A DNA stretch of 64,000 nt, taken from assembly GCA_015057705.1 (NCBI GenBank), contig SVDU01000016.1:849-64848 (forward strand), in the 5' to 3' direction. Source of the stretch: Paenibacillaceae bacterium (GTDB taxonomy: Bacteria; Bacillota; Clostridia; Lachnospirales; Lachnospiraceae). Positions within the stretch are counted from its first letter, which is position 1. Each line of letters begins with the position of its first letter. The notes under the pieces were generated by a model. It was given only the letters and a program-made list of their open reading frames with translations. It made no database searches and was not told the DNA's origin. Made by a program: the position numbers and the translations under genes. Positions 1 through 64,000 of this stretch are shown one piece after another.

Positions 1-1805
1 AGGTAATTCACCTTAAAGCCAAACTTCTGAGTAGTATCAATCTCATAGTAAACCGTCTTCTCGTTGGGGCCTGCTGATGTGATCATCATACTTTCTGGCT
101 GGGAAGCCATTAATTTGTAGCCGGTTTTCGTTTTTGGTGCATTAATCCATGAGTAGTTACCTACCGGGGCACTTCCCGTCAGAGCCGTAAGACCTGGCAC
201 CGGGCTCGAGGTTCCCTTAATCAGGAAATTCACTGTATAGTTAAATTTCTGTGTATTATCTATTTCATAATACACCGTCTTCTCGTTGGGACCTTCTGCT
301 GTAATTATCATACTCGTTGGCTGGGTGGCCATCAGCTTATAGCCAGTTGTCGTCTTTGTCGCATTAGTCCATGAGTAGTTACCTACTGGTTTACTTCCTG
401 TCAGGGCTGTAAGACCGGGCACCGGGTTCGAGGTTCCCTTAATGAAATAATTCACCTTATAGCCAAACTTCTGCGTATCATCGATCTCATAGTACACCGT
501 TTTCTCGTTGGGACCAGCTGCTGTAATTGTCATACTAGCCGGCTGGACGTCCATTAACTTGTAGCCGGTTGTCGTCTTTGCCTCATTCTTCCAGGTGAAT
601 GTTCCCACTGGTGCACTTCCGGTCAGAGGTGTAAGACCTGGCACTGCAGTTGTTGTTCCCTTAATCAGGTAATTTACCTTAAAGTTAAACTTCTGCGTTA
701 CATCAATCTCATAATATACAGTCTTTTCGTTGGGGCCACCTGCCGTGATTGTCATAGTCGTCGGCTGCGCGTCCATCAGCTTATAGCCGGTTGTCGTCTT
801 TGGCGCATTGGTCCAGGTGAAGTCACCTACCGGCATGCTTCCTGTCAGGGCTGTAAGACCGGGCACCGTGGCTGTGGTTCCTTTAATCAAGAAATTAACC
901 TGATAGCAGAATTTCTGGGTATTATCAATTTCATAATACACCGTCTTCTCGTTGGGACCATCTGCTGTGATTGTCATACTCGTCGGCTGGGCGTCCATCA
1001 GCTTATAGCCAGTTGTAGTTTTGGGCGCATTGGTCCAGATGAAGTCACCTACCGGCTTACTTCCTGTCAGAGCCGTAAGACCCGGAACTGCAGTTGTGGA
1101 TCCTTTAATCAGGTAATTCACCTTATAACCAAACTTCTGTGCATTATCAATCTCGTAATATACCGTTTTCTTGTTGGGACCAGCTGCTGTGATTGTCATA
1201 CTTGTTGGCTGGGCATCCATCAGCTTATAGCCGGTAGTTGTTTTTTCCTTATTCTTCCAGGTAAATGTTCCTACTGGGCCACTTCCTGTCAGAGCCGTAA
1301 GACCTGGCACTTCAGTTGTGGTTCCTTTAATCAGGTAATTTACCGTGTAGTTAAATTTCTGGGATTCATCAATCTCATAATACACACCAATCTCGTTACT
1401 TCCAGCTGCTGTGATTGTCATACTCACCGGCTGATCAGCCATCAGCCTGTAGCCAGTTGTGGTATTTGGCACATTGATCCAGGTGAATGTTCCCACTGGC
1501 TCACTTCCTGTCAATGGCGTAAGGCCTGGCACCGTGGCTGTGGTTCCATTAATCAGGTAATTTACCTTATAACCAAACCTCTGAGTAGTATCAATCTCAT
1601 AATACACCGTACTCTCGTTAGGACCAGCCGCTGTGATTGTCATGCTCGCCGGCTGGGATGCCATCAGCTTGTAACCAGTTGTGGTCTTTGGCGCATTGGT
1701 CCAGGTAAATTCTCCGATCGGTGCACTTCCTGTCAATGGCGTAAGACCTGGCACTGCAGTTGTGGTTCCTTTAATCAGGTACTTCACCGTATAGTCAAAT
1801 TTCTG
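1..1805 (-). repeat. Intragenic tandem repeat, 222-bp (74-aa) period, 8 full units plus a partial unit
   Basis: Equivalent motif (aggtaatt/aggaaatt-like) recurs at 1, 223, 445, 667, 889, 1111, 1333, 1555, 1777; unit e.g. QKFDYTVKYLIKGTTTAVPGLTPLTGSAPIGEFTWTNAPKTTTGYKLMASQPASMTITAAGPNESTVYYEIDTT. Confidence 0.95.
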
Positions 1806-4800
1806 CGCTTCATCCACTACAAACTTAGCATAGTAAGTTGTACCGTCTACCCACCCAGTGGCAGGTCTTATTGGTGTATACTTACCATCAGTGGATACTT
1901 GGACTGTACACTCTGCATTACTATACCAACCGCTAAGTTTATATCCCCTGTTTGGAGATGCCGCAGCGCCTTTTGAATTTCCAATGTCCGGGTTTAAATT
2001 TTCACTGGAAGGAGATACATTTCCGCCTCCAATTGCCCGATAATTAATCTGAACACTGTTTTTTAATTTCCATTGTGCATACAAAGTTACTGTGTTTTCC
2101 GCTGTGGAATGATTTGCATTAATAAATTCCTGTGTAAGCTTAAATGAACTTCCCTCGTTAAAAGCTTCACCGCTTCCATCAGGTCTGGTATTCCAGCCAT
2201 TAAATACATATCCATCTTTCTTTAATGGAATCCATTTCCCGCCTTCATACCCACCGGCTTCTGCTGCAATAACATCAGCGTTCAGATTATACTTGTGACC
2301 ATCTGGAGTTAACCCCCCAGTATTACCATTTCCGGCATAGTCGACGTAAAAGCTCTTATTATTTCTAATGATGCCGTCTACATGCCAGCCTTCCGTCCCA
2401 CAAGCTTCTGATTCATATTTTATTACATACCATTCAATATACTCATTATTTTTAAGATGTTTTGATTCCCAGTCATCAACAACCTGATAAAATTTATCAT
2501 TTAAATTCGCCTGTACACTGTCTTTTCCAGTTACTGTTATTAAAGGGTTGATATAATTTAACAGATTATCGCCATTTCCTATGGTTTTATAAAATTGACC
2601 GTTATCCTTATAAATGAATTCATAGCTGCGATTAGTCTGGTTTCTCGGTTCTGCCGGTAAATCGCCGCCATCGTTTAGAACTGCAATCCATAATCGTCCT
2701 TTTGCATCCCCATTATCCTGTGCCCAAACCGCATACAAGGTTTTCAAATTAGCAGGTTCATTCTCTTTTATTGTGAATGTGTCTGTATAAACTTCATTAT
2801 ACCCTGCATTGCCCTTGGCAGTTATTTTACCTCCGTCTGGCGTCTCACTCCAGCCCATAAATCGGTAATTAGGTCTCGTTAATGTGGTGCCATCTGGTAA
2901 ATCAATCACTTCCCCTGGTTTTGCATTCTTTGAGGATACAGTTCCCTGACCACCATTGGCATTGAACTGGACTGTTAAACCACTCTGGGAATACCATAAA
3001 TAAATATCATTGTTTTTAAGTTTTATAAAATTATTGGATGAAATGCTATACGATACAATATACTCCCAAAAACCTTCATCACATTTAATAGCCTGGATCA
3101 CGTTGCTGGTATCATATTTGCTCCCGACTGTGGCTTTTTCAAAGGTATATCCAATTACATTAGGTGCAATATCCTTAACAGATACAGGATTGCCAAATGA
3201 AAAGCTTTCAGAACGCACAGCATCTGTTCCAATAGGCACTGCTGTCCCATTATCGTTTTTTACTAAATTTAAAGGAAGAAGTTTACTTCCCCAAAAATTA
3301 CTAAATACGATTGTATAAGTTGAAAAATGTTCCGCCTCAAACGTAATTTCATTAATGCCTTTATTTTCCTGTACACTTAATTCTTCTGAAACAGGCTCTA
3401 CAGAAGTCACATCTGCCGCTTTCACCTCGGCCTGCGGTTCATCCTCCTTAGTTGTGGCAACATAAACTACCTCAACCGTATCCGCTTCCTTACTGTGATT
3501 CTCCATTGGAGTTCCGGAAAACGTTACCTGTACAGCACCATCCCAGATCTGGTTATCCAGTTTGTTGCCGCTGCGGTCAAGAAGATCAATGTTATAAGAT
3601 AAAGAGCTGATTACCTCTTTTGACTCTCCATCCTCTTTTGACTGAGCCTCAACCTTCTCTTTTACTGCATCCCCAATACCGGTAACAATGACTGCTGATG
3701 CTTTTACGCCTGCGGGTAATACACCCTCCGGTGCATGCAAACGAATAATGGTGCCATCTTCCATAACAAGTTGAGAAGAAAATTCCGGATGTTCTCCAGT
3801 CTCAGACATATGAACTTCAACTTCCTGATCTTCATAAATCTCTGGAACCGAATACCAAGTGGTCTGTGAACCATCCGTATTGTCTGTTGACGAATCAGAT
3901 TTCAATATTTGTCCGTTCGCCGTTACACTCTCAATTGCATATCCAATCTGATTCTTGACGCCAAAGGTCAGCTCCTGACCTTCCTCAACTCCCCTTGGGC
4001 CTTCAATAATACGGGCACTGGCTTCCGGATTGATTGTATATGAGATCTTATATCCATCATAGTCTTCCAAAGCTTTTAACTGATTGATTGTAACCGTATA
4101 TGCCTTGGCTGTGGAGCAGTATCCTATTCCAACCAAATCGGCTGTTCCGGCTGGAGAAGCCTTTGTTTCTGAGTCTGGCGTCTCTGGTACTGGCTTGCTT
4201 TCCGAAGGGGATGCCGTACCAGTAGTTGTATTGGTCGTACCCCCTGCCGTGTTCTTGCCTGCAGACGAAGACTGGCTTTCTGCAGGAGCCTGGGTGGTTT
4301 CAGGCTGGGCGGTTTCGATCTGGGACGTTTCCGCCTGCGTTGATTCAGCCTTTGGGGGCTCAGCCTGCGTTGACTTAACCTGTGTTGTCTCGGCCTGTGT
4401 CGTTTCTGCCGTGGTTGACGCCTCTGTCTCCTTTGATTCTCTCACATTCTCGGGATCAACAGCAGCTGTCTCTTCACTGACTTCTGCAGCTTCCGTTACC
4501 TCACCATTTTCTTTGGCAGTAACTACCGGTGCATTATGGCGAATAATTGAAGCCACTGGCTCAGAGACTTTGCTCTCAGAAACCGGAACCTCTTCCGGCT
4601 CAGCTACCTCTTTGACTGATTCCTCTGCCGGAGCCTCAGTCTGGCTTTCTGCTGGAGCAGCTATCGTCTCCTCAGGCAGTTTTACCGGGGTTTCCTCCGG
4701 TGCTATTGTGGCATCAACCGGTGCTGATGTGGTCTCCTCTGTTGCTGTAGTTTCCTTCACAGGTACAGTCTCAACCGGTTTCACAGCCTCTGCAGGAGTT

Positions 4801-5417
4801 GCTGTATCCGGTACCTTTGTTTCTCCGGTTACAGTTGGTTGTTCTGGCTTTGTAACAACATTTACTTCCTCTTTACCAAATGCTGATTCATAACTCCTTA
4901 CCGTAATGCGGTTGGTCTTTTTCACCTTTTCAACACCGTCATCCATTCTGGAAATTTCTGTAGAACAGCTAATGGTATTTTCTCCGTTATTTACGTATAA
5001 AAAAACAATTTCTTCATCGCCGGTTACCATATACATGTCATCAGCATTTTCCGGTATGCGGACAAACACACGTAACTGTGCATCCATACCTTCGCCCTCA
5101 AGTTCAGGAAACGCTTCGTAAATCTTACCTTTCCCAAAAAAGAGTTCCTTAAACTCCGCAATTTTACCATTGGTGAAATCCAGATCCTCTGCTGTCACCT
5201 CATCTCCATTGACAATCGCATCTTCAATGGCTTTAATAAGCTGCGATCCCCCCACTGAGAAAGTAACGGACTCCGATGAACTGGCTGCATACACCTGATT
5301 TGTGTCTGCACCTACATTGGCCAGTATCATGGCCGCTGCAAGCAGAAACGCCAGTAATCGTTTTTGAAAACAGTATAATGTCCGCGACGGTATCCTAGAT
5401 CTTTTTCTTTTTTTCAT
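1..5417 (-). CDS. Large secreted/surface adhesin-like protein (partial, runs off left edge): signal peptide, acidic P/T/E-rich linker, Listeria-Bacteroides (Flg_new/InlB-B)-like repeats, then 74-aa MucBP-like tandem repeats
   Basis: Missed by the ORF track (no stop in window). Hand translation from ATG at 5417 (RBS AGGAG upstream): MKKRKRSRIPSRTLYCFQKRLLAFLLAAAMILANVGA...; the frame stays consistent down to base 1 (...KVNYL). Contains TVQFNANGG...YRFMGWS and DGYVFNGWNTRPDGSG...TLYAQW motifs. Confidence 0.9.
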   Translation of the reverse strand, partial: MKKRKRSRIPSRTLYCFQKRLLAFLLAAAMILANVGADTNQVYAASSSESVTFSVGGSQLIKAIEDAIVNGDEVTAEDLDFTNGKIAEFKELFFGKGKIYEAFPELEGEGMDAQLRVFVRIPENADDMYMVTGDEEIVFLYVNNGENTISCSTEISRMDDGVEKVKKTNRITVRSYESAFGKEEVNVVTKPEQPTVTGETKVPDTATPAEAVKPVETVPVKETTATEETTSAPVDATIAPEETPVKLPEETIAAPAESQTEAPAEESVKEVAEPEEVPVSESKVSEPVASIIRHNAPVVTAKENGEVTEAAEVSEETAAVDPENVRESKETEASTTAETTQAETTQVKSTQAEPPKAESTQAETSQIETAQPETTQAPAESQSSSAGKNTAGGTTNTTTGTASPSESKPVPETPDSETKASPAGTADLVGIGYCSTAKAYTVTINQLKALEDYDGYKISYTINPEASARIIEGPRGVEEGQELTFGVKNQIGYAIESVTANGQILKSDSSTDNTDGSQTTWYSVPEIYEDQEVEVHMSETGEHPEFSSQLVMEDGTIIRLHAPEGVLPAGVKASAVIVTGIGDAVKEKVEAQSKEDGESKEVISSLSYNIDLLDRSGNKLDNQIWDGAVQVTFSGTPMENHSKEADTVEVVYVATTKEDEPQAEVKAADVTSVEPVSEELSVQENKGINEITFEAEHFSTYTIVFSNFWGSKLLPLNLVKNDNGTAVPIGTDAVRSESFSFGNPVSVKDIAPNVIGYTFEKATVGSKYDTSNVIQAIKCDEGFWEYIVSYSISSNNFIKLKNNDIYLWYSQSGLTVQFNANGGQGTVSSKNAKPGEVIDLPDGTTLTRPNYRFMGWSETPDGGKITAKGNAGYNEVYTDTFTIKENEPANLKTLYAVWAQDNGDAKGRLWIAVLNDGGDLPAEPRNQTNRSYEFIYKDNGQFYKTIGNGDNLLNYINPLITVTGKDSVQANLNDKFYQVVDDWESKHLKNNEYIEWYVIKYESEACGTEGWHVDGIIRNNKSFYVDYAGNGNTGGLTPDGHKYNLNADVIAAEAGGYEGGKWIPLKKDGYVFNGWNTRPDGSGEAFNEGSSFKLTQEFINANHSTAENTVTLYAQWKLKNSVQINYRAIGGGNVSPSSENLNPDIGNSKGAAASPNRGYKLSGWYSNAECTVQVSTDGKYTPIRPATGWVDGTTYYAKFVVDEAQKFDYTVKYLIKGTTTAVPGLTPLTGSAPIGEFTWTNAPKTTTGYKLMASQPASMTITAAGPNESTVYYEIDTTQRFGYKVNYLINGTTATVPGLTPLTGSEPVGTFTWINVPNTTTGYRLMADQPVSMTITAAGSNEIGVYYEIDESQKFNYTVNYLIKGTTTEVPGLTALTGSGPVGTFTWKNKEKTTTGYKLMDAQPTSMTITAAGPNKKTVYYEIDNAQKFGYKVNYLIKGSTTAVPGLTALTGSKPVGDFIWTNAPKTTTGYKLMDAQPTSMTITADGPNEKTVYYEIDNTQKFCYQVNFLIKGTTATVPGLTALTGSMPVGDFTWTNAPKTTTGYKLMDAQPTTMTITAGGPNEKTVYYEIDVTQKFNFKVNYLIKGTTTAVPGLTPLTGSAPVGTFTWKNEAKTTTGYKLMDVQPASMTITAAGPNEKTVYYEIDDTQKFGYKVNYFIKGTSNPVPGLTALTGSKPVGNYSWTNATKTTTGYKLMATQPTSMIITAEGPNEKTVYYEIDNTQKFNYTVNFLIKGTSSPVPGLTALTGSAPVGNYSWINAPKTKTGYKLMASQPESMMITSAGPNEKTVYYEIDTTQKFGFKVNY

Positions 5418-5735
5418 ACATACACATTTCTCCTCTCATAATATTTTTCCATAATAAGGATAAAATGCCGGGTTATGGCATAAGTATATGAAACGGCATT
5501 AATCCGATCTGGTAATGTTCTAAAAAACATATTTTGTAATATTATATGATAGGAATGTCAAATTTAATCCATCTTTGTACAAGGAATGCTAAATAATGTT
5601 ATATTTTCCAGGTACTTTTTATTTGTCTGCATTGTTAAGTTAAGAGATTCATATAGAAGGACAATCCATATACCCAACCCCTCTCCTGGAATCTATCAGA
5701 TTTAACAATCGTAGCGGTGTCTTATACAAAAAAAA

Positions 5736-5785
5736 TACCATGATGGCAAGGCACAAACTCATATTTGTGCTTTGCCATCATGGTA
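5736..5785. other. 22-bp inverted repeat (long hairpin)
   Basis: TACCATGATGGCAAGGCACAAA-ctcata-TTTGTGCTTTGCCATCATGGTA, with one G-T pair. Confidence 0.75.
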
Positions 5786-5811
5786 TAAAACAACACTATG
5801 AATAACAAATT

Positions 5812-5849
5812 AAAGAACGTCCTCCCAGTCAAACGGGAGGACGCTCTTT
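5812..5849 (-). terminator. Intrinsic terminator of carD-like gene
   Basis: GC-rich stem CGTCCTCCC/GGGAGGACG overlapping the stop codon, followed by a short T-run on the minus strand. Confidence 0.7.
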
Positions 5850-6366
5850 AATTTGTTACATCTGAAAAGACACGGCTCATTACCATATCCTTTATTCCAT
5901 CTTTATCCACTTCCAAAGCTGCTGCCAGCTCACCATATAACAGATCCTCTGCCTTATTAAAATAGAAATCATCCTTTGCAGTATTCTTTTTGCCTTCTGC
6001 AAGTCTCTTTCTTTTTTTCAAATACAGTGTCTTTACAATCTGCATCCAGCCGGCACATTCACATTTTAGCATGATGGCCTTAAAAATGCATTCCCGTTCT
6101 CTTTCATCCAACACCCAGATTGCTTCGATGCTGGGGATCTGATCGATGAGATCCATTGCTTCCTCCCTGGTAGCAGCGGCTCTGATAGCTGTTTTTCGGT
6201 TATCAACAGGTGTGTAAACGGCACTTTGGTGCTCCTCGTAAAGAGGCTTCAGGGTATAATAGGTCCTCTCCTGATCTGCCTCATACATACGCAGATTCCC
6301 GATTTCCTTTACCTCACAGATCCCATGGCTGCCGAATACTACTAAATCATTTACCTGAAACATCAT
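5848..6366 (-). CDS. CarD family transcriptional regulator (CarD/TRCF-RID domain)
   Basis: FQVNDLVVFGSHGICEVKEI...YYTLKP...VYTPVDN pattern typical of CarD-like proteins. Confidence 0.85.
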   Translation of the reverse strand: MMFQVNDLVVFGSHGICEVKEIGNLRMYEADQERTYYTLKPLYEEHQSAVYTPVDNRKTAIRAAATREEAMDLIDQIPSIEAIWVLDERERECIFKAIMLKCECAGWMQIVKTLYLKKRKRLAEGKKNTAKDDFYFNKAEDLLYGELAAALEVDKDGIKDMVMSRVFSDVTN

Positions 6367-6540
6367 TCATTCCTCCTGTCAGAATACCAACACACTGTTA
6401 CAATAAAAATTCAAACGCTATACTACTAGTGTAACACTTTTTCAAGTGTTTTGTCAGTGTTTTTTGGATTTCTCCCTATTTTTGTGAAATATAACCAAGG
6501 GTACCCTCTGCGTTATTTGTGCATTTTACTAATTTATCAG

Positions 6541-6596
6541 AAAATAAGCACCCAAAACTGTCTGTATTTTTTTACTGTCAGATAGTTTTGGGTGCT
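6541..6596 (-). terminator. Hairpin terminator after deoC
   Basis: AGCACCCAAAACT...AGTTTTGGGTGCT 13-bp stem; TTATTTT follows on the minus strand. Confidence 0.7.
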
Positions 6597-6614
6597 CCTC
6601 TTATCTACTATTCT

Positions 6615-7265
6615 TTATTTTTTCTGGGCTGCCAGCTTTACCGCTGCACTTGCTCCCACGCGATGACATCCTGCCTCAATAAAGGCTCTTAAATCTTCCA
6701 GCGTCCGGACCCCGCCGGCAGCTTTAATCTTTACCTCTGGTCCGATGTGCTTTTTAAATAACTGGATATCTTCCAAAGTCGCTCCGCCTGTTCCAAATCC
6801 GGTGGAGGTCTTGATATAATCGGCTCCAGCTGCAGTTACAGCCTTGCACATGGCAATCTTTTCTTCCTCTGTTAAATAGCATGCTTCAATAATCACCTTT
6901 AAAACCTGATCGCCTGCGGCTTTCTTCAGTTCTGCTATCTCTTCTTCTACCTTCTTATATTCACCATTTTTCACATCGCTGATATTGACTACCATGTCAA
7001 CCTCCACAGCTCCGTCTTCAATGGCCTTTTTGGTCTCCAAAACCTTAGATTCTGTTACGGAATATCCAAGAGGAAAACCTACAACGGTACAAATTGCAAG
7101 AGTAGGGAATTCCTTGTGTACGCGGCTGATATAGCAGGGGGGAATGCAGACAGTAGCTGTTTTATATTCCACCGCCTCCCTGCACAGTTCTTCAATATCT
7201 TCCCATGTGGCAAACGCCTTTAACTGGGTATGGTCTACATAACTTAACATCTCTAAATCGGTCAT
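6615..7265 (-). CDS. deoC: Deoxyribose-phosphate aldolase
   Basis: VDHTQLK, TVVGFPLG, KTSTGF, KAAGG motifs. Confidence 0.95.
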   Translation of the reverse strand: MTDLEMLSYVDHTQLKAFATWEDIEELCREAVEYKTATVCIPPCYISRVHKEFPTLAICTVVGFPLGYSVTESKVLETKKAIEDGAVEVDMVVNISDVKNGEYKKVEEEIAELKKAAGDQVLKVIIEACYLTEEEKIAMCKAVTAAGADYIKTSTGFGTGGATLEDIQLFKKHIGPEVKIKAAGGVRTLEDLRAFIEAGCHRVGASAAVKLAAQKK

Positions 7266-7278
7266 TGTTTTATCCTTT

Positions 7279-8607
7279 CTATCCTATCAGGTTCTTCACG
7301 CCTTCTCTGGTAACTCTTGCATAAATCAAAGGCTCCTCCTCCGGTTTTCCATCGGCAATGGTAACAGCTTTTAAGAATTCCTCTTCTGCAGCATCAAATA
7401 ATTCCTGCCTTGAGGTGTAGAGCACGGCGATAGTTTCACCTTCCTCCACTTCCTGACCCACCTTTTTCTTCAGAGCAATACCAGCTGTATAATCGATGAG
7501 GCTTTCCTTGGTGACTCTTCCTGCTCCCAGCATGGAAGATGCAATTCCGCACTGCTCCGTATTCATGTGGACCAGATACCCCTTCTTCACTGCCTTAATT
7601 TCTCTTTCATAAGGCGCTTTTGCAAAGAGTGATGGGTCTAAAATCACAGATGGATCTCCGCCCTGTGCCTTTACCATGGCTGCCAGGCGGTTTAAGGCAC
7701 TGCCATCCGCTATGGTTTTCTCTGCCATGGCAAAACACTCCTCTGGGGTTCCTTTACCAGCCAGCCAGAGCATTCCGGAAGCCAGATTTAAGCATACTTC
7801 TGTCAAATCCTTTGGTCCTCTGCCCTTTAAGGTCTCTACTGCTTCTATTACCTCCAGGCTGTTGCCGATTAAATTGCCCAGGGGAATATCCATATTGGTA
7901 ATGAGAGCCATGGTCTTCTTTCCCGCATGCTCTCCGATCGCTACCATCTTCTCTGCCAGAGTGACAGAATCCTGAAGTGTCTTCATAAATGCACCGCTTC
8001 CGGTTTTCACATCAAGAAGAATACAGTCGCTTCCTGCTGCCAGCTTCTTGCTCATAATGGAGGCCGCAATCAGTGGAATGCTTTCCACCGTAGCAGTCAC
8101 ATCTCTAAGCGCGTACAGCTTTTTATCTCCAGGTGCCAGATTACCGGACTGTCCGATAACTGACAAACCTGTGGTATTGACAACTTCAAAGAATTCTTCC
8201 TCAGTCAGAGTTGTTCTCATGCCTGGAATGGATTCCAGCTTATCTACAGTTCCCCCTGTATGGCCAAGTCCTCTGCCGGACATCTTTGCTACCTTAACGC
8301 CGCAGGCCGCTACAATGGGAGCCACCACCAGAGTGGTTTTATCACCAACACCTCCAGTGGAGTGCTTATCCACCTTGATCCCCTGAATGGGAGTTAAGTC
8401 CACCATATCCCCGGAATGAGCCACTGCATCCGTAAGGATTGCTGTTTCCGTATCGCTCATCCCTTTAAAATAAATTGCCATCAGCATGGCAGACATCTGA
8501 TAGTCTGGAATTTCTCCTATTACATAGCCATCTATCATGGAACGGATCTCTTCCTCTGTCAGAGTTTCTCCATTACGCTTTTTTGCTATTAAATCATACA
8601 TCCTCAT
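7279..8607 (-). CDS. pdp: Pyrimidine-nucleoside phosphorylase
   Basis: MRMYDLIAKKR start; VDKHSTGGVGDK, KMSGRGLGHTGGT, ASIMSKKLA motifs. Confidence 0.95.
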   Translation of the reverse strand: MRMYDLIAKKRNGETLTEEEIRSMIDGYVIGEIPDYQMSAMLMAIYFKGMSDTETAILTDAVAHSGDMVDLTPIQGIKVDKHSTGGVGDKTTLVVAPIVAACGVKVAKMSGRGLGHTGGTVDKLESIPGMRTTLTEEEFFEVVNTTGLSVIGQSGNLAPGDKKLYALRDVTATVESIPLIAASIMSKKLAAGSDCILLDVKTGSGAFMKTLQDSVTLAEKMVAIGEHAGKKTMALITNMDIPLGNLIGNSLEVIEAVETLKGRGPKDLTEVCLNLASGMLWLAGKGTPEECFAMAEKTIADGSALNRLAAMVKAQGGDPSVILDPSLFAKAPYEREIKAVKKGYLVHMNTEQCGIASSMLGAGRVTKESLIDYTAGIALKKKVGQEVEEGETIAVLYTSRQELFDAAEEEFLKAVTIADGKPEEEPLIYARVTREGVKNLIG

Positions 8608-8632
8608 ATTACTTAAAACCTCCCTCATTTTT

Positions 8633-9061
8633 TCAGTCGGAATTTAAATCCTTCTTTGTAAATCCCAGGGGAAGCAGTTCTTTTAATGTATAAATAACAG
8701 TCTCATCTTCTGCTGCCAGGATTATCTGGAATTCTTCCGGGTCACAAAATTCTGCCATTACCTGACGGCAGACGCCGCAGGGAGCGCAGATGCCTCCCTT
8801 TTCCCCCTTTTTATTTCCTACAATGGCAATGGCATCAAATTCCGTCACGCCCTCAGATACTGCTTTAAAAAATGCAGTGCGTTCCGCACAGTTAGTCGGT
8901 GAGAAAGAGGCATTCTCGATGTTGCAACCAAGATAAACAGTTCCGTTCTTTGCAAGAAGTGCAGCACCTACCATAAATCCTGAGTAAGGAACATAAGCCC
9001 TTTTCTGTGCACGATAGGCTTCCTCTTTCAGCAGCCTGATCGTCGTGTCATTCAGCTTCAA
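8633..9061 (-). CDS. cdd: Cytidine deaminase
   Basis: AYVPYSGFMVGAAL, NIENAS, CAER, PCGVCRQ zinc motifs. Confidence 0.95.
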   Translation of the reverse strand: MKLNDTTIRLLKEEAYRAQKRAYVPYSGFMVGAALLAKNGTVYLGCNIENASFSPTNCAERTAFFKAVSEGVTEFDAIAIVGNKKGEKGGICAPCGVCRQVMAEFCDPEEFQIILAAEDETVIYTLKELLPLGFTKKDLNSD

Positions 9062-9075
9062 TCAAACACCTCCTG

Positions 9076-10257
9076 TTATTTTGCTACTTCACCTAAAAAG
9101 CTGGTTCCGGCAATCTCACCCTTTAATCCGAACAAATCCAGTACCGTCGCTGCGATATCAGCAAAGGTGTCTCTTGTTCCAATGGAAACTCCGGCTTTAA
9201 TTCCCTGTCCGTAAATTAACATAGGGGTGTATTCCCTGGAATGATCGGTACTTGGAGTTCCAGGATCACAGCCATGATCTGCTGTAATGATTAAAACGTC
9301 ATCCGGTCTCATGGCTTCCATAAACTGCCCAAGCTGAACGTCAAATTCAGTTGCTGCTCTTGCATACCCCTTTACGTCGTTGCGATGGCCGTAAACCATA
9401 TCAAAATCCACCAGATTGACAAAGCAAAGACCATGGAAATCATCCTGCTGTGCTTTTAAGGTCTGAATCATTCCATCGTTGTTGTTAACGATGGAAGTGG
9501 TTTTCTGAATGCTTTTTCCGGCAAAAATATCGTAGATTTTTCCCACTCCGATGGTATCAAGGCCTGCTTCATTAAGACAGTCAAGCATGGTTTTTGCTGG
9601 CGGAAAAAGGGAAAAGTCATGGCGGTGGGGCGTTCTTTTATAATCAGGGTATTCGCCGGCAAAAGGTCTGGCGATGATTCTTCCTACACCGTGTTTCCCT
9701 TTTAAAATTTCTCTTGCGATCCTGCAGTAACGGTACAGTTCTTCCAACGGCACCACTTCCTCATGGGCAGCGATCTGAAATACACTGTCTGCAGAGGTGT
9801 AAACAATTAAATCACCTGTCTCCACATGCTGTTTTCCAAAATCCCGGATTACATCTGTGCCGGAATAAGGTTTATTGCAGAGAATTCCTCTTCCTGTCTG
9901 CTTCTTAAATTCATCTAAAATCTCATCAGGAAAGCCTTCCGGATAGGTTGGAAGAGGCTCCTCAGATATAATACCTGCAATCTCCCAGTGGCCGATGGTG
10001 GTATCCTTACCCTGAGACCGCTCGGTCATTCTGCCATAGGAGCCTGCTGGTTCTTTCTCTTTCTCACCGGCTGTTACTCCGTCAATATTAAACATACCAA
10101 GTTTTTTTAAGTTCGGCGTATCAAATTCCTCTGCTTTTGCGATTGATCCAAGGGTGTTGCTTCCCTCATCATGGAACTTAGCTGCATCGGGAGCTTCGCC
10201 GATTCCGAAACTGTCCAGTACAATGATAAATACTCGTTTGGTTTCTGACATATTCAT
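9076..10257 (-). CDS. deoB: Phosphopentomutase
   Basis: IIVLDSFGIG, GKDTTIGHWE, NLVDFD, GHRND, TADHGCDP, DHSRE motifs. Confidence 0.95.
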   Translation of the reverse strand: MNMSETKRVFIIVLDSFGIGEAPDAAKFHDEGSNTLGSIAKAEEFDTPNLKKLGMFNIDGVTAGEKEKEPAGSYGRMTERSQGKDTTIGHWEIAGIISEEPLPTYPEGFPDEILDEFKKQTGRGILCNKPYSGTDVIRDFGKQHVETGDLIVYTSADSVFQIAAHEEVVPLEELYRYCRIAREILKGKHGVGRIIARPFAGEYPDYKRTPHRHDFSLFPPAKTMLDCLNEAGLDTIGVGKIYDIFAGKSIQKTTSIVNNNDGMIQTLKAQQDDFHGLCFVNLVDFDMVYGHRNDVKGYARAATEFDVQLGQFMEAMRPDDVLIITADHGCDPGTPSTDHSREYTPMLIYGQGIKAGVSIGTRDTFADIAATVLDLFGLKGEIAGTSFLGEVAK

Positions 10258-10271
10258 TCCTCCTGTTACGA

Positions 10272-10296
10272 AAAGGGATTGCTGTGCAATCCCTTT
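10272..10296 (-). terminator. Perfect 11-bp hairpin between darA-like gene and deoB (possible partial terminator)
   Basis: AAAGGGATTGC-TGT-GCAATCCCTTT. Confidence 0.55.
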
Positions 10297-10305
10297 GTCA
10301 CTACA

Positions 10306-10650
10306 TCAAATTTTCTCAAAACGCTCTACATCTGTAACAAATATGGTAGCCCCGCCAAGTTCGACTGTCATGGGCATCATCATATATCCCGCCGAAACTG
10401 ACGCGATATTCGGTGCAGGAACGTTGCATGTAATTTTCTGGCGCTTTCCGCAGGTATCCTTGATCAGATTAATGACTTCTTCTACCTGTCCGTCATCAGT
10501 ACCGATCATTAATGTTGAGTTGCCTTTTTTTAAGAAACCGCCTGTTGTGGCAAGTTTTGTGACACTGAACTGGTGCTCATTCAGAACGTCGGTCACCCGG
10601 TTTCCATCATCGGAACTGACGATTGCATAAACAATTTTCATATCTAACAC
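10306..10650 (-). CDS. darA: PII-like cyclic-di-AMP receptor (DarA/PstA family)
   Basis: TKLATTGGFLKKGNSTLMIG and VELGGATIFVTDVERFEK motifs. Confidence 0.85.
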   Translation of the reverse strand: MLDMKIVYAIVSSDDGNRVTDVLNEHQFSVTKLATTGGFLKKGNSTLMIGTDDGQVEEVINLIKDTCGKRQKITCNVPAPNIASVSAGYMMMPMTVELGGATIFVTDVERFEKI

Positions 10651-10755
10651 CTCGCTGTCTTATTTGGCAAAACTTCATCCATTCAGATACCATTATTATA
10701 AATCATAATCTCCAAAATAGAAACAGCTAATCATAAAATAAATGCCAATTTTCTG

Positions 10756-11334
10756 TTAAATTTTCAGATTTTCCATCTTTTCTATCAGTTTTTTGTAAAT
10801 TCGTTCTTTCATCCAGGGCTCATTTACCGCTTCCAGACAATCGTTTAATGAAAACCAGCCCACTTTACTGTTCTCGTCTACTTTATTTCTGATTTCCTCC
10901 CTGTCATCTCCTTTCAGTAAATAAGTCACGTTCAGATGCAGATGGGAAGGTACGTATACCCCCTTCTTTTCGTGACCGTCTACGGTTAAGACTTCAAGAG
11001 AAAATATCTGGTCCATTACCGGTGTCACTGTTTTAATTCCCGTTTCTTCCCTGGCTTCTCTCATGGCAACAGACAAAAGATCCTTTACTCCGTCTGCGTG
11101 GCCACCGGTCCACGCCCATGAATGATAAATATTATGATATGCCATTAATACACGGTCCATGGTCTGGTTTACCACCCAGCCGGAAGCAGAGAGATGAGCT
11201 TCCTCATTTTCCCGAAAGAAAATCTGATCTCCTTCAGACAGGCATTTAAGAATCAGCTTTTTGTCCGCTTCCTCCTGTTTATTTATGGGCACAAATTCTT
11301 CCAGTTCTTTTTTTAACGTTCTTTCGTCCTTCAT
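10756..11334 (-). CDS. Nudix hydrolase
   Basis: GGHADG...AMREAREETG Nudix box. Confidence 0.85.
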   Translation of the reverse strand: MKDERTLKKELEEFVPINKQEEADKKLILKCLSEGDQIFFRENEEAHLSASGWVVNQTMDRVLMAYHNIYHSWAWTGGHADGVKDLLSVAMREAREETGIKTVTPVMDQIFSLEVLTVDGHEKKGVYVPSHLHLNVTYLLKGDDREEIRNKVDENSKVGWFSLNDCLEAVNEPWMKERIYKKLIEKMENLKI

Positions 11335-11429
11335 TCAACCACAGCCTCTCTTTTTCCTTTGATTATTTCAGTCATACTCTCTCTGTCTGTTGATATATTT
11401 AAATAGAACTACTCTATGGGAGGTAAGAA

Positions 11430-12023
11430 ATGGATCTTTCCGCACTTGTTTTTTCTGACAAATCCCCCTGGCCTGATGTTGAAATCGTAACGGCCAATGA
11501 ACTTTATGCCACAGCCATGCTTTCCAACATCGGTGCCTGTAATTCGGAAATGTCCGCAATCAGCTTATACGTTTACAACAGCATGATCACGAAACGGTAT
11601 TTTTACGATATCGCAGAATGTTTTCACAGAATCAGTGTAGTAGAAATGCACCATCTCAATATTTTCGGTGAGCTTTGTATCATGCTGGGAGCAGACCCAC
11701 GGCTTTGGAGCTGGCAAAACGGCCGCATGAAATACTGGACTCCTGCCTGCAACCGTTATCCCACCAATATCAGCGCTCTTGTAGCCAATTCCTTAAATGG
11801 AGAACTGGAGGCAATCAGAAAATACCAGCAGCAATGCCTGTGGATTAACGACTTCCGCATCAAAGCCATCTTAAACCGGATTATAGCAGATGAATTATGC
11901 CATGTACAGATTTTCCGCCTGATTCTTGCCGAACTAAACGATGATCCATTTGAACTGCCATACGAATACAGAGTCTGTGAGGAGGACCGCAAGAAACCCT
12001 GCGATCCCCCAAAACCTTGCTGA
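11430..12023 (+). CDS. Ferritin-like/Mn-catalase-rubrerythrin-like diiron protein
   Basis: SEMSAISLY, EMHH, ELEA, DELCH carboxylate/His pattern. Confidence 0.7.
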   Translation: MDLSALVFSDKSPWPDVEIVTANELYATAMLSNIGACNSEMSAISLYVYNSMITKRYFYDIAECFHRISVVEMHHLNIFGELCIMLGADPRLWSWQNGRMKYWTPACNRYPTNISALVANSLNGELEAIRKYQQQCLWINDFRIKAILNRIIADELCHVQIFRLILAELNDDPFELPYEYRVCEEDRKKPCDPPKPC

Positions 12024-12025
12024 AA

Positions 12026-13954
12026 TCATAACTTAGGGAGGGTCTCATCCGCAGCTTTTCGGATCTCCAGACCTTCCTGATATCCCTTTTCCATCTTGTG
12101 TCTTGCCTTTCTGTTTTCCACGGTATCAAACAGAATGGAAAAATCATAATCTTCCGGATACAGCTGTTCTGCCGAAACCAAAAGTTTCAGCCGCTTATGA
12201 TTAATCCAGATTTTTTTATCCGGCATCTGAACCCGTACTACACCTTTATCATTGACCGTAGTGCAGACAATTCCTATTTTCTTGTCAGGCAGAATCATCA
12301 CACTGTCTCCAAGGGTGAATTTTGTCTGCATTGCGATCTGATTCTCTGTAACTTTCTTTATTTTTTCAATTCTGGGACCGCCCGGTCTTTTCTCTACTTC
12401 CCCGTATTTGCCGTACTCCGGTTCTGTCTCCGGTAACCCGTAGGCATACTGCTCTGCCCGTTTGATCATACGCTCCGGCATTCCCAGTCTGCCTGCAATA
12501 TAAAGCGCACAGCTTTCTCCTGCTTCTCCGATTTCCAGTCTGTACAAGGGTCTTAAGGATTCCCGGTCAAATGCCATGCGTGCATTGGTAATTCCCTCCG
12601 CTTCTTTTGCATAGGTTTTTACTTCCGGATAATGGGTGGTGGCTAAAAACAGACACCCGCATCTTCTTAATTCCTCCAGTATGGAGATGGCGATTCCCAT
12701 ACCTTCTGCAGGATCTGTTCCGGAGCCCAGCTCATCCAGTATGACAAGGCTTTCCCTGTCCGCCTTACTAAGAATATCCAGTACATTTACAATGTGGGAG
12801 GAAAATGTGGATAAGTTTTCTGTAATATTCTGTCCGTCTCCGATGTCACAGAGTACCTGGTTAAACAGGCTGATCTGACCTTCTTTGCATGGGATATGAA
12901 GTCCGCACTGAGCCATGAGGGAGAACAGACCTACGGTCTTAATGGAGACGGTTTTGCCACCTGTATTTGGTCCAGTTATAACAATTCCTCTTCCGTTTTT
13001 CCCCAGTTCAAAGTTTAAAGGTACTACCTGTTCCGGATTCATAAACGGGTGGCGCCCCTCAATAATCCGTATGATTTGCTCTGTACAAATCTCCGGCTCC
13101 ACTCCCTTCATATCCGCACTGAGCTTTCCCTTTGCAAAAAGGAAATCCAGTTTTTCCAAGACCTTCCTATTCTCTGTGAGGACCGGCAGCTGCTCTTCTA
13201 CCTGAGCGGTAAGGGTATAAAGAATTCTCCTGGTTTCATTCTCCTCTTCAATTCTCAAACTCTCCAGCTCTCCATTTAACGCAGCGATGGCAGAGGGTTC
13301 TATAAATAGTGTGGAACCGGTGGAGGACTGGTCGATAACACTGCCAGGTACTGCCGGCTTATACTCCTTTTTCACCGGGAGACATACTTTGCCGTTTCTG
13401 ATGGTGATATACGAATCTGAAAAGAACTTTTTATTGGTTCTTAACATGGATTCCGCCTTTGTTCTCAGCTTCTCTTCCATTCGTACGATCTCCTGGCGGA
13501 CGTTTCTTAAATACTTGCTGGCTGAGTCATCCACCCGTTTGTTTCTGATGCTTTCAAACAGTTCCTTTGCCAGACTCTCCAGGGGATTTAAGTTTTCTTC
13601 ATAATAGGCGAGGCTCAGCTCTAAATATTTGCATCGGTTTAAGAAATCCTTATACCGTTTTACGCCTGTGAGCATAGTTCCCACTGATTCCAGATCCTCT
13701 GGCATCAGAATGCCCTCCTGCATCACTGATTGAAAAATAGCCGTCATACCGTTCATGGCTACTGCGGGAGGCTGACCCATTCGGTCCAGGATCATTCTTG
13801 CCTGTGTGGTATCCCGGAGATTCTTCCTTACTTCTGCTTCTTTTAACTCAGGAGTTAAATTCCTGATCCGTTCTTTCGCACCTTCTGTAAGTGCCATTTC
13901 TTCCAGTTTCTCTATAATCCGGTTAAATTCTAATATTTGAAATGTGTGATTCAT
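12026..13954 (-). CDS. MutS2-like ATPase lacking the long coiled coil and Smr nuclease domain
   Basis: MutS2-type N-terminus (TFQILEFNRIIEKL), GSTLFIEP, Walker A GPNTGGKT, DELGSGTDP, ATTHY; ends with a short KOW-like segment (FTLGDSVMILPDKKIGIV); 642 aa. Confidence 0.85.
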   Translation of the reverse strand: MNHTFQILEFNRIIEKLEEMALTEGAKERIRNLTPELKEAEVRKNLRDTTQARMILDRMGQPPAVAMNGMTAIFQSVMQEGILMPEDLESVGTMLTGVKRYKDFLNRCKYLELSLAYYEENLNPLESLAKELFESIRNKRVDDSASKYLRNVRQEIVRMEEKLRTKAESMLRTNKKFFSDSYITIRNGKVCLPVKKEYKPAVPGSVIDQSSTGSTLFIEPSAIAALNGELESLRIEEENETRRILYTLTAQVEEQLPVLTENRKVLEKLDFLFAKGKLSADMKGVEPEICTEQIIRIIEGRHPFMNPEQVVPLNFELGKNGRGIVITGPNTGGKTVSIKTVGLFSLMAQCGLHIPCKEGQISLFNQVLCDIGDGQNITENLSTFSSHIVNVLDILSKADRESLVILDELGSGTDPAEGMGIAISILEELRRCGCLFLATTHYPEVKTYAKEAEGITNARMAFDRESLRPLYRLEIGEAGESCALYIAGRLGMPERMIKRAEQYAYGLPETEPEYGKYGEVEKRPGGPRIEKIKKVTENQIAMQTKFTLGDSVMILPDKKIGIVCTTVNDKGVVRVQMPDKKIWINHKRLKLLVSAEQLYPEDYDFSILFDTVENRKARHKMEKGYQEGLEIRKAADETLPKL

Positions 13955-14028
13955 GTTATTCTCCTGTCTTATCTTTTTTAAATGATAAAAGATTCATGGA
14001 GCAATCAGTCAGGCCTGTTTTGATACAC

Positions 14029-14070
14029 AAAAAAGACCTGCAAGACTACAAATCCCAGTCTTACAGGTCT
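14029..14070 (-). terminator. Leader (attenuator) terminator upstream of the mutS2-like gene
   Basis: Minus strand AGACCTGTAAGACT-GGGATTTGT-AGTCTTGCAGGTCT followed by a T-run, ~75 nt before the start codon. Confidence 0.85.
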
Positions 14071-14182
14071 AAAAATCCTGTCAGTCAGTTTTGTATCTTC
14101 ATGGGCTAAACAGGTACACAAAACAAAGGAATGCAAAGACTGCCTTCCTGTCCGGGTTTCCTGTTCACATTATGATTCTGAT

Positions 14183-14212
14183 TTACGCTCCATGATTTGA
14201 CACAATTAACAT
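14183..14212 (-). CDS. Putative leader peptide (uORF) MLIVSNHGA
   Basis: ATG TTA ATT GTG TCA AAT CAT GGA GCG TAA with AGGAAG RBS-like sequence upstream, located between a sigma-A promoter and a terminator. Confidence 0.6.
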   Translation of the reverse strand: MLIVSNHGA

Positions 14213-14243
14213 AAACACACTTCCTACTTTCTTTGATGCTTTT

Positions 14244-14273
14244 ACTATATCACAAATGCTGTTGTCCGGTCAA
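14244..14273 (-). promoter_or_regulatory. Sigma-A promoter of the mutS2-like leader
   Basis: TTGACC-18 bp-TATAGT with extended -10 TG. Confidence 0.7.
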
Positions 14274-15296
14274 TCCCTTTTTCTGGTACCAACAGGCAAG
14301 CATATGAAGTTCCTTTTCATTTAAGCAGTTGACTAAAGTTCCATCTTTCATCCGGTTCAGACATTCCTCATAATCCATCCAGAGTACTGATTCCACTTCT
14401 TCCTTCTGAAGTACAAGCTGACGTTCATCCACCGTTTTTTCATAAACATAAACATGACTGATTTCATGATTACGAAACGTCCGTCCGTAAAATACAGCGT
14501 CTTCCTGTTCCTCATGAAGCCCTACAAAGGTAAGTTCTTCTGGAGTGGCATCAATTCCAAGTTCTTCTGACAGTTCTCTGACCGCCGATAAAAGAAAATC
14601 ATCACCTGCCGGAATATGTCCTGCAGAAGAAATATCATAACAGCCCGGATAGGCATCCTTGCCTGCGCTGCGTTTTTGTAAAAGCAGGTCAAATCCGCTT
14701 TTCTCATTGGGCCTTACGACCCACACGTGGGATGTTCCATGAAGCATACCGTCACGGTGCATCATAAAGCGGGCACGAACTTTTCCGGTAGTGCAGCCAT
14801 TCAAATCCCGTTCTTCTAGAAGCTCTAACGGTGATCCGTTTAATACAGCAGCCTCTAAACTATCTTTGCAATACTGCAGTTTCAGGGAGAAAAATGGAAT
14901 CTCATCCTTTAGCAGTTCAAAAAAGATCCGGTCTCCCTCCCATATGGGAAGGCTGTCAATTTTTTCAACCGGCACCCATTCAAGAACTCCCTCCTGACAA
15001 TCGGTAAGTGAACCTTCATAACCGTCAGCTGTATATAAAAACATATATTCATCAGGATACTGATCTGATACAAAGGTGATAAACCCTCTGAGTCGATAAG
15101 ACAGTAACGTCAGGCCGGTTTCTTCCTTTACTTCTCTTAAAAGACAGTCTTCCGGGCTTTCCCCTTCCTCCAGATGGCCTCCCACTCCCAGCCATTTATC
15201 CTGATTGATATCATTCTTCTTTTTAATGCGGTGAAGCATGAGATATTGTCCCTCTTTTTCGATGTAGCAAAGGGTCGTTAAGCTATGACGCTCCAT
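14250..15296 (-). CDS. Tandem two-domain Nudix hydrolase (MutT-like plus IDI-like)
   Basis: Two Nudix boxes: GGHLEEGESPEDCLLREVKEETGL and AGHIPAGDDFLLSAVRELSEELGI. Confidence 0.85.
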   Translation of the reverse strand: MERHSLTTLCYIEKEGQYLMLHRIKKKNDINQDKWLGVGGHLEEGESPEDCLLREVKEETGLTLLSYRLRGFITFVSDQYPDEYMFLYTADGYEGSLTDCQEGVLEWVPVEKIDSLPIWEGDRIFFELLKDEIPFFSLKLQYCKDSLEAAVLNGSPLELLEERDLNGCTTGKVRARFMMHRDGMLHGTSHVWVVRPNEKSGFDLLLQKRSAGKDAYPGCYDISSAGHIPAGDDFLLSAVRELSEELGIDATPEELTFVGLHEEQEDAVFYGRTFRNHEISHVYVYEKTVDERQLVLQKEEVESVLWMDYEECLNRMKDGTLVNCLNEKELHMLACWYQKKGLTGQQHL

Positions 15297-15308
15297 GTGG
15301 TTTTCTCC

Positions 15309-15704
15309 TTACTTCTTCTCTGTTAAAACTGCATTCTCATTGATGGAAGCAGCCGTCTCCGGTATCTCTTCCCCCGAATTGTGAACCTCCACCTGCACCA
15401 CGCAGTTGGTTTTCTTTCCATCGTAAATTACCGGAACCCGGTATGTACCTGCTTTATTCCAGTTACACTGGCTGACATCAAAGGTGAAGCCGGAAAGTTC
15501 GTAGTTTTCCTTATTAAAATACCGTTCTGCCTGCAAATCCGGCGCTGTTCCAAGAACGGTTTTTGCGTAATATGTAGTCATGGTATTGTGATCGAAGATC
15601 GGCTCTGCTCTACCCTTTAAGGTCTGGAACAATAAGACAAGAACCAATACTAAAACGATAGTCCCGAACAATGTTAAGTGTAAGTGAAATTTCCTTTGCT
15701 TCAT
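15309..15704 (-). CDS. Membrane-anchored hypothetical protein with small Ig-like domain
   Basis: N-terminal TM helix; DVSQCNWNKAGTYRVPVIY...VQVEV pattern. Confidence 0.6.
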   Translation of the reverse strand: MKQRKFHLHLTLFGTIVLVLVLVLLFQTLKGRAEPIFDHNTMTTYYAKTVLGTAPDLQAERYFNKENYELSGFTFDVSQCNWNKAGTYRVPVIYDGKKTNCVVQVEVHNSGEEIPETAASINENAVLTEKK

Positions 15705-15900
15705 CTAGGCCTCCATACTCATATCCATTTTTTACCTGCGACAGCCTTTAGGAAACCTTTGCTTCATGAAAAAAGCTGCGTTTAAGGCAGCACAGTCCTA
15801 TATTATCTTACCATATAATTTCCATCCTGACATCTATTGAATTATTACAATTTCATAAATTTATCGTAAAGAAGTTTTTTTTACGTCACTGTGTTGTGGC

Positions 15901-17880
15901 TTATAGCATCTCCTTATTAAATAACCTTCGATAAACAAAATATGTACAAATTCCAAAAGTTGCAAACATGATAAAATAAATTCCTACTGAAATTATCCCG
16001 CATTGAATAATAACAAATGGTTTTTCACGGAAATAATCATTATATCTTAATTGAAGTATTACTACCAGATAAAATGTTATTAAAAGGGGGATTATTGCTG
16101 GTAATAAGAAGTTTGTAATGCATTCTATTTTTAGTTCGTGTATCCAATCCTTCCATTGTACTCCCGTATAAGAAAGTAATCTAAAATCTAAAATATCTGT
16201 TTGAATATCGGAAAACTGCTCATATGCAATAACTGAACCAAGTAAAAGCAACAATGATAAACTAAAATATATCGCGCTAAATGTAACTAAAGTATACCCG
16301 CTTAAAGAGTTATTTTTACTCCATGCTTTGACAATTATACTTTTCTCAAAATGCTCTTTCCCATATTTTTGAATTACTGGATTAAGCTCTTTTATACCTG
16401 TATTCCAATTTTTTTCTATAAACTCATTGATTTCATTTTTCAGTTCAGATCGCACTTCTGAATTAGCGGTGGCAACCAGTCTTGTCTTATATGGTGTTAA
16501 AAAGGCTTTCATTTTGTCCGGCACTACAATTGCATAACCATTTTCACCCGCAGCTTGATATTGCTCTATTTCGTCAGTAAATATAAAATTTTCAGTTGTA
16601 TATAAATCAGTATTCCCTATTCGAATGCTCCCATTGCTTTCTATTATTTTTTTAATCTCCGGCACGGCTGAAAGGTCTTGAGAATTAATTAAAAACTGAT
16701 CTGGCTTTAACTTTTTTTCATCTAACTGAATTTGTTTTCTTAAAAAATTATAATCACTTAATAGCAGAATAGGAACTTCCTTTATATTATCTGAACAATA
16801 TAAATAGTAACTGTTGGATTCTTTTATATCTGCTTTCGATCGAATATAATCATCTAACTCATTCATACTCTCATTGGACATGGGCATTCCTACAGAAATC
16901 ACGAAATCATAGGGATAATAAGACTTAAAATTAACCTGATATAGTGTACCCATAGATATTGCTAACGCCAGTGTTCCGACGGATAAAAAAATCAATATAG
17001 CAGATACAACTGTTTTCCTCCAAGACTTATAGGAATTACGAATAACCTTACCCATAAAATAAAGATGAAGTTTTTTTGTTTTCCATGTTTTAGTCTTTCT
17101 ACACACGAAATTCACCAGACTCCAAAATGATTTGTAAAAGATAATAATTCCAAACAAATAAGAAAGGAATGTAACTATCAATAAAAAAACTATATAAGTA
17201 TCTCCCTTGGTATTTAGCAATAACCAAGAAGAAATACATCCCAAAGTAAGCAAAAATAAGGCAACTATTGAAATAGTAATTTGATTATCTTTTGCAGAAA
17301 CTACTTTTTTCTTAAATCCTTGATTTTGGTATTCCATTTCGCTACCTTTAACAACTGATAAAGATACTACCACTTGAATGAAATAGAACAGAAGAAAACA
17401 TATTGTAGTATACCATATGGCTTTACTAGACAATTCTATGGTATATTCTTGATTTAAATTAAATATTCTAAGTGCGAGATATGTAAGTGGTTTATTTAAC
17501 AGACTTCCCATTATAATCCCACATGCTAATGTCAAAATTGTAATAGCTAATTCTTCAGCGCCAAGCATTATCATTAAAGATTTTTGGCTCATACCCAATG
17601 TATGATAGACTCGAAATTCTAACATTCTCCTTTCCAGCATAAATTTGACTGTATATCGAACTACAAAGGAACCTATAAAAAAAACAGTTATAGTTATCCA
17701 CATTATTATACTAAAAAGCATAGACAAATTATCACTTAGCGAACATATTACATTTGACAGAGATAAATTAAAAAAAGCAAACTCCATTGTAGCCAAAGCA
17801 GTCAATGTAAAGAAAAATAATCCGTATTCTATCATACTTTTTTTAATATTTTTCAATCCAAGACTTATATAATTTACCAT
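15901..17880 (-). CDS. FtsX/BceB-like ABC transporter permease
   Basis: 659 aa, multiple TM helices with a large central extracytoplasmic loop; EFRVYHTLGMS motif. Confidence 0.8.
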   Translation of the reverse strand: MVNYISLGLKNIKKSMIEYGLFFFTLTALATMEFAFFNLSLSNVICSLSDNLSMLFSIIMWITITVFFIGSFVVRYTVKFMLERRMLEFRVYHTLGMSQKSLMIMLGAEELAITILTLACGIIMGSLLNKPLTYLALRIFNLNQEYTIELSSKAIWYTTICFLLFYFIQVVVSLSVVKGSEMEYQNQGFKKKVVSAKDNQITISIVALFLLTLGCISSWLLLNTKGDTYIVFLLIVTFLSYLFGIIIFYKSFWSLVNFVCRKTKTWKTKKLHLYFMGKVIRNSYKSWRKTVVSAILIFLSVGTLALAISMGTLYQVNFKSYYPYDFVISVGMPMSNESMNELDDYIRSKADIKESNSYYLYCSDNIKEVPILLLSDYNFLRKQIQLDEKKLKPDQFLINSQDLSAVPEIKKIIESNGSIRIGNTDLYTTENFIFTDEIEQYQAAGENGYAIVVPDKMKAFLTPYKTRLVATANSEVRSELKNEINEFIEKNWNTGIKELNPVIQKYGKEHFEKSIIVKAWSKNNSLSGYTLVTFSAIYFSLSLLLLLGSVIAYEQFSDIQTDILDFRLLSYTGVQWKDWIHELKIECITNFLLPAIIPLLITFYLVVILQLRYNDYFREKPFVIIQCGIISVGIYFIMFATFGICTYFVYRRLFNKEML

Positions 17881-17927
17881 TACATTATCCTTTCATCTGA
17901 ACGTTATACACATTGAATCAAATTTTG

Positions 17928-18662
17928 TTAATTAAAAGCCACAGTTTGAACAATACTATCTTTATAAGAATGCCCATTCTGCCTATTTATTTGCTCAATT
18001 ATTTTACCATCCTTCAGAAAAACAGTCCTCTTCGTATAAGAAGCAGCAATAATATTGTGCGTGGCCATAATAATCGTTGTTCCAAGATTATTATTCAATT
18101 CGTATATAAGTTCTAAAAATTTCTCGGAAGATTTGCTGTCCAAGGCTCCCGTCGGCTCATCTGCAAAGACTATCTGAGGCGAGTTTATCAATGCTCTTGC
18201 ACACGCACACCTCTGTTTTTGTCCACCTGAGATTTCTCCAGGATATTTATATAGAAGATCTCCAATTCCCAATTCACCTGCTAATTTCTCAACTTTGTCC
18301 CGTAACTCAGCTTTTCCAACATTACCGCTTATAATTAAAGGTAAGATCATATTTTCTTCTACAGTAAGATGCTCCAATAAATTATATTCCTGAAAAATAT
18401 ATCCTATATCATGGCGTCGAGTTTCCAGTAATGATTTTCTGTTTTTATAATTAATTTGATTACCGTCAATGATCAACTCACCTGAATCGATGGGAATAAA
18501 AGTTGCCAAACACTTTAAGAGAGTTGATTTACCGGAACCAGACTGTCCCATTACAGCTATAAAGTCGCCCTTTTCTACATTGAAATTAATACCATCTACG
18601 GCCTTAATAACACTTTCGCTATTATAATAATATTTTTTGATGTTGGCTGCTTTCAAGATCAT
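17928..18662 (-). CDS. ABC transporter ATP-binding protein (BceA/LolD-like)
   Basis: GQSGSGKS, ISGGQKQR, FADEPTGALD. Confidence 0.92.
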   Translation of the reverse strand: MILKAANIKKYYYNSESVIKAVDGINFNVEKGDFIAVMGQSGSGKSTLLKCLATFIPIDSGELIIDGNQINYKNRKSLLETRRHDIGYIFQEYNLLEHLTVEENMILPLIISGNVGKAELRDKVEKLAGELGIGDLLYKYPGEISGGQKQRCACARALINSPQIVFADEPTGALDSKSSEKFLELIYELNNNLGTTIIMATHNIIAASYTKRTVFLKDGKIIEQINRQNGHSYKDSIVQTVAFN

Positions 18663-18692
18663 AACCTACATCTCCTTCCTTGTCACCCTAAC

Positions 18693-19460
18693 TCATAAAT
18701 TATGTAAGTGAAAAAACTCTTCTCTTTGAGCATAAGGCATTGACAAATACTTTCGTAATATATAATCATATACCTCACGCATGACATGACATAATGCCGC
18801 ATCAGGTACTTCTATCACTTTGTTTTCCTGATAATTCTCATATGGGCAACCTCCCCCACATAGGACAACGGCCCAGCAATCTTGACACTGACTTTCACTT
18901 AATGAAAATTTTAGCTTCCCAGTTTTTTCTTCATTTATTCCTTGTTTCAAAGTACCTATCTGTGTTTCTTTATTTGAAACAAATCTGTGGCAAGGGTATA
19001 ATTCACCATGGATATCCACGGCCAGCATATTATTACCTGCACCACAGTGGCTATTTCTAATACCACCAACGTGGATTCTCTTCACTATATCATTTATATT
19101 TCTAATTTTCACTGCAATATTATATCTTTTTTCAGCAATACATTCAAAGTAATAATCGGCTATTTTATTCATCTGTTTCATAAAAATATTATAAGATTCA
19201 AGGTTCATCATATTTGCCGCTGGTGCAAAATGAATATAACAGAAATTCTCTTTTAAAAGTGATTTTAAATTTTCCAAGATATTATTGCAATTATTAATAC
19301 ATACTGTAGCTCTAGCAGAAATATGAACTCCATGCTCTGAAAAAAGTTTTATGCCATTAATCGTCTGTAAAAAACCACCCGAGCCATTTGCATAATATCT
19401 ATTCTTATTGTTAGCATTAGTTGTAATAGAGTATCTTACTTTTTTATCAATAATTATAAG
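18693..19460 (-). pseudogene. Truncated radical SAM/SPASM peptide maturase
   Basis: SPASM Cys pattern intact (HCGAG, YPCHRF, CQDC-x5-CGGGC, ALC). The frame extends upstream of the track start (...KKVRYSITTNA|NNKNRYYANGSG...) but skips the usual S(I/L)DG segment and has no CxxxCxxC motif or start codon. Confidence 0.75.
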
Positions 19461-19537
19461 CTTAGTAAATAGAAGATTATGAAGGATGTAATTTTTAAGG
19501 TTTATGATGTAACTTTTCCTCCTTAGTAAAACTATTT

Positions 19538-19577
19538 TACAAAAGAAAGGGGTACAAAAGAAAGGTTACAAAAGAAA
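19538..19577. repeat. Three direct repeats of TACAAAAGAAA
   Basis: Copies at 19538, 19553 and 19567, next to a TTGACA on the minus strand. Confidence 0.8.
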
Positions 19578-19826
19578 TGTCAATATATTTCGACTTTCCC
19601 GTTTTTCACTTGCTTTCTATGGTATAATCTCTGGTAACAGGATGATCTTGGCGCACAAAAATCAGACGTCACTTTTGGCTTACAAATTTTGTACTCCGAA
19701 ATTCACGTCTGCTGGTATCTGTTTTTTCGTTCCAGCCGGTGGCTTCATGTTCCGATTATCTTGCTACTTTTTCAATAGACCTGGTGTTAAATTGATGCTG
19801 TTGGCTCCAACCTCGTGGCCTTCTAA

Positions 19827-20192
19827 TTAATCTGCCAGGTCATTTCCATAATAAAAACAGAATGCTTCGTACGTACTTTTTCCATTCAGTTTTTTTCTTC
19901 TATAGGATTTGATATGATCCATCATCAGATCCATATTTTCAAAGACCTGATTCTGTTCCTCTTCGGTCATGGAGTCTAACTTTTCATTGCTTTGGTCCAT
20001 GGCCTCATTTCTCCAAAGACGTCTGGCTTCTACTTCATAAGGGTTCTGTTTTTTCCCAAACCCATAAAATTTTTCTGATTGCGTCATTGTTTTATCTCCC
20101 TTCCATGATTTCATTGTCTTATCAAGAGTTTTCAGCATGGCATTAATACGCTTTTGTTCCAGCAGCAGATAGTCCCGTCGCAGTACGTTCAT
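19827..20192 (-). pseudogene. MerR/TipA(Mta)-family fragment lacking the HTH (middle part only)
   Basis: LEQKRINAMLKTLDKTM...EKFYGF...NPYEVEARRLW matches the TipA/Mta coiled-coil and TipAS start; MN start is fused directly to it. Confidence 0.7.
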
Positions 20193-20258
20193 AGAAGATA
20201 CCTCCTGATATTTACAATCATAGAGTATGACGCAGCGTTGTAGTCAATCCTTTTTTTA
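20187..20258 (-). repeat. 72-bp MerR-type promoter/RBS/start, copy A
   Basis: TTGACT-19 bp (dyad ACGCtGCGT)-TATGAT, RBS AGGAGG, ATGAAC; 71/72 identical to 25806-25877. Confidence 0.9.
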
Positions 20259-20318
20259 ATTATTTCTCAACTCTACTTCCTGAAATTTAACCGCATGGGG
20301 TATTTTTTACTGTCACGC

Positions 20319-20365
20319 AAAAAGGATAAGAATAGAAAGCTATTATACCTTCCATTCTTATCCTT
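20319..20365 (-). terminator. Terminator, diverged copy of 40409-40460
   Basis: AAGGATAAGAAT...ATTCTTATCCTT stem. Confidence 0.7.
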
Positions 20366-20379
20366 ATCACTCTTTCAAA

Positions 20380-20600
20380 TTATAGCCAAAATAAAATTAT
20401 ATCCACTACAAAAAATGCCAAAATAATTGCTACTTTCTTCCCGGTTATTATTGTGTTCTCCAGATTCTGAGCTATAATAGTTAATAACAAAATATTATAT
20501 GCCAACATGGAAAAACGTTCGCTCCAGATATATTTTATATAAATGGCAGGCGGTAAAAGTGACTTTAAATCAGAAATCGGCAGGCTCTGGAAACTTAAGA
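20380..20600 (-). pseudogene. 5'-truncated paralog of the small membrane protein at 40472-40750
   Basis: Hand translation LSFQSLPISDLKSLLPPAIYIKYIWSERFSMLAYNILLLTIIAQNLENTIITGKKVAIILAFFVVDIILFWL*; 56/72 identities by hand alignment; no start codon. Confidence 0.8.
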
Positions 20601-20606
20601 TGAGAC

Positions 20607-21236
20607 TTATAATATTTTATTTTTCATTAATTCGATATCATAAACAAGAATTTCCTTGGCACGCTCAAAATCCCCGTCTTCAATGGCATTTACAAGCTTA
20701 AAATGATCGTAATCGCCTTCCTCTTTGTTCTCCCATACTTTTATAAAATACTGATTGGCAATCAGGGTACATAATCGTAAGGAATCATTCAATGACTTTT
20801 GTAAATACCGGTTCCCGCAAAATCCGCAAAGGGCTTTATGAAATTTCTGATTCTGGTCCCAGTGAGCTTTAATATCCTGGCATTCAATAATTTTAGCTGC
20901 TTCTTCATTGAGTTCACGGAGTTCATTTAACTGTGCATCCGATATCTTATCGAAACACCGTTCCAGTGCTCCCACCTCGATTATCTTCCGGAATTCTATG
21001 GTTTCTACAATTTCCCCTGGTGTTATTAAAGACAGCTGATATCCAAAACGGGGGATATTATTAAGCACACCTTCACCGCACAGCTGAACCAGCGCTTCTC
21101 TGACAGGTGTCTTGCTTACCTGATATTTATCTATTAAATTCTTCTCGTTGATAATCTCGTTTGCCTGGTACACACCGTCCAGAATATCCTTTAATATTCC
21201 CTCATATACCTGGGTTTTTATCGACTGTCCCTGCAT
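20607..21236 (-). CDS. GntR family (FadR/FCD) transcriptional regulator
   Basis: YQVSKTPVREAL HTH; FHKAL FCD motif. Confidence 0.9.
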   Translation of the reverse strand: MQGQSIKTQVYEGILKDILDGVYQANEIINEKNLIDKYQVSKTPVREALVQLCGEGVLNNIPRFGYQLSLITPGEIVETIEFRKIIEVGALERCFDKISDAQLNELRELNEEAAKIIECQDIKAHWDQNQKFHKALCGFCGNRYLQKSLNDSLRLCTLIANQYFIKVWENKEEGDYDHFKLVNAIEDGDFERAKEILVYDIELMKNKIL

Positions 21237-21285
21237 CTTGTTTTATTTCCTTTCCCTTTGCTTCAAAATACAAATGCTTACCCAC

Positions 21286-22125
21286 TCACCCCTTTACAGC
21301 ACCGGCCATTGCACCAGCCTTTTGTAAAGTCTGCAGTAATAAATATAGCACAACAATTGGTATAATTACAAGTGTCGTTCCTGAAAGAATAACAGGCCAG
21401 GGAGTGGAAAGGCCTTCACTGACCGGAAGCAGCGAAATGGTTACCATGAGAGTATATTTAACCTGCTTTCTTAAATAAAGGACCGGCCAGAAAAAATCAT
21501 TCCACCTTGCAATCAAAGTAACTGCTGCCCAGGAAGCCAGAGCGGGCTTGATAACAGGAAGAATAATCTTAATAAAGATCATAAAATCCTTACATCCGTC
21601 TATTTTTGCAGCTTCCACCAATTCATCGGGAACGTCACAGATATACTGGTGCATATAAAAAATACCCACTGCAGTTGCAATTCGGGGAATTACCAGAGAC
21701 CACAGACTGTTGATTAAATTTAGTTTTTTCATAATTACAAATAGTGGAACTGCCCCAGTCTCAGGCGGCACAAGCATTGTTGCTATTACAAAATAGAACA
21801 GAAAGTCCCTGCCTGGAAACTTATATTTTGCAAAAGCAAAACCAGCAAGTGAACAAAAGAAAAGGGAGGTTACCGTACCCATAATTGTGGTGAAGATACT
21901 GTTAAAAGCATTTTGTAAAACAGGTATGGTTTCAAACAGGCGTCTGTAATTTTCAAACGCAGGGTCAGATACCCATATGGAATGTATTCCGCTCATTGTT
22001 TCGGAGGACGGTTTGAGTGAAATCAGGCACATCCACAATATAGGCATGATGCATAGGAATGATATGATAATCAGTATCGTATGAATAAAGAATGATACTG
22101 TTGTTTGTTTTCTTCTATATGCCAT
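21286..22125 (-). CDS. Carbohydrate ABC transporter permease
   Basis: ELVEAAKIDG EAA motif; WNDFFWP. Confidence 0.9.
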   Translation of the reverse strand: MAYRRKQTTVSFFIHTILIIISFLCIMPILWMCLISLKPSSETMSGIHSIWVSDPAFENYRRLFETIPVLQNAFNSIFTTIMGTVTSLFFCSLAGFAFAKYKFPGRDFLFYFVIATMLVPPETGAVPLFVIMKKLNLINSLWSLVIPRIATAVGIFYMHQYICDVPDELVEAAKIDGCKDFMIFIKIILPVIKPALASWAAVTLIARWNDFFWPVLYLRKQVKYTLMVTISLLPVSEGLSTPWPVILSGTTLVIIPIVVLYLLLQTLQKAGAMAGAVKG

Positions 22126-22136
22126 GTTTTATTCTC

Positions 22137-23006
22137 CTATATTTTTTCCTGTTTTCTACGGGCTATGAGCTGCACCACAGAGATTGCCGCCAGGATCAGA
22201 ATGAGAATCACGCCGATTGCAGACGCATATCCCATATTAAAGATATTGAATCCTGACTCATACATATATTGGAACAGCGAAGTATTTGATGTTCCCGGTC
22301 CTGGCAGGATATAGGATTCATTAAAGAGTTTCCAGCTGTCAACCGTCAGGGTAATGGAACAGAAAAACAAAATGTTTCCTAAAGACGGCAGCGTAATGCA
22401 GCAAAACTGCTTCCACATATTCGCACCATCAACGGTTGCCGCTTCATAATAGTCTCTTGGAATATTTAAAAGACCAGAAAAAATGATCATGGTAAACCAT
22501 GGGGTATTTCTCCACACATTTAAAATAATAACTGGAATCTTGGAAAATGTTGTGCTGGTAAGCCAGGGAACCTTTCCTATTCCCATGGCTTTCAGCACTT
22601 CGTTAATCAAACCGGCATTCTCGTCAAAGAGCATGCGAAAAATCAAACCCATGGCTATGGCAGCACAGATATTGGGCAGAAATGTGACCGTCTTAAAAAA
22701 GGTACTCCCTTTTAAATGCCCGTAATTTAACAGACTTGCGATGACTACAGCCAGAAACATGATAATAATCAGACCAGAGATCCAATACACCACAGTATTT
22801 TCAAGGGCTGCCCAGAACATATTATCAATGAAGAGCTTTTTGTAATTTTCTAACCCGCAAAACTCCGGTGCACCAATTCCTTTCCAGTTGGTAAGGCTGA
22901 TGTAGAATGTCCAGACTGTGGGGATCAGCTGGAACATGAAAAATAAAAGAAAAAACGGCAGAATAAACAGGTATGGAATTTTATTTTTCCTTATGATCTG
23001 CAGCAT
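22137..23006 (-). CDS. Carbohydrate ABC transporter permease
   Basis: DYYEAATVDGA EAA motif; GYASAIG. Confidence 0.9.
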   Translation of the reverse strand: MLQIIRKNKIPYLFILPFFLLFFMFQLIPTVWTFYISLTNWKGIGAPEFCGLENYKKLFIDNMFWAALENTVVYWISGLIIIMFLAVVIASLLNYGHLKGSTFFKTVTFLPNICAAIAMGLIFRMLFDENAGLINEVLKAMGIGKVPWLTSTTFSKIPVIILNVWRNTPWFTMIIFSGLLNIPRDYYEAATVDGANMWKQFCCITLPSLGNILFFCSITLTVDSWKLFNESYILPGPGTSNTSLFQYMYESGFNIFNMGYASAIGVILILILAAISVVQLIARRKQEKI

Positions 23007-23054
23007 ACTGATTCTCCTTCACTTTCTGGGGAGAGATAAGCTCTCCCCATTCAT

Positions 23055-24479
23055 TTACTTCATTATCTTTGCCTGTCCGATTTTTGCCTTTAGGTTTTTA
23101 TCCATATTTGCAATTGCCTGTTCCATAGTCTGGTTGCCTGCTACATAGGTTTCTAATTCTGCTGATATGATCTCATCTGCTTCTGCATCCTGTGGTGTAA
23201 TAACTAAATTGGCCGCACCATTTTCAAGACACTTTCCTTCCATTTCCCTGAAAGACTGTCCTCCGTAGTAGTCAGACGGTGCTTTCCAGAAATCATCCTG
23301 AAGCAGTTTTAAACAAATGGGATTGGCGTAAGGTGCATTCTGTTTTTCCATGGATTTTACCCAGGTATTTCTGGACTCTGCATCAAACTGGAAATCATGC
23401 CACAGCTGTTCCAGCAAGCCAGCATATACATTGTCACCTTTGTTAACAATACAAAAATAAGAAGATACAGGTGCGCCCGCTTTTCCCACTGATTCAAATT
23501 CCGGAGATGCCATAACTCTCCATTTTCCAGAAGTTGCTCCGCAGTTCTTTCTTAAAAATTCGTCCCAGAAAGCCCCGATGTAAAAGGTTGCCACCTGCCC
23601 ATTATTGATGGCATCATATAATGCAGGCTCCATAATCTCGGATTTAAGCAGAAGTCCCTGCTGATACATGGTATCCAAAGTTCCAAGCGCAAGCTTGGCT
23701 CCCTCATCCTGGCCGATCACAACATTGCCTGATTCATCCCAGATTTTAGCGTTTGCCTGCGGCATTAACCCTCTTCTTCCCCAGTATCTCCAGGTTTTGC
23801 TTCCGGGGCTGATATAGGATAAATAAACAGTGCCGTTGCTTTTTTCCTTTAGGAGTTTTCCAGCTTCCATGTAACCGTCAAAGGTGCTCATCATGGCTGG
23901 ATCAATTCCGTACTTATCAAAAATTTCTTTATTATAGAACAACACATTGGGTCTGACTGATTCCGGTAATCCGTAAGTATGTCCATTTACTGTTGCATCA
24001 TTGGCTGCACCATCAACCAGATCTTTTAAATAAGGCTGTAAAAATTCTGTTTCATCCTTCAGTAATCCGCCCTGTGATAATTCCATAATGTTAACGGGGT
24101 CTAAATAAGTTGCATCTGGCAGATCATCCACCGCTCCTGATAAAGCAGTCATGGTGATCTTCTCACGGCTCTTGGCATGCCCTTCAGTCTGAACGATGCT
24201 GATCTTTACATCAGGCGCAATGTCTTTGTGCCGTTCCAGCCATGCATCAAAATATTCCTGAAGATATTGTGGCTGACCGGTTCCGTAAATGGTGATTGTA
24301 CCCGACGGATATACCGTTTCCTTGGAAGCAGCTTCCGTTCCTGCCTCCGCCTTCTTGATTTCCTGTGCCTTCTCTTCTTTTGGAACATTGCTTCCACCAC
24401 AGCCTGCAAGTGTTGACAGAACCATGGTACCTGTTAATAGTGCTGCAATCATTTTCTTTCGCATAACAAACCCTCCCAA
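23055..24479 (-). CDS. Sugar ABC transporter substrate-binding lipoprotein
   Basis: Lipobox LAGC; YGLP...LFYNKEIF. Confidence 0.88.
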   Translation of the reverse strand: MGGFVMRKKMIAALLTGTMVLSTLAGCGGSNVPKEEKAQEIKKAEAGTEAASKETVYPSGTITIYGTGQPQYLQEYFDAWLERHKDIAPDVKISIVQTEGHAKSREKITMTALSGAVDDLPDATYLDPVNIMELSQGGLLKDETEFLQPYLKDLVDGAANDATVNGHTYGLPESVRPNVLFYNKEIFDKYGIDPAMMSTFDGYMEAGKLLKEKSNGTVYLSYISPGSKTWRYWGRRGLMPQANAKIWDESGNVVIGQDEGAKLALGTLDTMYQQGLLLKSEIMEPALYDAINNGQVATFYIGAFWDEFLRKNCGATSGKWRVMASPEFESVGKAGAPVSSYFCIVNKGDNVYAGLLEQLWHDFQFDAESRNTWVKSMEKQNAPYANPICLKLLQDDFWKAPSDYYGGQSFREMEGKCLENGAANLVITPQDAEADEIISAELETYVAGNQTMEQAIANMDKNLKAKIGQAKIMK

Positions 24480-24493
24480 ATTGTTAGTTTTTT

Positions 24494-25453
24494 CTACACT
24501 TCTCTGGCTGCAACTGTAATTGCTTTGATTCTTTCATAAGGTATCTCAGTTGGTAATGTACAGTCTGCCCCCAGTATAAATGCCGTCTTTCCATAATCCC
24601 TTATCACACTCTTTGCTTCTGCCTTAAGCTCTTCTATGGTACCCTCAACCATAACTCCGCTCCTGTTTCTCAATCCCCCCATTACAGTTGTACCTGGAAA
24701 TAACTCTCTTCCCTGCTCCAGGCTAAATTCAGTTTCGTAAACTCCCCAGTTTACTACATCTGCCAGTTCGTTGTAGGATGCATAGCGGTTCATGTTTAAA
24801 TGATCCTTACACATATGTAGGAAATTAATACCTCCTGCCTCCTTTGAAGCCTTGAGAATCTGTTTGTCAAATGGTTCGATGAACTCTGCAAATTCTTCAT
24901 CTGTAAAATAATGTCGTTCTCCTCCTAATGCTGCATAATAAATACCATCTAATCCCAAATCATGATACTTAACTGCCAGCTGGCATAATACATCCGTAAT
25001 TCTTTTAAAAGCGTCTACCACCGGCGCAGGATTTTCTCTTAAATGGGTACAGATTAATTCTCTCGTCTTTACATATCCATATCGACTTTCGTTTGGGTGA
25101 ATCGCAGAGGCACAGATTCCGTGAAGCGTACCCAGTGAAAAAGCTTCCCCATCCGCCTTCTCCATTATTCTTTTTACCAGTTCTATCTGTTTCAACATAA
25201 ATGTATCATTCATGGAATAAACCGGAATTTGATTCCAGTCATCTGGTGTTTTAATTACACCTGCGTCAGGAATGAGGTTTTCATTCATAATTTTAATGAT
25301 GTCAGTATCTGTTTCTGTAAAAAATTTCAGATGTGATGAAATTCCTCTATCTCCATGCTCTTCTCCTTCAGGAAAATGCAAAGAAAAGCCGGTAGGTACA
25401 TGATCCACCTCTTTCCCCTGTATTGCCGCAATCAAACGTTCTCTTTTATTCAT
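24494..25453 (-). CDS. Uroporphyrinogen decarboxylase (UroD/MtaA-CmuA) family protein
   Basis: MNKRERLIAAIQGKEVDHVP, LHMC, FILGADCTLP motifs. Confidence 0.8.
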   Translation of the reverse strand: MNKRERLIAAIQGKEVDHVPTGFSLHFPEGEEHGDRGISSHLKFFTETDTDIIKIMNENLIPDAGVIKTPDDWNQIPVYSMNDTFMLKQIELVKRIMEKADGEAFSLGTLHGICASAIHPNESRYGYVKTRELICTHLRENPAPVVDAFKRITDVLCQLAVKYHDLGLDGIYYAALGGERHYFTDEEFAEFIEPFDKQILKASKEAGGINFLHMCKDHLNMNRYASYNELADVVNWGVYETEFSLEQGRELFPGTTVMGGLRNRSGVMVEGTIEELKAEAKSVIRDYGKTAFILGADCTLPTEIPYERIKAITVAAREV

Positions 25454-25481
25454 CTAGTTTTTCCCAGCCTTTCTTCTGTTC

Positions 25482-25519
25482 ATATTACTGATATTATCAG
25501 TAATATTACCAGTTGTCAA
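25482..25519 (-). promoter_or_regulatory. Sigma-A promoter with overlapping 12-bp perfect palindrome (probable GntR operator)
   Basis: TTGACA (25514-25519)-17 bp-TAATAT (25491-25496); ATATTACTGATA-T-TATCAGTAATAT at 25482-25506. Confidence 0.75.
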
Positions 25520-25602
25520 TAGGTGCTCTTTTTAATCTATATTTTCTATATTAGTAACAATAAATGAACTTATTTTTGTGCATTCTATACATTTTTCATG
25601 CC

Positions 25603-25654
25603 AAAAAAAAGTACCGCCTCACCCAATTAAAAATCGGGTGGTCGGTATTTTTTT
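25603..25654 (-). terminator. Intrinsic terminator
   Basis: TACCG..CACCC...GGGTG..CGGTA stem flanked by A/T runs. Confidence 0.65.
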
Positions 25655-25811
25655 AGCTGCTCTTCTGGCTGTCTGCATAATATCCCATCGCTCTACTTAA
25701 AAATTCCGATAATCCCTCTGCATACTGATCTATATTCTGAGTAAAGCGTGAGCCTTATATATAAAGCTGGCCCAGGCCTGCAAATGTTTCCACTGCTTCC
25801 CTGGTGTTCAT
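25653..25811 (-). pseudogene. MerR/TipA-family fragment (start fused to TipAS C-terminus, internal stop)
   Basis: MNTREAVETFAGLGQLYI*GSRFTQNIDQYAEGLSEFLSRAMGYYADSQKSS* resembles the TipAS C-terminal F.GLG..Y..D.RF..NID...GL..F motif. Confidence 0.7.
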
Positions 25812-25877
25812 AGAAGATACCTCCTGACATTTACAATCATAGAGTATGACGCAGCGTTGTAGTCAATCCTTTTTTTA
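25806..25877 (-). repeat. 72-bp MerR-type promoter/RBS/start, copy B
   Basis: 71/72 identical to 20187-20258 (offset 5619 bp). Confidence 0.9.
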
Positions 25878-25970
25878 TATTATCTTTCTATCAACCTAAT
25901 ATACACAAAAAAAACGAACCTCCCACCCAATAATTTCCATCGGGCGGAGCGGTTCATTTCAGTTTCCAAT

Positions 25971-26678
25971 TCATAAATCTTTTACTGCCTTTAAATATGA
26001 GTTCATATGGTTTTGAAAAGCGTATAGTGTTTTGTCAAGAGATCCTGAGCGGCATGCATCAATAATTAACTTATGTTCGTCAAATTTTTCTTTCTTAATA
26101 CCTAATGTGGAGATATCCTTATTCATTGCAATCAGCAATTGAAAATATTGATTTTCTAAAATTTCAGCCCGCCTGAAGCTCTTTGACTTTTTCCAGAAAA
26201 ATTCATGAAAAGCCAGGTCATTTGAATTAAAAATAAAGTTCTTTTCCTTATCACCAATGACATTGTCACTATCCGACTTTATCATATCATTATTTAAAGT
26301 CTCCAGATAATCTAAATCCTGCTCCTGCAACAGGGATTTTTCAAAAATTATGGTAAGAATCTGCATTTCAAGTGGAATCCTTATGGAAAAGACCTCTGTA
26401 ATATCTTCATAATCCATCTCTAAAATCTGGCTGCCCTTCTTAGGAGAAAAAGTCAGGATCCCCCTCATATTAAGTTCTCTTAAAGCCTCTCTGATAGGTG
26501 CCCTGCTGATCTGTAGTTCTTCCGATACATCGGTTTCCACTAATCTGTCACCGCTTTTTAATTCTCCAGTCAAAATCTTGTTTTTAATATAGGAAACTAC
26601 AATTTCACTTAGATTTGCCTTTGAATATGTAATCATATGGCTTATTTTATCGTATGAATTACTTATCATAATATCCAC
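25971..26678 (-). CDS. GntR family (FCD) transcriptional regulator
   Basis: LQISRAPIREAL HTH; DLAFHEF. Confidence 0.9.
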   Translation of the reverse strand: MDIMISNSYDKISHMITYSKANLSEIVVSYIKNKILTGELKSGDRLVETDVSEELQISRAPIREALRELNMRGILTFSPKKGSQILEMDYEDITEVFSIRIPLEMQILTIIFEKSLLQEQDLDYLETLNNDMIKSDSDNVIGDKEKNFIFNSNDLAFHEFFWKKSKSFRRAEILENQYFQLLIAMNKDISTLGIKKEKFDEHKLIIDACRSGSLDKTLYAFQNHMNSYLKAVKDL

Positions 26679-26745
26679 CTCTCAATATAGATTCTATCAC
26701 TAACAGAATATTATACTATAGATGTAAGACAAATCATATGAATAA

Positions 26746-27651
26746 TTAAATATTCTGACAATACTTTTTAGCAAAATTAATAAACAATTCCTGAGCAGGA
26801 GTTAAAATCATATCTTTTTTCTGTACACAAAAAATATTTCTGCTTAACAATTCCGATTCGATTTCCACAACGTTAATCAGATTCAAATGATTGTAGATCT
26901 GTACTGCTGTTTTTGAAACAAAAGAAATTCCCATTCCCTGTGCTACAGCTTCGATAATTCCCTGAGTATTACTAAAATATGCAATGGTTTTTAAATCTTT
27001 TGCTGAAAGGCCATGCTTACTAAAAAATGCTTCCATCTCTGATCTGGTACCAGATCCCCCTTCTCTCATAATAAAATTTTTTTCTGCAATAAATTTTATT
27101 ATCTCCTCTGCCTTCCGGCTGCCGTCGTACTTCATTGCTATGGGTAATATCAAAACCAATTGATCTTTATATAATGGCGTCTGCGTATAACGACTGTTAT
27201 CACTTTCCATCCCTACAAATCCGATATCATACTGGTATTTAATCAGTTCCTCAAAGACTTCGCCGCTGTCTTTCTGATATAAATGGAACAGGATATTGGG
27301 ATATTCCTTATTGAAATCTGCTATCACCTGAGGCAAAATATACTGAGCCGGAACACTGGAGGCTAAAATGTTGACTTCACCAGTACATTCTCTTGAAAAC
27401 TTACTCATTTCATACAAAGACTGATCCCTGATAGCCAGCATTTTTTGAGCATACTCATAGAAATGGATCCCTGCCTTGGTGGGATATACCTTCTTTGTGG
27501 AACGGATAAACAATTGAGTTCCAATATCTTTTTCCAGTGCATTAATCTGGCTGCTCAGTGCCGGCTGAGTTAAGAATAAGGATTCAGAGGCCTTTGAAAA
27601 ACTTTGAAGCTTTGAAATCTGCACGAATGCTTCTAATTGTTTAAATTCCAT
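26746..27651 (-). CDS. LysR family regulator (resembles selenium-metabolism-associated/CysL type)
   Basis: FSKASESLFLTQPALSSQI HTH; REGGSGTR; adjacent to the sel genes. Confidence 0.85.
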   Translation of the reverse strand: MEFKQLEAFVQISKLQSFSKASESLFLTQPALSSQINALEKDIGTQLFIRSTKKVYPTKAGIHFYEYAQKMLAIRDQSLYEMSKFSRECTGEVNILASSVPAQYILPQVIADFNKEYPNILFHLYQKDSGEVFEELIKYQYDIGFVGMESDNSRYTQTPLYKDQLVLILPIAMKYDGSRKAEEIIKFIAEKNFIMREGGSGTRSEMEAFFSKHGLSAKDLKTIAYFSNTQGIIEAVAQGMGISFVSKTAVQIYNHLNLINVVEIESELLSRNIFCVQKKDMILTPAQELFINFAKKYCQNI

Positions 27652-27745
27652 ATGACCCTCTTCTTTCTAAAAACACAGCCCGATTGTGCCTGCACTTTAA
27701 CAGAAAAAAGAATGCAGGCACCTCAGGCGTTTTAACGTTTAAATT

Positions 27746-29206
27746 TTATTTCTTTTTTGGGGCTTCCTTTCTCAGTTCCTTTATCAGGCATACACAGCAT
27801 AAAAGCATGATAATGGCCAGTGGAAAAGCGGCTACTATGGAACAGGTCTGAAGTGCACTAAGTCCGCCTGTCATTAACAGAACCAGTGCCAGCAGAGCCT
27901 GAATTACTCCCCAGAATATTTTTTTGCGGTTGTCCGGTTCCATGTCGCCATCAGAAGAAAACATGGATAATACAAAAATACCTGAGTTGGCTGATGTAAT
28001 AAAAAATGTCCCCAAAAGACAAATTGCTATAATTGAAAAGAAACGGCCAAGTGGATACTGTTGTAAAACCACAAACAATGCGGTTTCTGTTGTTTCAATT
28101 GCTTTTGAAATAATGTTGTTATCCAGATTTAATCCAAGACTTCCGAAAACAGAAAACCAGATAAAGGATACTAAGGATGGAGCCAGAATAACCCCGATAA
28201 CAAACTCCCGAATGGTTCTCCCTTTCGATATTCTGGCAATAAATGTGCCTACAAAGGGTCCCCATGCAATCCACCATGCCCAATAGAATATGGTCCATGA
28301 ACCAAGCCATGACTTATCCCCGAATGGATTTATGGCGAAACTGTCTTTTACAAAATCATTCACATAATTACCGATGGAATTTGTAAAAACATTCAGAGTC
28401 AGAAGTTTGGGACCAACAAGAAACGCCCCAGCCAGAATTACAATTGCCAGGATCAGATTGATATCAGACAGCAGTTTGATGCCCTTGTCAATTCCGCTTA
28501 CAGCTGTCCAGGTGTAAATAACCATCAGAACAATGATGATAATGATCTGGATCAATCGGGTCGTGGGCACATGAAACAGGAAATTCAGCCCGGAATTGAT
28601 CTGCATGGTCCCTTGACCCAGAGAAGTTGCAATTCCGGCTACCGTCGCAAAAACTGCGAAAATATCGATCATTTTTCCAATAGGTCCTTTGATTCCTTTT
28701 TCACCAAGTATTGGTAAAAAGATACTGCTGATCAGACCAGGAGCATTTTTTCTGAACTGAAAATACCCAAGTGCCATACCAATAATAGCATATGCTGCCC
28801 ATGGATGAAAACCCCAATGCATAAAAGATTTTTTCATTGCAAAATCTGCTGCTGCTTCCGTTGCTCCAAATGTCATATAGTGATTGAGTGGTTCCGCAAC
28901 GCCCCAGAAAACCAGCCCAATACCCATTCCAGCACCAAAAAGCATGGCAAACCACGATCTGTTGCTGAATTCCGGAACGGAATCATCCGGTCCCAGTTTA
29001 ATACTTCCATATTTGCTGAATGCTACTCCTAAAGAAAATGCAACAAACACAAACATGGAAATCAAATAAAACCACCCCAAATTATTAACAAGAAAATCAT
29101 TTGCTGCCGATGTAGCCGTTGCAAATGCCTGGGGCGCAACCAGACCAAACGCAACAATTGTTAAAGTAATAAGAAACGAAATGTAAAAAACCTGATTCTT
29201 CTTCAA
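27746..29206 (-). CDS. BCCT family transporter (glycine betaine, OpuD/GrdT-like)
   Basis: WFAMLFGAGMGIGLVFWGVAEP, WTIFYWAWWIAWGPFVG, ARISKGRTIREF. Confidence 0.93.
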   Translation of the reverse strand: MKKNQVFYISFLITLTIVAFGLVAPQAFATATSAANDFLVNNLGWFYLISMFVFVAFSLGVAFSKYGSIKLGPDDSVPEFSNRSWFAMLFGAGMGIGLVFWGVAEPLNHYMTFGATEAAADFAMKKSFMHWGFHPWAAYAIIGMALGYFQFRKNAPGLISSIFLPILGEKGIKGPIGKMIDIFAVFATVAGIATSLGQGTMQINSGLNFLFHVPTTRLIQIIIIIVLMVIYTWTAVSGIDKGIKLLSDINLILAIVILAGAFLVGPKLLTLNVFTNSIGNYVNDFVKDSFAINPFGDKSWLGSWTIFYWAWWIAWGPFVGTFIARISKGRTIREFVIGVILAPSLVSFIWFSVFGSLGLNLDNNIISKAIETTETALFVVLQQYPLGRFFSIIAICLLGTFFITSANSGIFVLSMFSSDGDMEPDNRKKIFWGVIQALLALVLLMTGGLSALQTCSIVAAFPLAIIMLLCCVCLIKELRKEAPKKK

Positions 29207-29310
29207 TTTTACCCTCCTCTTTAAAATAACCGTATGCCGTTTTCCTGCAATCCGATTTTATGTGACAGGAAACCTGCCTGGCAAAAGCAGATTTCCCGCC
29301 ACATAAAAAA

Positions 29311-30630
29311 TTAAATTTTAACTTTAAAGAGTTGAGGTTCTATTATATCCGTGGTTATCGCATCCAGAGCTACCCCTACTCTGTGATAGCGAAGCTTAAA
29401 CTGTTCTTCTTTCGAAGTAGCAGGATCTCCCAGCGGATATGGAATGGAAATGGTTGGGACCAGTCTGTTAACTCCAACCGTTTTAGCTACTGGAATCAGG
29501 TTTGCCATTTGAACAATGGTGATTCCTTCTCTTTCAATTTCTCTTGTCATCGTTGCACCGCAACGTGTACAGGTCCCTCATGTGGAGGTCAGAATTGCAG
29601 CTCTGATCCCATCCTTTTTCAATTCTCTTGCAATTTCTTTTCCCATTCTCGCAGCTTCGGCCTGAGTTGTACCCGTACCAACGGTTGAAAAGAAATACTT
29701 ATATACTCCGCCTATTTTTCCCTCTTTCTGGTACCGTCTCATTGCATCCAGAGGAACAATAACATCAGAATCATTATTTGCTGCAGCCGGATCAAATCCA
29801 GCATGAATGGTCATATATTCTCCTTTTACAAGGTCATCCGTTCCGGAAATATCATATTTCCCCCACTTAGTCGCCGAAGCTGACTGAATGCGGTCGGGAT
29901 TTCCTACCGGAACAATTCCTCCGGAGGTGATAAGAGCAACCTCCATATGACTAAGATCTTCCGGAGTGATAGATGGAGCAATGGCCACTCTGTCTGACTT
30001 GGGTATAGGAAGCTCTGTATTAAATGGCTCTCCATTGATTTTCTTTAAAAGCATATCAATTACCCGGTCTGCTGCCGTTACAGGAGGATCCAGCCAGATC
30101 TGATCCCGCATTCCTCTTCCAAAGTAACCCTCTTCTGATGCAGGAAGCAGTTTTTCTCCCTTTAACAGCTTAAGTGCAAACTTTGACATGGCTTTTATGT
30201 CTTTTTTCATGGCCGCCGCACTGGCACCGCCTTTGAATATGTACATTTCCTTTTTAAACATTTCAACCCCGGGGTTTTCATCGTTCATGGAAGTGAGTAC
30301 CGGAACACCGAACTCCTTTTTTACAGCTTTGCAGATATGACCGCAGGCTGCTCCGTAACGTCCCGCACGGAACGCTGGTCCGGCAAAAAAGACATCCATT
30401 TCTTTCCCCTTTAACATGGAAATGATGGTCTCTACCGCTTCTTCCGTGTTTGAGCCTATAAAGTTATCGCCGCAGATGATGGTATGTGTAATCTGAACTT
30501 CATCTCCCAATTCCTGCTGCAGCGCCATCGCCGGTCCTACAAGACCCTCTCTGATTTCCGGTTTAAAATCAGCCAATTCTTCCCCGCCGATCTGACCAAA
30601 AAACTGATTCAAGTATAAAATACCTTTCAT
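29311..30630 (-). CDS. grdH: Betaine reductase selenoprotein B subunit (439 aa, Sec351)
   Basis: Track ORFs 29578-30630 and 29311-29550 are one frame joined by TGA at 29578-29580: ILTST-U-GTCTRCGATM; RIQSASATKWG; hairpin CGTTGC-GGT-GCAACG 12 nt after UGA. Betaine specificity inferred from sequence type and the adjacent BCCT. Confidence 0.85.
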
Positions 30631-30643
30631 ATCGTCCCTCCTT

Positions 30644-31969
30644 CTAGAATTCTACCATTCTCTTAACTGACCATCCTACCACCTGGTCTCCGCAGAACAT
30701 GGCGTTGTTTTCCATGATGATTGAGCCATCCTCTTTTACGGAAGCTCCCAGAATTTCGTCATTGGACCAGCCTCCGGAAAGACCGTCTCTTGCAAGTGCC
30801 TCCAGTTCTCCAAGAACTGTTTCCATTTTAGGAAGCCGGATCAGCGTTGATACGTTTCCGCAGGATACGATGGCATCTTCTTTCTCATCCAGGGAAACCA
30901 GGGGCTGGCTGGCACCGTCTCTTCCCGTACATTCATTTGTAAGTCCTACCGTCTTAATACCGGCATTTTCCAGGGCAACAATACAGCCTGTAAAGTCCGC
31001 ATCCGGATTACCATATCCTTCTTCGGCAACAACAGCAGAGTCAGCTCCCAGGCTTTTGGCCATCTGTGCCACAAATAACGCAGCTCTCTCTTTCTGCTCC
31101 AAAGCAACGTTTAAGTTGGACATAATAACGCCAAGGAAATTAATGGTCTTTCCATGTTCTTTGTAAAGCCTCCGAATCATAGGAAGGTTCTGGAAATCAT
31201 AGGTGGACCATTTGGAAGAGCATGGCATAAAGGATCCGCTGATCATTGCCCCGTCCAGTACCTCATTGGGATGCATAAAGGTAGGAAGCATCCGGTTTGT
31301 ATCCCAGCCATAATTTAAATCATTATAGCCTCCTTCTTCCATCTGGGACTGAGGCTGAAGCACCAGAACCACACTTGGAAGCTCATTTATTTCCTTGCTT
31401 CTTTTTGTAACTGGTTCCAGTTCAAAGGTTTCCACCTCATCCGGTGTCAAGTCCTTTACTGCTGTACCGATGTACTCGGCGAGGCGCATGCCGGCCCATC
31501 TTAATGCCCTGTTTTTCTTCTGCTGCTCCTTCTGCTCAAAAATCTCATCTGTATCAGCGACCAGAACAAGGTTTTTTAGTTGTGAGTAGTAGGTGTATTT
31601 TGCACCCTCCCCGCTCATGTCAATCAGTCCATCCTGGAAACCGCCATAGTGTCTGCCTACAACCAGAACACTCATATCCTTCAGTGCATAGGTGGTTCCG
31701 TTTCCTGCCTGCATTAAATCTCCCGTCACTCCGGGAAATACAGGACCTCCCCCTACGCGGTAACGGGGCTCTATGGCTTCCTTTACAGGAACAAGCCTGA
31801 CACGATCCCCAGGCGACACAATATAAAGTTCTGCTTCCGTGATATGTTCGTCTTCTTTTACAACTGCAAGAGCTTCTTCCTTATTCACGGTGAGAAGCCC
31901 GTCTTTTAAAGAAGTCTTATTACCAAAGCAAATCTCTTTTACATAAAAATTACCCAATTCCAGCTTCAT
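30644..31969 (-). CDS. grdI: Betaine reductase component B proprotein (GrdE/GrdG/GrdI family)
   Basis: MKLELGNF, EEGYGNPDADF, NECTGRDGASQPL; SGSFMPCSSKW region. Confidence 0.8.
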   Translation of the reverse strand: MKLELGNFYVKEICFGNKTSLKDGLLTVNKEEALAVVKEDEHITEAELYIVSPGDRVRLVPVKEAIEPRYRVGGGPVFPGVTGDLMQAGNGTTYALKDMSVLVVGRHYGGFQDGLIDMSGEGAKYTYYSQLKNLVLVADTDEIFEQKEQQKKNRALRWAGMRLAEYIGTAVKDLTPDEVETFELEPVTKRSKEINELPSVVLVLQPQSQMEEGGYNDLNYGWDTNRMLPTFMHPNEVLDGAMISGSFMPCSSKWSTYDFQNLPMIRRLYKEHGKTINFLGVIMSNLNVALEQKERAALFVAQMAKSLGADSAVVAEEGYGNPDADFTGCIVALENAGIKTVGLTNECTGRDGASQPLVSLDEKEDAIVSCGNVSTLIRLPKMETVLGELEALARDGLSGGWSNDEILGASVKEDGSIIMENNAMFCGDQVVGWSVKRMVEF

Positions 31970-33369
31970 TCCATATCTCCTTTCAAATTAATTATTTTGT
32001 TTAAAAATTCTGCTGCTTCGAAAAGGTCTTCCTCGCTCATGGTTCTTACATCAAGCAATACTTTATTTTTGCAGATTCTTGATATAATGGGCACGGAGTT
32101 ATTTCTTAGCATTCGCTCCAGCATATCTGCCGAAATATGTTCCATGGTGATACTTACTGCATAAGAAGAAAGATTTACTCCCGGCATGGACCCTCCGCCG
32201 ATCTGTCCGGTGGTTTCTGTTACTTCATATTGTGCATCTGGCCTTTTTACCAGCAGACCATGTAATAACTCTGCTTTTTTCTTTAGGTTTTCCAGAGGCT
32301 CCGTGATCATTTTAAGAGTTGGGATCTGGGAAACTGCCGTCTCAGGAGTCAGATATTGCCTGAGAGTAAATTCAAGTGCCGTTAAGGTCAGTTTGTCAAT
32401 CCGCAGCGCCCTGAGCAGATGATTTTTCTTCATCCTGTTTATATACTCCGCTTTGCCTACAATGATACCGGCCTGAGGTCCGCCAAGCAGCTTATCTCCG
32501 CTGAAGCATACGATATCCGCTCTTTGTTCCAGACAGCTTCTGACTGTGGGTTCATCCCCAATTCCATATGCTTTAAGGTCCACCAGCAATCCGGATCCCA
32601 GATCATATATTAAGGGCAGACCATGTTTTTCACCAACCGCTTTCATCTGCTCCAGAGAGACCTCATCTGTAAAGCCAATAATCTTATAATTGCTGGTATG
32701 GACTTTTAATAAGGCCCCGGTATTCTCATTGATGTTCTCTTCATAATCTGATTTATGGGTTTTGTTTGTGGTTCCCACTTCAACCAGCCTGCATCCGCTG
32801 GCCGTCATGATTTCCGGAACGCGGAATGCGCCTCCAATCTCCACCAGCTCTCCTCTTGAAACGATAACCTCTTTCCCCTTGGCCACCGAGTTTAACACCA
32901 GATACACGGCTGCCGCATTGTTATTGACTACCAGCGCCGCTTCAGAACCGGTTAAAAAAGTAAGCAGCTGCTCTACATGTTCATACCTGGTTCCTCGTTC
33001 CCCTGTCTCCAGATCATACTCTAAATTGGAATAGGAGGCGCAGATTTCCTTCATGTTTTCCGAGACCATTTGGGAGAGTCTGGCTCTTCCCAGGTTCGTG
33101 TGCAGAACAACACCAGTTCCATTGATTACTTTTCGCAGATGGGGCTGGTTTTGCTTTTCAATTTCCGCTTTGATACGCCTGATTAAATCTTCCCTGGAGT
33201 ACTGATATGGACTGCCGGATAAAATTTTCTGTCTTTCCAGTTCAATTTCTTTTTGGCAGGCAAGCTTTACCAGAACCGCGGGTACATTGGTTATACCTTC
33301 TGATGCAATGCATCGTATCATCTCATCCACTTTTGGCAGCTGCCTCATAGAACTGTTTTTATCTGTCAT
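31966..33369 (-). CDS. selA: L-seryl-tRNA(Sec) selenium transferase
   Basis: VINGTGVVLHTNLGRA, VVNNNAAA, SRGELVEIGGAFR, FSGDKLLGGPQAG. Confidence 0.95.
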   Translation of the reverse strand: MTDKNSSMRQLPKVDEMIRCIASEGITNVPAVLVKLACQKEIELERQKILSGSPYQYSREDLIRRIKAEIEKQNQPHLRKVINGTGVVLHTNLGRARLSQMVSENMKEICASYSNLEYDLETGERGTRYEHVEQLLTFLTGSEAALVVNNNAAAVYLVLNSVAKGKEVIVSRGELVEIGGAFRVPEIMTASGCRLVEVGTTNKTHKSDYEENINENTGALLKVHTSNYKIIGFTDEVSLEQMKAVGEKHGLPLIYDLGSGLLVDLKAYGIGDEPTVRSCLEQRADIVCFSGDKLLGGPQAGIIVGKAEYINRMKKNHLLRALRIDKLTLTALEFTLRQYLTPETAVSQIPTLKMITEPLENLKKKAELLHGLLVKRPDAQYEVTETTGQIGGGSMPGVNLSSYAVSITMEHISADMLERMLRNNSVPIISRICKNKVLLDVRTMSEEDLFEAAEFLNKIINLKGDME

Positions 33370-33423
33370 CTTTTCATTCCTCACTATGTAGATTCAATCG
33401 TTCAAAGCGGTCTTATAACCGTG

Positions 33424-34584
33424 TCAGCCAATGAACTTCTTATCAGTAAGAATTTCCCTGGCCTTTTTTAAATTATGTTCCGCTATAAGGACTACCGGAC
33501 CTGTACAGCCCATTCCGCTCTCGGCATAAATACCCGCCCCCCATAAGCAGGAAACCGCTTCCTCCAGATCCATGATTTCAATCCCAAGGATTTCTTCCGT
33601 CACCACTTCCTTAGGGGGAGCTTTTACTTCCTCTGCTGACTCTGAATTTTTACTTTGCCTGCATTCATTCAGGATCTGCTCCAGACCGGCCTTCTTTGCC
33701 TTTGCAAATTCATCGGCAAGAACCTTCTGATAATCACCGTCAAGCAGTTCCTTTGCAAATTCCAGGGCTCCTGTGATGAGAGGAATTCCAGACGCCCTTG
33801 AGACGATCAGGATCAGCTTTTCAAACCCTTCTCCGATTCCAGGACCATATCCAAAACCAACCGATTCATAATTGCCTCCAGTGGTATAAGCAGAAAACAT
33901 CTTGGTCAGAACATTACCGGTCAGGGAATCCATAACCATCACATCAGCAGAGGCTGTCAGAAGGTCGTTGCCCCTCATGACAATTCCTCCATCTGCCCTG
34001 TTGGACGAAGCAAATTGAATGTCATAACCATTTTTTTTCAGCTTTTGCAGTGCGATCTCTGTCTGCCGTGCTCCGTCAACATTCAAAATGCCTACCGTGG
34101 GGTTTGCCACTCCGCAGGCTTTTGCAGTAATGATTCCGTAGATGGCGTTCTTTATCATGCTTTCAATCCTGTTTACGGATGAGGTTCCTGTAGTAGAAGC
34201 AAGATACATCTTTTTCCCGGCTGCCGGAGTAATGACACGTCCCACCGTAGAGACTCCGATGGGAAAAGGATAGTGCATGGTCACCGCCGCATAAGCTTCT
34301 TTTTTCTGGAGCATATCATCCATCTTTTTATGCCCCTCTTCTTCCGACGCGACCGGTATGACCTCAAGATTCTCCGCTTCCAGCTTCCGACTTCCAATCA
34401 CCTTTACAGATATTCCTTTTTTTGCTGCCTCATAAGCTGCCTGATAAATGGTCTCTTCTCCATGCTCACTTCCCATTGCAGTTATGGCGATGGGCATTTC
34501 CCTGCCGGATTGACCAGTCTCAAGCATATGAGCCATTTCAAAAAAGGTCTCTGCAATTAACTGTTTCATCTTACCTTCAGACAT
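33424..34584 (-). CDS. grdD: Reductase complex component C subunit alpha (PlsX-like)
   Basis: VTMHYPFPIGVSTVGRV, ESGMGCTGP. Confidence 0.92.
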   Translation of the reverse strand: MSEGKMKQLIAETFFEMAHMLETGQSGREMPIAITAMGSEHGEETIYQAAYEAAKKGISVKVIGSRKLEAENLEVIPVASEEEGHKKMDDMLQKKEAYAAVTMHYPFPIGVSTVGRVITPAAGKKMYLASTTGTSSVNRIESMIKNAIYGIITAKACGVANPTVGILNVDGARQTEIALQKLKKNGYDIQFASSNRADGGIVMRGNDLLTASADVMVMDSLTGNVLTKMFSAYTTGGNYESVGFGYGPGIGEGFEKLILIVSRASGIPLITGALEFAKELLDGDYQKVLADEFAKAKKAGLEQILNECRQSKNSESAEEVKAPPKEVVTEEILGIEIMDLEEAVSCLWGAGIYAESGMGCTGPVVLIAEHNLKKAREILTDKKFIG

Positions 34585-34588
34585 ATGA

Positions 34589-36127
34589 TCACCCCTCGTC
34601 TTCCTGAAGATGTTTTGCAAAATCCTTTAAAGATGCGGCAATCAGTTTCCTGATTTTGTCCTCAGACACCGTTTCCTCCTGTCCTGCACCGCTGTTTTGC
34701 TGAAGAACAAAGGATACTCCATCAAACAGATTGGTCATTCTTCCAAGAAACAGACTTCCTTTTCCAATCACCATGACTCTGTTGATTTTTTTATCCATCA
34801 ATTTCTGTCTGGCAAAGCCAAGATAAGGAACTCCGGAAGGGATATGTCCCTGCGTAGGGGCCCAGCCCACCATGCCATGTTCCGATACAAAATCAGCCAG
34901 CTGGGATTTCTCTATCTCTTTGCGCATGGCGGCAAGGGCTCCTATCATCTTATAATTAGCCTCAGGTACATTGCCGGCGCCTGCTGGCTTCGTTATATCC
35001 GGATTCTGCATTTCTACCGTATACTTATCAATATCGGTCAGCTTCAGCCCTGCCTTTTCAAGAGCTGATGCCGTCAGCGAAGAAATCACGTTCTGAGGAG
35101 AAGACCCGGTTCCTACTGTATGCCTGCCCACGATATCGGTATTGATCTCCGGGCTGACTCCGTCATTTGCGCTGACGAGAATGGCAAAACCGGCCACACA
35201 ATCCTCCAGTATGGGAATCCCTTTGCCTACATGATCCTTTCCGTTCATACCAAGCTTTGCGGTAGATCCTCCGGCAGCAACGATAACATGCTTAAATGTT
35301 CCTGCCTTCACCATAGCAGCCGCATGAATCAGGGCATGGGTCGGACCGGCACAGAAGCCTCTTATATCGCTGCCTGTGGCGTTGACTAGACCTGCGATTT
35401 CTGCTGCTGCTTTCGCAAAGTTTCCTCCGCCTCTCTGATTCATATCGCCGCAAGCCTCTTCCGAACACTCGATCACATATTCAATGTCTTCTTTCCTGAT
35501 ATGATTCTTATCAATTAAATGTAACAATGACAGAACACAGGAAGCCTTTGAAACAAGGTTTTCAAAAATGACATGGGCAGAAAGAGAATGGTCAATATCA
35601 TGTGCCGCTTTGATGCAGCCGACAATCATTCCTCCGTAATACAAAGGCTCTGCATGTTCGTCTGCGATGAAACCGTTAATTTCTGACAACTCAAAGTTTT
35701 TATCAAAGACACTTAAAAACTTTGGATCTATAAGACTGTGAGATTCTAATTTTTTCTTCACGGAAACAGCAAATTGTGATTCTAATTTTACAAGATCAAA
35801 TACATCACAAATTGCAATCAACCCGATAAATTCATCTTCCGGCATGATTTCTCCAAATCTGCCTTCTCTTTGTATGTAATCGGATTTCTGCTGATACCAT
35901 GGCTGTGCATAGCCAGCCAGCTCATCAGGTGTAATGTTTCCAATGTAAGTCTGATTTGGCAGATATGCTTTACATTCATCATAAGACCGCAGACTCTTAT
36001 CCAGATTTTTTAAATATTCAGAATCAGGATCAATGGTTCGCTGAGTTGTCTGTGTTGTACCATTATGAATTACCATATCTGGCGTATGAGCGAGTATGTA
36101 ACTTGCTCCTTTTAAGACGCTGTACAT
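34589..36127 (-). CDS. grdC: Reductase complex component C subunit beta
   Basis: HTPDM, ECSEEACGDMNQRGGGNFAKA, GFCAGP. Confidence 0.93.
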   Translation of the reverse strand: MYSVLKGASYILAHTPDMVIHNGTTQTTQRTIDPDSEYLKNLDKSLRSYDECKAYLPNQTYIGNITPDELAGYAQPWYQQKSDYIQREGRFGEIMPEDEFIGLIAICDVFDLVKLESQFAVSVKKKLESHSLIDPKFLSVFDKNFELSEINGFIADEHAEPLYYGGMIVGCIKAAHDIDHSLSAHVIFENLVSKASCVLSLLHLIDKNHIRKEDIEYVIECSEEACGDMNQRGGGNFAKAAAEIAGLVNATGSDIRGFCAGPTHALIHAAAMVKAGTFKHVIVAAGGSTAKLGMNGKDHVGKGIPILEDCVAGFAILVSANDGVSPEINTDIVGRHTVGTGSSPQNVISSLTASALEKAGLKLTDIDKYTVEMQNPDITKPAGAGNVPEANYKMIGALAAMRKEIEKSQLADFVSEHGMVGWAPTQGHIPSGVPYLGFARQKLMDKKINRVMVIGKGSLFLGRMTNLFDGVSFVLQQNSGAGQEETVSEDKIRKLIAASLKDFAKHLQEDEG

Positions 36128-36218
36128 AGTTTGCCTCCTATAATAAATCAATTCCTGCAAAATGTGATGCCATATACCATTCGCATTTCACAAGAATTGA
36201 TTTGTGAAGGGATGATTA

Positions 36219-36683
36219 TTAAAATTTACAATATTCGTCCCTTATTGTTGACATCTCTTTTCGGATATCATCGACATCCAATACCATTTCCATCATACTG
36301 ATCTGCTCGTCGTAGACAGCGCTATCCACTTCATCTTTGATTTCCGGCTCACAGGCATGGTATACTTTTAGTCCCAACTGGACTCCTGCCAAAGGTCCTG
36401 CAAAAGTAGGGTCTCCTGCCGTAACAGTTTCAGCAGCAAGGCCGGCAGCCTCACCTTCTGCGGCTCCTAAAATAACAATAATATTTTCAGGGCCGTACTG
36501 TTCCGCCAATGCTTTTACCCTCTTCTGATTTTCCAGGTCCATGGCACCCGCAGCCGTTCAGACAAAGCATTCTGTTGACGAGAATACTACTTCTGCACCG
36601 GCCGTTTTAACACACTGCTCAATTGCAGGTCCCGGAATGCCGTCTCTGTCACCGATAATGATTGCTTTTTTGTCTTTAAGCAT
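36219..36683 (-). CDS. grdA: Reductase complex selenoprotein A (154 aa, Sec42)
   Basis: Hand translation [51 protein letters not shown]; TGA at 36558-36560; the track shows only the part after UGA. Confidence 0.95.
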
Positions 36684-36783
36684 ATTAATTTCCTCCTTAT
36701 TCATATATTTATAACGTGCGCCAGCAGGATAAAGGATTTACACTGCAGGCTGAAACATAACTTTCCACGTTATGTACTGGGTT

Positions 36784-37107
36784 TTACTCAAATGCATATT
36801 TCTTTATCATTTCTTCAATTCTTTCAGGTGTTGCATCATCTTTTACTAATTCTTCTATTTTTTCCCCGTCTTTATAGATTGCCATAACAGGTAATCCAAG
36901 AATTTTCTGAGAAATAGCAAGCCTTCTGGCTTTTGTGGTATTCAGTTTTGTAAATTTGATTTTATCGCTGTATTTTTCAGCAAATTTTTCAACATGAGGG
37001 AGCAGAGCCTGGCAGGGCACACACCCGTCCCCAAAAAAGTCCACAAATACAATTCCTTCTGCCTTCAGTACTTCTGGTTCAAACGTATCTTTATCCACAA
37101 TTAACAT
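36784..37107 (-). CDS. trxA: Thioredoxin (clostridial GCVPC type)
   Basis: [11 protein letters not shown] active site. Confidence 0.92.
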
Positions 37108-37108
37108 T

Positions 37109-38050
37109 CTAATTCCCTCCTTCATTTTCTATATATTTCTCTGCCATGACAGCCGCGATGGCTCCATCTGCACAGGCAGTGACAACCTGTCTTAAACTCT
37201 TAATTCTGATATCCCCGGCAGCAAAGACGCCCGGTATATTTGTTTCCATATTTTCATTTGTTCTGATATAACCGTATTCCATATCCAGACTGCCCTCAAA
37301 ACATTTTGACTGGGGCAGATATCCGATAAAACCAAAGATTCCGAATGTTCCATCTTCTTCATCGGCAACAATATCCGTTACTTCCCCAGTCTTTACGTTT
37401 TCCACCGACATACTCTGGACCATTCCATCTCCTTTTATTTCTTTCACTACAGAGTCCCACATGAAATCTACTTTCGGATTATTAAATGCTTTTTCCTGAA
37501 TGGATTTTGCGGCACGAAGCTCATCTCTTCTATGGATAATGGTAACCTTTCGGCCAAATTTTGTCAGATAAAGAGCCTCTTCAACAGCAGTATCTCCGCC
37601 TCCGACTACAAAAATTTCAAAATCCTCAAAGAAGTTTCCGTCACAGGTTGCACAATAGGACACTCCTTTTCCGATTAATTCTCTTTCCCCCGGACAACCG
37701 ATCGGCTTAGGATATGCGCCGGTGGCAATGATTACCGTTTTAGCGTGGTACTCGTTCCTCTTTCCTTTCAATACCTTAACATCTCCGGAGAAATCCACCG
37801 ATTCAATGCAGTCAGACGTTCGTTCAATCCCAAATTTCTCTACCTGCTTTGTCATTCTTTCCACCAGAGTGCTGCCTGACTCCTCCGGAAGACATCCCGG
37901 ATAATTTTCAATCTCGGAAGTAATAACGATCTGTCCCCCATCCTTATCTTTTTCAATCAGCAGCGCATTCAGTCTGGCTCTCCCTGCATAAAGACCGGCA
38001 GACAGGCCGGCAGGTCCTCCACCAACAATTACAACATCATAAACTTTCAA
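37109..38050 (-). CDS. trxB: Thioredoxin reductase
   Basis: [29 protein letters not shown]. Confidence 0.95.
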
Positions 38051-38063
38051 AGCGCACCTCCAT

Positions 38064-39938
38064 TTATTTTTTAGTATTTAATACCCTGTCTTCTCCCTCA
38101 CGTCTGGTATATCGTTCCTGATCAAACCGTTCCAGAAGCATTAATGCAAACTTTCTGCTGGTTTCAATGGAATCCCTGAAATCCGGAAGCTTTATTATTC
38201 CCTTTTCAAAAAAGAGTCTTTCTGCCAATTCTTTGGCCTTTCTATACTGTGTTTCCGTCAGAATAAATTGTCCGGGGAATACAAAGAAATCACTCTGGAG
38301 CATAAATTCAAGTACCTGCTGCCTATCTTTCCTATTCTCCGTAAGCTCTACAGCTGTTAACATTGTATAGCCGCTTTCCATAACCCGTTTCTTTAATTCA
38401 TCTCTGATTTTCTTCTGGCCTTCTGTGAGGGCCGGTTCAAAATCACAACACGAAACCAGATTCTGTTCCAGCTTTACCTCGTTCTTTGCAGCCAGATATT
38501 TTAACATGGTCTCACACTGCTTCTTATTAGATATATCAAGCTTGTCCAGTAATTCTGCCTTAGGAATTCCTTTTCGCAATCGGTTATTTTTATGATAATC
38601 CCTTAAGACCGCCTCCACCATAAACCTGTAATGCGCCAGATATTCCATATGGATATACTGCTTTTCTATGAATAAAATAATTTCTTCCTCTTCCAGCTCT
38701 TTCAGTTCTTCTTCTTTTATGTCTTTATTTAAAAAAGCAGATATCATAGAAAAATCAGAAAATGGATTGTTTTTTATATATTCTTCTATAATATCCTTGT
38801 CAGAGGCTGAGTCCTTTATCCGAAGCGACCGCAGCCGTTCATCGGGATCATTTTTATATTTCAACGCTTTCGGATCTACGATGACTCCGCCGCCGATGGT
38901 TGTGACTGGAGAAATCGTTCTTAATACAAAACGGTCACCCTTCAAAACAGCTATTTCATGATCCAGCAGAATCTGGGCATAACCTTCATCCCCAGCCTTT
39001 ACTTTTTTATGGGTGATGGGTATAAATCTCGCCACTTCCTCTGACGCTCCGGTATATAACTTCAGCTTATAAAACTTACCGATTTCAAGCTTTGTGGATT
39101 TAACGATGGAAAACTTGACATCAATCCTGTCCGTTACGTATACACCGTCCCTTGCAGCAACTGTGTTTCCTCTCCTTAATTCATTCACCGTTATATTGGA
39201 TAAGTTGATCGCCGTTCTCTGTCCGGCGTATGCTAAATCCACGTTATGCTCATGAACCTGAAGATTCCGGACTTTCGTAAGAATTCCCTGAGGATAAACC
39301 ATCAGTTCATCTTCTGTTCTCAAGATACCTTCCATCAAAGTTCCGGTAACTACGGTTCCGTACCCTTTAACAGAAAAAACCCGGTCTATATTCATTCGGG
39401 GTTTTTTCGTGAAACTGCGTTCCCGGATATCTGAAGTCAGGATCTCAAGCTCGGATATTAACACATCAAAACCTGTCCTGCTGACAGAATCAACTTCCAC
39501 GATCTTAGTTCCTTCTAAAAAGGTACCCTTTATAAACGACCGGATATCTTCTATTACCAGCTCCTTAAAATCCTCCTCTACAAGATCGATCTTGGTAAGA
39601 ACAATCAGAAATTTTTGTATTCCCAGGTAACTGAGGATGTCGATATGCTCTCTAGTCTGGGGCATAATCCCTTCATTTGCCGCAATAATGATCATGGCAG
39701 CATCAATGCCCGTGGCGCCGGCCAGCATATTCTTAATAAACTTTTCGTGCCCTGGAACATCAACAATTCCAAGCGTACGTCCGTTAGGAAGCTGAAAGCC
39801 GGTAAATCCAAGATTAATTGAAATTCCTCTTTTCTTCTCTTCCGCAAGGGTATCCGTATCATGGCCTGTCAGCGCTTTCACCAATGCCGTTTTGCCATGA
39901 TCGATATGCCCTGCCGTCCCTACAACTATGCTGTCCAT
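38064..39938 (-). CDS. selB: Selenocysteine-specific elongation factor
   Basis: [23 protein letters not shown]; C-terminal winged-helix region ending [13 protein letters not shown]. Confidence 0.95.
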
Positions 39939-40012
39939 TTATTCCTCCCCAAAAGGCGTATTGTTATTTTTTTAACTATACGGGCGCAATTTATGTAAAT
40001 GTAAATTATTTT

Positions 40013-40106
40013 TGGCGGAAGCATATGGGAATCGAACCCACCCACGACTATAAGCCGCAACACGGTTTTGAAGACCGGTAGGCACACCAGTTACCTCTCT
40101 GCTTCC
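40013..40106 (-). tRNA. selC: tRNA-Sec (anticodon UCA), 94 nt with encoded CCA
   Basis: GGAAGCAGAGAGGTAACTGGTGTGCCTACCGGTC-TTCAAA-ACCG...GGGTTCGATTCCCATATGCTTCCGCCA; long variable arm and extended acceptor stem. Confidence 0.95.
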
Positions 40107-40114
40107 ATTCATAT

Positions 40115-40172
40115 ATTGTAGATTGTCTACAATCTTCTTTTACATTATAACTATATTTTTGTACTATATCAA
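40115..40172 (-). promoter_or_regulatory. Sigma-A promoter of the selC-led operon with downstream palindrome
   Basis: TTGATA (40167-40172)-17 bp-TATAAT (40144-40149); ATTGTAGA-N3-TCTACAAT at 40115-40133. Confidence 0.75.
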
Positions 40173-40408
40173 CAAGGTATTTTTTATATTTCAAACTCAC
40201 TTTATTTAATTTTTTTATATTTTCTAAAAATTCATTTAAAAAACATACATATGATACAATTATCGCCAAACAGATGCAGCAGTTCTTTTAAAGTAGATAT
40301 CACATGCTGCATCAAAAATATAGTGACCGAATGGATGTTGTCTCCTCATTTATTCAGGCTTTGCTTGGTAATATTTATTGGGAAAGTTGAGTTACTTATA
40401 AATAAAAT

Positions 40409-40460
40409 AAAAACGGATAAGAATAAGAGGCTAATATGCCACATATTCTTATCCGTTTTT
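40409..40460 (-). terminator. Bidirectional-looking intrinsic terminator
   Basis: AAAAACGGATAAGAAT...ATTCTTATCCGTTTTT, 16-bp perfect stem. Confidence 0.8.
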
Positions 40461-40471
40461 ATTGTTACAGA

Positions 40472-40750
40472 CTACACCCAAAATAAAATTATATCAACTA
40501 CAAAAAATGCCACAATAATTGCTACCTTCTTTGCTGTTGAGCTTCTATTCTGTTCACTAAATATATTCTGAGCTATAATGGTTAATAACAAAATATTATA
40601 TGCCAACATAGAAATCCGTTCACTCCAAATATATTTTAAATAAATGTCATTTGGTAAAAAAGATTTCAGATCAGATATTGGCAGGATTAAGAAACTAAAT
40701 CCAATACTTATAAGAATTAATAATATAAAAATATATTTTTTAATTTTCAT
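40472..40750 (-). CDS. Small hypothetical membrane protein (92 aa)
   Basis: RBS AGGAGG, hydrophobic helices; the diverged in-frame paralog at 20380-20600 supports coding status. Confidence 0.75.
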   Translation of the reverse strand: MKIKKYIFILLILISIGFSFLILPISDLKSFLPNDIYLKYIWSERISMLAYNILLLTIIAQNIFSEQNRSSTAKKVAIIVAFFVVDIILFWV

Positions 40751-40954
40751 TTAAAGTTCCTCCTGCTTTTAATGTTAACATCATCCGCCTGATGCCTTTG
40801 AGTGTAAGAACTTATATAATATCCAAAAGCATCATAATATTTAATTGTATCGTGATAGTAATGAGTATAATATGAATTATCGGACTTAAAATAAACCTCA
40901 TTTACTTGTGCGCTTTCTCTTCATAACTAATATCACTTTACTTTTCTATTTTCT

Positions 40955-41431
40955 CTAATTATTATTCTGACTGCATTTAACAGCATCAATGGCAAGCACC
41001 ACCATCAATGATAACAACGCATCCCGTTCTTCCTCCACATCAATGATATACGTATCCGTAAAGCGGAGAAGCTGTTTTTCTATCTGTGCCACAACGCGCC
41101 CCTCTCTGGAGTAAATGGAATAATCCCATTCAAAAAAATCGCCTTTTACTTCCCAGCCATTACAGTCGATATGAAAGGATGGTCTGAAAAATGTAAACTC
41201 CTTTGTTATTGTACCTACCGTTTCATCATTAATAAGAATGTAAAAACGGGGAAGAAACGTAAATATCTGCTCCTTTAAAGTAGCCAGATGACTCCCGTTT
41301 TTATCATAGATTTCCAGTTTATGTCCCCATGCAGGCTTTCCGCTGACAGTAAAAACGCATCTGCCTTCCTCATCATAAATGTCATAACTGTCAAACCAGG
41401 AAAAAAAGCGTTGTTTAAACATTAACTTCAT
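40955..41431 (-). CDS. LURP-one-related/scramblase (YxjI-like) protein
   Basis: MKLMFKQRFFSWFDSYDIYDE...W.VKGDFF.WDY pattern. Confidence 0.8.
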   Translation of the reverse strand: MKLMFKQRFFSWFDSYDIYDEEGRCVFTVSGKPAWGHKLEIYDKNGSHLATLKEQIFTFLPRFYILINDETVGTITKEFTFFRPSFHIDCNGWEVKGDFFEWDYSIYSREGRVVAQIEKQLLRFTDTYIIDVEEERDALLSLMVVLAIDAVKCSQNNN

Positions 41432-41475
41432 TGTCTGTTCTCCTTTTCTACTTTTTCGCTTACTTTCTCTTATCC

Positions 41476-42351
41476 CTATAGCCAATCAGCCATATTCTCT
41501 TTTAGAAATTTAATCTCACGGATATAAAACTGCTGATGTCCTGATTCTTTCATCTTATTAAATGCTTTATTTCCTTTTTGGCATTCATCGTCAAAAAGCT
41601 TCACAAGATCCTGCAACCGTAGTATCAGAATCTGCAAAACCTCATTGGCATCCATCATGCCATAGCTGTCAAGAAATTCCTGAAGCAGCAGTTTCCTCTC
41701 CATACTGTCTGTTGATTTGCTGTATCTGCGATATTGTCTGGTATTTATATCATATACTTCTTCGCTAAGTGGCACAAATCGGTAAACAGCATAAGCAACA
41801 TCCCATACCCTTGGAGCGGGGCATGCCGTATCAAAATCAATTAACCCTACGGGCTTTAAATCTTGAAATGTAACATTATACGGTGCAAAATCATTATGGC
41901 AGATCACTTCTTTCTGTAATCCGCCTTTATATTCTAAAAACCAGATATCGTCCGGATTCTGTATAAAATCAACAGTGCCATCGTGGAATTTTCTAAGCAT
42001 TTCTGCTGCCATCCGAACCGTTGTAATTTTCTTACTGATCTCGTTTTGTATGGGATAATCATCCATTGTTTCACCCTCTACAAAGCTTAACATCTCCATA
42101 TTATCCTCATTCATTCCAAGAAAGCGAGGGGCAAACCCGATCCCTTTTTCTTCCAGATGCAATAACAGTCTGTGTACGGATTTACTTTGCGGCTTTAAGT
42201 CTCTGTAAACCACCGTGCCATCACTGAAAACCTCTGAAATATTCCCTTTCTTCAAAGCTACCTTTTCATTATTAAATTCTTCTCTCACACCAATCCCCCA
42301 AAACGCATTCTTCACACTTAGCCTTTCTGGCTGTGCAAACCTCTCTTCCAT
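41476..42351 (-). CDS. Aminoglycoside-phosphotransferase-like kinase (start uncertain)
   Basis: ICHNDFAPYN and GLIDFD Brenner-type motifs; 5' part overlaps nth. Confidence 0.8.
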   Translation of the reverse strand: MEERFAQPERLSVKNAFWGIGVREEFNNEKVALKKGNISEVFSDGTVVYRDLKPQSKSVHRLLLHLEEKGIGFAPRFLGMNEDNMEMLSFVEGETMDDYPIQNEISKKITTVRMAAEMLRKFHDGTVDFIQNPDDIWFLEYKGGLQKEVICHNDFAPYNVTFQDLKPVGLIDFDTACPAPRVWDVAYAVYRFVPLSEEVYDINTRQYRRYSKSTDSMERKLLLQEFLDSYGMMDANEVLQILILRLQDLVKLFDDECQKGNKAFNKMKESGHQQFYIREIKFLKENMADWL

Positions 42352-42895
42352 GATAAATCAGCTGAAAATTAATCCGGTTCCAGTGTTCCTCAGGTAATAC
42401 CTTTTGAAGTTCCTGTTCCACTATTACCGGATTCTTCCCCTCTGCCCAGCCTAGCCGCCTGGATATCCGGAAAACATGGGTATCTACCGTAACTCCGGGA
42501 ATTTCATACGCATCGGCAAGAAACAAAGTGGCTGTTTTCCGTCCCACTCCCGGCAGCTTTAACAGCTCCTCTATTTCTGACGGAACCTCACCATCATATT
42601 CATTTACAATCTGAGTGCAGCATTTCTTTAAATTCTTCGCTTTATTCTTATAAAGGCCAATGGATCGGATGGAAGCCTCAATCTCTTCCAGAGGTGCATC
42701 TGCCAGCTGGGCTGCAGTCTGAAACCGTTTGCAAAAGTCAGGCAGCACCTCTTCTACCTGCTTATCTGTACTCTGTGCACTAAGCATAATCGCTGCAAGC
42801 AGCTGCCAGGGCTGATTATGATAAAACCCTTCTTTTGTAACTCCGTATACGTCATCCAGCTTTTTAAGAATTGCACCAATGTTATCTTCTGTCAT
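42272..42895 (-). CDS. nth: Endonuclease III
   Basis: LSAQSTD, LPGVGRKTA HhH, VDTH, C-x6-C-x2-C-x5-C Fe-S motif. Confidence 0.93.
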   Translation of the reverse strand: MTEDNIGAILKKLDDVYGVTKEGFYHNQPWQLLAAIMLSAQSTDKQVEEVLPDFCKRFQTAAQLADAPLEEIEASIRSIGLYKNKAKNLKKCCTQIVNEYDGEVPSEIEELLKLPGVGRKTATLFLADAYEIPGVTVDTHVFRISRRLGWAEGKNPVIVEQELQKVLPEEHWNRINFQLIYHGREVCTARKAKCEECVLGDWCERRI

Positions 42896-42900
42896 CTGCT

Positions 42901-44166
42901 TTAGTCCTTTCCTCTCTTTTTTCCAGGGGAAATTTCATCAGGAGCAAATAGCTTTATAATTCCGTATTCCCCGTCATAACCTGGTATTCGTTCCACTTTT
43001 CCTTCCCGCAGCCGGCTCACCCCTTCTGCAATCATAGGATCTGATATCTTTCTGATGTCTTCCAGGGGAACCTCTCTTACTATATCAAATTCTGATCCCA
43101 GCCCACGCAGCAGTTCAAAGTACTGATTTTGAACCTTTTTACTTGCTGCAGAATAACCAAGGCAGGCAGCGATCACCTCCGGCAGCGGAACCAGACTCTC
43201 AAACGGCTTTCCCTGGGGTAATACAAAGCCCTCACCCCGGTCAGACAGCTGCTTAATCCGGTTGGATACTCCCATGGTCAGTTTTCCACCGCACACCGGG
43301 CACCTGCCGGAATGCTGTTCTGCCTCAGAAGGTGAAAAGCAGATCCCGCATTTTCTGTGACCGTCGTGGTGGTATTTTCCTTCTTCGGGGAAGAATTCAA
43401 TGGTTCCCATTAATCCACTGCCACTGGTTAAAGCATGAGAAAGTCCGTCAAAGGACAGTTCGATGTCCAAAAGGCTGGCTTCCCTGCCAAGCTTTCCAGG
43501 CGAATGAGCATCGGAGTTGGAAATCAGCTGAAAACGATCCAGCGCCGATATGCTCCAGATCATGGAGGGATCAGAAGAAAGTCCGGTTTCCAATGTATGG
43601 ATATGAGGAGTCAGATCTTCGAAACACTCTTCTATGGTATCAAAACCGGAGCATGCTCCGAACAAGGAGAAATGGGGCGTCCAGATATGGGCGGGGATAT
43701 AAACCGCCCCGGGATCTGTTTCCAGCATCATCTCCAGGAGATCGTGGCAGTCAAGTCCTAAGATGGGTCTGCCGTCCGAACGGATATTGCCCACAGCCTC
43801 AAGCTTTCCAGAGAGTTCCTCTGCCCCATGAAGTCCCGACAGGAGAAGAAGGCTATGTACCTTTCTGGTCTTCCCGTTCTTTTTATAAATAGAACTGATT
43901 TCTCCGGAAATAACAAAGCGGGGGATCAGGGAACCGAAGGAGTTTTCTCCCTCCAGACGGTACTCTTCCTTTAACACATAAAGCCCTTCTTCCGCCGGAA
44001 TCAGTTTCTCTTTTAGTTCTGCTCTCCATGCCGGATGCGTAAAATCACCGGTACCCAGAATTCCGATTCCTTTTCGTCTGGCCCAAAGATCCAGCTGCTC
44101 CGGTGTGCAGTCCCTGCTGGTCGCCATGGAATACCTGGAGTGGATATGTAAATCTGCTATGTACAT
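42901..44166 (-). CDS. Endonuclease Q family (PHP domain, YqxK-like)
   Basis: DLHIHSRYS, GTGDFTHP, AHIWTP, SNSDAHS, GKYH.DGHRKC, CPVCGG. Confidence 0.85.
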   Translation of the reverse strand: MYIADLHIHSRYSMATSRDCTPEQLDLWARRKGIGILGTGDFTHPAWRAELKEKLIPAEEGLYVLKEEYRLEGENSFGSLIPRFVISGEISSIYKKNGKTRKVHSLLLLSGLHGAEELSGKLEAVGNIRSDGRPILGLDCHDLLEMMLETDPGAVYIPAHIWTPHFSLFGACSGFDTIEECFEDLTPHIHTLETGLSSDPSMIWSISALDRFQLISNSDAHSPGKLGREASLLDIELSFDGLSHALTSGSGLMGTIEFFPEEGKYHHDGHRKCGICFSPSEAEQHSGRCPVCGGKLTMGVSNRIKQLSDRGEGFVLPQGKPFESLVPLPEVIAACLGYSAASKKVQNQYFELLRGLGSEFDIVREVPLEDIRKISDPMIAEGVSRLREGKVERIPGYDGEYGIIKLFAPDEISPGKKRGKD

Positions 44167-44267
44167 TCATTCACCTGCTTTAGTCAATATAGAATCGATT
44201 ATACCCTGCTTCCCACCCTCACGCAATAAGTAATCTCTTCCTGTTTTTTTCCATAGAGAAAGGGGCA

Positions 44268-44684
44268 TTATCTGCCCCTGTGCTTCTCCTTTTTCTTTTG
44301 CTGTTTCTGATCAAACTTTTGCTGTGCTTTTGCCTCCCTTGCTTCACGGGATAAAAGCTTCCGCGCCAGTTTTCCCTCTTCCTGCTGCAACTTCAGCGCC
44401 TGCTGGGATTTCGTACTGATTCCTGTGTTTTGGATCTGCCTGCGGACTTCCCGCAAAATCCGTTTGGGATTCTTACTACTTTCTTTTACAGCAGCTTCAA
44501 CAGCCGGACTAAACCTCAGCCTGTAGTAATTCTTAAGAAGGAACTCATTTACCTCAAAATCCCTGGGCTCTGGGCCGAATGTAACTTTGCTTACAAACAG
44601 TTTTCCATCCACTTCCCGCTCCAGAATGCCCACCCAAAAGGGCTCCTCAAAAAATACTGAAAATCCAACCGAAACCTTGTCCAT
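44268..44684 (-). CDS. yjdF: YjdF (DUF2992) family protein
   Basis: VFFEEPFWVGILER, TFGPEPRD, KNPKR, STKSQQAL, KKKEKHRGR. Confidence 0.88.
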   Translation of the reverse strand: MDKVSVGFSVFFEEPFWVGILEREVDGKLFVSKVTFGPEPRDFEVNEFLLKNYYRLRFSPAVEAAVKESSKNPKRILREVRRQIQNTGISTKSQQALKLQQEEGKLARKLLSREAREAKAQQKFDQKQQKKKEKHRGR

Positions 44685-44713
44685 AACAATTCCTCCTATT
44701 CTTGTTTCGACAA

Positions 44714-44822
44714 AGAACGGACGACCAGGAGGAGGGTTACTTAGAAACGGAGGTAAACCGTTTCCGTCCGGACTACCAACCGGATCTCCATGACAGATGC
44801 CATGGGCTGTGTTTTTATCTTT
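44714..44822 (-). ncRNA. yjdF motif riboswitch (azaaromatic-binding)
   Basis: Minus strand ATAAAAACACAGCC...GGTTGGTAGTCC...AGTAACCCTCCTCCTGGTCGTCC directly upstream of yjdF; extended -10 TGnTATAAT at 44832-44840. Confidence 0.85.
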
Positions 44823-44837
44823 GCTTTCTAAATTATA

Positions 44838-45263
44838 TCATTTCTGTGAAGATATTAAAAGATTTTCATTTCCAATAATGGCCAGCACTTCATCCAGCAG
44901 AAGAAGACAGCCGTCATAAATTACCTTTATCCCCTCGCCACTTAGTCCGTCCACATGAATCCCGCAGATACAGACTGTGGTATGATTGGATTTAACCGCA
45001 ATTTTTTCCGCATAAATCCTTGCCAGTACATCATCTTTATGACCCAGACAGTTTAAAACGGAAGAAGTCGTGCTCAATCCATCTCCTGTCAGGCTGGCTC
45101 TTGGAATTGACAGAACGGTACTGCCAATATGAGGGATATCTCCGCCGTACAGCAAAACCGTCAGATCCTCTCCCATTGGAATGACGTCACAGCAGATGTT
45201 AACTTTATTAATTACTTTTTCAAATGTTATCATTGAAAACCTCTCTAAACCAACTACTCCCAC
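44838..45263 (-). CDS. lpdD: LpdD-like prenylated-flavin chaperone
   Basis: GGDIPHIGS, GHKDDVLA, CICGIHVD; in ubiD/ubiX operon. Confidence 0.7.
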   Translation of the reverse strand: MGVVGLERFSMITFEKVINKVNICCDVIPMGEDLTVLLYGGDIPHIGSTVLSIPRASLTGDGLSTTSSVLNCLGHKDDVLARIYAEKIAVKSNHTTVCICGIHVDGLSGEGIKVIYDGCLLLLDEVLAIIGNENLLISSQK

Positions 45264-45820
45264 CTCTTAAATCCGGGAACAAAAATCCCTGCTGCATCTA
45301 AAATTTTACAGGCCAGATGAAAATTTACGTCCTCCAGAGACTTGGGTCTGCTGTAATAAGAAATAAACGGAGGCAGTATTGTAACATTCTGAACACCGGA
45401 TAAATACTCCATATTTCTTAAATGAATCTGGCTGAGCGGGGTTTCTCTTGTCACTAATATGAGACGGCGTTTTTCTTTGATTGTCACATCTGCAGCCCGA
45501 AGCAGCAGATTATCAGAGTAACCGTTTGCGATTCCTGCCACTGTCTTCATACTGCAGGGAACCACGATCATGCCTTCTGTCCGAAAGGTACCGCTGGCTA
45601 TGGAATCACCAATATCTTTGCAGTCGTAACACACATCTGCCAGTCCAGTAAATTCTTCCAGCGACATATCTGTCTCATGTAAAATCGTCTCCCCGCCGCC
45701 TCTGCTGATAACCAGATGAGTTTCATATTCCGGGATTTTTTTAAGTTCCTTTAAGCAAACCTCTGCCAGTGGGGCGCCACTGGCCCCGCTGACAGCAAGT
45801 ATAATCCGTTTCTTCTCCAT
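45254..45820 (-). CDS. ubiX: Flavin prenyltransferase UbiX/LpdB
   Basis: AVSGASGA, IASGTF, PCSMKT, RAADVTIKEKR, RETPL. Confidence 0.93.
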   Translation of the reverse strand: MEKKRIILAVSGASGAPLAEVCLKELKKIPEYETHLVISRGGGETILHETDMSLEEFTGLADVCYDCKDIGDSIASGTFRTEGMIVVPCSMKTVAGIANGYSDNLLLRAADVTIKEKRRLILVTRETPLSQIHLRNMEYLSGVQNVTILPPFISYYSRPKSLEDVNFHLACKILDAAGIFVPGFKRWE

Positions 45821-45824
45821 AGAC

Positions 45825-46553
45825 TTATAACAGGCTCAAAATTACATGAGACCAGAAATAGGAAAACGGCATAACAAGAACCATGGCAGGCAGCATATTT
45901 GCTATAGGAAATGATTTGATCCCTGAAATACGAAGTCCAGTAGCCAGCATTAATATACCGCCGCATGCGGTAAAGTCATTCAGCATTTCCTTTGTTGTCA
46001 TAGGCATGATAAAGGTAGCGCTGAGAAACAGCGTCAAAAGTACAATAAACTGCGGAACACATACAGTGCACGTAATAAATCCAAGGCTTGCTGCAAAAAT
46101 ACCAGCTGTAAAAAAATCAAGGATTGACTTGGAGAACAGGATCGTATGATCCCCAGTCATTCCCGCCTGCAATGCGCCGAAAATACCGGTTCCGCTGGCA
46201 CAAAACAGGACCACGATGCTGACAAGCCTCTGCATGAATTCCTCCTGGCTTAACCCAGCACCTTTTCCGGTAAATATCTTTGAAATAGGAGCCTGCACTT
46301 TCTGGGCTGCAGCTGAGATCCCCCACTCCAGATGAATCAGTTCACCAATTGCAGTTCCAATAATTACCGCAAACACGACAGCAGGAAGATACGTCAGTTT
46401 TACGATAGAAGCGATTCCCATAGACATGGAAGCGACTCCGAAGATCAACGTGAGGTTATCACGAAGATGACCAGGTATTTTATTTCCTAATAAAGCTCCG
46501 GCAGCGCCGCCTGTCAGCACTGCCAGACTGTTAACAATTACTCCGATTGGCAT
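45825..46553 (-). CDS. DUF554 family membrane protein
   Basis: GVIVNSLAVLTGG, LFCASGTGIFG, KSILDFF, NMLPA. Confidence 0.85.
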   Translation of the reverse strand: MPIGVIVNSLAVLTGGAAGALLGNKIPGHLRDNLTLIFGVASMSMGIASIVKLTYLPAVVFAVIIGTAIGELIHLEWGISAAAQKVQAPISKIFTGKGAGLSQEEFMQRLVSIVVLFCASGTGIFGALQAGMTGDHTILFSKSILDFFTAGIFAASLGFITCTVCVPQFIVLLTLFLSATFIMPMTTKEMLNDFTACGGILMLATGLRISGIKSFPIANMLPAMVLVMPFSYFWSHVILSLL

Positions 46554-46594
46554 ATGTATCCCTCTTATGTATTTAGTAAAAATCCAGTAACAAT

Positions 46595-48073
46595 CTAGTG
46601 AATATCCGGCACCCAGCGGGAAGGATCTACATCCATGAACTTAGCCCGTTTAAAACGACTCTTCTGGTCAAATGGAACGGTACAGTCAAAAATGGTTTTG
46701 CAGGCGATTCCATGATCTCTTATGGAAGGTGAGATCGTGGGATCGTTGGATGGATCCAGGGGATGACAGCGTACTCCCGGAATACATATAATACCGGAAT
46801 CTCCCTGCATACGGGTATTCATTGCCCAAATGACATCATTGATATCGAAGGGATCCACATCTTCATCAACAAGAAATACATGTTTTAATTCACTGAATGC
46901 TGAGAACGCAAGCAGTGCAGCCTGGCGTTGTCTTCCCTCATCACTGGGAATCTTTTTACAGAACTGAAGAACAGCCATATATTTTCCGCCGCCGCTTGAC
47001 GCACAGTATACATTCAGCAGCTTTCCAGGCATAGCCTTTTCCACCATCTGAATAATACTGGCTTCTGTAGGAATTCCTGCCATGCTTACATGCTCCTCGC
47101 TTGGTCCGATACAGGTCTGCATGATGGGATTAGTTCTGTGGGTCACTGCTTTTACCTTAATAACAGGGAGCTCCGGGTTGGCAGGACCTGTATAACCAGG
47201 AAATTCCGGCATGGCTTTCCCTGTGTTGGTATTCTGATCCTCTCTTACCCGCACTCCGGGGAGAAGTTCACCTTCTATTACATACTCTGCATTGGCTATG
47301 CATTTCTCATCTATGGTAATACAGGGAGTCAGTTCAACCGGCTCCTTGCGGATCGCCCCGGCAATCTCCAGCTCATTAAATCCCAAAGGAGTTGTAGGCG
47401 GTTCAAAACAGGAAGCAATTTCAATGGCAGGATCCACGCCGATGCTGATGGAGATGGGAAGGGGTTTCCCTGCTGCCTCTGCCTTCTCACGGAAAACGCT
47501 TAAATGTCTTGCACCCGGTACAAAGTACATGGAGATCTCGTCCTTACTCTGAATGCAAAGGCGGTGAATGGTAACATCAGAAATCTTTGTCTCCGGATCT
47601 GAGGCATAGCACATTCCTAATGTAATATAAGGTCCTGCGTCTTCTTCTGTATTGGTTGGAGCTGGAACCAATTTACGTAAATCAAAATCAGGATCAGTGG
47701 CATAATGAACCACTTCCTGGCATTTTGCTTCTTTCTGATCAATAACCACTGGTTTTATGGGATGGTTCACCGCTTCGTTTAACATATGCCCCAGTCGCTC
47801 CGGAGCCTCATTAAGCAGATATCCGACCCGTTTCCGGCTTGCCAGTAATCCAATCGCCACTCTTGCCCCCTCGTGACCGGTTACCTGATTAAATATCATG
47901 GCAGGACCTTCCTTCGTGGGGCGCATGACTGTACCGCCGGCACCCACATGGCGGTAAACGCCGGAGAGTTCCGCATGAGGATGAACTTCCACATCCGTTT
48001 CAATGAGCTGCCCCGGAATTGACGCCAAAAGCTCCAGGGATGAACGCAAATCATTCACTTTAATTTTTGACAT
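46595..48073 (-). CDS. UbiD family decarboxylase, gallate/protocatechuate type (LpdC/AroY-like)
   Basis: ELSGVYRHVGAGGTVMRPTKEGPAM N-terminal signature; EDAGPYIT, IHR, MPEFPGY. Confidence 0.88.
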   Translation of the reverse strand: MSKIKVNDLRSSLELLASIPGQLIETDVEVHPHAELSGVYRHVGAGGTVMRPTKEGPAMIFNQVTGHEGARVAIGLLASRKRVGYLLNEAPERLGHMLNEAVNHPIKPVVIDQKEAKCQEVVHYATDPDFDLRKLVPAPTNTEEDAGPYITLGMCYASDPETKISDVTIHRLCIQSKDEISMYFVPGARHLSVFREKAEAAGKPLPISISIGVDPAIEIASCFEPPTTPLGFNELEIAGAIRKEPVELTPCITIDEKCIANAEYVIEGELLPGVRVREDQNTNTGKAMPEFPGYTGPANPELPVIKVKAVTHRTNPIMQTCIGPSEEHVSMAGIPTEASIIQMVEKAMPGKLLNVYCASSGGGKYMAVLQFCKKIPSDEGRQRQAALLAFSAFSELKHVFLVDEDVDPFDINDVIWAMNTRMQGDSGIICIPGVRCHPLDPSNDPTISPSIRDHGIACKTIFDCTVPFDQKSRFKRAKFMDVDPSRWVPDIH

Positions 48074-48113
48074 AAAAAAATCCTCCTTTAATCGTTGATC
48101 GGCCGATAAGTAT

Positions 48114-48144
48114 ACTATGCACTATATTGCGGCTATACAGTCAA
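48114..48144 (-). promoter_or_regulatory. MerR-type promoter (19-bp spacer) of the decarboxylase operon
   Basis: TTGACT-GTATAGCCGCAATATAGTG-CATAGT with imperfect dyad ACTGTATAG/CAATATAGT. Confidence 0.65.
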
Positions 48145-48206
48145 GAGGATTTATACTATAATTAACGATAGAAAAATAATTGAATGTAACATCGAAAGGA
48201 TATAGT

Positions 48207-48693
48207 ATGAGAACTATGAATCAGAAGCAACGGGTTCTGATATGGAGTGCCCCGGTTCTTTGCATTTCCATGTTATTATTATTTCATAGCATTAATACCT
48301 TGTATTGCCACCTTTTTTGCCGTATTTAAAAATATTGCTCCAATTGCTGGTTTACAGGTTTTGATCCTTGCTCTGGTATTTGGAATGATAAACGGTACAT
48401 TGGAAGAGATGTTCTGGAGAGGGAATTTTAATAAGATTTTTAATGATCATTTGATTTGGGCTTATCTTTACCCATCGTTATTTTTTGGAATCTGGCATAT
48501 TGCATTATTCTCAGCAAAGGGTATCGTATACCAGGGCGGAGCTGGTTCCCTGGTTGGAGGTTCTCTTTTCATGGGACTCTTATGGGGGCTTGCTGCCTAT
48601 AAAACAAAATCTGTTAAAATTGTGACAGCAGCCCATATTATAACTAATTTTTTTGCTTTTACAGGTCTTATATACCAGAACTGGTTTATGTAA
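48207..48693 (+). pseudogene. CPBP (Abi/CAAX protease) family protein, probably frameshifted by internal deletion
   Basis: EEMFWRG, FGIWH, AHIITN motifs are in the 48247 frame, while the RBS-led start (48207, MRTMNQKQRVLIWSAPVLCISMLLLF) is in another frame and stops early. Confidence 0.6.
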
Positions 48694-49522
48694 GAAGTAC
48701 TTTTTTCTTTACGGGAATCTGCAGACAGCAGTAATCCACCTCATGTTCCGAATTATAAAATGTGGTATCCAACAGGCATAGGTCCAGAGCATCACCAATG
48801 ATTTCGTATCCCTGAGACTCTATCCATTCTTTAAGAGTAAAAAAATCATCTTTATAGTACGGAAAGGCGTATTTATACATGCAGGCGTATGTACCTCCCG
48901 AAATCTCCTCAATGCCCGGAAGGTTATACTCCTGTTCCGGAACCACAACAAAAATTCCTGCTCCTCTGTATAGATCCCCGGACTCAAACTGATTGCACCT
49001 GATCAAAGTTCCAAACCCACTGGACGGTACCATTCCCCAGTCAAAAATCTGATTCCACGCCCTCATCAGGGTGAGATGGAGAATATTTTTACATGGCTCA
49101 CCGGGGAAAGGCACAAAAAGAACTTTTCTTAGCCCAATCTCCTTTATATGGGGAGTATTAATGGGATGTTCTTCATGAAGCGCTTCATAAAACCGGATTC
49201 TGTGCTCCAGATGACTCTTCGTTTTATTCAGTTCCTGAATTTGCTTTTCAACTGATTCTTTCTGCAATTCCAGAAGATTGATCACTGTATCGGGGTTGCG
49301 GTTCTCAAAACTTTTCTTAATATCTTCCAGCTTCACCCCAAGCTTTTTTAACAGACAGATTTCTCTTAAAACAGGGATCTGGAAAACACTGTAAAACCGG
49401 TAACCATGTTCGTTGATGGTAACAGGTTTTAAAAGCCCGATATGATCATAATAAATAAGCGTCTGGCGGGTAAGGTGATGCAGTTTCGCCATCTCACTGA
49501 TTGTGACAATTTCATCTCCCAT
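48686..49522 (-). CDS. MerR family regulator (BltR/BmrR-like, GyrI-like effector domain)
   Basis: TISEMAKLHHLTRQTLIYYDHIGLLKP, GYRFYS; GGTYAC. Confidence 0.9.
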   Translation of the reverse strand: MGDEIVTISEMAKLHHLTRQTLIYYDHIGLLKPVTINEHGYRFYSVFQIPVLREICLLKKLGVKLEDIKKSFENRNPDTVINLLELQKESVEKQIQELNKTKSHLEHRIRFYEALHEEHPINTPHIKEIGLRKVLFVPFPGEPCKNILHLTLMRAWNQIFDWGMVPSSGFGTLIRCNQFESGDLYRGAGIFVVVPEQEYNLPGIEEISGGTYACMYKYAFPYYKDDFFTLKEWIESQGYEIIGDALDLCLLDTTFYNSEHEVDYCCLQIPVKKKVLLT

Positions 49523-49540
49523 TAAGCACTCCCCCCTCTA

Positions 49541-50323
49541 TTACAATGAATCAATTATTAAGGAATCCAGCTTGTCCACCCCATCCTTCCATGCCATGGA
49601 AATATCCTTATGTAAGGATAACGAAGGGCCTGACTTGGAGTAAAAATTCAGGGTACAGGTAAAATGTGTTCTGCAATTATGCATAACCCATCTGCATTTA
49701 TGGCTGTTTCCCAGCACTCTGCCATAAAACGCGGATAATTCCAGAATTGTATTCCGGCAATGTTCAAAGGACTCTCCCTGCTTTTCCAGAATAATATTCT
49801 TTATTATCTGAATCGCATCTTCCGCTTTCATTTGAGATAGATCCAGCTGATGCTCTGTAATAAATTTTTGAGCCAGCAAATCGTGTTCTTTAAACAGCTT
49901 AAAATCATCTTCTTCCCTGAAATAATCATTTTCCAATGGAGGTTTGGAAATTTTCTTAAAAAAATCCCGTCCATATTGTTTCAATATATCCGCATATGCT
50001 TCAATAGCAAGCTTATACTCCTTTAAAGTAGCACATGGAAAGCCATTCTCACTGCTGTCCGGCACAATATCCTGTATTCCATAACTGCTGCATCTGCCTG
50101 AATAAGAGTTAATCACCATAAACAGCCTTTTATCCCAGCCCCTGGTGTAAAACTCAACGACCAGCCTTGATGTCTCTCCCTTACTGTTTTTAAATTTTTT
50201 AATAAACCAGCAGCTATTTATATTTTCACCAGAGACAAATCCCATGGGAATTAAAACATTTCCGATAATCTCTCTTGTTATTTCCTTTTTAGTCATAAAT
50301 ATATTCTCCTTTGAAATAAGCAA
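49541..50323 (-). CDS. Hypothetical protein
   Basis: 260-aa ORF co-oriented with the MerR gene; no recognised motif. Confidence 0.65.
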   Translation of the reverse strand: MLISKENIFMTKKEITREIIGNVLIPMGFVSGENINSCWFIKKFKNSKGETSRLVVEFYTRGWDKRLFMVINSYSGRCSSYGIQDIVPDSSENGFPCATLKEYKLAIEAYADILKQYGRDFFKKISKPPLENDYFREEDDFKLFKEHDLLAQKFITEHQLDLSQMKAEDAIQIIKNIILEKQGESFEHCRNTILELSAFYGRVLGNSHKCRWVMHNCRTHFTCTLNFYSKSGPSLSLHKDISMAWKDGVDKLDSLIIDSL

Positions 50324-50675
50324 AACAGCGCAAGTATACGTTTAGAGAATGTTACTTTGGCTTTTATTATATAATACTTATCATGGCAAACACAAGGGAA
50401 TGCCGTTGAAAAAGTTACAATTATTAATAATTATATCCTTTAAGCTTATACCATGTTTCCTGCAAATACTCAACCAATAGGACGAAATTATACAAGTTAG
50501 GTTCCAAAATTGGCATGATGGTACGAAAAAAGGAGCCGGAAGGCCTCCACCGGAACCTTGGCAACAACAATTTCAACCTGTACTGGCAGAAGCATCATGT
50601 TTTGCTGATTTGACTCACTGCCCATTTTATGCTAGGATATGCTTATCAATTTAGAATCAGAAAGGATTTACCTAT

Positions 50676-50903
50676 ATGAATCTCATGAACCTTATGCAGC
50701 TGAAAGAGGCCTGGAGTATCTTTAAAAACAACCACCCTAAATTCCCCTTATTCTTAAAAGCAGCTTCGGAAAGCGCGTTAAAGGAAGGATCCATGATAGA
50801 AATCCATGTCACATCTCCGGAAGGGAAAACGCTGACTACCAACATGAAACTGAAAGCCTCAGATCTGGAGCTGATAGAACAGTTGAAATCATCTTTAAAA
50901 TAG
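50676..50903 (+). CDS. Small hypothetical protein
   Basis: RBS AAGGA; NHPKFPLFL...IEIHVTSPEGK; natural amino-acid composition. Confidence 0.7.
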   Translation: MNLMNLMQLKEAWSIFKNNHPKFPLFLKAASESALKEGSMIEIHVTSPEGKTLTTNMKLKASDLELIEQLKSSLK

Positions 50904-50993
50904 CAGGTTGTTGTTACTGGAAAGTTATGGTAGAATACTTTCAGGCCATGAAACATCTACCGTTTCAATGGCAAAACAGGAGGAGTAAAAGGC

Positions 50994-52004
50994 ATGAAAA
51001 AACTAATCAAAGTATTTGTTGCTGCCTCACTTCTGTCAATCTCTGTTGCATCTACCGCAATGGCAGGAACCTGGAAACAGGGTTCTGATGGCTGGCGGTG
51101 GAAGGAAGACGATCATACCTATACAGCATCTGCCTGGAAGTGGATCGATTCTGATAAAGACGGAATGGCGGAGTGCTACTATTTTAATGAAGACGGAATC
51201 CTGGTAACCAATACCATGACTCCTGATGGCCGTACTGTGAATGAAGACGGCGCATGGACTGAGGATGGCATCGTACGCTTAAGAGCGGCCAACCCTTCCG
51301 TAGCCGTTCAGATGAAGAAAAAGGGAGCTGTTCTTTACAAGGATGCAGATAAGAAAAGTTCTTCTTTACCAGGGCAGGATATCAACGCTGATATTGCCAT
51401 GAATTTATATTACGACTGGCTGCAGATTCCGGTTATTATGAATATGCAGATGAAATACCACGATATCAACACTCCCAGTATGGAGTTTTTATCCAACAGC
51501 ATGGTAAAGACTCTGGGCATGGAAAAGGTTGAGAGTTCTTTTTATACTGACGGCTGTTATTACTCCGATTCCAAAGACAGCGGAAAGTTTAAGATGAAAA
51601 TCGGATATGAGGATATGACAAAGCATCTCACTCTTGGAGGTCTTACCGGACAGTTTTGGGGATTTTTAGACAACGTGCAGATCGCACAGGATCAGAACGG
51701 TAACAGTGTCATGTTTTATACCACTGAGGCAGACGGTCTGGAACAGTATTTAACCAAATTCTACGATAAAGTATGGCCCACACTTTCCGATTCGGATTAT
51801 AAAATTACTGGCGTGACCGGAAAAGCAATTATCAATCCGGAAGGATACTTTTTCAAAGAACAGATCCTGATCTCCATGATTATTAACGAGGATGGAGATA
51901 CCATGGGACTGGATATGAGTGTAAATCTGGATTATAAAAATCCAGGGCAGGCTGTTGCAATCGCATTTCCTTCAAAGGACGGGTTTGAGGAAGTGGTATA
52001 TTAG
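50994..52004 (+). CDS. Secreted protein with cell-wall/choline-binding-type repeats
   Basis: Signal peptide, then GTWKQGSDGWRW, WKWID...CYYFNEDG, TPDGRTVNEDGAW. Confidence 0.8.
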   Translation: MKKLIKVFVAASLLSISVASTAMAGTWKQGSDGWRWKEDDHTYTASAWKWIDSDKDGMAECYYFNEDGILVTNTMTPDGRTVNEDGAWTEDGIVRLRAANPSVAVQMKKKGAVLYKDADKKSSSLPGQDINADIAMNLYYDWLQIPVIMNMQMKYHDINTPSMEFLSNSMVKTLGMEKVESSFYTDGCYYSDSKDSGKFKMKIGYEDMTKHLTLGGLTGQFWGFLDNVQIAQDQNGNSVMFYTTEADGLEQYLTKFYDKVWPTLSDSDYKITGVTGKAIINPEGYFFKEQILISMIINEDGDTMGLDMSVNLDYKNPGQAVAIAFPSKDGFEEVVY

Positions 52005-52052
52005 AAAAACGGAGGAAGCAGTTCACTTGAATGAACTGCTTCCTCCGTTTTT
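52005..52052. terminator. Bidirectional terminator between convergent genes
   Basis: 21-bp perfect stem AAAAACGGAGGAAGCAGTTCA/TGAACTGCTTCCTCCGTTTTT. Confidence 0.9.
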
Positions 52053-52116
52053 ATTTTTTCAAGATAACTTCACAGGCAGCCAGTACGCTGTAATCTTCGG
52101 TAGCTCACTGTCATTA

Positions 52117-53295
52117 TTACTCCCTTTTCACCGCAAAAAACCTCATAAGAACGATTACCAGAATCAGCGGAAAGATAATCGCAGAAAAAATTCCGATTTT
52201 TAAATTGCTGCCAAATAATCCCGATACAATTCCAACGAGGGTTGGTCCTCCAGAGCATCCAAGATCACCCCCCAGAGCCAGGAATGCGAACATGGCAGTA
52301 CCTCCGCCCCGAATGGAAGCAGCAGCCAGACTAAACGTCCCAGGCCACATAATTCCAACTGAAAAGCCGCAAAGTCCGCATCCAATCAGTCCCAATACCG
52401 GATTAGGAGCACAGGTAATCAAAAGATAAGATGCCATACAAAGAACACCGCTGGCAGCCATGACTTTTTTCAGTTCCCATCTTTCCCCATACTGTCCATA
52501 GACAGCTCTTGATATCCCCATCATAAGTGCAAACAGCATGGGACCCGAAAGATCTCCAATGGTCTTCGTTACACCCAGCCCCTCTTCCGCAAAGGCAGAT
52601 GCCCACTGACTCACTGCCTGTTCACTTGCTCCCGAGCAGACCATAAGAAGTAAAAAGACCCAGAACAGCTTGTTTCCAATCAATGCGGCAAAGGACATAC
52701 CTTCCTCCCCTTTTGAAAGAGAAGCAATGGGCACACGGAAAAATAAAACCATGCATACAGCCGGCACAATTGCCCAGAAAACCGCCAGTATCTTCCAGTT
52801 GCCGATTCCGAATAACCGGAAAAATAAGGTTGAAATCAGAACAACTCCCACATGCCCCCAGCAATAGAAGGAATGGAGCATACTCATGGCTTTTTCTTTA
52901 TTATCTGTGGGACACGCTTCCACAATGGGACTGACAAGAACTTCCAAAAGCCCCCCGCCGATGGCATAAATAATAACTGCCAGCAAAAGCCCAATCCATG
53001 AAACAGAAACAATTCCCGGCAAAACTGTGAGAAGAATCAGCCCTGCTGCTGCCATAAGGTGTGCGGTAATCATGGTAATCCGGTATCCCACCCGATCTAT
53101 CACCCCAGCCGATAAAAGATCCACCAGCAGCTGAACACCAAAATTTACTGTAACAAGAAGCGTAATTCTGGATAGTGATATTCCATACTCCCATTGAAAA
53201 TGCAGAAACAAAAGCGGAACAAAATTATTGACAATCGCCTGGACAATATAGCTTAGAAAGCAGGCATAAACAGTACTTTTATAATTTTCCTTCAC
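52117..53295 (-). CDS. MFS transporter
   Basis: About 12 TM helices; GTG start with GGAGG RBS; GASEQAVSQW. Confidence 0.85.
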   Translation of the reverse strand: MKENYKSTVYACFLSYIVQAIVNNFVPLLFLHFQWEYGISLSRITLLVTVNFGVQLLVDLLSAGVIDRVGYRITMITAHLMAAAGLILLTVLPGIVSVSWIGLLLAVIIYAIGGGLLEVLVSPIVEACPTDNKEKAMSMLHSFYCWGHVGVVLISTLFFRLFGIGNWKILAVFWAIVPAVCMVLFFRVPIASLSKGEEGMSFAALIGNKLFWVFLLLMVCSGASEQAVSQWASAFAEEGLGVTKTIGDLSGPMLFALMMGISRAVYGQYGERWELKKVMAASGVLCMASYLLITCAPNPVLGLIGCGLCGFSVGIMWPGTFSLAAASIRGGGTAMFAFLALGGDLGCSGGPTLVGIVSGLFGSNLKIGIFSAIIFPLILVIVLMRFFAVKRE

Positions 53296-53411
53296 GTATT
53301 CGGCCCTCCCCTGTAATATGATTGTATTATACTGCAGTTGGTAATTCAAATCTTGCAATTTACCGCCAGCTTATGGTACAATTTAGCCGATCACAAAAAG
53401 GAGAACGCTCT

Positions 53412-54422
53412 ATGCAAAGCACAAAAATACTGACCGACGAATCCATGATGGAGCTGGTCTCCCATGGTTTTGCAGACTTTCCGTTTCAATACTATTACGA
53501 AGATGTGGGAAAGTTTGACAACCGCTGCATTGACTGGCACTGGCACCGGGAATTTGAACTGGTATCTGTGACCGAAGGAATGGTACATTGTTCCATCGGA
53601 AACATTCATTACATACTGGAACCCGGCGACGGTGTCTTTATTAATTCCGGTGTTATGCACCGTTTTTTATCAACCGGAACAGCAATTATACCAAACGTAC
53701 TGTTTGCTCCGGAATTTATAGCCCGGGAAGGAAGCTCTATTTATGAAAAATTCATTGCTCCCTTTTTATTTTCCGGCATATCCCACTTTGTATTAAGGGG
53801 GAGAAATCCATGGCAGAGCCATTTACTTACCATTCTGTCTGACTTATACAAGCTATGTGAAGATCAGACAGAGACCTGGGAGCTTAATGCACATGCACTG
53901 GTCTGCCAGATCTGGTCCATCCTGTTTTTACACAGGGAGGAATTTGCCACCATGGAAAACGCAGGCGTCAACCGCCTTTCCCAGGCCCGTTTCAAACGGA
54001 TGACCCGTTTTATTGAGCAAAACTATGAAAAGAGACTGACTCTGGAAGACATCGCCCAATCGGTGGGAGTCAGCAAAAGAGAGGCACTCCGCTGTTTCCA
54101 GTGTTCCGTACCTCTCTCTCCAATTGAATATTTAAATAAATACCGGTTAAATCAAGCCAAAACCCTGCTTCTTCACACAGACCGTTCCATCACTGATATC
54201 GCAGAAAGCACCGGTTTTGAAAGCACCAGCTATTTCGACCGGCTATACAAACGGGAGTATCACATGACCCCCGGCCGCCACAGATCCGCTTTTGTGCAGG
54301 CAAATGCCAAAAAAAATGATACCGGTCAGGCTTCTTCTCAAAAGAACGCCGAGAAAAAAGAGCAGGAAATACAACAGAACCAGGATAAAACAGATTTCAC
54401 CTGCCAACCGGTATCTGACTAA
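53412..54422 (+). CDS. AraC family regulator with cupin domain (C-terminal read-through extension)
   Basis: DWHWHREFE cupin; GFESTSYFDRLYKREYHMTP HTH; divergent from the MFS gene. Confidence 0.88.
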   Translation: MQSTKILTDESMMELVSHGFADFPFQYYYEDVGKFDNRCIDWHWHREFELVSVTEGMVHCSIGNIHYILEPGDGVFINSGVMHRFLSTGTAIIPNVLFAPEFIAREGSSIYEKFIAPFLFSGISHFVLRGRNPWQSHLLTILSDLYKLCEDQTETWELNAHALVCQIWSILFLHREEFATMENAGVNRLSQARFKRMTRFIEQNYEKRLTLEDIAQSVGVSKREALRCFQCSVPLSPIEYLNKYRLNQAKTLLLHTDRSITDIAESTGFESTSYFDRLYKREYHMTPGRHRSAFVQANAKKNDTGQASSQKNAEKKEQEIQQNQDKTDFTCQPVSD

Positions 54423-54530
54423 TCGGATTCCTTTTGCCCATTTATAAAAATAATAGGATATTAAGCCAATTCCCATGGATCCCACCAGAATCGGCATCCA
54501 TGCCATGAAAAGAAGAATAAGATTCATTGT
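54243..54530 (-). CDS. Small membrane protein overlapping the AraC 3' end
   Basis: MNLILLFMAWMPILVGSMGIGLISYYFYKW...ICFILVLLYFLLFFLGVLL, two hydrophobic helices; RBS GAGGAG upstream. Confidence 0.45.
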   Translation of the reverse strand, partial: TMNLILLFMAWMPILVGSMGIGLISYYFYKWAKGIRLVRYRLAGEICFILVLLYFLLFFLGVLLRRSLTGIIFFGICLHKSGSVAAGGHVILPFV

Positions 54531-54593
54531 ACTACGCTCCGGCACTTTCTCCTCTTATCTTCCCCTCTTTATGCCTTAATAATCCAGTTTCTG

Positions 54594-55241
54594 TCAGAAT
54601 TGCTTTTTCTTCATGATTTTGACAGAAATAAAATAAGATACAAAAACTGCTGCCAGACTGATGATTGGCACAGCTGCTATCACCAGTCCTGGTGATAATG
54701 ATGCTGCAGCGGTTGATAAAAAATCTATTTGAAGTGTCTTTGCCGCCTTTATCATAACGAAACCAGCGGCAAAGATTGCTCCAATCATAGATATCAGAAC
54801 AACTCTTCCCTTTTCTGCACCGAATTTCAACTGAACAGGAACAACCACTGCCAAAAACAAAAGAGAGATAAAAAGATACAAAAACGCCATTCCCACAAGT
54901 TCACCTGCACCTGCTCTTCCCCTGAAAAAATTCATGGAAACCGCAAATACTGTCACTACAATCCAGGCAAAGCCTCCCGTCACAAGGCCAAATACATATT
55001 TTTCTGCCGCATATTGATTCCTGGTAATTGGAAGGGTGAATAAAAAGGCATATCCATTGTCAAATTCATCGTAACTGATGGAACTTAGTGTAAACAGAGA
55101 AAAAATCATTGTCACATAATTAATCACAAAAACAGAATTAAAATCTGCCAGAAGCATTCCCGCTGACATCAGGAAGAAAAGCAGGAAAAAACGCTGCTGG
55201 TTTTTCAACAAAAGTAAATCTTTTATCAACAACCCTTTCAT
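54594..55241 (-). CDS. ABC-2 type permease
   Basis: MKGLLIKDL, FLFTLPITRNQYAAEKY, KFGAEKGR. Confidence 0.88.
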   Translation of the reverse strand: MKGLLIKDLLLLKNQQRFFLLFFLMSAGMLLADFNSVFVINYVTMIFSLFTLSSISYDEFDNGYAFLFTLPITRNQYAAEKYVFGLVTGGFAWIVVTVFAVSMNFFRGRAGAGELVGMAFLYLFISLLFLAVVVPVQLKFGAEKGRVVLISMIGAIFAAGFVMIKAAKTLQIDFLSTAAASLSPGLVIAAVPIISLAAVFVSYFISVKIMKKKQF

Positions 55242-56092
55242 ATCCGTTCCCCCCTTATCATCATGGTAATCACTTCATCAACATTTCCCTTTTCCATTAC
55301 AATATCCGGCTGGCTTTCCCGGTAAAATCCAATTTTATCGGTAAGAAGACGATATCCGTAAGATTCTTTTTTCCTGCGAAGAATATATCTTTTATCCAGC
55401 TTCTGTTCTTGTTCTTCTGTTACTTTTAAAAGACCATAACTTCCTAAAAGTACATCCGTCTCTTCATGCAAAACAATATATCCATGGTCAATCAGATAAA
55501 GATCATCACAAAGCTGCTCTAAATCCGTTGAAATATGTGAACTGATCAAGATGGATCGATCCCCCGGCTCCATATACTCCCGAATAGTATCAAGCAGCTC
55601 CTCTCTGGCAAGGACATCAAGTCCCGCGGTAGGTTCATCCAGTATAAGCAGTTTGGCCTCATGAGACATGGCAGCCAATACTCTCACTTTGGCCTTCATT
55701 CCTGCAGAAAGATCTTTTCCCCTCTTATTCAGGGGCAGACCAGATTCTTTGCATTTTTTTAAAAACCTGTCCTGATCAAACAACTGATACATATTTTTCA
55801 TAATTTTAGCAATATCCTGAATTGTTAAATACCCGCTGAATCCAGAGTCTGCCAGAACCACTCCCATATTCTGTCTGTCCTTCAGGGATAACTGACTAAA
55901 CGGCTTATCAAATATCTTCACTTCACCCTGATCTAAGGTAATAAGCCCCAGAGCCGATTTAAACAACGTGGTTTTTCCTGCACCATTGGTTCCAATCAGT
56001 CCGGTTATATATCCTGGCTCCAGTTTAAGAGAACAGTTCAGCGTAAAGTCTCCATACGTTTTCTGAATATTTTCCATTTCTAACAACATCAT
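55238..56092 (-). CDS. ABC transporter ATP-binding protein
   Basis: GTNGAGKT, LSAGMK, LDEPTAGLD. Confidence 0.92.
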   Translation of the reverse strand: MMLLEMENIQKTYGDFTLNCSLKLEPGYITGLIGTNGAGKTTLFKSALGLITLDQGEVKIFDKPFSQLSLKDRQNMGVVLADSGFSGYLTIQDIAKIMKNMYQLFDQDRFLKKCKESGLPLNKRGKDLSAGMKAKVRVLAAMSHEAKLLILDEPTAGLDVLAREELLDTIREYMEPGDRSILISSHISTDLEQLCDDLYLIDHGYIVLHEETDVLLGSYGLLKVTEEQEQKLDKRYILRRKKESYGYRLLTDKIGFYRESQPDIVMEKGNVDEVITMMIRGERI

Positions 56093-56463
56093 TAATCCTC
56101 CAAAATCAAATAAAACAAATCCGTCAGTTCCTCATCCTTCATTCCGCAGCTCCTGCCCTTACGGATTGCCGATTCCAGTTCGGCCTCAACCTCTTTTTTC
56201 TTTTCTTCCAGCATGAATTCCTGGCTGGCGTAAGCGATAAAGCTTCCTTTTCCATGAACAGTAACAATAAAACCCTCCTGTTCCAGAATGTCATATGACT
56301 TTTTAACTGTTAAAGCACTGATGCGCAGTTCTTTTGCCAGAGTACGCACCGATGGCAGATTTTCTCCTTCTTTTAACGTTCCCTGCATAACACCGACCTT
56401 AATCTGCTCCGTAATCTGGTCATACAGGGGCTGCATGGATGAATTATTTATTATTATTTTCAT
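56092..56463 (-). CDS. GntR family regulator (YtrA subfamily)
   Basis: PLYDQI, LPSVRTLAKELRISALTVKKSY, GKGSFI. Confidence 0.9.
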   Translation of the reverse strand: MKIIINNSSMQPLYDQITEQIKVGVMQGTLKEGENLPSVRTLAKELRISALTVKKSYDILEQEGFIVTVHGKGSFIAYASQEFMLEEKKKEVEAELESAIRKGRSCGMKDEELTDLFYLILED

Positions 56464-56477
56464 TTCACCCCTCCTTG

Positions 56478-56530
56478 ACAAACAGTATATAACAGTATAT
56501 TACTGTTGTCAACTGTTATATACTGTTTGT
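56478..56530. promoter_or_regulatory. YtrA-type operator: 18-bp perfect inverted repeat
   Basis: ACAAACAGTATATAACAG-N17-CTGTTATATACTGTTTGT directly upstream of the GntR start. Confidence 0.8.
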
Positions 56531-56646
56531 TTCAACATGAATTATATTTGTGAAATAGATTATTTATCCAGCGAATACTTAAAATATGTGTAGTTTTGTA
56601 AATTATGGTATAATAAGTTCCGTTAAAACCAGGAAGGAGAAAATAT

Positions 56647-56796
56647 ATGAATCTATGTATCAGCAAAATTACAGAAGAAGAAATTGAAATATTACCTGAG
56701 CTATTACGTGAAAAAGCAAATTGGCCTGTTTATATGAATTATCGCTTGAAAAACAGGATGAAGAACCAATATAAAAAAAAGATACACAGTCTATAA
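56647..56796 (+). CDS. 49-aa ORF, possibly a gene remnant
   Basis: RBS AGGAG; MNLCISKITEEEIEILPELLREKANWPVYMNYRLKNRMKNQYKKKIHSL*. Confidence 0.4.
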   Translation: MNLCISKITEEEIEILPELLREKANWPVYMNYRLKNRMKNQYKKKIHSL

Positions 56797-56828
56797 GGGC
56801 GATGGTTCCCTACTGTGTATCCTTTTTT
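56773..56828. terminator. Bidirectional terminator after MCP gene
   Basis: GATACACAGT...ACTGTGTATC stem flanked by A and T runs. Confidence 0.7.
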
Positions 56829-56848
56829 CTAACCTGACTTCAGGTAAT

Positions 56849-58525
56849 TCAGATTTTTAGCTGAAACTGGCCGATTAAGTCCTTCAGGTTCTGAGCCTGC
56901 CCTGCAAGTTCCTCGCTGGAGGCGGAATTCTCTTCTGCAGAAGCCGCATTGTTATCTACTTCCATGGAGATTTTACCGATTCCATGTTCAATCATTTTTA
57001 CGGAATCCGCCTGATCTAAGGAAGCCTGTGCAATACTGCGTACCTTATCCATGATCTGGCTGCTTTCTTTTGCCACGCCGTTTAAATTACCGGCTGCCCG
57101 GTCCGCTATAACAGTTCCTTCTTCCACTGCTTTTAAAGATGCTTCGATTAAGTCGGAGGAATTCTTTGCGGCCTCTTTACTCTGACTTGCTAAAAGACTG
57201 ACCTGACCAGCTACCACAGCAAATCCTTTTCCTGCTTCTCCGGCTCTTGCTGCTTCGATTGAGGCGTTTAATGCCAGAAGATTGGTCTGCATGGCAATAT
57301 CATCAATGGTTACAATCATCTTGCTGATTTCCTGAGATGTCTTCTTAATGGTGCTCATGGCAGAAACCATTTCCTGCATATTCTGATTTTCTGTTGAAAT
57401 ATCCCGGGCAATCCGTTCCATCTCTAACTGAATTTCATTGGTCAGCTTGGCATTTTCATCAATCTGTTCTGTAATATGTGTAACTGACTCGGACAATCTT
57501 CCTGCAATTCCTGCCTGGTTTTCGGCCCCAACTGCCAGAAAACGGGCTGATTCAGATATCTGGCTGGAACCGTCTGATACCTGATTGGCTGCCTCATTAA
57601 TTTCTTCAAAACTTCTTGAAATCTTTTCTGTAAAACAATGAAGAGACGATTCAATATTTTTAAAATCGCCGATGAATTCACTGTTAAAATCCACATTGAA
57701 ATTACCGCCCGCCATCTGTTCCATGGCACAATCAATTTCCATAATATAGCTGCGGATCTTCTCCATGGATTCCCGTAAGCTCATGGCCGCCTGACCGATT
57801 TCATCTTCTGATTCGTAAGCAATGGCCGTATGTAAATTACCTTTGGCAAACTCTCCAGCTGCATCCTGTATCTCTTTTAATGGAACAGCAATGGACTTGG
57901 TCAGACGATTTCCCATGAGAAGTGCAATAATCAGAGAGATCAGAGAGAAAAATGCCAGAAATGCTGTGGCAGCATTCTCAACGCTCTGACTGTTTGTATA
58001 TTTTGCAAGAGCGGCTTCATCCGCCTGGGAACCGGTTTTATCCAGTGCATCCGCCAGTACTTCTGAAACATCATTAAAGGTCGTCTGGTAATACTCCACG
58101 GCTCCTTTTGTATCTCCCTTTTCCAGCATAGAAAGCAGAACTCCGGTATCTTTCTGGAAATCGTTAAAAGCCTGGTCCAATGTTTCTCCTGACTGTTTAT
58201 CCTTCAGATTCTCTTTGATAACAGCAATATATTTTACAATTTTCTCGAATCTTCCTTCTATTTCTTTTTTTTGCTCTGCAGTAACAGAAGCATCATCCCG
58301 AATGGCAGCCCAAAGAATTCGTTTATTAATGGTCTGTACATCCTTACGGATCTCCATCTGTTTTTTCGTTGTTTCATATTGGATTTTGTAAAATGTTGAC
58401 ATGTTGTTCCCAATGCTGCGAAAACTGATCAGCGAAAATACTGAAGAAAGAAAAATAATAAAAACCAGAATTGCAAATACCCGTTTCAGCCTTGTTGAAA
58501 TACTTAATTTTCCTGATTTTTTCAT
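56849..58525 (-). CDS. Methyl-accepting chemotaxis protein (4HB sensor, HAMP)
   Basis: Two TMs; [30 protein letters not shown]. Confidence 0.95.
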
Positions 58526-58659
58526 CTCTAGTCCCCACTTTCGATTTGTTATTTTGTTTCTAATTCTATTATAACAATCCGTCTTCTCAATGCCAACTTA
58601 ATATTTGTTCAGAATAATAGCTGTAACCTTAATAAATTGTAAGATTACAGCTATCTTCA

Positions 58660-59553
58660 TTATAAATCGTATTCAAAACTAACGGAATTACTGGAGAGAT
58701 CAAATATCATGTTCTCCCCTTTATACAACAAAAACCTTCCACGAAGCAGATGCTCTTCCTTAATAAAGCGGCTCATCTCTCCCTGAACTGGCGCCCGCAG
58801 TTTATGAGCAAACCGTTTCTCATCCTTTCTGCTTTGATTGGAAAGAAATACTTTCAAAACACAGGCTCCCTGTTTTATAATGACTGCCGTCTCCCGTTTG
58901 CTCACCACTCTGGCTCCCAGGTAAGTGGCAAACCGGTATTCTTTTCCCTGATACATGACTACACAGATACAGCCCTCAAACCGGAGTCCCAGCCAAGGGA
59001 TTTTGGCTACGGAAACCATGATGGAGGCATTTTCTGAAAATGCATTGCACTGAATCCACAGGTAGCTCTCAGGAAATGATGACCCTCTGTCTCCTTCTAT
59101 ATATCCCATTCCCCCAACAAAGTCCACTACATCGCCGTTTAGTTTCACCTTTCCGGACAGTCTGTGGGACATGCTGATGATCTCATGTTTGCATTCCATA
59201 AAAGGCATGTACTGAAATGGGCCCATAATGGGATACTGGATTGGGGTAATGGGTCCAAAACGAACAATTCCTTTTAATGAAATGTCCTCGGTCTTTATAT
59301 CCAGCCTGACGCCCCTGCGGGAAAAGATATTATTACCCAGTATAATCCTTTTTTGATTCCAGTCAATAAAAAAATCCTCTTCTTTAAATTCCAGCCAGCA
59401 GGCGTTTTCATTCCATATGACCTGTAAAAATGGAAGGCGTTTTCCTGTTCCATCTCTTATAAGCCCTGGAATCAGAGCCAGAACGGTGTTTCCACACTGC
59501 ATCTTAAAATACCATCCGATAAAGAATTTCCCTTTGGTTTTCCCTTCTGCCAT
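58660..59553 (-). CDS. Tocopherol cyclase family protein
   Basis: FFIGWYFK, IMGPF, CKHEIISM, GYIEGDRGSSFPESYLWIQCN. Confidence 0.75.
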   Translation of the reverse strand: MAEGKTKGKFFIGWYFKMQCGNTVLALIPGLIRDGTGKRLPFLQVIWNENACWLEFKEEDFFIDWNQKRIILGNNIFSRRGVRLDIKTEDISLKGIVRFGPITPIQYPIMGPFQYMPFMECKHEIISMSHRLSGKVKLNGDVVDFVGGMGYIEGDRGSSFPESYLWIQCNAFSENASIMVSVAKIPWLGLRFEGCICVVMYQGKEYRFATYLGARVVSKRETAVIIKQGACVLKVFLSNQSRKDEKRFAHKLRAPVQGEMSRFIKEEHLLRGRFLLYKGENMIFDLSSNSVSFEYDL

Positions 59554-59627
59554 TTACCAGACCCCTCCTGTGTCCATTATTTAATCATATGGTTGCCAGG
59601 AATGGGAAAACGTAGTCAGGAAATATA

Positions 59628-60665
59628 TTACTGTACCTGGGCTATCCGGTTTACCACATCGATATAATCCTTACAGTAGGTCTGATAAACTGTCATCACG
59701 GCACTGCGGAAACGGACCAGCTCCGCCGGGCTTAACTCTGTTACGATACAACCGGCTTTGATCAGACGATCCCTTACATTCTGCTCCCTTTCGGTAAAGA
59801 TCTGGCGCTCATACGTTGCAGACTCTTCCCCGCACTGTTTGATTATTTCCCGGTCTTTCTCGCTTAACCGGTCCCAGGTTGCCTGGGAAGCAAGCTGCAG
59901 CTCTGGTATTCGGCTGTGGGCGTCAAGGGTAATGTATTTTGCCACCTCATAGTGATTCATGGTTTCATAGGAAGGCCAGTTATTTTCTGCGCCGTCGATA
60001 TAACCGGTTTCTAATGCTGCATACACATCGGAATATGCCAGTGGAACGGCTTTCGCTCCCAATGCCTCTACTACGGCAGCCATCATATCCGACTTTGCAA
60101 CCCGGATTCTCATCTTTCTGATGTCCTCCACCCGCTCAATGGGGCGTTTAGTATTATAAAAATGCCTCGCACCGGCATCATACCAAGATAAGGCAACCAC
60201 GCCACTTCCTTTTAGTTCATTCATAAACTCATCTCCGATTGCACCGTCAAGAACCTTCCACATATGAGCTTCATCCCGGTAAAGATAAGGCAACTGCAAT
60301 ACGTTGAATTTGGGATTTACATCCGTAAGCGTCATAATGGATACGCGGGCAAAATCAATTCCCCCATACTGAACCTGCTCCGCGATCTCATTTTCATTTC
60401 CCATTTCCCCTCCGGAAAAGACTTTTATTTTAATTCGTCCTTCCGTTTTTTCCCATACCAGCTCTGCAAACTTTTTCGCACCCTCTGTTGTGGGATAGTC
60501 ATCCGGCTGGTTATCGGCATAGGTAAATACATATTCCGGAGTTTGTTCTCCGGAAGAAAAAAGAGATTCTGACGGATTTTCTTTATGAAAAAAACTAAAA
60601 GAAGCCATAATAACCGCTCCTGCCAAAAGGACTGCTCCCCCAATTTTTATAATACGTTTGTTCAT
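59628..60665 (-). CDS. TRAP transporter substrate-binding protein DctP
   Basis: MRIRV, DGAENN, QYGGIDFARVS; N-terminal anchor. Confidence 0.88.
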   Translation of the reverse strand: MNKRIIKIGGAVLLAGAVIMASFSFFHKENPSESLFSSGEQTPEYVFTYADNQPDDYPTTEGAKKFAELVWEKTEGRIKIKVFSGGEMGNENEIAEQVQYGGIDFARVSIMTLTDVNPKFNVLQLPYLYRDEAHMWKVLDGAIGDEFMNELKGSGVVALSWYDAGARHFYNTKRPIERVEDIRKMRIRVAKSDMMAAVVEALGAKAVPLAYSDVYAALETGYIDGAENNWPSYETMNHYEVAKYITLDAHSRIPELQLASQATWDRLSEKDREIIKQCGEESATYERQIFTEREQNVRDRLIKAGCIVTELSPAELVRFRSAVMTVYQTYCKDYIDVVNRIAQVQ

Positions 60666-60677
60666 TCCTGTACCCCC

Positions 60678-60708
60678 AAAACGCCTCCCCTGATTACAGG
60701 GGAAGCGT
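60678..60708 (-). terminator. Terminator after sugar-binding protein gene
   Basis: CGC.TCCCCTG/CAGGGGA.GCG stem followed by TTTT on the minus strand. Confidence 0.6.
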
Positions 60709-60734
60709 CTGATATTTTATATAGTATGAACTGA

Positions 60735-61820
60735 TTAAGGATTAATGATACTCTGAATTTCCTTATCATCCACATTTGTTTTATCAACCAGAATAACTCC
60801 GGTATCTACAGTTTTATCTTTAATTTCACCGCCATCGGCAATCTGAAGAGCAGTTTTTACACCATCATAACCCATGTAGTACTGGCGCTGAACAACAGAA
60901 GCTACATCGAACTTTCCGCTGCGGATCATGGTCTCGATCTCTGCAGAGAAATCGAATCCAACCATAGAGATATCGTCGCGTCCGGTTTCTGTTAAACCAG
61001 TTACAAAGCCTACAGTAGAACCATTGTTAGGACCAAATACTCCCTTTAAGTTTGGATAGGTTGTAATGAAGTCCTGGCAGAAACCTACTGCCTTGCTGAT
61101 ATCACCGTCATTTACCTTGATATCGTTGTTTAAAACTTTCCATGACTCAGGTGCATTTGCTTCCCAATACTCATTGAAGCCTTTTACACGGTCATTGATT
61201 GTCTGGGAACCAGTGGAACCAACCTGAATTGCAATCTGTGCTTCTTCTGTCTCAGAAATTCCTCTGTTCTTTAAGCGGCTGATCAGTTCGTCTGCTGCTG
61301 TTTTTCCGGCTTCCACGTTATTTGTTAAAAGAGCGGCGCTGTAGTTATCGCTTTTAATTACGGTATCTACCAGTACAACCGGAGTTCCTGATTTGTATGC
61401 TTCTGTAATTGGTGCATCTAAGGAAACGCTGTCAAGTGGAGCGATAACGATTCCGTCCGCCTGAGCAGATACTGCATTCTGAAGAAGGGTAAGCTGTCCT
61501 TCAATATCGGATTCCAGAGCGGTTCCGACTACCACTACATTACAGCCTAATTCCTTGCCTGCCTGCTCCGCTCCAGCCTGAAGAACGCTCCAGTACTGGT
61601 TTCCAAGTACCTTTACAATTACGTAAATGGTCTTTTCACCGGATTTTTTGTCTGTCTTTGCTGCCTCTGTGGTCTTATCTCCGGCTGCTGCAGTGGTAGT
61701 TTCACCTGCTGCTGCAGTGGTTGCTGCTGTTCCGCTTGAAGATGTACTGCCACAGCCTGCAAGGCCTGTTACTGCCATAGCTGCCGCTAATACAACTGCT
61801 GCTAATTTACTCTTTCTCAT
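60735..61820 (-). CDS. Ribose/monosaccharide-type ABC substrate-binding lipoprotein
   Basis: Lipobox LAGC; ADGIVIAP, PVVLVD; T/A-rich linker. Confidence 0.88.
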   Translation of the reverse strand: MRKSKLAAVVLAAAMAVTGLAGCGSTSSSGTAATTAAAGETTTAAAGDKTTEAAKTDKKSGEKTIYVIVKVLGNQYWSVLQAGAEQAGKELGCNVVVVGTALESDIEGQLTLLQNAVSAQADGIVIAPLDSVSLDAPITEAYKSGTPVVLVDTVIKSDNYSAALLTNNVEAGKTAADELISRLKNRGISETEEAQIAIQVGSTGSQTINDRVKGFNEYWEANAPESWKVLNNDIKVNDGDISKAVGFCQDFITTYPNLKGVFGPNNGSTVGFVTGLTETGRDDISMVGFDFSAEIETMIRSGKFDVASVVQRQYYMGYDGVKTALQIADGGEIKDKTVDTGVILVDKTNVDDKEIQSIINP

Positions 61821-61854
61821 TTTTTTCTTCCTCCTGAATTATATAGTTTTTTAT

Positions 61855-62904
61855 TTATTTTTTCAAGCCAAAAAACCGCTTGAGTGCCCCTAAGTCTCCG
61901 CTCTTCTTTGCTGTCTGGGAAGCAACTGCAATCAACAGGATAATTCCTACGATCACCTGCTGCCAGAAGGAGTTAACACCGTTTAAGTTCAGTCCGTTCC
62001 GGATTACACCCATCATCAGAGCTCCGATTACTGTATTTAAAATGGTTCCTTCTCCACCTAAGATGGAAATTCCACCAAGTACGGAAGCTGCAATTGCCTC
62101 CATCTCGTATCCGTTACCGGCTGTTGGCTGTGCACTGGAAAGTCTTGAAGCTACCAGGATACCGCAGATCGCAGCGGATAAACCGGAGATGCAGTATGCA
62201 AACATACGTGTTTTTACTGCATTGATACCGGAAAGCTTAGCTGCCTCAAGGTTGGAACCACAGGCATAAATCTGACGTCCGATGCGCATTTTAGCCAGTA
62301 CTACTCCAAGAATTAATGCATAAACCAGAGTGATAATAACGCTGTAGGGAAGACCGGTTCCGCCGATTCTTCCGCCTCCCAGAACATAGAACTGTTTCTG
62401 AACCTGCTCGGAAGGAATATTGGTTGTATAAAGAGGTGCTCCGTTAACCAGTACGTTGGCCATACCACGGTATACCCACTGGGTTGCAAGAGTTGCAACG
62501 AACGGAACTACACCAAGTATCTCGATAAAAAATCCATTCATAATACCGGTCATAATACCCATGGTCAGACAGAGTATAATGCACAGCCACAGGGGCAGTC
62601 CCTGCATTAAAAGGGCTACCATAATAATTCCGGACAACGCCATGGAAGCACCTGCTGATAAATCGTTTCCGCCGCAGACAAGGCAGAAGGTCAGACCGCA
62701 GCCGATAATCGTATAGGTTACAATCTGCTGCAGAAGGTTCTGTAAATTAGCCGGAGCCAGAAACTTTGCCGGCTGAAGAAGTGAAAACAGAACAAATAGT
62801 CCGATCAGGATTCCGATAGAAAAGATCGCCCGGCGTGTTGCTGCATCAAGTTTTCCAAATGAGCCGGCTTTCTTCTCCTGTCCCTTTGCTTTTAAGTTCA
62901 TCAT
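61855..62904 (-). CDS. Monosaccharide ABC permease (RbsC-like)
   Basis: DLSAGA, GRQIYACGSN.EAAKLSGI, GYEMEAIAASVLGG. Confidence 0.9.
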   Translation of the reverse strand: MMNLKAKGQEKKAGSFGKLDAATRRAIFSIGILIGLFVLFSLLQPAKFLAPANLQNLLQQIVTYTIIGCGLTFCLVCGGNDLSAGASMALSGIIMVALLMQGLPLWLCIILCLTMGIMTGIMNGFFIEILGVVPFVATLATQWVYRGMANVLVNGAPLYTTNIPSEQVQKQFYVLGGGRIGGTGLPYSVIITLVYALILGVVLAKMRIGRQIYACGSNLEAAKLSGINAVKTRMFAYCISGLSAAICGILVASRLSSAQPTAGNGYEMEAIAASVLGGISILGGEGTILNTVIGALMMGVIRNGLNLNGVNSFWQQVIVGIILLIAVASQTAKKSGDLGALKRFFGLKK

Positions 62905-62906
62905 TC

Positions 62907-64000
62907 TTAATCTCCCTTTCTATTTCCCACACCTAATGTAGGCGCCGGTTTTCCTTCAAGTTTGTTATAGCCAGCTGCCAGATATAAGATCTCTTCCTGG
63001 GTGGTTTCTTTCGCATTCAGTTCTCCGTTTATTTCTCCCTGATGAATGACTAAAATACGGTCACTCATTCCAAGAATCTCAGGAAGCTCGGAGGATATCA
63101 TGATAATGGATACACCCTGGTCGCTGAGCTGGTTAAACAGTTCGTACACCTCATATTTGGCACCAACGTCAATCCCTCTTGTCGGTTCATCCACAATTAA
63201 CACTTTAACATCGTTGCACAGCCATTTTGCAAGAACTACCTTCTGCTGGTTTCCACCTGACAGATTTCCGCAAAGCTGATGAACGCTTGGCGTTTTTGTA
63301 CGAAGACGCTTTACGTATTTCTCAGCATTGATCAGTCCTGCCTTGTCATCGATGAATCCAAAACGGGTGATGTTTGGAAGATGAGCCATGTTGGTATTGT
63401 ATTTGATGTCCAGTCCAAGAGCCAGTCCGTCTCTCTTTCTGTCCTCTGTTGCATAACCGATTCCATGCTTGATTGCCTGAATAACGGAATTAACCTTAAT
63501 CGGCTTTCCTTCCATAATCAGCTCCATGGAATCCGGCTGGTCCGCTCCGAAGATACAGCGCATCAGCTCTGTTCTTCCTGCTCCTACCAGACCAGAGATT
63601 CCAAGAATCTCGCCTTTTCTTACACATAAATAATCGGCATTGACTTTGGTTCCTCTTTTGACATTTTTTGCCTCCAGAACAATATCGCCGATTTTTCTTG
63701 TATGCTTGGGATATTTATCATCCAGGGAACGACCAACGATCATATTAACCAGTTCGTCCATGGTGATTTCGTTTAAGTTTCTGGTTCCGATATACTGACC
63801 GTCACGGATAATGGTAACCCGTTCACAAATCTGATTTAATTCCGCCATACGGTGGGAGATATAAACCATTCCAACTCCCTTTTCCTTCAGACGTCTGATA
63901 ATTCCAAACAGCTGGTCGATCTCTTTTTCAGTCAGCGTTGCTGTCGGCTCATCAAGAACCAGTATTTTTGAATTAAAGCTGATCGCTTTTGCAATTTCCA
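62907..64000 (-). CDS. Monosaccharide ABC ATP-binding protein (RbsA-like), partial (5' end outside window)
   Basis: Frame open to the window edge: EIAKAISFNSKILVLDEPTATL; second NBD LSGGNQQK, DEPTRGIDVGAK. Confidence 0.92.
   Translation of the reverse strand, partial: EIAKAISFNSKILVLDEPTATLTEKEIDQLFGIIRRLKEKGVGMVYISHRMAELNQICERVTIIRDGQYIGTRNLNEITMDELVNMIVGRSLDDKYPKHTRKIGDIVLEAKNVKRGTKVNADYLCVRKGEILGISGLVGAGRTELMRCIFGADQPDSMELIMEGKPIKVNSVIQAIKHGIGYATEDRKRDGLALGLDIKYNTNMAHLPNITRFGFIDDKAGLINAEKYVKRLRTKTPSVHQLCGNLSGGNQQKVVLAKWLCNDVKVLIVDEPTRGIDVGAKYEVYELFNQLSDQGVSIIMISSELPEILGMSDRILVIHQGEINGELNAKETTQEEILYLAAGYNKLEGKPAPTLGVGNRKGD

Follow-up and report, generated by a model that had tools for sequence, protein, structure and literature searches.

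In Lacrimispora, a gene for a shortened MutS2-type ATPase is preceded over about 290 bases by its own promoter, a nine-codon upstream open reading frame (uORF) and a transcription terminator. We consider it probable that this leader acts as a ribosome-dependent, two-layer attenuator of the mRNA of an Smr-less MutS2 paralogue, in which attenuation of the vmlR/hflXr type is combined with an erm-like unmasking of the start site. Since the layout is kept ahead of the gene across many Clostridia, ribosome stalling most likely turns the gene on, as it does antibiotic-inducible ribosome-protection genes. By its layout, the leader appears to belong to the uORF attenuators. All leader features lie on the minus strand of the window, the 64,000-nucleotide stretch of DNA that was analysed, and are given here in the direction of transcription, together with the gene.

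14244–14273, minus strand: sigma-70-type promoter, with TTGACC at 14273–14268, an 18-nt spacer and TGaTATAGT (extended −10), the −10 hexamer lying at 14249–14244.
14220–14225, minus strand: SD of the uORF, AGGAAG, 7 nt ahead of the start codon.
14183–14212, minus strand: uORF of nine codons and a stop, ATG TTA ATT GTG TCA AAT CAT GGA GCG TAA, encoding MLIVSNHGA (ATG at 14212, coding through 14186, TAA at 14185–14183).
14205–14199, minus strand: strand A1, UUGUGUC, inside the uORF.
14194–14187, minus strand: strand A2, CAUGGAGC, inside the uORF.
14108–14166, minus strand: inner domain, in which helix P2 encloses hairpin P3, followed by a U-rich stretch.
14166–14160 with 14114–14108, minus strand: helix P2, GAACAGG with CCUGUUU.
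14148–14142 with 14134–14128, minus strand: hairpin P3, GGAAGGC with GCAUUCC.
14127–14119, minus strand: U-rich UUUGUUUUG on the 3′ side of P3, containing TTNTTT, then GUGUACC.
14091–14106, minus strand: strand B, made up of GCCCAUG (14106–14100) and GAUACAA (14097–14091), the partners of A2 and A1.
14028–14070, minus strand: intrinsic terminator, a 15-bp stem AGACCUGUAAGACU..AGUCUUGCAGGUCU (14070–14034) with a 7-nt loop, then UUUUU G (T-run at 14033–14029).
14014–14034, minus strand: clade-specific segment UUUUUUGUGUAUCAAAACAGG after the terminator.
13994–14008, minus strand: strand C, CUGAUU GCUCCAUGA, complementary to the uORF end (A2 and AAUCAG).
13940–13966, minus strand: start site of the main gene, with SD GGAG at 13964–13961 and ATG at 13954, then AAU CAC ACA U.
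12026–13954, minus strand: regulated gene, a MutS2 paralogue of 642 amino acids, with the MutS2 N-terminal part and ATPase at residues 2–504 and a KOW/SH3-like segment at about 545–595.

The regulated gene encodes a second copy of MutS2 in its genome. The paralogue matched Pfam MutS_V (1.5e-40) and TIGR01069 (endonuclease MutS2; 594 bits against a cut-off of 400, model positions 2–511 of 790), and it matched the PDB chains of B. subtilis MutS2 at 1.5e-110 over residues 5–501, which cover the lever/clamp and the ABC ATPase. Its C-terminal part aligned with the MSSS (SH3-like) region of the canonical MutS2 of 796 amino acids encoded in this genome (BLASTP E = 4e-5, 30% identity), with Pfam MSSS itself giving no score. 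The KOW/SH3-like (MSSS) domain of B. subtilis MutS2 binds uS10. No Smr domain was matched in the paralogue by Pfam and the long coiled coil is also absent; the canonical copy carries Smr at 2.4e-24. The preliminary description of the gene as MutS2-like and Smr-less is supported in this respect; the protein keeps the ATPase and, by the alignment, apparently a KOW/SH3-like segment. Set against canonical B. subtilis MutS2/RqcU (Park et al. 2023, PMC10897456), the paralogue aligns for about 500 residues, through the N-terminal lever/clamp and the ABC ATPase, and appears to keep the KOW/SH3-like segment; what it lacks is the entire Smr domain and some 130 coiled-coil residues. In the B. subtilis protein, the critical domain is the ATPase, the effects of losing Smr or KOW being modest (PMC10897456).

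The promoter, the SD with the nine-codon uORF, the terminator and the main ribosome-binding site that had been described beforehand are each present on the minus strand, as is the terminator hairpin with its U-tract, whose stem we measured at 15 bp and not 14 bp. The promoter has 10 of 12 consensus matches plus TG and overlaps the stop codon (14252–14250) of an upstream double-NUDIX gene, with the transcription start predicted at about 14237. As bare consensus matches, promoter and terminator do not exceed shuffle expectation, yet both are kept in 21 same-genus leaders, and in the genus alignment the −35 and −10 hexamers are kept and their flanks vary.

A reading without any regulation would take the hairpin as the terminator of the NUDIX gene, place the promoter of the paralogue behind the hairpin and ascribe the nine-codon ORF to chance. 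The NUDIX gene indeed ends at 14250 without a terminator of its own ahead of the leader hairpin, and chance short ORFs with SD-like motifs are common in AT-rich leaders, many spurious ones having been listed. We regard this reading as very unlikely, since no promoter-like site was found between terminator and main gene in the window sequence, and since promoter, uORF and terminator are kept as one unit despite differing upstream sequence within the genus and other upstream genes in other families. Additionally, an SD-preceded uORF of 3–13 codons followed by a terminator was found at 86 of 121 paralogue loci phylum-wide. A leader of this type was absent from all 20 upstream regions of canonical mutS2 genes, which were taken from the same genomes as the paralogue loci (Fisher p = 5e-10).

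Several features indicate that the uORF is translated. The spacer between its SD and start codon, GUGUGUUU, is itself conserved, and an SD-like motif lies 5′ of the uORF in every lineage examined. Within Lacrimispora, the closest species and the more distant L117 and L118 begin the uORF with ATG, the remaining members with TTG; in other families the start codon is GTG, TTG or ATG at a constant position. The length of the uORF is constant per lineage, at 9, 11 or 12 codons, despite nucleotide divergence. The 12-codon uORFs of Lachnospiraceae (n = 19) share the consensus ML[SIR][IV]VxMExxA[NK], with entropies of 0.70/0.58/1.06 at the three codon positions, the third being highest; E8 and A11 are invariant in this group and third positions are free. 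Together, the correctly spaced SD, start-codon switching at a fixed position, constant ORF length and third-position variation lead us to conclude that the uORF is translated.

RNA pairing accounts for part of the peptide conservation. For instance, GGUAUCGGUG of the 11-codon group pairs with ACCGCAUACC, and third positions of that group show no excess of entropy. We considered the conserved V6 and V8 of this group as a peptide motif and rejected the idea, as an RNA helix with covariation largely explains them. The length of the peptide and its C-terminal sequence are not essential, because a one-nucleotide deletion in L010 has shortened the uORF to MLIV and the uORF of L027 encodes MLA only (the very short variants among relatives are MLA, MLIV and MLVLF). 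The uORF peptides here contain neither the macrolide-related RLR motif found in the rli80 peptide nor any other known arrest motif. Some relatives' peptides (..VFVI, ..SIVEV, MLVF..) have what we take to be a resemblance to Erm leader motifs.

These peptides bear on a drug-independent reading, in which the leader would be a homeostatic sensor. The uORF peptide would be a weak intrinsic arrest or collision-prone sequence, its dwell time would report the capacity for clearing stalled ribosomes, and the paralogue or canonical MutS2, by clearing the uORF ribosome, would turn off its own synthesis, as with SecM–SecA or MifM–YidC2. The coding-type conservation in the 12-codon group is consistent with such a sensor, as is the persistence of the gene–leader pair through the phylum in organisms of very different ecology, and for hflXr it has been discussed that the factor may feed back on the leader of its own gene (PMC6310831). 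However, a nascent-chain arrest motif fits poorly with peptides as short as MLA, MLIV and MLVLF and known arrest motifs are absent, and we judge this reading, with its feedback loop, to be unlikely. The peptides could also point to a classical amino-acid attenuator that senses charged tRNA for Val, Ile and Leu, with starvation-slowed ribosomes leading to read-through. Many relatives do have peptides rich in these residues (MSVSVVSVVRA, MLSVSVMVIFN and MLRVVVMENTAN), but MLIVSNHGA has one codon each for Leu, Ile and Val and long tandem runs of regulatory codons do not occur. Pairing with a partner strand rich in A and C largely accounts for the U- and G-rich codons, and the cargo, a MutS2-type ATPase, is neither a biosynthetic nor a transport gene. 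An amino-acid attenuator therefore seems to us quite improbable.

The first of the two proposed layers is transcriptional and centers on the terminator. Its hairpin has a predicted energy of −21.4 kcal/mol, with the loop UUUG conserved in the genus and five pairs showing compensatory changes across 21 same-genus leaders. Equilibrium folding, truncated folding, RNAduplex scans and constrained alifold gave no convincing antiterminator that would melt it in Lacrimispora. When ribosomes were modelled at four positions on the window sequence, the terminator stayed at P ≥ 0.95 in equilibrium folding whatever part of the uORF was masked, and folding truncated ahead of the terminator 3′ arm offered the 5′ arm nothing but weak and inconsistent partners. 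The best conserved alternative joins strand B to the loop and the 3′ arm of the terminator at −12 to −16.5 kcal/mol; it is a weak candidate, kinetically unfavourable and without compensatory changes. Complementarity between strand B and the terminator 5′ arm is overall not above shuffles across lineages (median z = −0.35). An apparent covariation of the P2/P3 junction with the terminator loop failed on inspection across species and was discarded. In some relatives, a classical 1:2/2:3/3:4 attenuator logic is explicit. In L023, ACAGAAUAC can pair either with the uORF or with the terminator arm GUAUUCUGU, and in L038–L040, CUACCUUUACAG can pair either with the uORF or with the terminator GUGUAAAGGUAG (z of −3.2 to −4.1 for strand B with the terminator 5′ arm).

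The leader as a whole is highly structured. Its 301 nt fold at −93 kcal/mol compared with −67 ± 5 kcal/mol for 100 dinucleotide shuffles, none of which was as stable (z = −5.0), and the MFE fold is a multi-branch panhandle. Loops and junctions that are near-invariant in the genus are GUGUGU, UUUG in the terminator loop and GUGUACC. The three complementary pairs around the terminator that had been reported for this DNA are all present: UCAUGGAGC..AAUCAG (14195–14178) with CUGAUUGCUCCAUGA (14008–13994), CCUGUUU (14114–14108) with AAACAGG (14020–14014), and GAUACAAAA (14097–14089) with UUUU..GUGUAUC (14034–14022). The extensively nested arrangement is not the part of the leader that is conserved. 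The pairing of the uORF end with GCUCCAUGA is genus-wide, whereas the second and third pairs are clade-specific and confined to the nine closest species (L001–L009). Both are supplied by the segment UUUUUUGUGUAUCAAAACAGG, which is found only in these nine; in the other twelve species of the genus, the sequence 3′ of the terminator differs or has an insertion of up to about 90 nt, with the segment replaced or interrupted by a dispersed repeat. The strands of these two pairs have better-conserved partners upstream of the terminator, namely CCUGUUU:AACAGG and GAUACAA:UUGUGUC, the latter inside the uORF. Conservation in homologues, which the preliminary description had put forward as a test of uORF and pairings alike, extends far beyond the genus for the uORF, for the terminator and for base pairing between the uORF and downstream sequence, but only to L001–L009 for the second and third pairs.

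Within the inner domain, 99% of the cells of P2 and 83% of those of P3 are paired (RNAalifold consensus, 21 species), and the motif of hairpin, U-run and GUGU(A/G)CC recurs in other families. P3 with the U-rich UUUGUUUUG may serve as a pause site for RNA polymerase or as a weak first terminator; the putative pause role comes from comparison with the NusG TTNTTT motif and SL-2 of vmlR (PMC9226507). The inner domain would be closed by an anti-antiterminator-like helix between the uORF and strand B, which lies about 90 nt downstream. The uORF:strand B helices (alignment columns 104–110/214–220 and 115–122/205–211) are nearly invariant, with 98–99% of cells paired in the genus (RNAalifold). The uORF:downstream duplex of the window sequence has an energy of −20.2 kcal/mol (z = −2.8 versus shuffled uORFs), and among 48 leaders of many lineages the duplex again beats shuffled uORFs (median z = −1.6, with 35% at z < −2). 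Strand C, the other partner of A2, has an essentially invariant core GCUCCAUG in 21 species, and 96% of cells of the A2:C helix are paired in the genus. By eye, the extension of this helix covaries from AAUCAG/CUGAUU through GGCAG/CUGCC to GCAAU/AUUGC, but in a fixed register only 73% of cells are paired, which gives no confirmation. Because the A:B and A2:C helices are both nearly invariant within the genus, covariation can neither distinguish between them nor prove either.

A fold of this kind could also belong to a ligand- or protein-binding leader, riboswitch-like or used for autoregulation by the MutS2 paralogue, in which the short ORF would be incidental or secondary. Canonical MutS2 binds branched nucleic acids, and the z-score, the multi-branch panhandle and the near-invariant loops and junctions would all suit such a leader. 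However, Rfam 15 gave only a chance match for the window (Mu-gpT-DE, 22 bits against a gathering score of 49) and matched no family in the leaders of 20 other lineages and 4 related loci. From family to family, the RNA is free to change in sequence and shape but retains SD, start codon, ORF and terminator, and start-codon switching and third-position variation indicate translation. We consider a binding leader improbable.

The second proposed layer is translational. In the MFE fold of the full-length leader, the main start site pairs with the uORF start region (UUUAUGUUA:UAACAUGAA and GUGUG:CACAC) and A2 pairs with C. The start-region helix (alignment columns 89–102/456–470) has 86% of cells paired in the genus, and RNAalifold also gives an alternative pairing of CUCC in strand C with the main SD GGAG. 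With a ribosome modelled on the uORF start of the window sequence, the mean unpaired probability of the main SD..AUG rises from 0.25 to 0.67. Accessibility of the main start was raised in this way in seven of eight genus members, and a ribosome at the uORF end was without effect. Attenuation of ermC works by a four-segment relay and involves no terminator, whereas here the leader ORF region is predicted to pair directly with the main start region and the translational layer comes after a terminator. The likeness to ermC-type translational attenuation (discussed in PMC6310831) is that a stalled leader-ORF ribosome opens the structure that hides the SD and start codon, which here corresponds to the modelled rise in unpaired probability.

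The leader is widespread and occurs once per genome in the genus. Covariance model R1 gave a single match each in 23 of the 25 Lacrimispora genomes (E of about 1e-23 to 1e-29), and the combination of paralogue and leader is carried by 64 of 301 Lachnospirales genomes sampled (about a fifth) as well as by other orders of the phylum. In the draft genome G021, the model also matched a complete leader 5′ of a gene for a small alarmone synthetase (RelA_SpoT). We rejected the synthetase as a second cargo. The G021 junction falls within a dispersed repeat (about 100 nt, 3–9 copies per genome), in which one G021 contig ends; the synthetase has no such leader in the window's genome or in G019, and in every genome other than G021 the model finds only one copy of the leader. 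On these grounds, the junction is more likely a recombination or assembly joint. The literature yielded no description of the leader or of the MutS2 paralogue and no published transcriptomics for the locus.

Under the two-layer attenuator that we favour, the uORF would be read and vacated fast during normal translation, the uORF:B helix and the terminator would form, and most transcripts would end at about 14030. The few read-through transcripts would adopt the panhandle, in which the uORF half pairs with strand C and the main start site, and would be poorly translated. A ribosome lingering on the first uORF codons, because of an inhibitor of initiation or early elongation or some other translation defect, would hold the 5′ strand of the uORF:B, uORF:C and start-region helices. 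Read-through of the terminator would then be favoured, and the main SD and AUG would be directly exposed. The MutS2-type ATPase, with its KOW-like ribosome-binding domain, may then act on stalled ribosomes, as we infer from B. subtilis MutS2, and would stand to the housekeeping MutS2 as HflXr does to HflX, as an inducible paralogue.

Two stall-sensing leaders that have been dissected by experiment match this layout, those of vmlR and hflXr. In the vmlR leader of B. subtilis (Takada et al. 2022, PMC9226507), the uORF lies within an anti-antiterminator; the leader also contains a pause hairpin bearing TTNTTT, a terminator and a hairpin that sequesters the SD. The two leaders share their own promoter, a short uORF in an anti-antiterminator-type helix, an internal hairpin followed by the TTNTTT U-rich pause motif, a strong terminator and an element that masks the main SD (PMC9226507). 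For both, models of induction require a ribosome at the uORF start, and the cargo is an ATPase acting on stalled ribosomes, here a MutS2 paralogue and not an ABCF protein, with its action proposed by analogy. There is no sequence or Rfam relationship between them, and the uORF has 9 codons here (3–13 in relatives) compared with 3 in vmlR. The uORF helix here is long-range and encloses the pause-like hairpin, whereas that of vmlR is a local stem-loop ahead of the hairpin. Masking of the SD would here be achieved by direct pairing of the two start regions together with a strand complementary to the uORF end.

The second leader is the attenuator rli80 of Listeria monocytogenes, which contains a uORF and controls hflXr, the gene for a paralogue of a ribosome-splitting factor (Duval et al. 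2018, PMC6310831). The shared logic is a housekeeping ribosome-splitting factor (HflX or MutS2) with a second paralogue, placed behind a uORF leader that ends prematurely unless ribosomes stall, as is proposed here. In comparison, the rli80 peptide has 14 residues and a macrolide RLR motif, which the peptides here do not have. The protein families also differ, and induction and resistance were shown for hflXr, whereas induction is a proposal here.

Inducible factors that free or protect ribosomes, such as the ARE-ABCF proteins and HflXr, are a growing class of intrinsic antibiotic-tolerance determinants and were largely discovered via their stall-sensing leaders. The leader gives the same regulatory fingerprint to a family without an assigned role, the Smr-less MutS2 paralogues, whose role is now directly testable by asking which inhibitors or stresses cause read-through and whether the protein splits ribosomes without Smr. 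If read-through does not depend on stalling, the leader would still be a conserved and unusually long-range RNA structure, with a signal that needs explanation. If inhibitors or stresses do cause read-through and the protein does split ribosomes without Smr, this would add a third family of inducible ribosome-rescue factors and new short leader peptides for context-specific stalling. More tentatively, by analogy with HflXr, the paralogue might be an undescribed inducible ribosome-splitting or protection factor ("MutS2r") spread through Clostridia, with the leader peptides ML[SI][IV]V.. and MS..V.SV.. as a dedicated stall sensor. In that case, a new pathway of intrinsic tolerance in gut and soil Firmicutes would be defined by the drug class or translation defect to which this sensor responds.

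The leader upstream of the Smr-less MutS2 paralogue appears, from sequence comparison, to be a real, conserved and undescribed member of the ribosome-dependent attenuator class, joined to an uncharacterised MutS2 paralogue. The class of mechanism is already well known. No Rfam family matched the window leader or the related loci searched, and literature searches gave no paper that describes the leader or how the Smr-less MutS2 paralogue is regulated. On the minus strand, the leader separates a 348-aa gene with two NUDIX domains (15296-14250) from the 642-aa paralogue gene (13954-12026), and contains the following elements.

Elements of the paralogue leader in the window
14273-14268, minus strand: promoter -35 hexamer TTGACC, followed by an 18 nt spacer
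14249-14244, minus strand: promoter -10 hexamer, within TGaTATAGT
14225-14220, minus strand: Shine-Dalgarno (SD) sequence of the uORF, AGGAAG, 7 nt ahead of its ATG
14212-14183, minus strand: uORF, ATG TTA ATT GTG TCA AAT CAT GGA GCG TAA (MLIVSNHGA)
14166-14160 and 14114-14108, minus strand: inner helix GAACAGG/CCUGUUU
14148-14128, minus strand: hairpin GGAAGGC/GCAUUCC within the inner helix, then UUUGUUUUG and GUGUACC
14106-14091, minus strand: strand B, GCCCAUGAAGAUACAA
14070-14034, minus strand: terminator stem, 15 bp, with a T-run (-21.4 kcal/mol)
14008-13994, minus strand: strand C, CUGAUUGCUCCAUGA, preceded by segment GUGUAUCAAAACAGG, 3' of the terminator
13964-13961, minus strand: SD of the main gene, GGAG, with the ATG at 13954

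The folding energy of the leader was -93 kcal/mol, compared with -67 ± 5 kcal/mol in shuffles (z = -5.0). The NUDIX gene ends just 5' of the -10 hexamer, with its stop codon inside the extended -10 motif (TGa) of that promoter, and this gene has no terminator of its own ahead of the leader terminator. A unit of hairpin, U-run and GUGU(A/G)(C/U)C occurs twice in the window leader, as a weak inner hairpin (14113-14148) and as the strong terminator (14022-14070), both on the minus strand. It is also found in leaders of other families (loci L024, L025, L027, L029, L031, L033, L036, L037, L041, L046, L047, L051 and L145), which suggests two terminator-like modules in series.

Conservation within Lacrimispora was high. 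An alignment of 21 leaders (protein identity 68-100%) contained many invariant stretches and kept the promoter hexamers, SD, uORF, both inner helices, strand B, terminator, GCUCCAUG and main start site. The uORF starts with ATG in the closest species as well as in the more distant L117 and L118, and with TTG in the other genus members, with identical frame and stop; in one species, a 1-nt deletion shortens it to MLIV. A covariance model of the part from the SD to strand B gave a single hit per genome in 23 of the 25 Lacrimispora genomes (E = 1e-23 to 1e-29).

The preliminary description had proposed three complementary pairs nested around the terminator: the uORF end with a post-terminator strand, CCUGUUU with AAACAGG, and 14097-14089 with the U-tract plus GUGUAUC. 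All three exist and were correctly placed. Across the genus, the helix between the uORF end and GCUCCAUGA is kept, but the second and third pairs need GUGUAUCAAAACAGG, which is found only in the nine closest species; the remaining species have a different sequence there or an insertion, a dispersed repeat of ~100 nt. The partners chosen for the uORF also differ, as the RNAalifold consensus pairs uORF UUGUGUC and CAUGGAGC with GAUACAA and GCCCAUG, which lie 5' of the terminator, rather than with the strands first proposed. Pair counts showed compensatory changes at five pairs of the terminator. The helices between the uORF and strand B and the AACAGG:CCUGUU helix were 98-99% paired yet almost invariant, and the uORF-end:GCUCCAUGA helix was 96% paired and invariant. 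An extension of the latter looked compensatory by eye (AAUCAG/CUGAUU, GGCAG/CUGCC, GCAAU/AUUGC), but a fixed-register count gave 73% paired and did not confirm this. Genus members are too similar in sequence to give more than weak covariation.

Within paralogue codons 2-4 (13946-13951), all 21 species encode Thr by ACA, and His is encoded only by CAC or CAU. Since this agrees with a predicted helix between CACAC and the conserved GUGUG spacer ahead of the uORF, constraint at the RNA level may extend into the coding region.

Beyond the genus, the paralogue was present in 64 of 301 genomes of the order and, at a stricter threshold, in 16 of 301 phylum genomes. We fetched upstream regions for 40 + 12 paralogue loci, plus 43 from named records. 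The expectation that Smr-less mutS2 homologs would share a uORF was borne out: in almost every lineage, a short ORF with its own SD lies 150-430 nt 5' of the gene, and one or two strong terminators follow that ORF. Predicted peptides have 12 codons (MLSIVVMEKIAK, MLRVVVMENTAN, MLIVSVMEKMAN), 11 (MLIVSVKVNIN, MLSVSVMVIFN, MSANMVSVIKT, MLSVVEEVLNY), nine (MSDSTVLVK), seven (MTMVFFN, MSGVVHN), five (MLVLF) or three (MLA). A uniform automatic criterion, resting like our other cross-lineage statistics on crude heuristics of our own for duplexes and terminators, was satisfied at 86 of 121 paralogue loci compared with none of the 20 regions lying 5' of canonical mutS2 in the same genomes (p = 5e-10). 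Together, these conservation data within the genus and beyond weigh against three readings that we disfavour: sensing of branched-chain amino acids by the uORF, a ligand- or protein-binding RNA, and a merely constitutive terminator. We also considered a drug-independent homeostatic loop.

Codon usage indicates that the uORF is translated, with the peptide under selection at least in the 12-codon group. Start codons alternate between ATG, GTG and TTG across lineages, and codon-position entropy in the 12-codon group was 0.70/0.58/1.06, third positions being the most variable; Glu8 and Ala11 are fixed while their wobble bases are free. No such periodicity was found in the 11-codon MSxxxVSV group, where the conserved codons for Val-Ser-Val form a covarying helix with the sequence right after the stop codon. 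RNA pairing thus also shapes the uORF "peptides."

Other lineages showed local variations. In L119-L159 (Lachnospiraceae loci), a small hairpin that is absent from Lacrimispora stands just after the uORF and has the uORF stop codon in its loop; its stem covaries (GCAA-AAUAAAUA-UUGC, CAAC-UAAAUA-GUUG, AGCUA-AUUAAA-UAGUU) and the UAA AUA context is conserved. A distant relative with 40% identity (L028, 640-770) has a second ORF of 24 codons, MQDGWKKSIEEYGKKIINPNRRKS, 3' of the terminators, and its end, TAATG, overlaps the main start codon, an arrangement suggestive of translational coupling. An Acetatifactor MAG has, 3' of the paralogue, a match to Clostridiales-1 RNA that stays below threshold (L156, 2484-2642, minus strand; 30.5 bits versus a gathering score of 48).

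The leader has the layout of stall sensors that have been dissected experimentally. The vmlR leader combines an anti-antiterminator that contains the uORF with a pause hairpin bearing a NusG TTNTTT motif, a terminator and a hairpin that masks the SD (PMC9226507), and shares with the paralogue leader the layout of uORF and terminator. Likewise, hflXr, a splitting-factor paralogue, is controlled by the uORF-bearing rli80 (PMC6310831), so that in both systems a uORF-bearing leader stands ahead of a paralogue gene. At four related loci (L023 and L038-L040), the segment that pairs with the uORF also complements the 5' arm and loop of the terminator, a textbook three-helix competition. An antiterminator of this kind was looked for in Lacrimispora and none was found. 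There, the terminator remained formed in every equilibrium model, and the sole conserved alternative is a helix of strand B and the loop and 3' arm of the terminator (-12 to -16.5 kcal/mol); across all lineages, complementarity of strand B to the 5' arm was not above shuffles. We therefore infer ribosome-dependent attenuation at the terminator of Lacrimispora from architecture and homology of layout.

For the window itself, modelling better supports a second, translational layer than the transcriptional switch. When the whole leader is folded, the start regions of the uORF and of the main gene pair with each other (UUUAUGUUA:UAACAUGAA and GUGUG:CACAC), and GCUCCAUGA pairs with the end of the uORF. 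With a modelled ribosome on the uORF start, the main SD..AUG became more accessible, its unpaired probability going from 0.25 to 0.67, with a rise in seven out of eight genus members; no such rise followed with the ribosome at the uORF end. A ribosome on the uORF start would thus free the main SD..AUG, which points to a leader that may sense arrest at initiation or early elongation. On these models, the predicted stall falls within codons 1-4 of the uORF.

One locus seemed to add a second regulon member. In a draft genome (G021) whose assembly lacks the MutS2 paralogue, a complete leader (promoter, uORF MLIVFNHGA, terminator) is followed in its place by a 217-aa RelA_SpoT-domain small alarmone synthetase gene (locus L076, G021:C19, 1501-2432). 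We rejected this candidate, as the junction lies inside the dispersed repeat, the synthetase gene of the genomes inspected stands elsewhere and has no paralogue-type leader, and outside G021 the covariance model found only one leader copy in every genome. With 3-9 repeat copies per genome in the subclade and one G021 contig ending in the repeat, the junction is probably a recombination or misassembly joint. The intergenic repeat contains a palindrome, GAATATGCTTGCATATTC, and CTAAGAAAA..TTTTTCTTAG; it occurs in one Lacrimispora subclade and has no copies in the genome of the window. In the paralogue leader, its insertion point is directly 3' of the terminator (L010 and L012-L017, between terminator and strand C), and it also lies 5' of a small alarmone synthetase gene; copies were located at L082, 1370-1480, and L076, 1690-1800, as well.

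The window's genome encodes MutS, a full-length 796-aa MutS2 and the shortened paralogue. The paralogue matches MutS domain V and the first 511 of 790 positions of the TIGR01069 MutS2 model, and B. subtilis MutS2 chains match its residues 5-501 (1.5e-110). Residues ~545-595 align with the MSSS/SH3-like region of the 796-aa MutS2 (E = 4e-5), which also has a coiled coil and an Smr domain; the Smr domain is absent from the paralogue. Loss of mutS2 makes B. subtilis hypersensitive to chloramphenicol, tetracycline and erythromycin, and the ATPase is the critical domain, with modest effects of Smr or KOW loss (PMC10897456). By analogy, an Smr-less paralogue with a putative KOW-like domain could still act on ribosomes.

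Follow-up and report, generated by a model that had tools for sequence, protein, structure and literature searches.

The stretch of DNA analysed here, a window of 64,000 nucleotides, comes from a 36-contig draft genome of Lacrimispora, a genus of gut and soil, and was compared with a set of 49 genomes of that genus. At about 25878-40273 it carries a ∼14.3-kb cassette that encodes, in order, tRNA-Sec, selB, trxB, trxA, grdA, grdC, grdD, selA, grdI, grdH, a BCCT transporter, a LysR regulator and a GntR regulator, as the preliminary description of this content had stated. The features of the cassette and of the gene that borders it on the right are as follows.

25878-25970, no strand: left insert junction, A/T-rich with TTTCTA; hairpin terminator after the cassette GntR gene
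25971-26678, minus strand: GntR/FCD regulator
26746-27651, minus strand: selenium-metabolism-associated LysR (NF040786, 322.8 against a cut-off of 250)
27746-29206, minus strand: glycine betaine BCCT transporter (NF047988, 660.5 against a cut-off of 650)
29311-30630, minus strand: grdH, in-frame TGA, motif U-G-T-C; SECIS at 29540-29577
30644-31969, minus strand: grdI (PF09338)
31966-33384, minus strand: selA (PF03841), embedded in the grd operon
33424-34620, minus strand: grdD, equivalog cut-off passed
34589-36160, minus strand: grdC, equivalog cut-off passed
36219-36683, minus strand: grdA, motif CFV-U via in-frame TGA (279.8 against a cut-off of 130)
36784-37125, minus strand: trxA
37109-38050, minus strand: trxB
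38064-39938, minus strand: selB, GTP_EFTU and SelB wing domains
40013-40106, minus strand: tRNA-Sec (selC), the operon's first gene (ARAGORN, Rfam RF01852)
40107-40273, minus strand: cassette promoter region; -35 TTGATA at 40166-40171, 17-nt spacer, -10 TATAAT at 40143-40148
40955-41485, minus strand: LOR/Tubby-C-like gene, conserved right border of the slot

The protein set of a betaine reductase (GrdH/GrdI, GrdA with CxxU, GrdC, GrdD, TrxA and TrxB) is present together with the Sec-decoding genes for tRNA-Sec, SelA and SelB, and a SECIS element lies right after the grdH UGA (RF01990); for grdA there is no Rfam SECIS match. With its TGA read as U, GrdH, in which the motif T-U-G-T-C is present, scores 814 bits against the NF040795 betaine_GrdH model (cut-off 775) and falls below the cut-offs of the sarcosine and glycine models. 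The rest of the genome holds no grd paralogues. The cassette is functionally self-contained in that it would provide the Sec-insertion machinery needed by its own two selenoproteins; selenophosphate would be supplied by a SelD from another locus, most likely the type I enzyme of a second island described below. The promoter region, which is conserved at all three chromosomal sites where the cassette occurs (alignment, 11 genomes), contains a perfect palindrome, ATTGTAGACAATCTACAAT, at 40114-40132, and one promoter with a palindromic operator would drive tRNA-Sec, SelB, the Trx system, GrdA, GrdC/GrdD, SelA, GrdI/GrdH and BCCT. Judged by family membership, betaine would be imported and then reductively cleaved to trimethylamine and acetyl-phosphate by GrdHI/GrdA/GrdCD, with electrons drawn from the Trx system.

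The preliminary description treated the Sec and betaine-reductase genes as a cassette that occupies a defined slot and lacks an integrase, and this is what we find: the genes form a single discrete unit. There is no recombinase in or beside the cassette, all ORFs from 25971 to 41485 being otherwise assigned, nor in the flanks of the two other sites. Neither inverted terminal repeats nor a convincing target duplication were found at the cassette, and its GC content is similar to that of its flanks. No composite transposon or IS-bounded element is apparent: there is no IS at the cassette ends, and 6 kb separate the cassette from the window's sole IS remnant (19592-19936). An A/T-rich, imperfectly extendable 8-nt direct repeat, TTTTCTAA, is seen at both cassette junctions and as a single copy in the cassette-free genomes G004 and G051; it could reflect chance or microhomology.

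The slot and its duplicated elements

The slot (site 1) is a hypervariable intergenic position of the Lacrimispora chromosome. Its borders are fixed, with a conserved flank up to 15899 on one side and the LOR-family gene from 40955 on the other, and at least eight different alleles are found between them among 16 close species. In G020 and G043 only ∼100 nt separate the flank from LOR, while in G022, G051 and G004 LOR directly abuts a merR promoter, an adjacency shared with the outgroup G061. Relatives that carry merR in the slot have one intact gene, encoding a 249-aa MerR/TipAL protein (MerR_1 and TipAS by Pfam). In the seven other cassette-bearing relatives (G050, G005, G064, G003, G045, G042 and G015) the cassette has LOR on one side and, on the other, a single intact merR and its promoter (the merR of G064 is broken; see below), and the small membrane gene considered here is mostly absent; the left cassette junction is identical in all seven and the LOR-side junction is variable. 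In G051, G022, G004 and G015 a GntR-ABC-methyltransferase block separates the flank from an intact merR; G015 has both block and cassette, with one intact merR between them.

In the present genome merR is in three pieces, and an IS remnant, a low-GC ABC/ranthipeptide remnant and the GntR-ABC-methyltransferase block are wedged in. The features of this region, and the distant repeat copy beyond the cassette, are listed here.

15900-19591, minus strand: low-GC block; FtsX-type permease 15901-17880, ABC ATPase 17928-18662, maturase half 18693-19277
19592-19936, minus strand: IS remnant (3' end), HTH_38 (IS30-like) transposase, multicopy
19827-20192, minus strand: chimeric 121-aa ORF; merR codons 1-2, then ∼80-165 (19923-20186), then an IS transposase C-terminal tail
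20187-20258, minus strand: MerR-type promoter copy A (repeat alignment)
20259-20318, no strand: spacer; its start resembles the cassette-free merR-LOR junction of G004/G051
20319-20627, minus strand: terminator hairpin (20319-20363) and small gene (20364-20627), copy A, 5'-disrupted
20607-25650, minus strand: GntR-ABC-methyltransferase block (Pfam, NCBIfam; synteny 90-94%)
25653-25808, minus strand: merR codons 1-6 fused to ∼204-249, internal stop (translation and comparison with the intact protein)
25806-25877, minus strand: MerR-type promoter copy B, the copy abutting the cassette in all cassette-bearing clade members
40410-40750, minus strand: terminator hairpin (40410-40454) and small gene (40472-40750), copy B, intact, 92 aa

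Two repeat families lie where the preliminary description had placed them. The 72-nt promoter element, which on the minus strand reads TTGACT, a 19-nt spacer, TATGAT, an RBS and ATGAAC, is 71/72 identical between 20187-20258 and 25806-25877, and a whole-genome search finds it at these two places only. The repeat of the small membrane gene and terminator, 20319-20620 against 40410-40721, is 78-80% identical over three ungapped segments, and both of its copies contain the same terminator hairpin, GGATAAGAAT/ATTCTTATCC, as had been reported. The two small genes are indeed homologous, but the reported sharing of 56/72 aa is replaced by ∼50/66 identical residues (tblastn), and only copy B is intact; copy A has lost its 5' end or frame (MKNKIL and a stop, then a shift). 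Homologues of this gene elsewhere are found among integrase, XRE and phage-like genes.

Pieces of merR are likewise present at both places, but what had been read as a simple merR fragment at 19827-20192 is a chimeric ORF with an IS transposase tail, which has no HTH domain and only a partial TipAS (Pfam). Mapping of the pieces against the intact 249-aa MerR/TipAL of G005 and G003 shows that codons ∼7-79 and 166-203 are missing, and the MerR HTH, coiled coil and TipAS are not found in one protein within the window. The C-terminal piece (25653-25808) directly adjoins the methyltransferase block, an arrangement also seen in G051; this block comprises a GntR(FCD) regulator, two ABC permeases, a solute-binding protein, a URO-D/MtaA-CmuA-like methyltransferase and a terminator. 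The low-GC block (GC 0.30-0.34 against ∼0.42), with the C-terminal half of a PapB-type radical SAM/SPASM maturase at 18693-19277 (Pfam, NCBIfam), is shared solely with G045 (97%). It stands in place of a flank terminator hairpin present after 15899 in all other relatives, which break at 15899/15900. Copies of the IS remnant, at 88-94% identity, occur at unrelated places in 11 genomes of the genus, and in G051 the remnant corresponds to the end of a transposase ORF of 440 aa. Within and beside the spacer, 20303-20320 resembles the conserved flank end at 15877-15892 (15/16 match, p ∼0.008); a resemblance to the LOR 3' end is not significant (p ∼0.09).

Does the cassette then lie inside one of two copies of the same locus, as had been proposed? 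The seven other cassette-bearing relatives have a single merR and no second promoter. The sister genome G050, 98% identical, has an intact merR, lacks both the methyltransferase block and the ABC block, and retains only the small gene's 3' end and terminator. The apparent two copies therefore represent a recent local rearrangement and not the frame in which the cassette landed. The duplicated elements are specific to this genome and are part of a separate rearrangement with the GntR-ABC-methyltransferase block and the IS.

Other sites, empty sites and the selD island

The cassette, with selA, occurs in 19 of the 49 genus genomes, scattered over the rpoB tree, and at three different chromosomal sites, two of which also have empty-site alleles. 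It is colinear at site 2 (G019, G012, G023, G044, G047 and G055) and at site 3 (G009, G060, G063 and G041). Empty-site alleles, which the preliminary description had advised looking for among relatives, do exist; site 2 is empty in the present genome (C15:72550-72626) and in 12 others. This distribution, together with the empty sites and the two other chromosomal sites in other clades, implies that selenoprotein capability is an accessory trait, as had been suggested. The further proposal that the cassette entered by homologous recombination through its repeated flanks is not supported by the comparison. The merR and LOR flanks of site 1 are absent from the other sites and so could not have served as arms of homology when the cassette was first inserted, and the small gene is not adjacent to the cassette at sites 2 and 3. 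The occurrence of the same cassette at unrelated sites requires at least one step that is independent of homologous flanks.

Losses have left traces. In G054 the merR promoter is still adjoined by the first ∼50 nt of the junction region (window 25878-25927), and the 3'-terminal 22 nt of GntR and half of the terminator of selD also persist; a fragment of an IS3 orfA marks the deletion. In G064 selA, merR and the type I selD are broken. The merR of G051 is only 82-86% identical to all other clade alleles, compared with 90-96% among those alleles themselves, and is clearly imported, and homologous recombination through the conserved flanks plausibly explains later swaps between presence and absence such as this one. 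The species tree is based on 2.1 kb of rpoB only and its branching order within the closest subclade (97-99% identity) is poorly supported, making the number of independent losses uncertain.

The window has no selD gene; elsewhere the genome has two, both of Cys type (C5:304699-305727 and C29:11959-12969). A second island, of 8.85 kb and on contig C5, is the one that carries the type I selD. This type I selD is found only in cassette-bearing genomes of this clade and of the site-3 clade. G008, G054, G051 and G004 lack the island cleanly, its flanks lying 22-75 nt apart, and within this clade island and cassette covary perfectly.

Origin of the cassette

Members of this clade retain the terminator and last codons (AAA CAC AAG TGA) of the selD found at site 2, and in G042 the whole TGA-containing selD still stands between cassette and LOR. 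The cassette tree places this clade as sister to the site-2 group (SH support 1.0), a grouping that differs from the one given by rpoB; the clade's cassette is 80-83% identical to those of the site-2 group and 73.5% identical to those of the site-3 group, against an rpoB that is equidistant among the clades (84-86%). The 17-20% difference from the site-2 cassettes means that any transfer is ancient, and an ancient transfer is difficult to tell from relocation after vertical descent.

We conclude that a relocatable, accessory Sec/betaine cassette was probably inserted between the merR promoter and LOR, and that the duplicated locus is a later scramble in this genome only. The ancestral slot would have held a MerR/TipAL regulator whose promoter abutted LOR. 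In the ancestor of part of the clade, at least 15.5 kb would then have been inserted between promoter and LOR, consisting of a Sec-type selD followed by the 14.3-kb operon cassette, and presumably derived from a Lacrimispora lineage with the same arrangement at another chromosomal site. The selD would have been deleted later in most descendants, leaving its last codons and terminator, and the ∼8.9-kb selD island would have been gained and lost along with the cassette. Loss of the cassette may have occurred by deletion, as in G054, or by a swap for a cassette-free allele via flank homologous recombination, as in G051. In this genome only, the methyltransferase block, a mobile-element-associated small-gene copy, the IS and the ABC/ranthipeptide remnant would have been inserted into or beside merR, giving rise to three non-functional merR pieces and the 72-nt promoter duplication.

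Could the history instead be vertical throughout, with the cassette present in the Lacrimispora ancestor and subject to two intragenomic moves and many losses, with no lateral transfer? Within each clade the cassette tree does follow rpoB, and cassette divergence scales with that of the species (identity is 92-98% inside the present clade and 73-83% from clade to clade); beyond the genus, the closest SelB reaches only 46% identity, indicating no recent import from outside; cassette GC is flank-like; and losses are documented in G054 and G064. The deep cassette topology, however, in which this clade and the site-2 group are joined, is at odds with rpoB, and basal clade members and the outgroup have an uninterrupted merR-LOR junction or an empty slot. 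The insert of this clade carries the site-2 selD scar, yet site 2 is cleanly empty in the same genomes, and cassette-free alleles that have the ancestral junction occur in species that branch among the cassette-bearing ones. On balance we regard a solely vertical history as unlikely.

Two further readings concern the repeats themselves. Duplication of a compact locus, with entry of the cassette into one copy by homologous recombination using the repeats as arms, would account for repeats that exist and do bracket the cassette in this genome. It is extremely improbable, however, given that seven cassette-bearing genomes have one merR promoter and, on the LOR side, either lack the small gene or carry some other gene, that the repeat families are of very different age (99% against 78-80%), that the small gene is not beside the cassette at sites 2 and 3, that the copy A side holds an IS remnant and fragments that derive from one and the same merR, and that the sister genome G050 contradicts it. 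An assembly chimera spanning 19592-25877, in which a strain with the methyltransferase block and a strain with the cassette were joined via the 72-nt repeat, is suggested by the 36-contig draft state of the genome and by the order repeat, 5.6 kb, repeat, formally equal to a chromosome plus a circle. A one-base difference nevertheless limits the longest exact repeat to 49 nt, below the usual final assembly k-mers; the merR breaks (codons 2/80, 6/204 and 165/IS) lie away from the repeat borders; deletions of the HTH region cannot come from a misjoin; and the ABC block is independently present in the same slot in G045. This makes a chimera very improbable.

Like tRNA-linked genomic islands and integrative elements, the cassette that we prefer to see as relocatable is a discrete block, has a tRNA gene at one of its ends and shows a short direct repeat at both junctions. 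It differs in having no integrase; its tRNA-Sec is cargo and not target, the A/T-rich repeat measures only 8 nt, and the GC of the cassette is not deviant. Integrase-less, replacement-type flexible genomic islets are alternative cassettes in a fixed slot, exchanged by homologous recombination. The fixed borders, the at least eight alleles among 16 close species, the lack of a recombinase and the imported merR of G051 all fit this pattern; the presence of the same cassette at two further unrelated sites does not. As for its content, the betaine reductase operon of Eubacterium (Peptoclostridium) acidaminophilum reportedly encodes GrdH, GrdI, GrdA, GrdC, GrdD, TrxA and TrxB (Andreesen 2004, as cited in PMC1273633), the same protein set as is predicted from the cassette, whose GrdA has CxxU and whose GrdH has UxxC. 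The Lacrimispora unit differs in that it embeds selC, selB and selA and includes the betaine BCCT transporter and the LysR and GntR regulators.

A close parallel is provided by Photobacterium profundum and Treponema denticola, for which lateral transfer of the whole Sec-decoding trait with glycine reductase selenoproteins has been described (Romero et al. 2005, PMC1273633; Zhang et al. 2006, PMC1794560); the later of these papers predicted that such transfer requires clustering and one or more genes for selenoproteins. Shared with that case are the clustering of selA, selB and selC with a client selenoprotein operon (GrdA, GrdB-type) and a Sec-type selD, a second, Cys-type selD elsewhere in the genome, and a patchy trait whose gain and loss are reversible. 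In contrast, the Lacrimispora event took place within one genus and is resolved to junctions, empty sites and relics; its sel genes are interleaved in the reductase operon, with tRNA-Sec first; its client is betaine reductase (GrdH/GrdI), not glycine reductase; and a separate selD/selenium-delivery island covaries with the cassette.

We tentatively raise the possibility that selenoprotein synthesis in Lacrimispora is a two-part portable trait, made up of the 14-kb cassette and an unlinked selD/selenium-delivery island ∼160-175 kb away that are gained and discarded together, the conserved-ended cassette having entered at least three unrelated sites without a recombinase of its own. If true, this would imply a route of mobilisation that is still unrecognised, or else illegitimate integration on repeated occasions, with later spread by recombination between homologous flanks.

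Gene order and predicted function of the locus

All genes of the slot, the region between a conserved flank ending at 15899 and a LOR-family gene, lie on the minus strand. From high to low coordinates they run as follows.

Features of the slot region
40955-41485, minus, LOR-family gene
40410-40750, minus, small membrane gene B and its terminator
about 25878-40273, minus, sel/grd cassette: promoter, tRNA-Sec, selB, trxB, trxA, grdA, grdC, grdD, selA, grdI, grdH; then glycine-betaine BCCT transporter, selenium-associated LysR, GntR/FCD
25806-25877, minus, MerR promoter B, with merR pieces below it
20607-25453, minus, methyltransferase block: URO-D/MtaA-like methyltransferase, solute-binding protein, two ABC permeases, GntR
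20319-20627, minus, small gene A and its terminator
20187-20258, minus, MerR promoter A, with one merR piece below it
19592-19936, minus, IS remnant
between IS remnant and conserved flank, minus, truncated PapB-type radical SAM/SPASM gene, ABC ATPase, FtsX permease

Family membership predicts that the cassette specifies a betaine reductase together with the machinery for selenocysteine (Sec) insertion. In-frame TGA codons fall within the motifs CFV-U of GrdA and T-U-G-T-C of GrdH, and with TGA read as U, GrdH scores 814 bits against the NCBIfam betaine-specific model (cut-off 775). The Rfam gathering scan places a SECIS element directly 3' of the grdH TGA; this is the only one, with no match for grdA. 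No further grd genes are present elsewhere in this genome. The GC content of the cassette is not deviant, and its identification as foreign on that basis was rejected.

The preliminary description placed the cassette inside one of two diverged copies of a single locus. The repeats themselves are real: the MerR promoters at 20187-20258 and 25806-25877 are identical at 71 of 72 positions, and the small gene with its terminator recurs at 78-80% identity (20319-20620 and 40410-40721). The 72-nt promoter element, which on the minus strand reads TTGACT, 19 nt, TATGAT, RBS and ATGAAC, occurs only as these two copies in the whole 4.5-Mb draft genome; a 19-nt spacer is typical of MerR-regulated promoters. 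Small gene B contains an intact 92-codon ORF (40472-40750), and copy A has lost its start and its frame. This gene is probably cargo of mobile elements, since its homologues in two clade members, G020 and G043, are neighboured by integrase, XRE and phage-like genes.

The merR gene, a single gene encoding MerR_1 and TipAS domains in relatives, is present in the window as three pieces, and its HTH region is missing. One piece joins the promoter and codons 1-6 to codons about 204-249; another joins the promoter and codons 1-2 to codons about 80-165, followed by the C-terminal tail of an IS transposase. That tail belongs to the IS remnant at 19592-19936, the truncated 3' end of a multicopy element with an HTH_38/IS30-like transposase, fused in frame to the merR piece; copies 88-94% identical to it occur in unrelated places in 11 genomes of the genus. 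The adjoining 15901-19277 region (GC 30-34%) is common only to G045, and is the remnant of a ranthipeptide-type RiPP cluster: beside an FtsX permease and an ABC ATPase, its radical SAM/SPASM maturase of the PapB family survives as the C-terminal half only.

The sister genome G050 (98%) has an intact merR and none of the insertions of the window, and the duplicated promoter and second small gene are therefore a recent rearrangement confined to this genome. Several orders of events are compatible with the data. Since G050 carries the sel/grd block without the duplication, the duplicated locus was not the frame that received it. A likeness of 20259-20300 to the 3' end of the LOR gene was dropped as not significant (p about 0.09), and a flank-end resemblance beside promoter copy A (p about 0.008) is only a hint.

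Two features elsewhere in the window may be recorded: an azaaromatic (yjdF-type) riboswitch at 44701-44828 (Rfam RF01764, 59 bits), which precedes a DUF2992 gene (44268-44684), and a tandem array in a coding region at 3-1814, with a period of about 222 nt and units about 72-76% alike, which is longer in relatives, as judged from laddered BLAST matches.

Contents and polarity of the slot

The slot was compared in 16 species of the closest clade, and in all of them its borders are the same, lying at 15899/15900 and, at the opposite end, at the stop codon of LOR.

Slot contents in members of the closest clade
G020, G043: a single terminator within about 100 nt
G022, G051: methyltransferase block, intact MerR/TipAL gene (249-250 aa) whose promoter abuts LOR
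G004: same content as G022 and a further 2.7 kb
G015: methyltransferase block, one merR, whole sel/grd block
G050, G005, G064, G003: merR and sel/grd block
G042: merR, sel/grd block and a selD gene beside LOR
G045: ABC/FtsX block, merR, sel/grd block
G008: small-gene copy only
G054: other genes (about 2 kb), merR, sel/grd relics

Empty-site alleles, looked for as a sign of insertion, thus exist, with the merR promoter against LOR in G022, G004 and G051. The outgroup G061 likewise has LOR about 70 nt beyond merR and its promoter, so that the cassette-free junction of these three genomes is ancestral and the cassette was inserted later. The methyltransferase block, in which a GntR-regulated ABC transporter of the sugar type accompanies the URO-D/MtaA-CmuA-like methyltransferase, is also ancestral in the slot, being present in G022, G004, G015 and G051; it was deleted independently in at least two lineages, G042 and G050/G005/G064/G003, with different end points.

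Cassette-free states also arise in other ways. G054 is a secondary deletion: what remains is about 50 nt of the junction region beside the merR promoter (25878-25927 in the window), a 22-nt stretch from the 3' end of GntR (26027-26048), an IS3 orfA fragment and the right half of the selD terminator. The merR of G051 (locus L021, 2639-3015) is only 82-86% identical to every other clade allele, whereas the alleles of the other members are 90-96% identical among themselves and the rpoB of G051 is 97-98% identical to that of its neighbours; recombination in the flanks therefore brought in its cassette-free allele from outside.

A relocatable module and its probable source

Among the 49 genomes of the genus Lacrimispora, selA is found in 19, scattered over the rpoB tree, and the cassette is present or absent among close species; the Sec trait is thus accessory, as anticipated. 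The same 13 genes occur at two further chromosomal sites. At site 2 (G019, G012, G023, G044, G047, G055) they have the same order and are colinear at the DNA level with the window from about 25963 to 40235, following a citrate synthase gene and a TGA-containing selD. At site 3 (G009, G060, G063, G041) the cassette adjoins an upstream cluster of Cys-type selD, LysR, class-V aminotransferase, TusA-domain and Se/S-carrier genes. Site 2 is empty in the genome studied here, its flanks being adjacent (C15:72550 and 72626), and is uninterrupted in 12 further genomes; for cassette-free members of the site-2 clade the comparison covered the left flank only. Site 2 is a recurrent break point, with inserts of about 8.4 kb in G001, about 1.8 kb in G061 and about 17 kb in cassette-bearing genomes.

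At all three sites the promoter upstream of tRNA-Sec (TTGATA, 17 nt, TATAAT) and the perfect palindrome ATTGTAGACAATCTACAAT are kept, and at the other end homology between sites runs no further than the stop codon of GntR. As a module, the cassette is discrete and relocatable. As first described, it has no integrase; neither integrase nor transposase was found in or beside it at any of the three sites.

Several observations bear on its source. Between the cassette promoter and LOR, G003, G045, G015 and G054 retain a hairpin whose stem contains AAA CAC AAG TGA, corresponding to the last codons and terminator of the site-2 selD, and G042 retains a complete TGA-containing selD there; its homology to site 2 starts about 50 nt from the start of the G019 insert, relative to the empty site. 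A tree of the 14.3-kb cassette pairs this clade with the site-2 group as sisters (SH support 1.0), a grouping that differs from the species tree, which is based on the single gene rpoB. Cassette identity is 80-83% to the site-2 group and 73.5% to the site-3 group, whereas in rpoB the clade is equidistant from both (84-86%). From these features we infer an old transfer, in which selD(Sec) and the cassette passed into the merR/LOR slot out of a Lacrimispora lineage of the site-2 type. Entry by homologous recombination through the flanks had been suggested; the site-1 flanks are absent at site 2, however, and therefore cannot have served as homology arms for that first step. A direct repeat of 8 nt, TTTTCTAA, lies on both sides of the insert, and the cassette-free alleles have a single copy; this evidence is too weak to separate mechanisms.

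Co-varying selD island and significance

Two Cys-type selD genes are present in this genome, neither near the cassette. Type II (contig C29) is nearly universal across the genus; type I (contig C5) is restricted to those genomes of this clade and of the site-3 clade that carry the cassette. Type I lies in an 8.85-kb island (C5:299937-308785; locus L183, 5937-14785) comprising a polar amino acid ABC transporter, an HGD-D/BcrAD activator pair, type I selD, LysR, a class-V aminotransferase, a TusA-domain protein and a Se/S-carrier protein. All seven other clade members with the cassette have a colinear island, whereas it is cleanly absent from G008, G054, G051 and G004, where 22-75 nt separate its flanks; at site 3 this gene set stands immediately before the cassette. 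About 175 kb separate cassette and island in G064 (L. xylanisolvens ASCUSBR21), which is a complete genome. In this strain (loci L018/L019) selA is broken across two frames, merR carries a frameshift and type I selD lacks its N-terminal part, and the Sec trait appears to be decaying although the cassette is still there.

Earlier work (Romero et al. 2005, PMC1273633; Zhang et al. 2006, PMC1794560) described how the Sec-decoding trait passed laterally as a whole, along with glycine reductase selenoproteins and a Sec-type selD, and argued that such transfer needs selA, selB and selC clustered with a selenoprotein gene. The Lacrimispora cassette is not a new kind of system; it is of the same kind on a finer scale, with sel and grd genes interleaved unusually tightly and with explicit junctions. 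The literature on Lacrimispora and selenocysteine, or on grdH with selB, was searched and yielded no account of it.

We conclude that the cassette provides a junction-level, within-genus case of what broad comparative genomics has proposed, namely that the Sec-decoding trait moves only where a client selenoprotein is clustered with selA, selB and selC. The co-varying selenium-delivery island gives a pointer to the one of the two SelD enzymes that would supply Sec synthesis. Carriers include L. xylanisolvens DSM 3808 and L. amygdalina DSM 12857, and cultured strains with and without the cassette appear to exist. The conversion of betaine to trimethylamine, a gut-relevant activity predicted here from the genes, is a presence/absence character among closely related Lacrimispora species.
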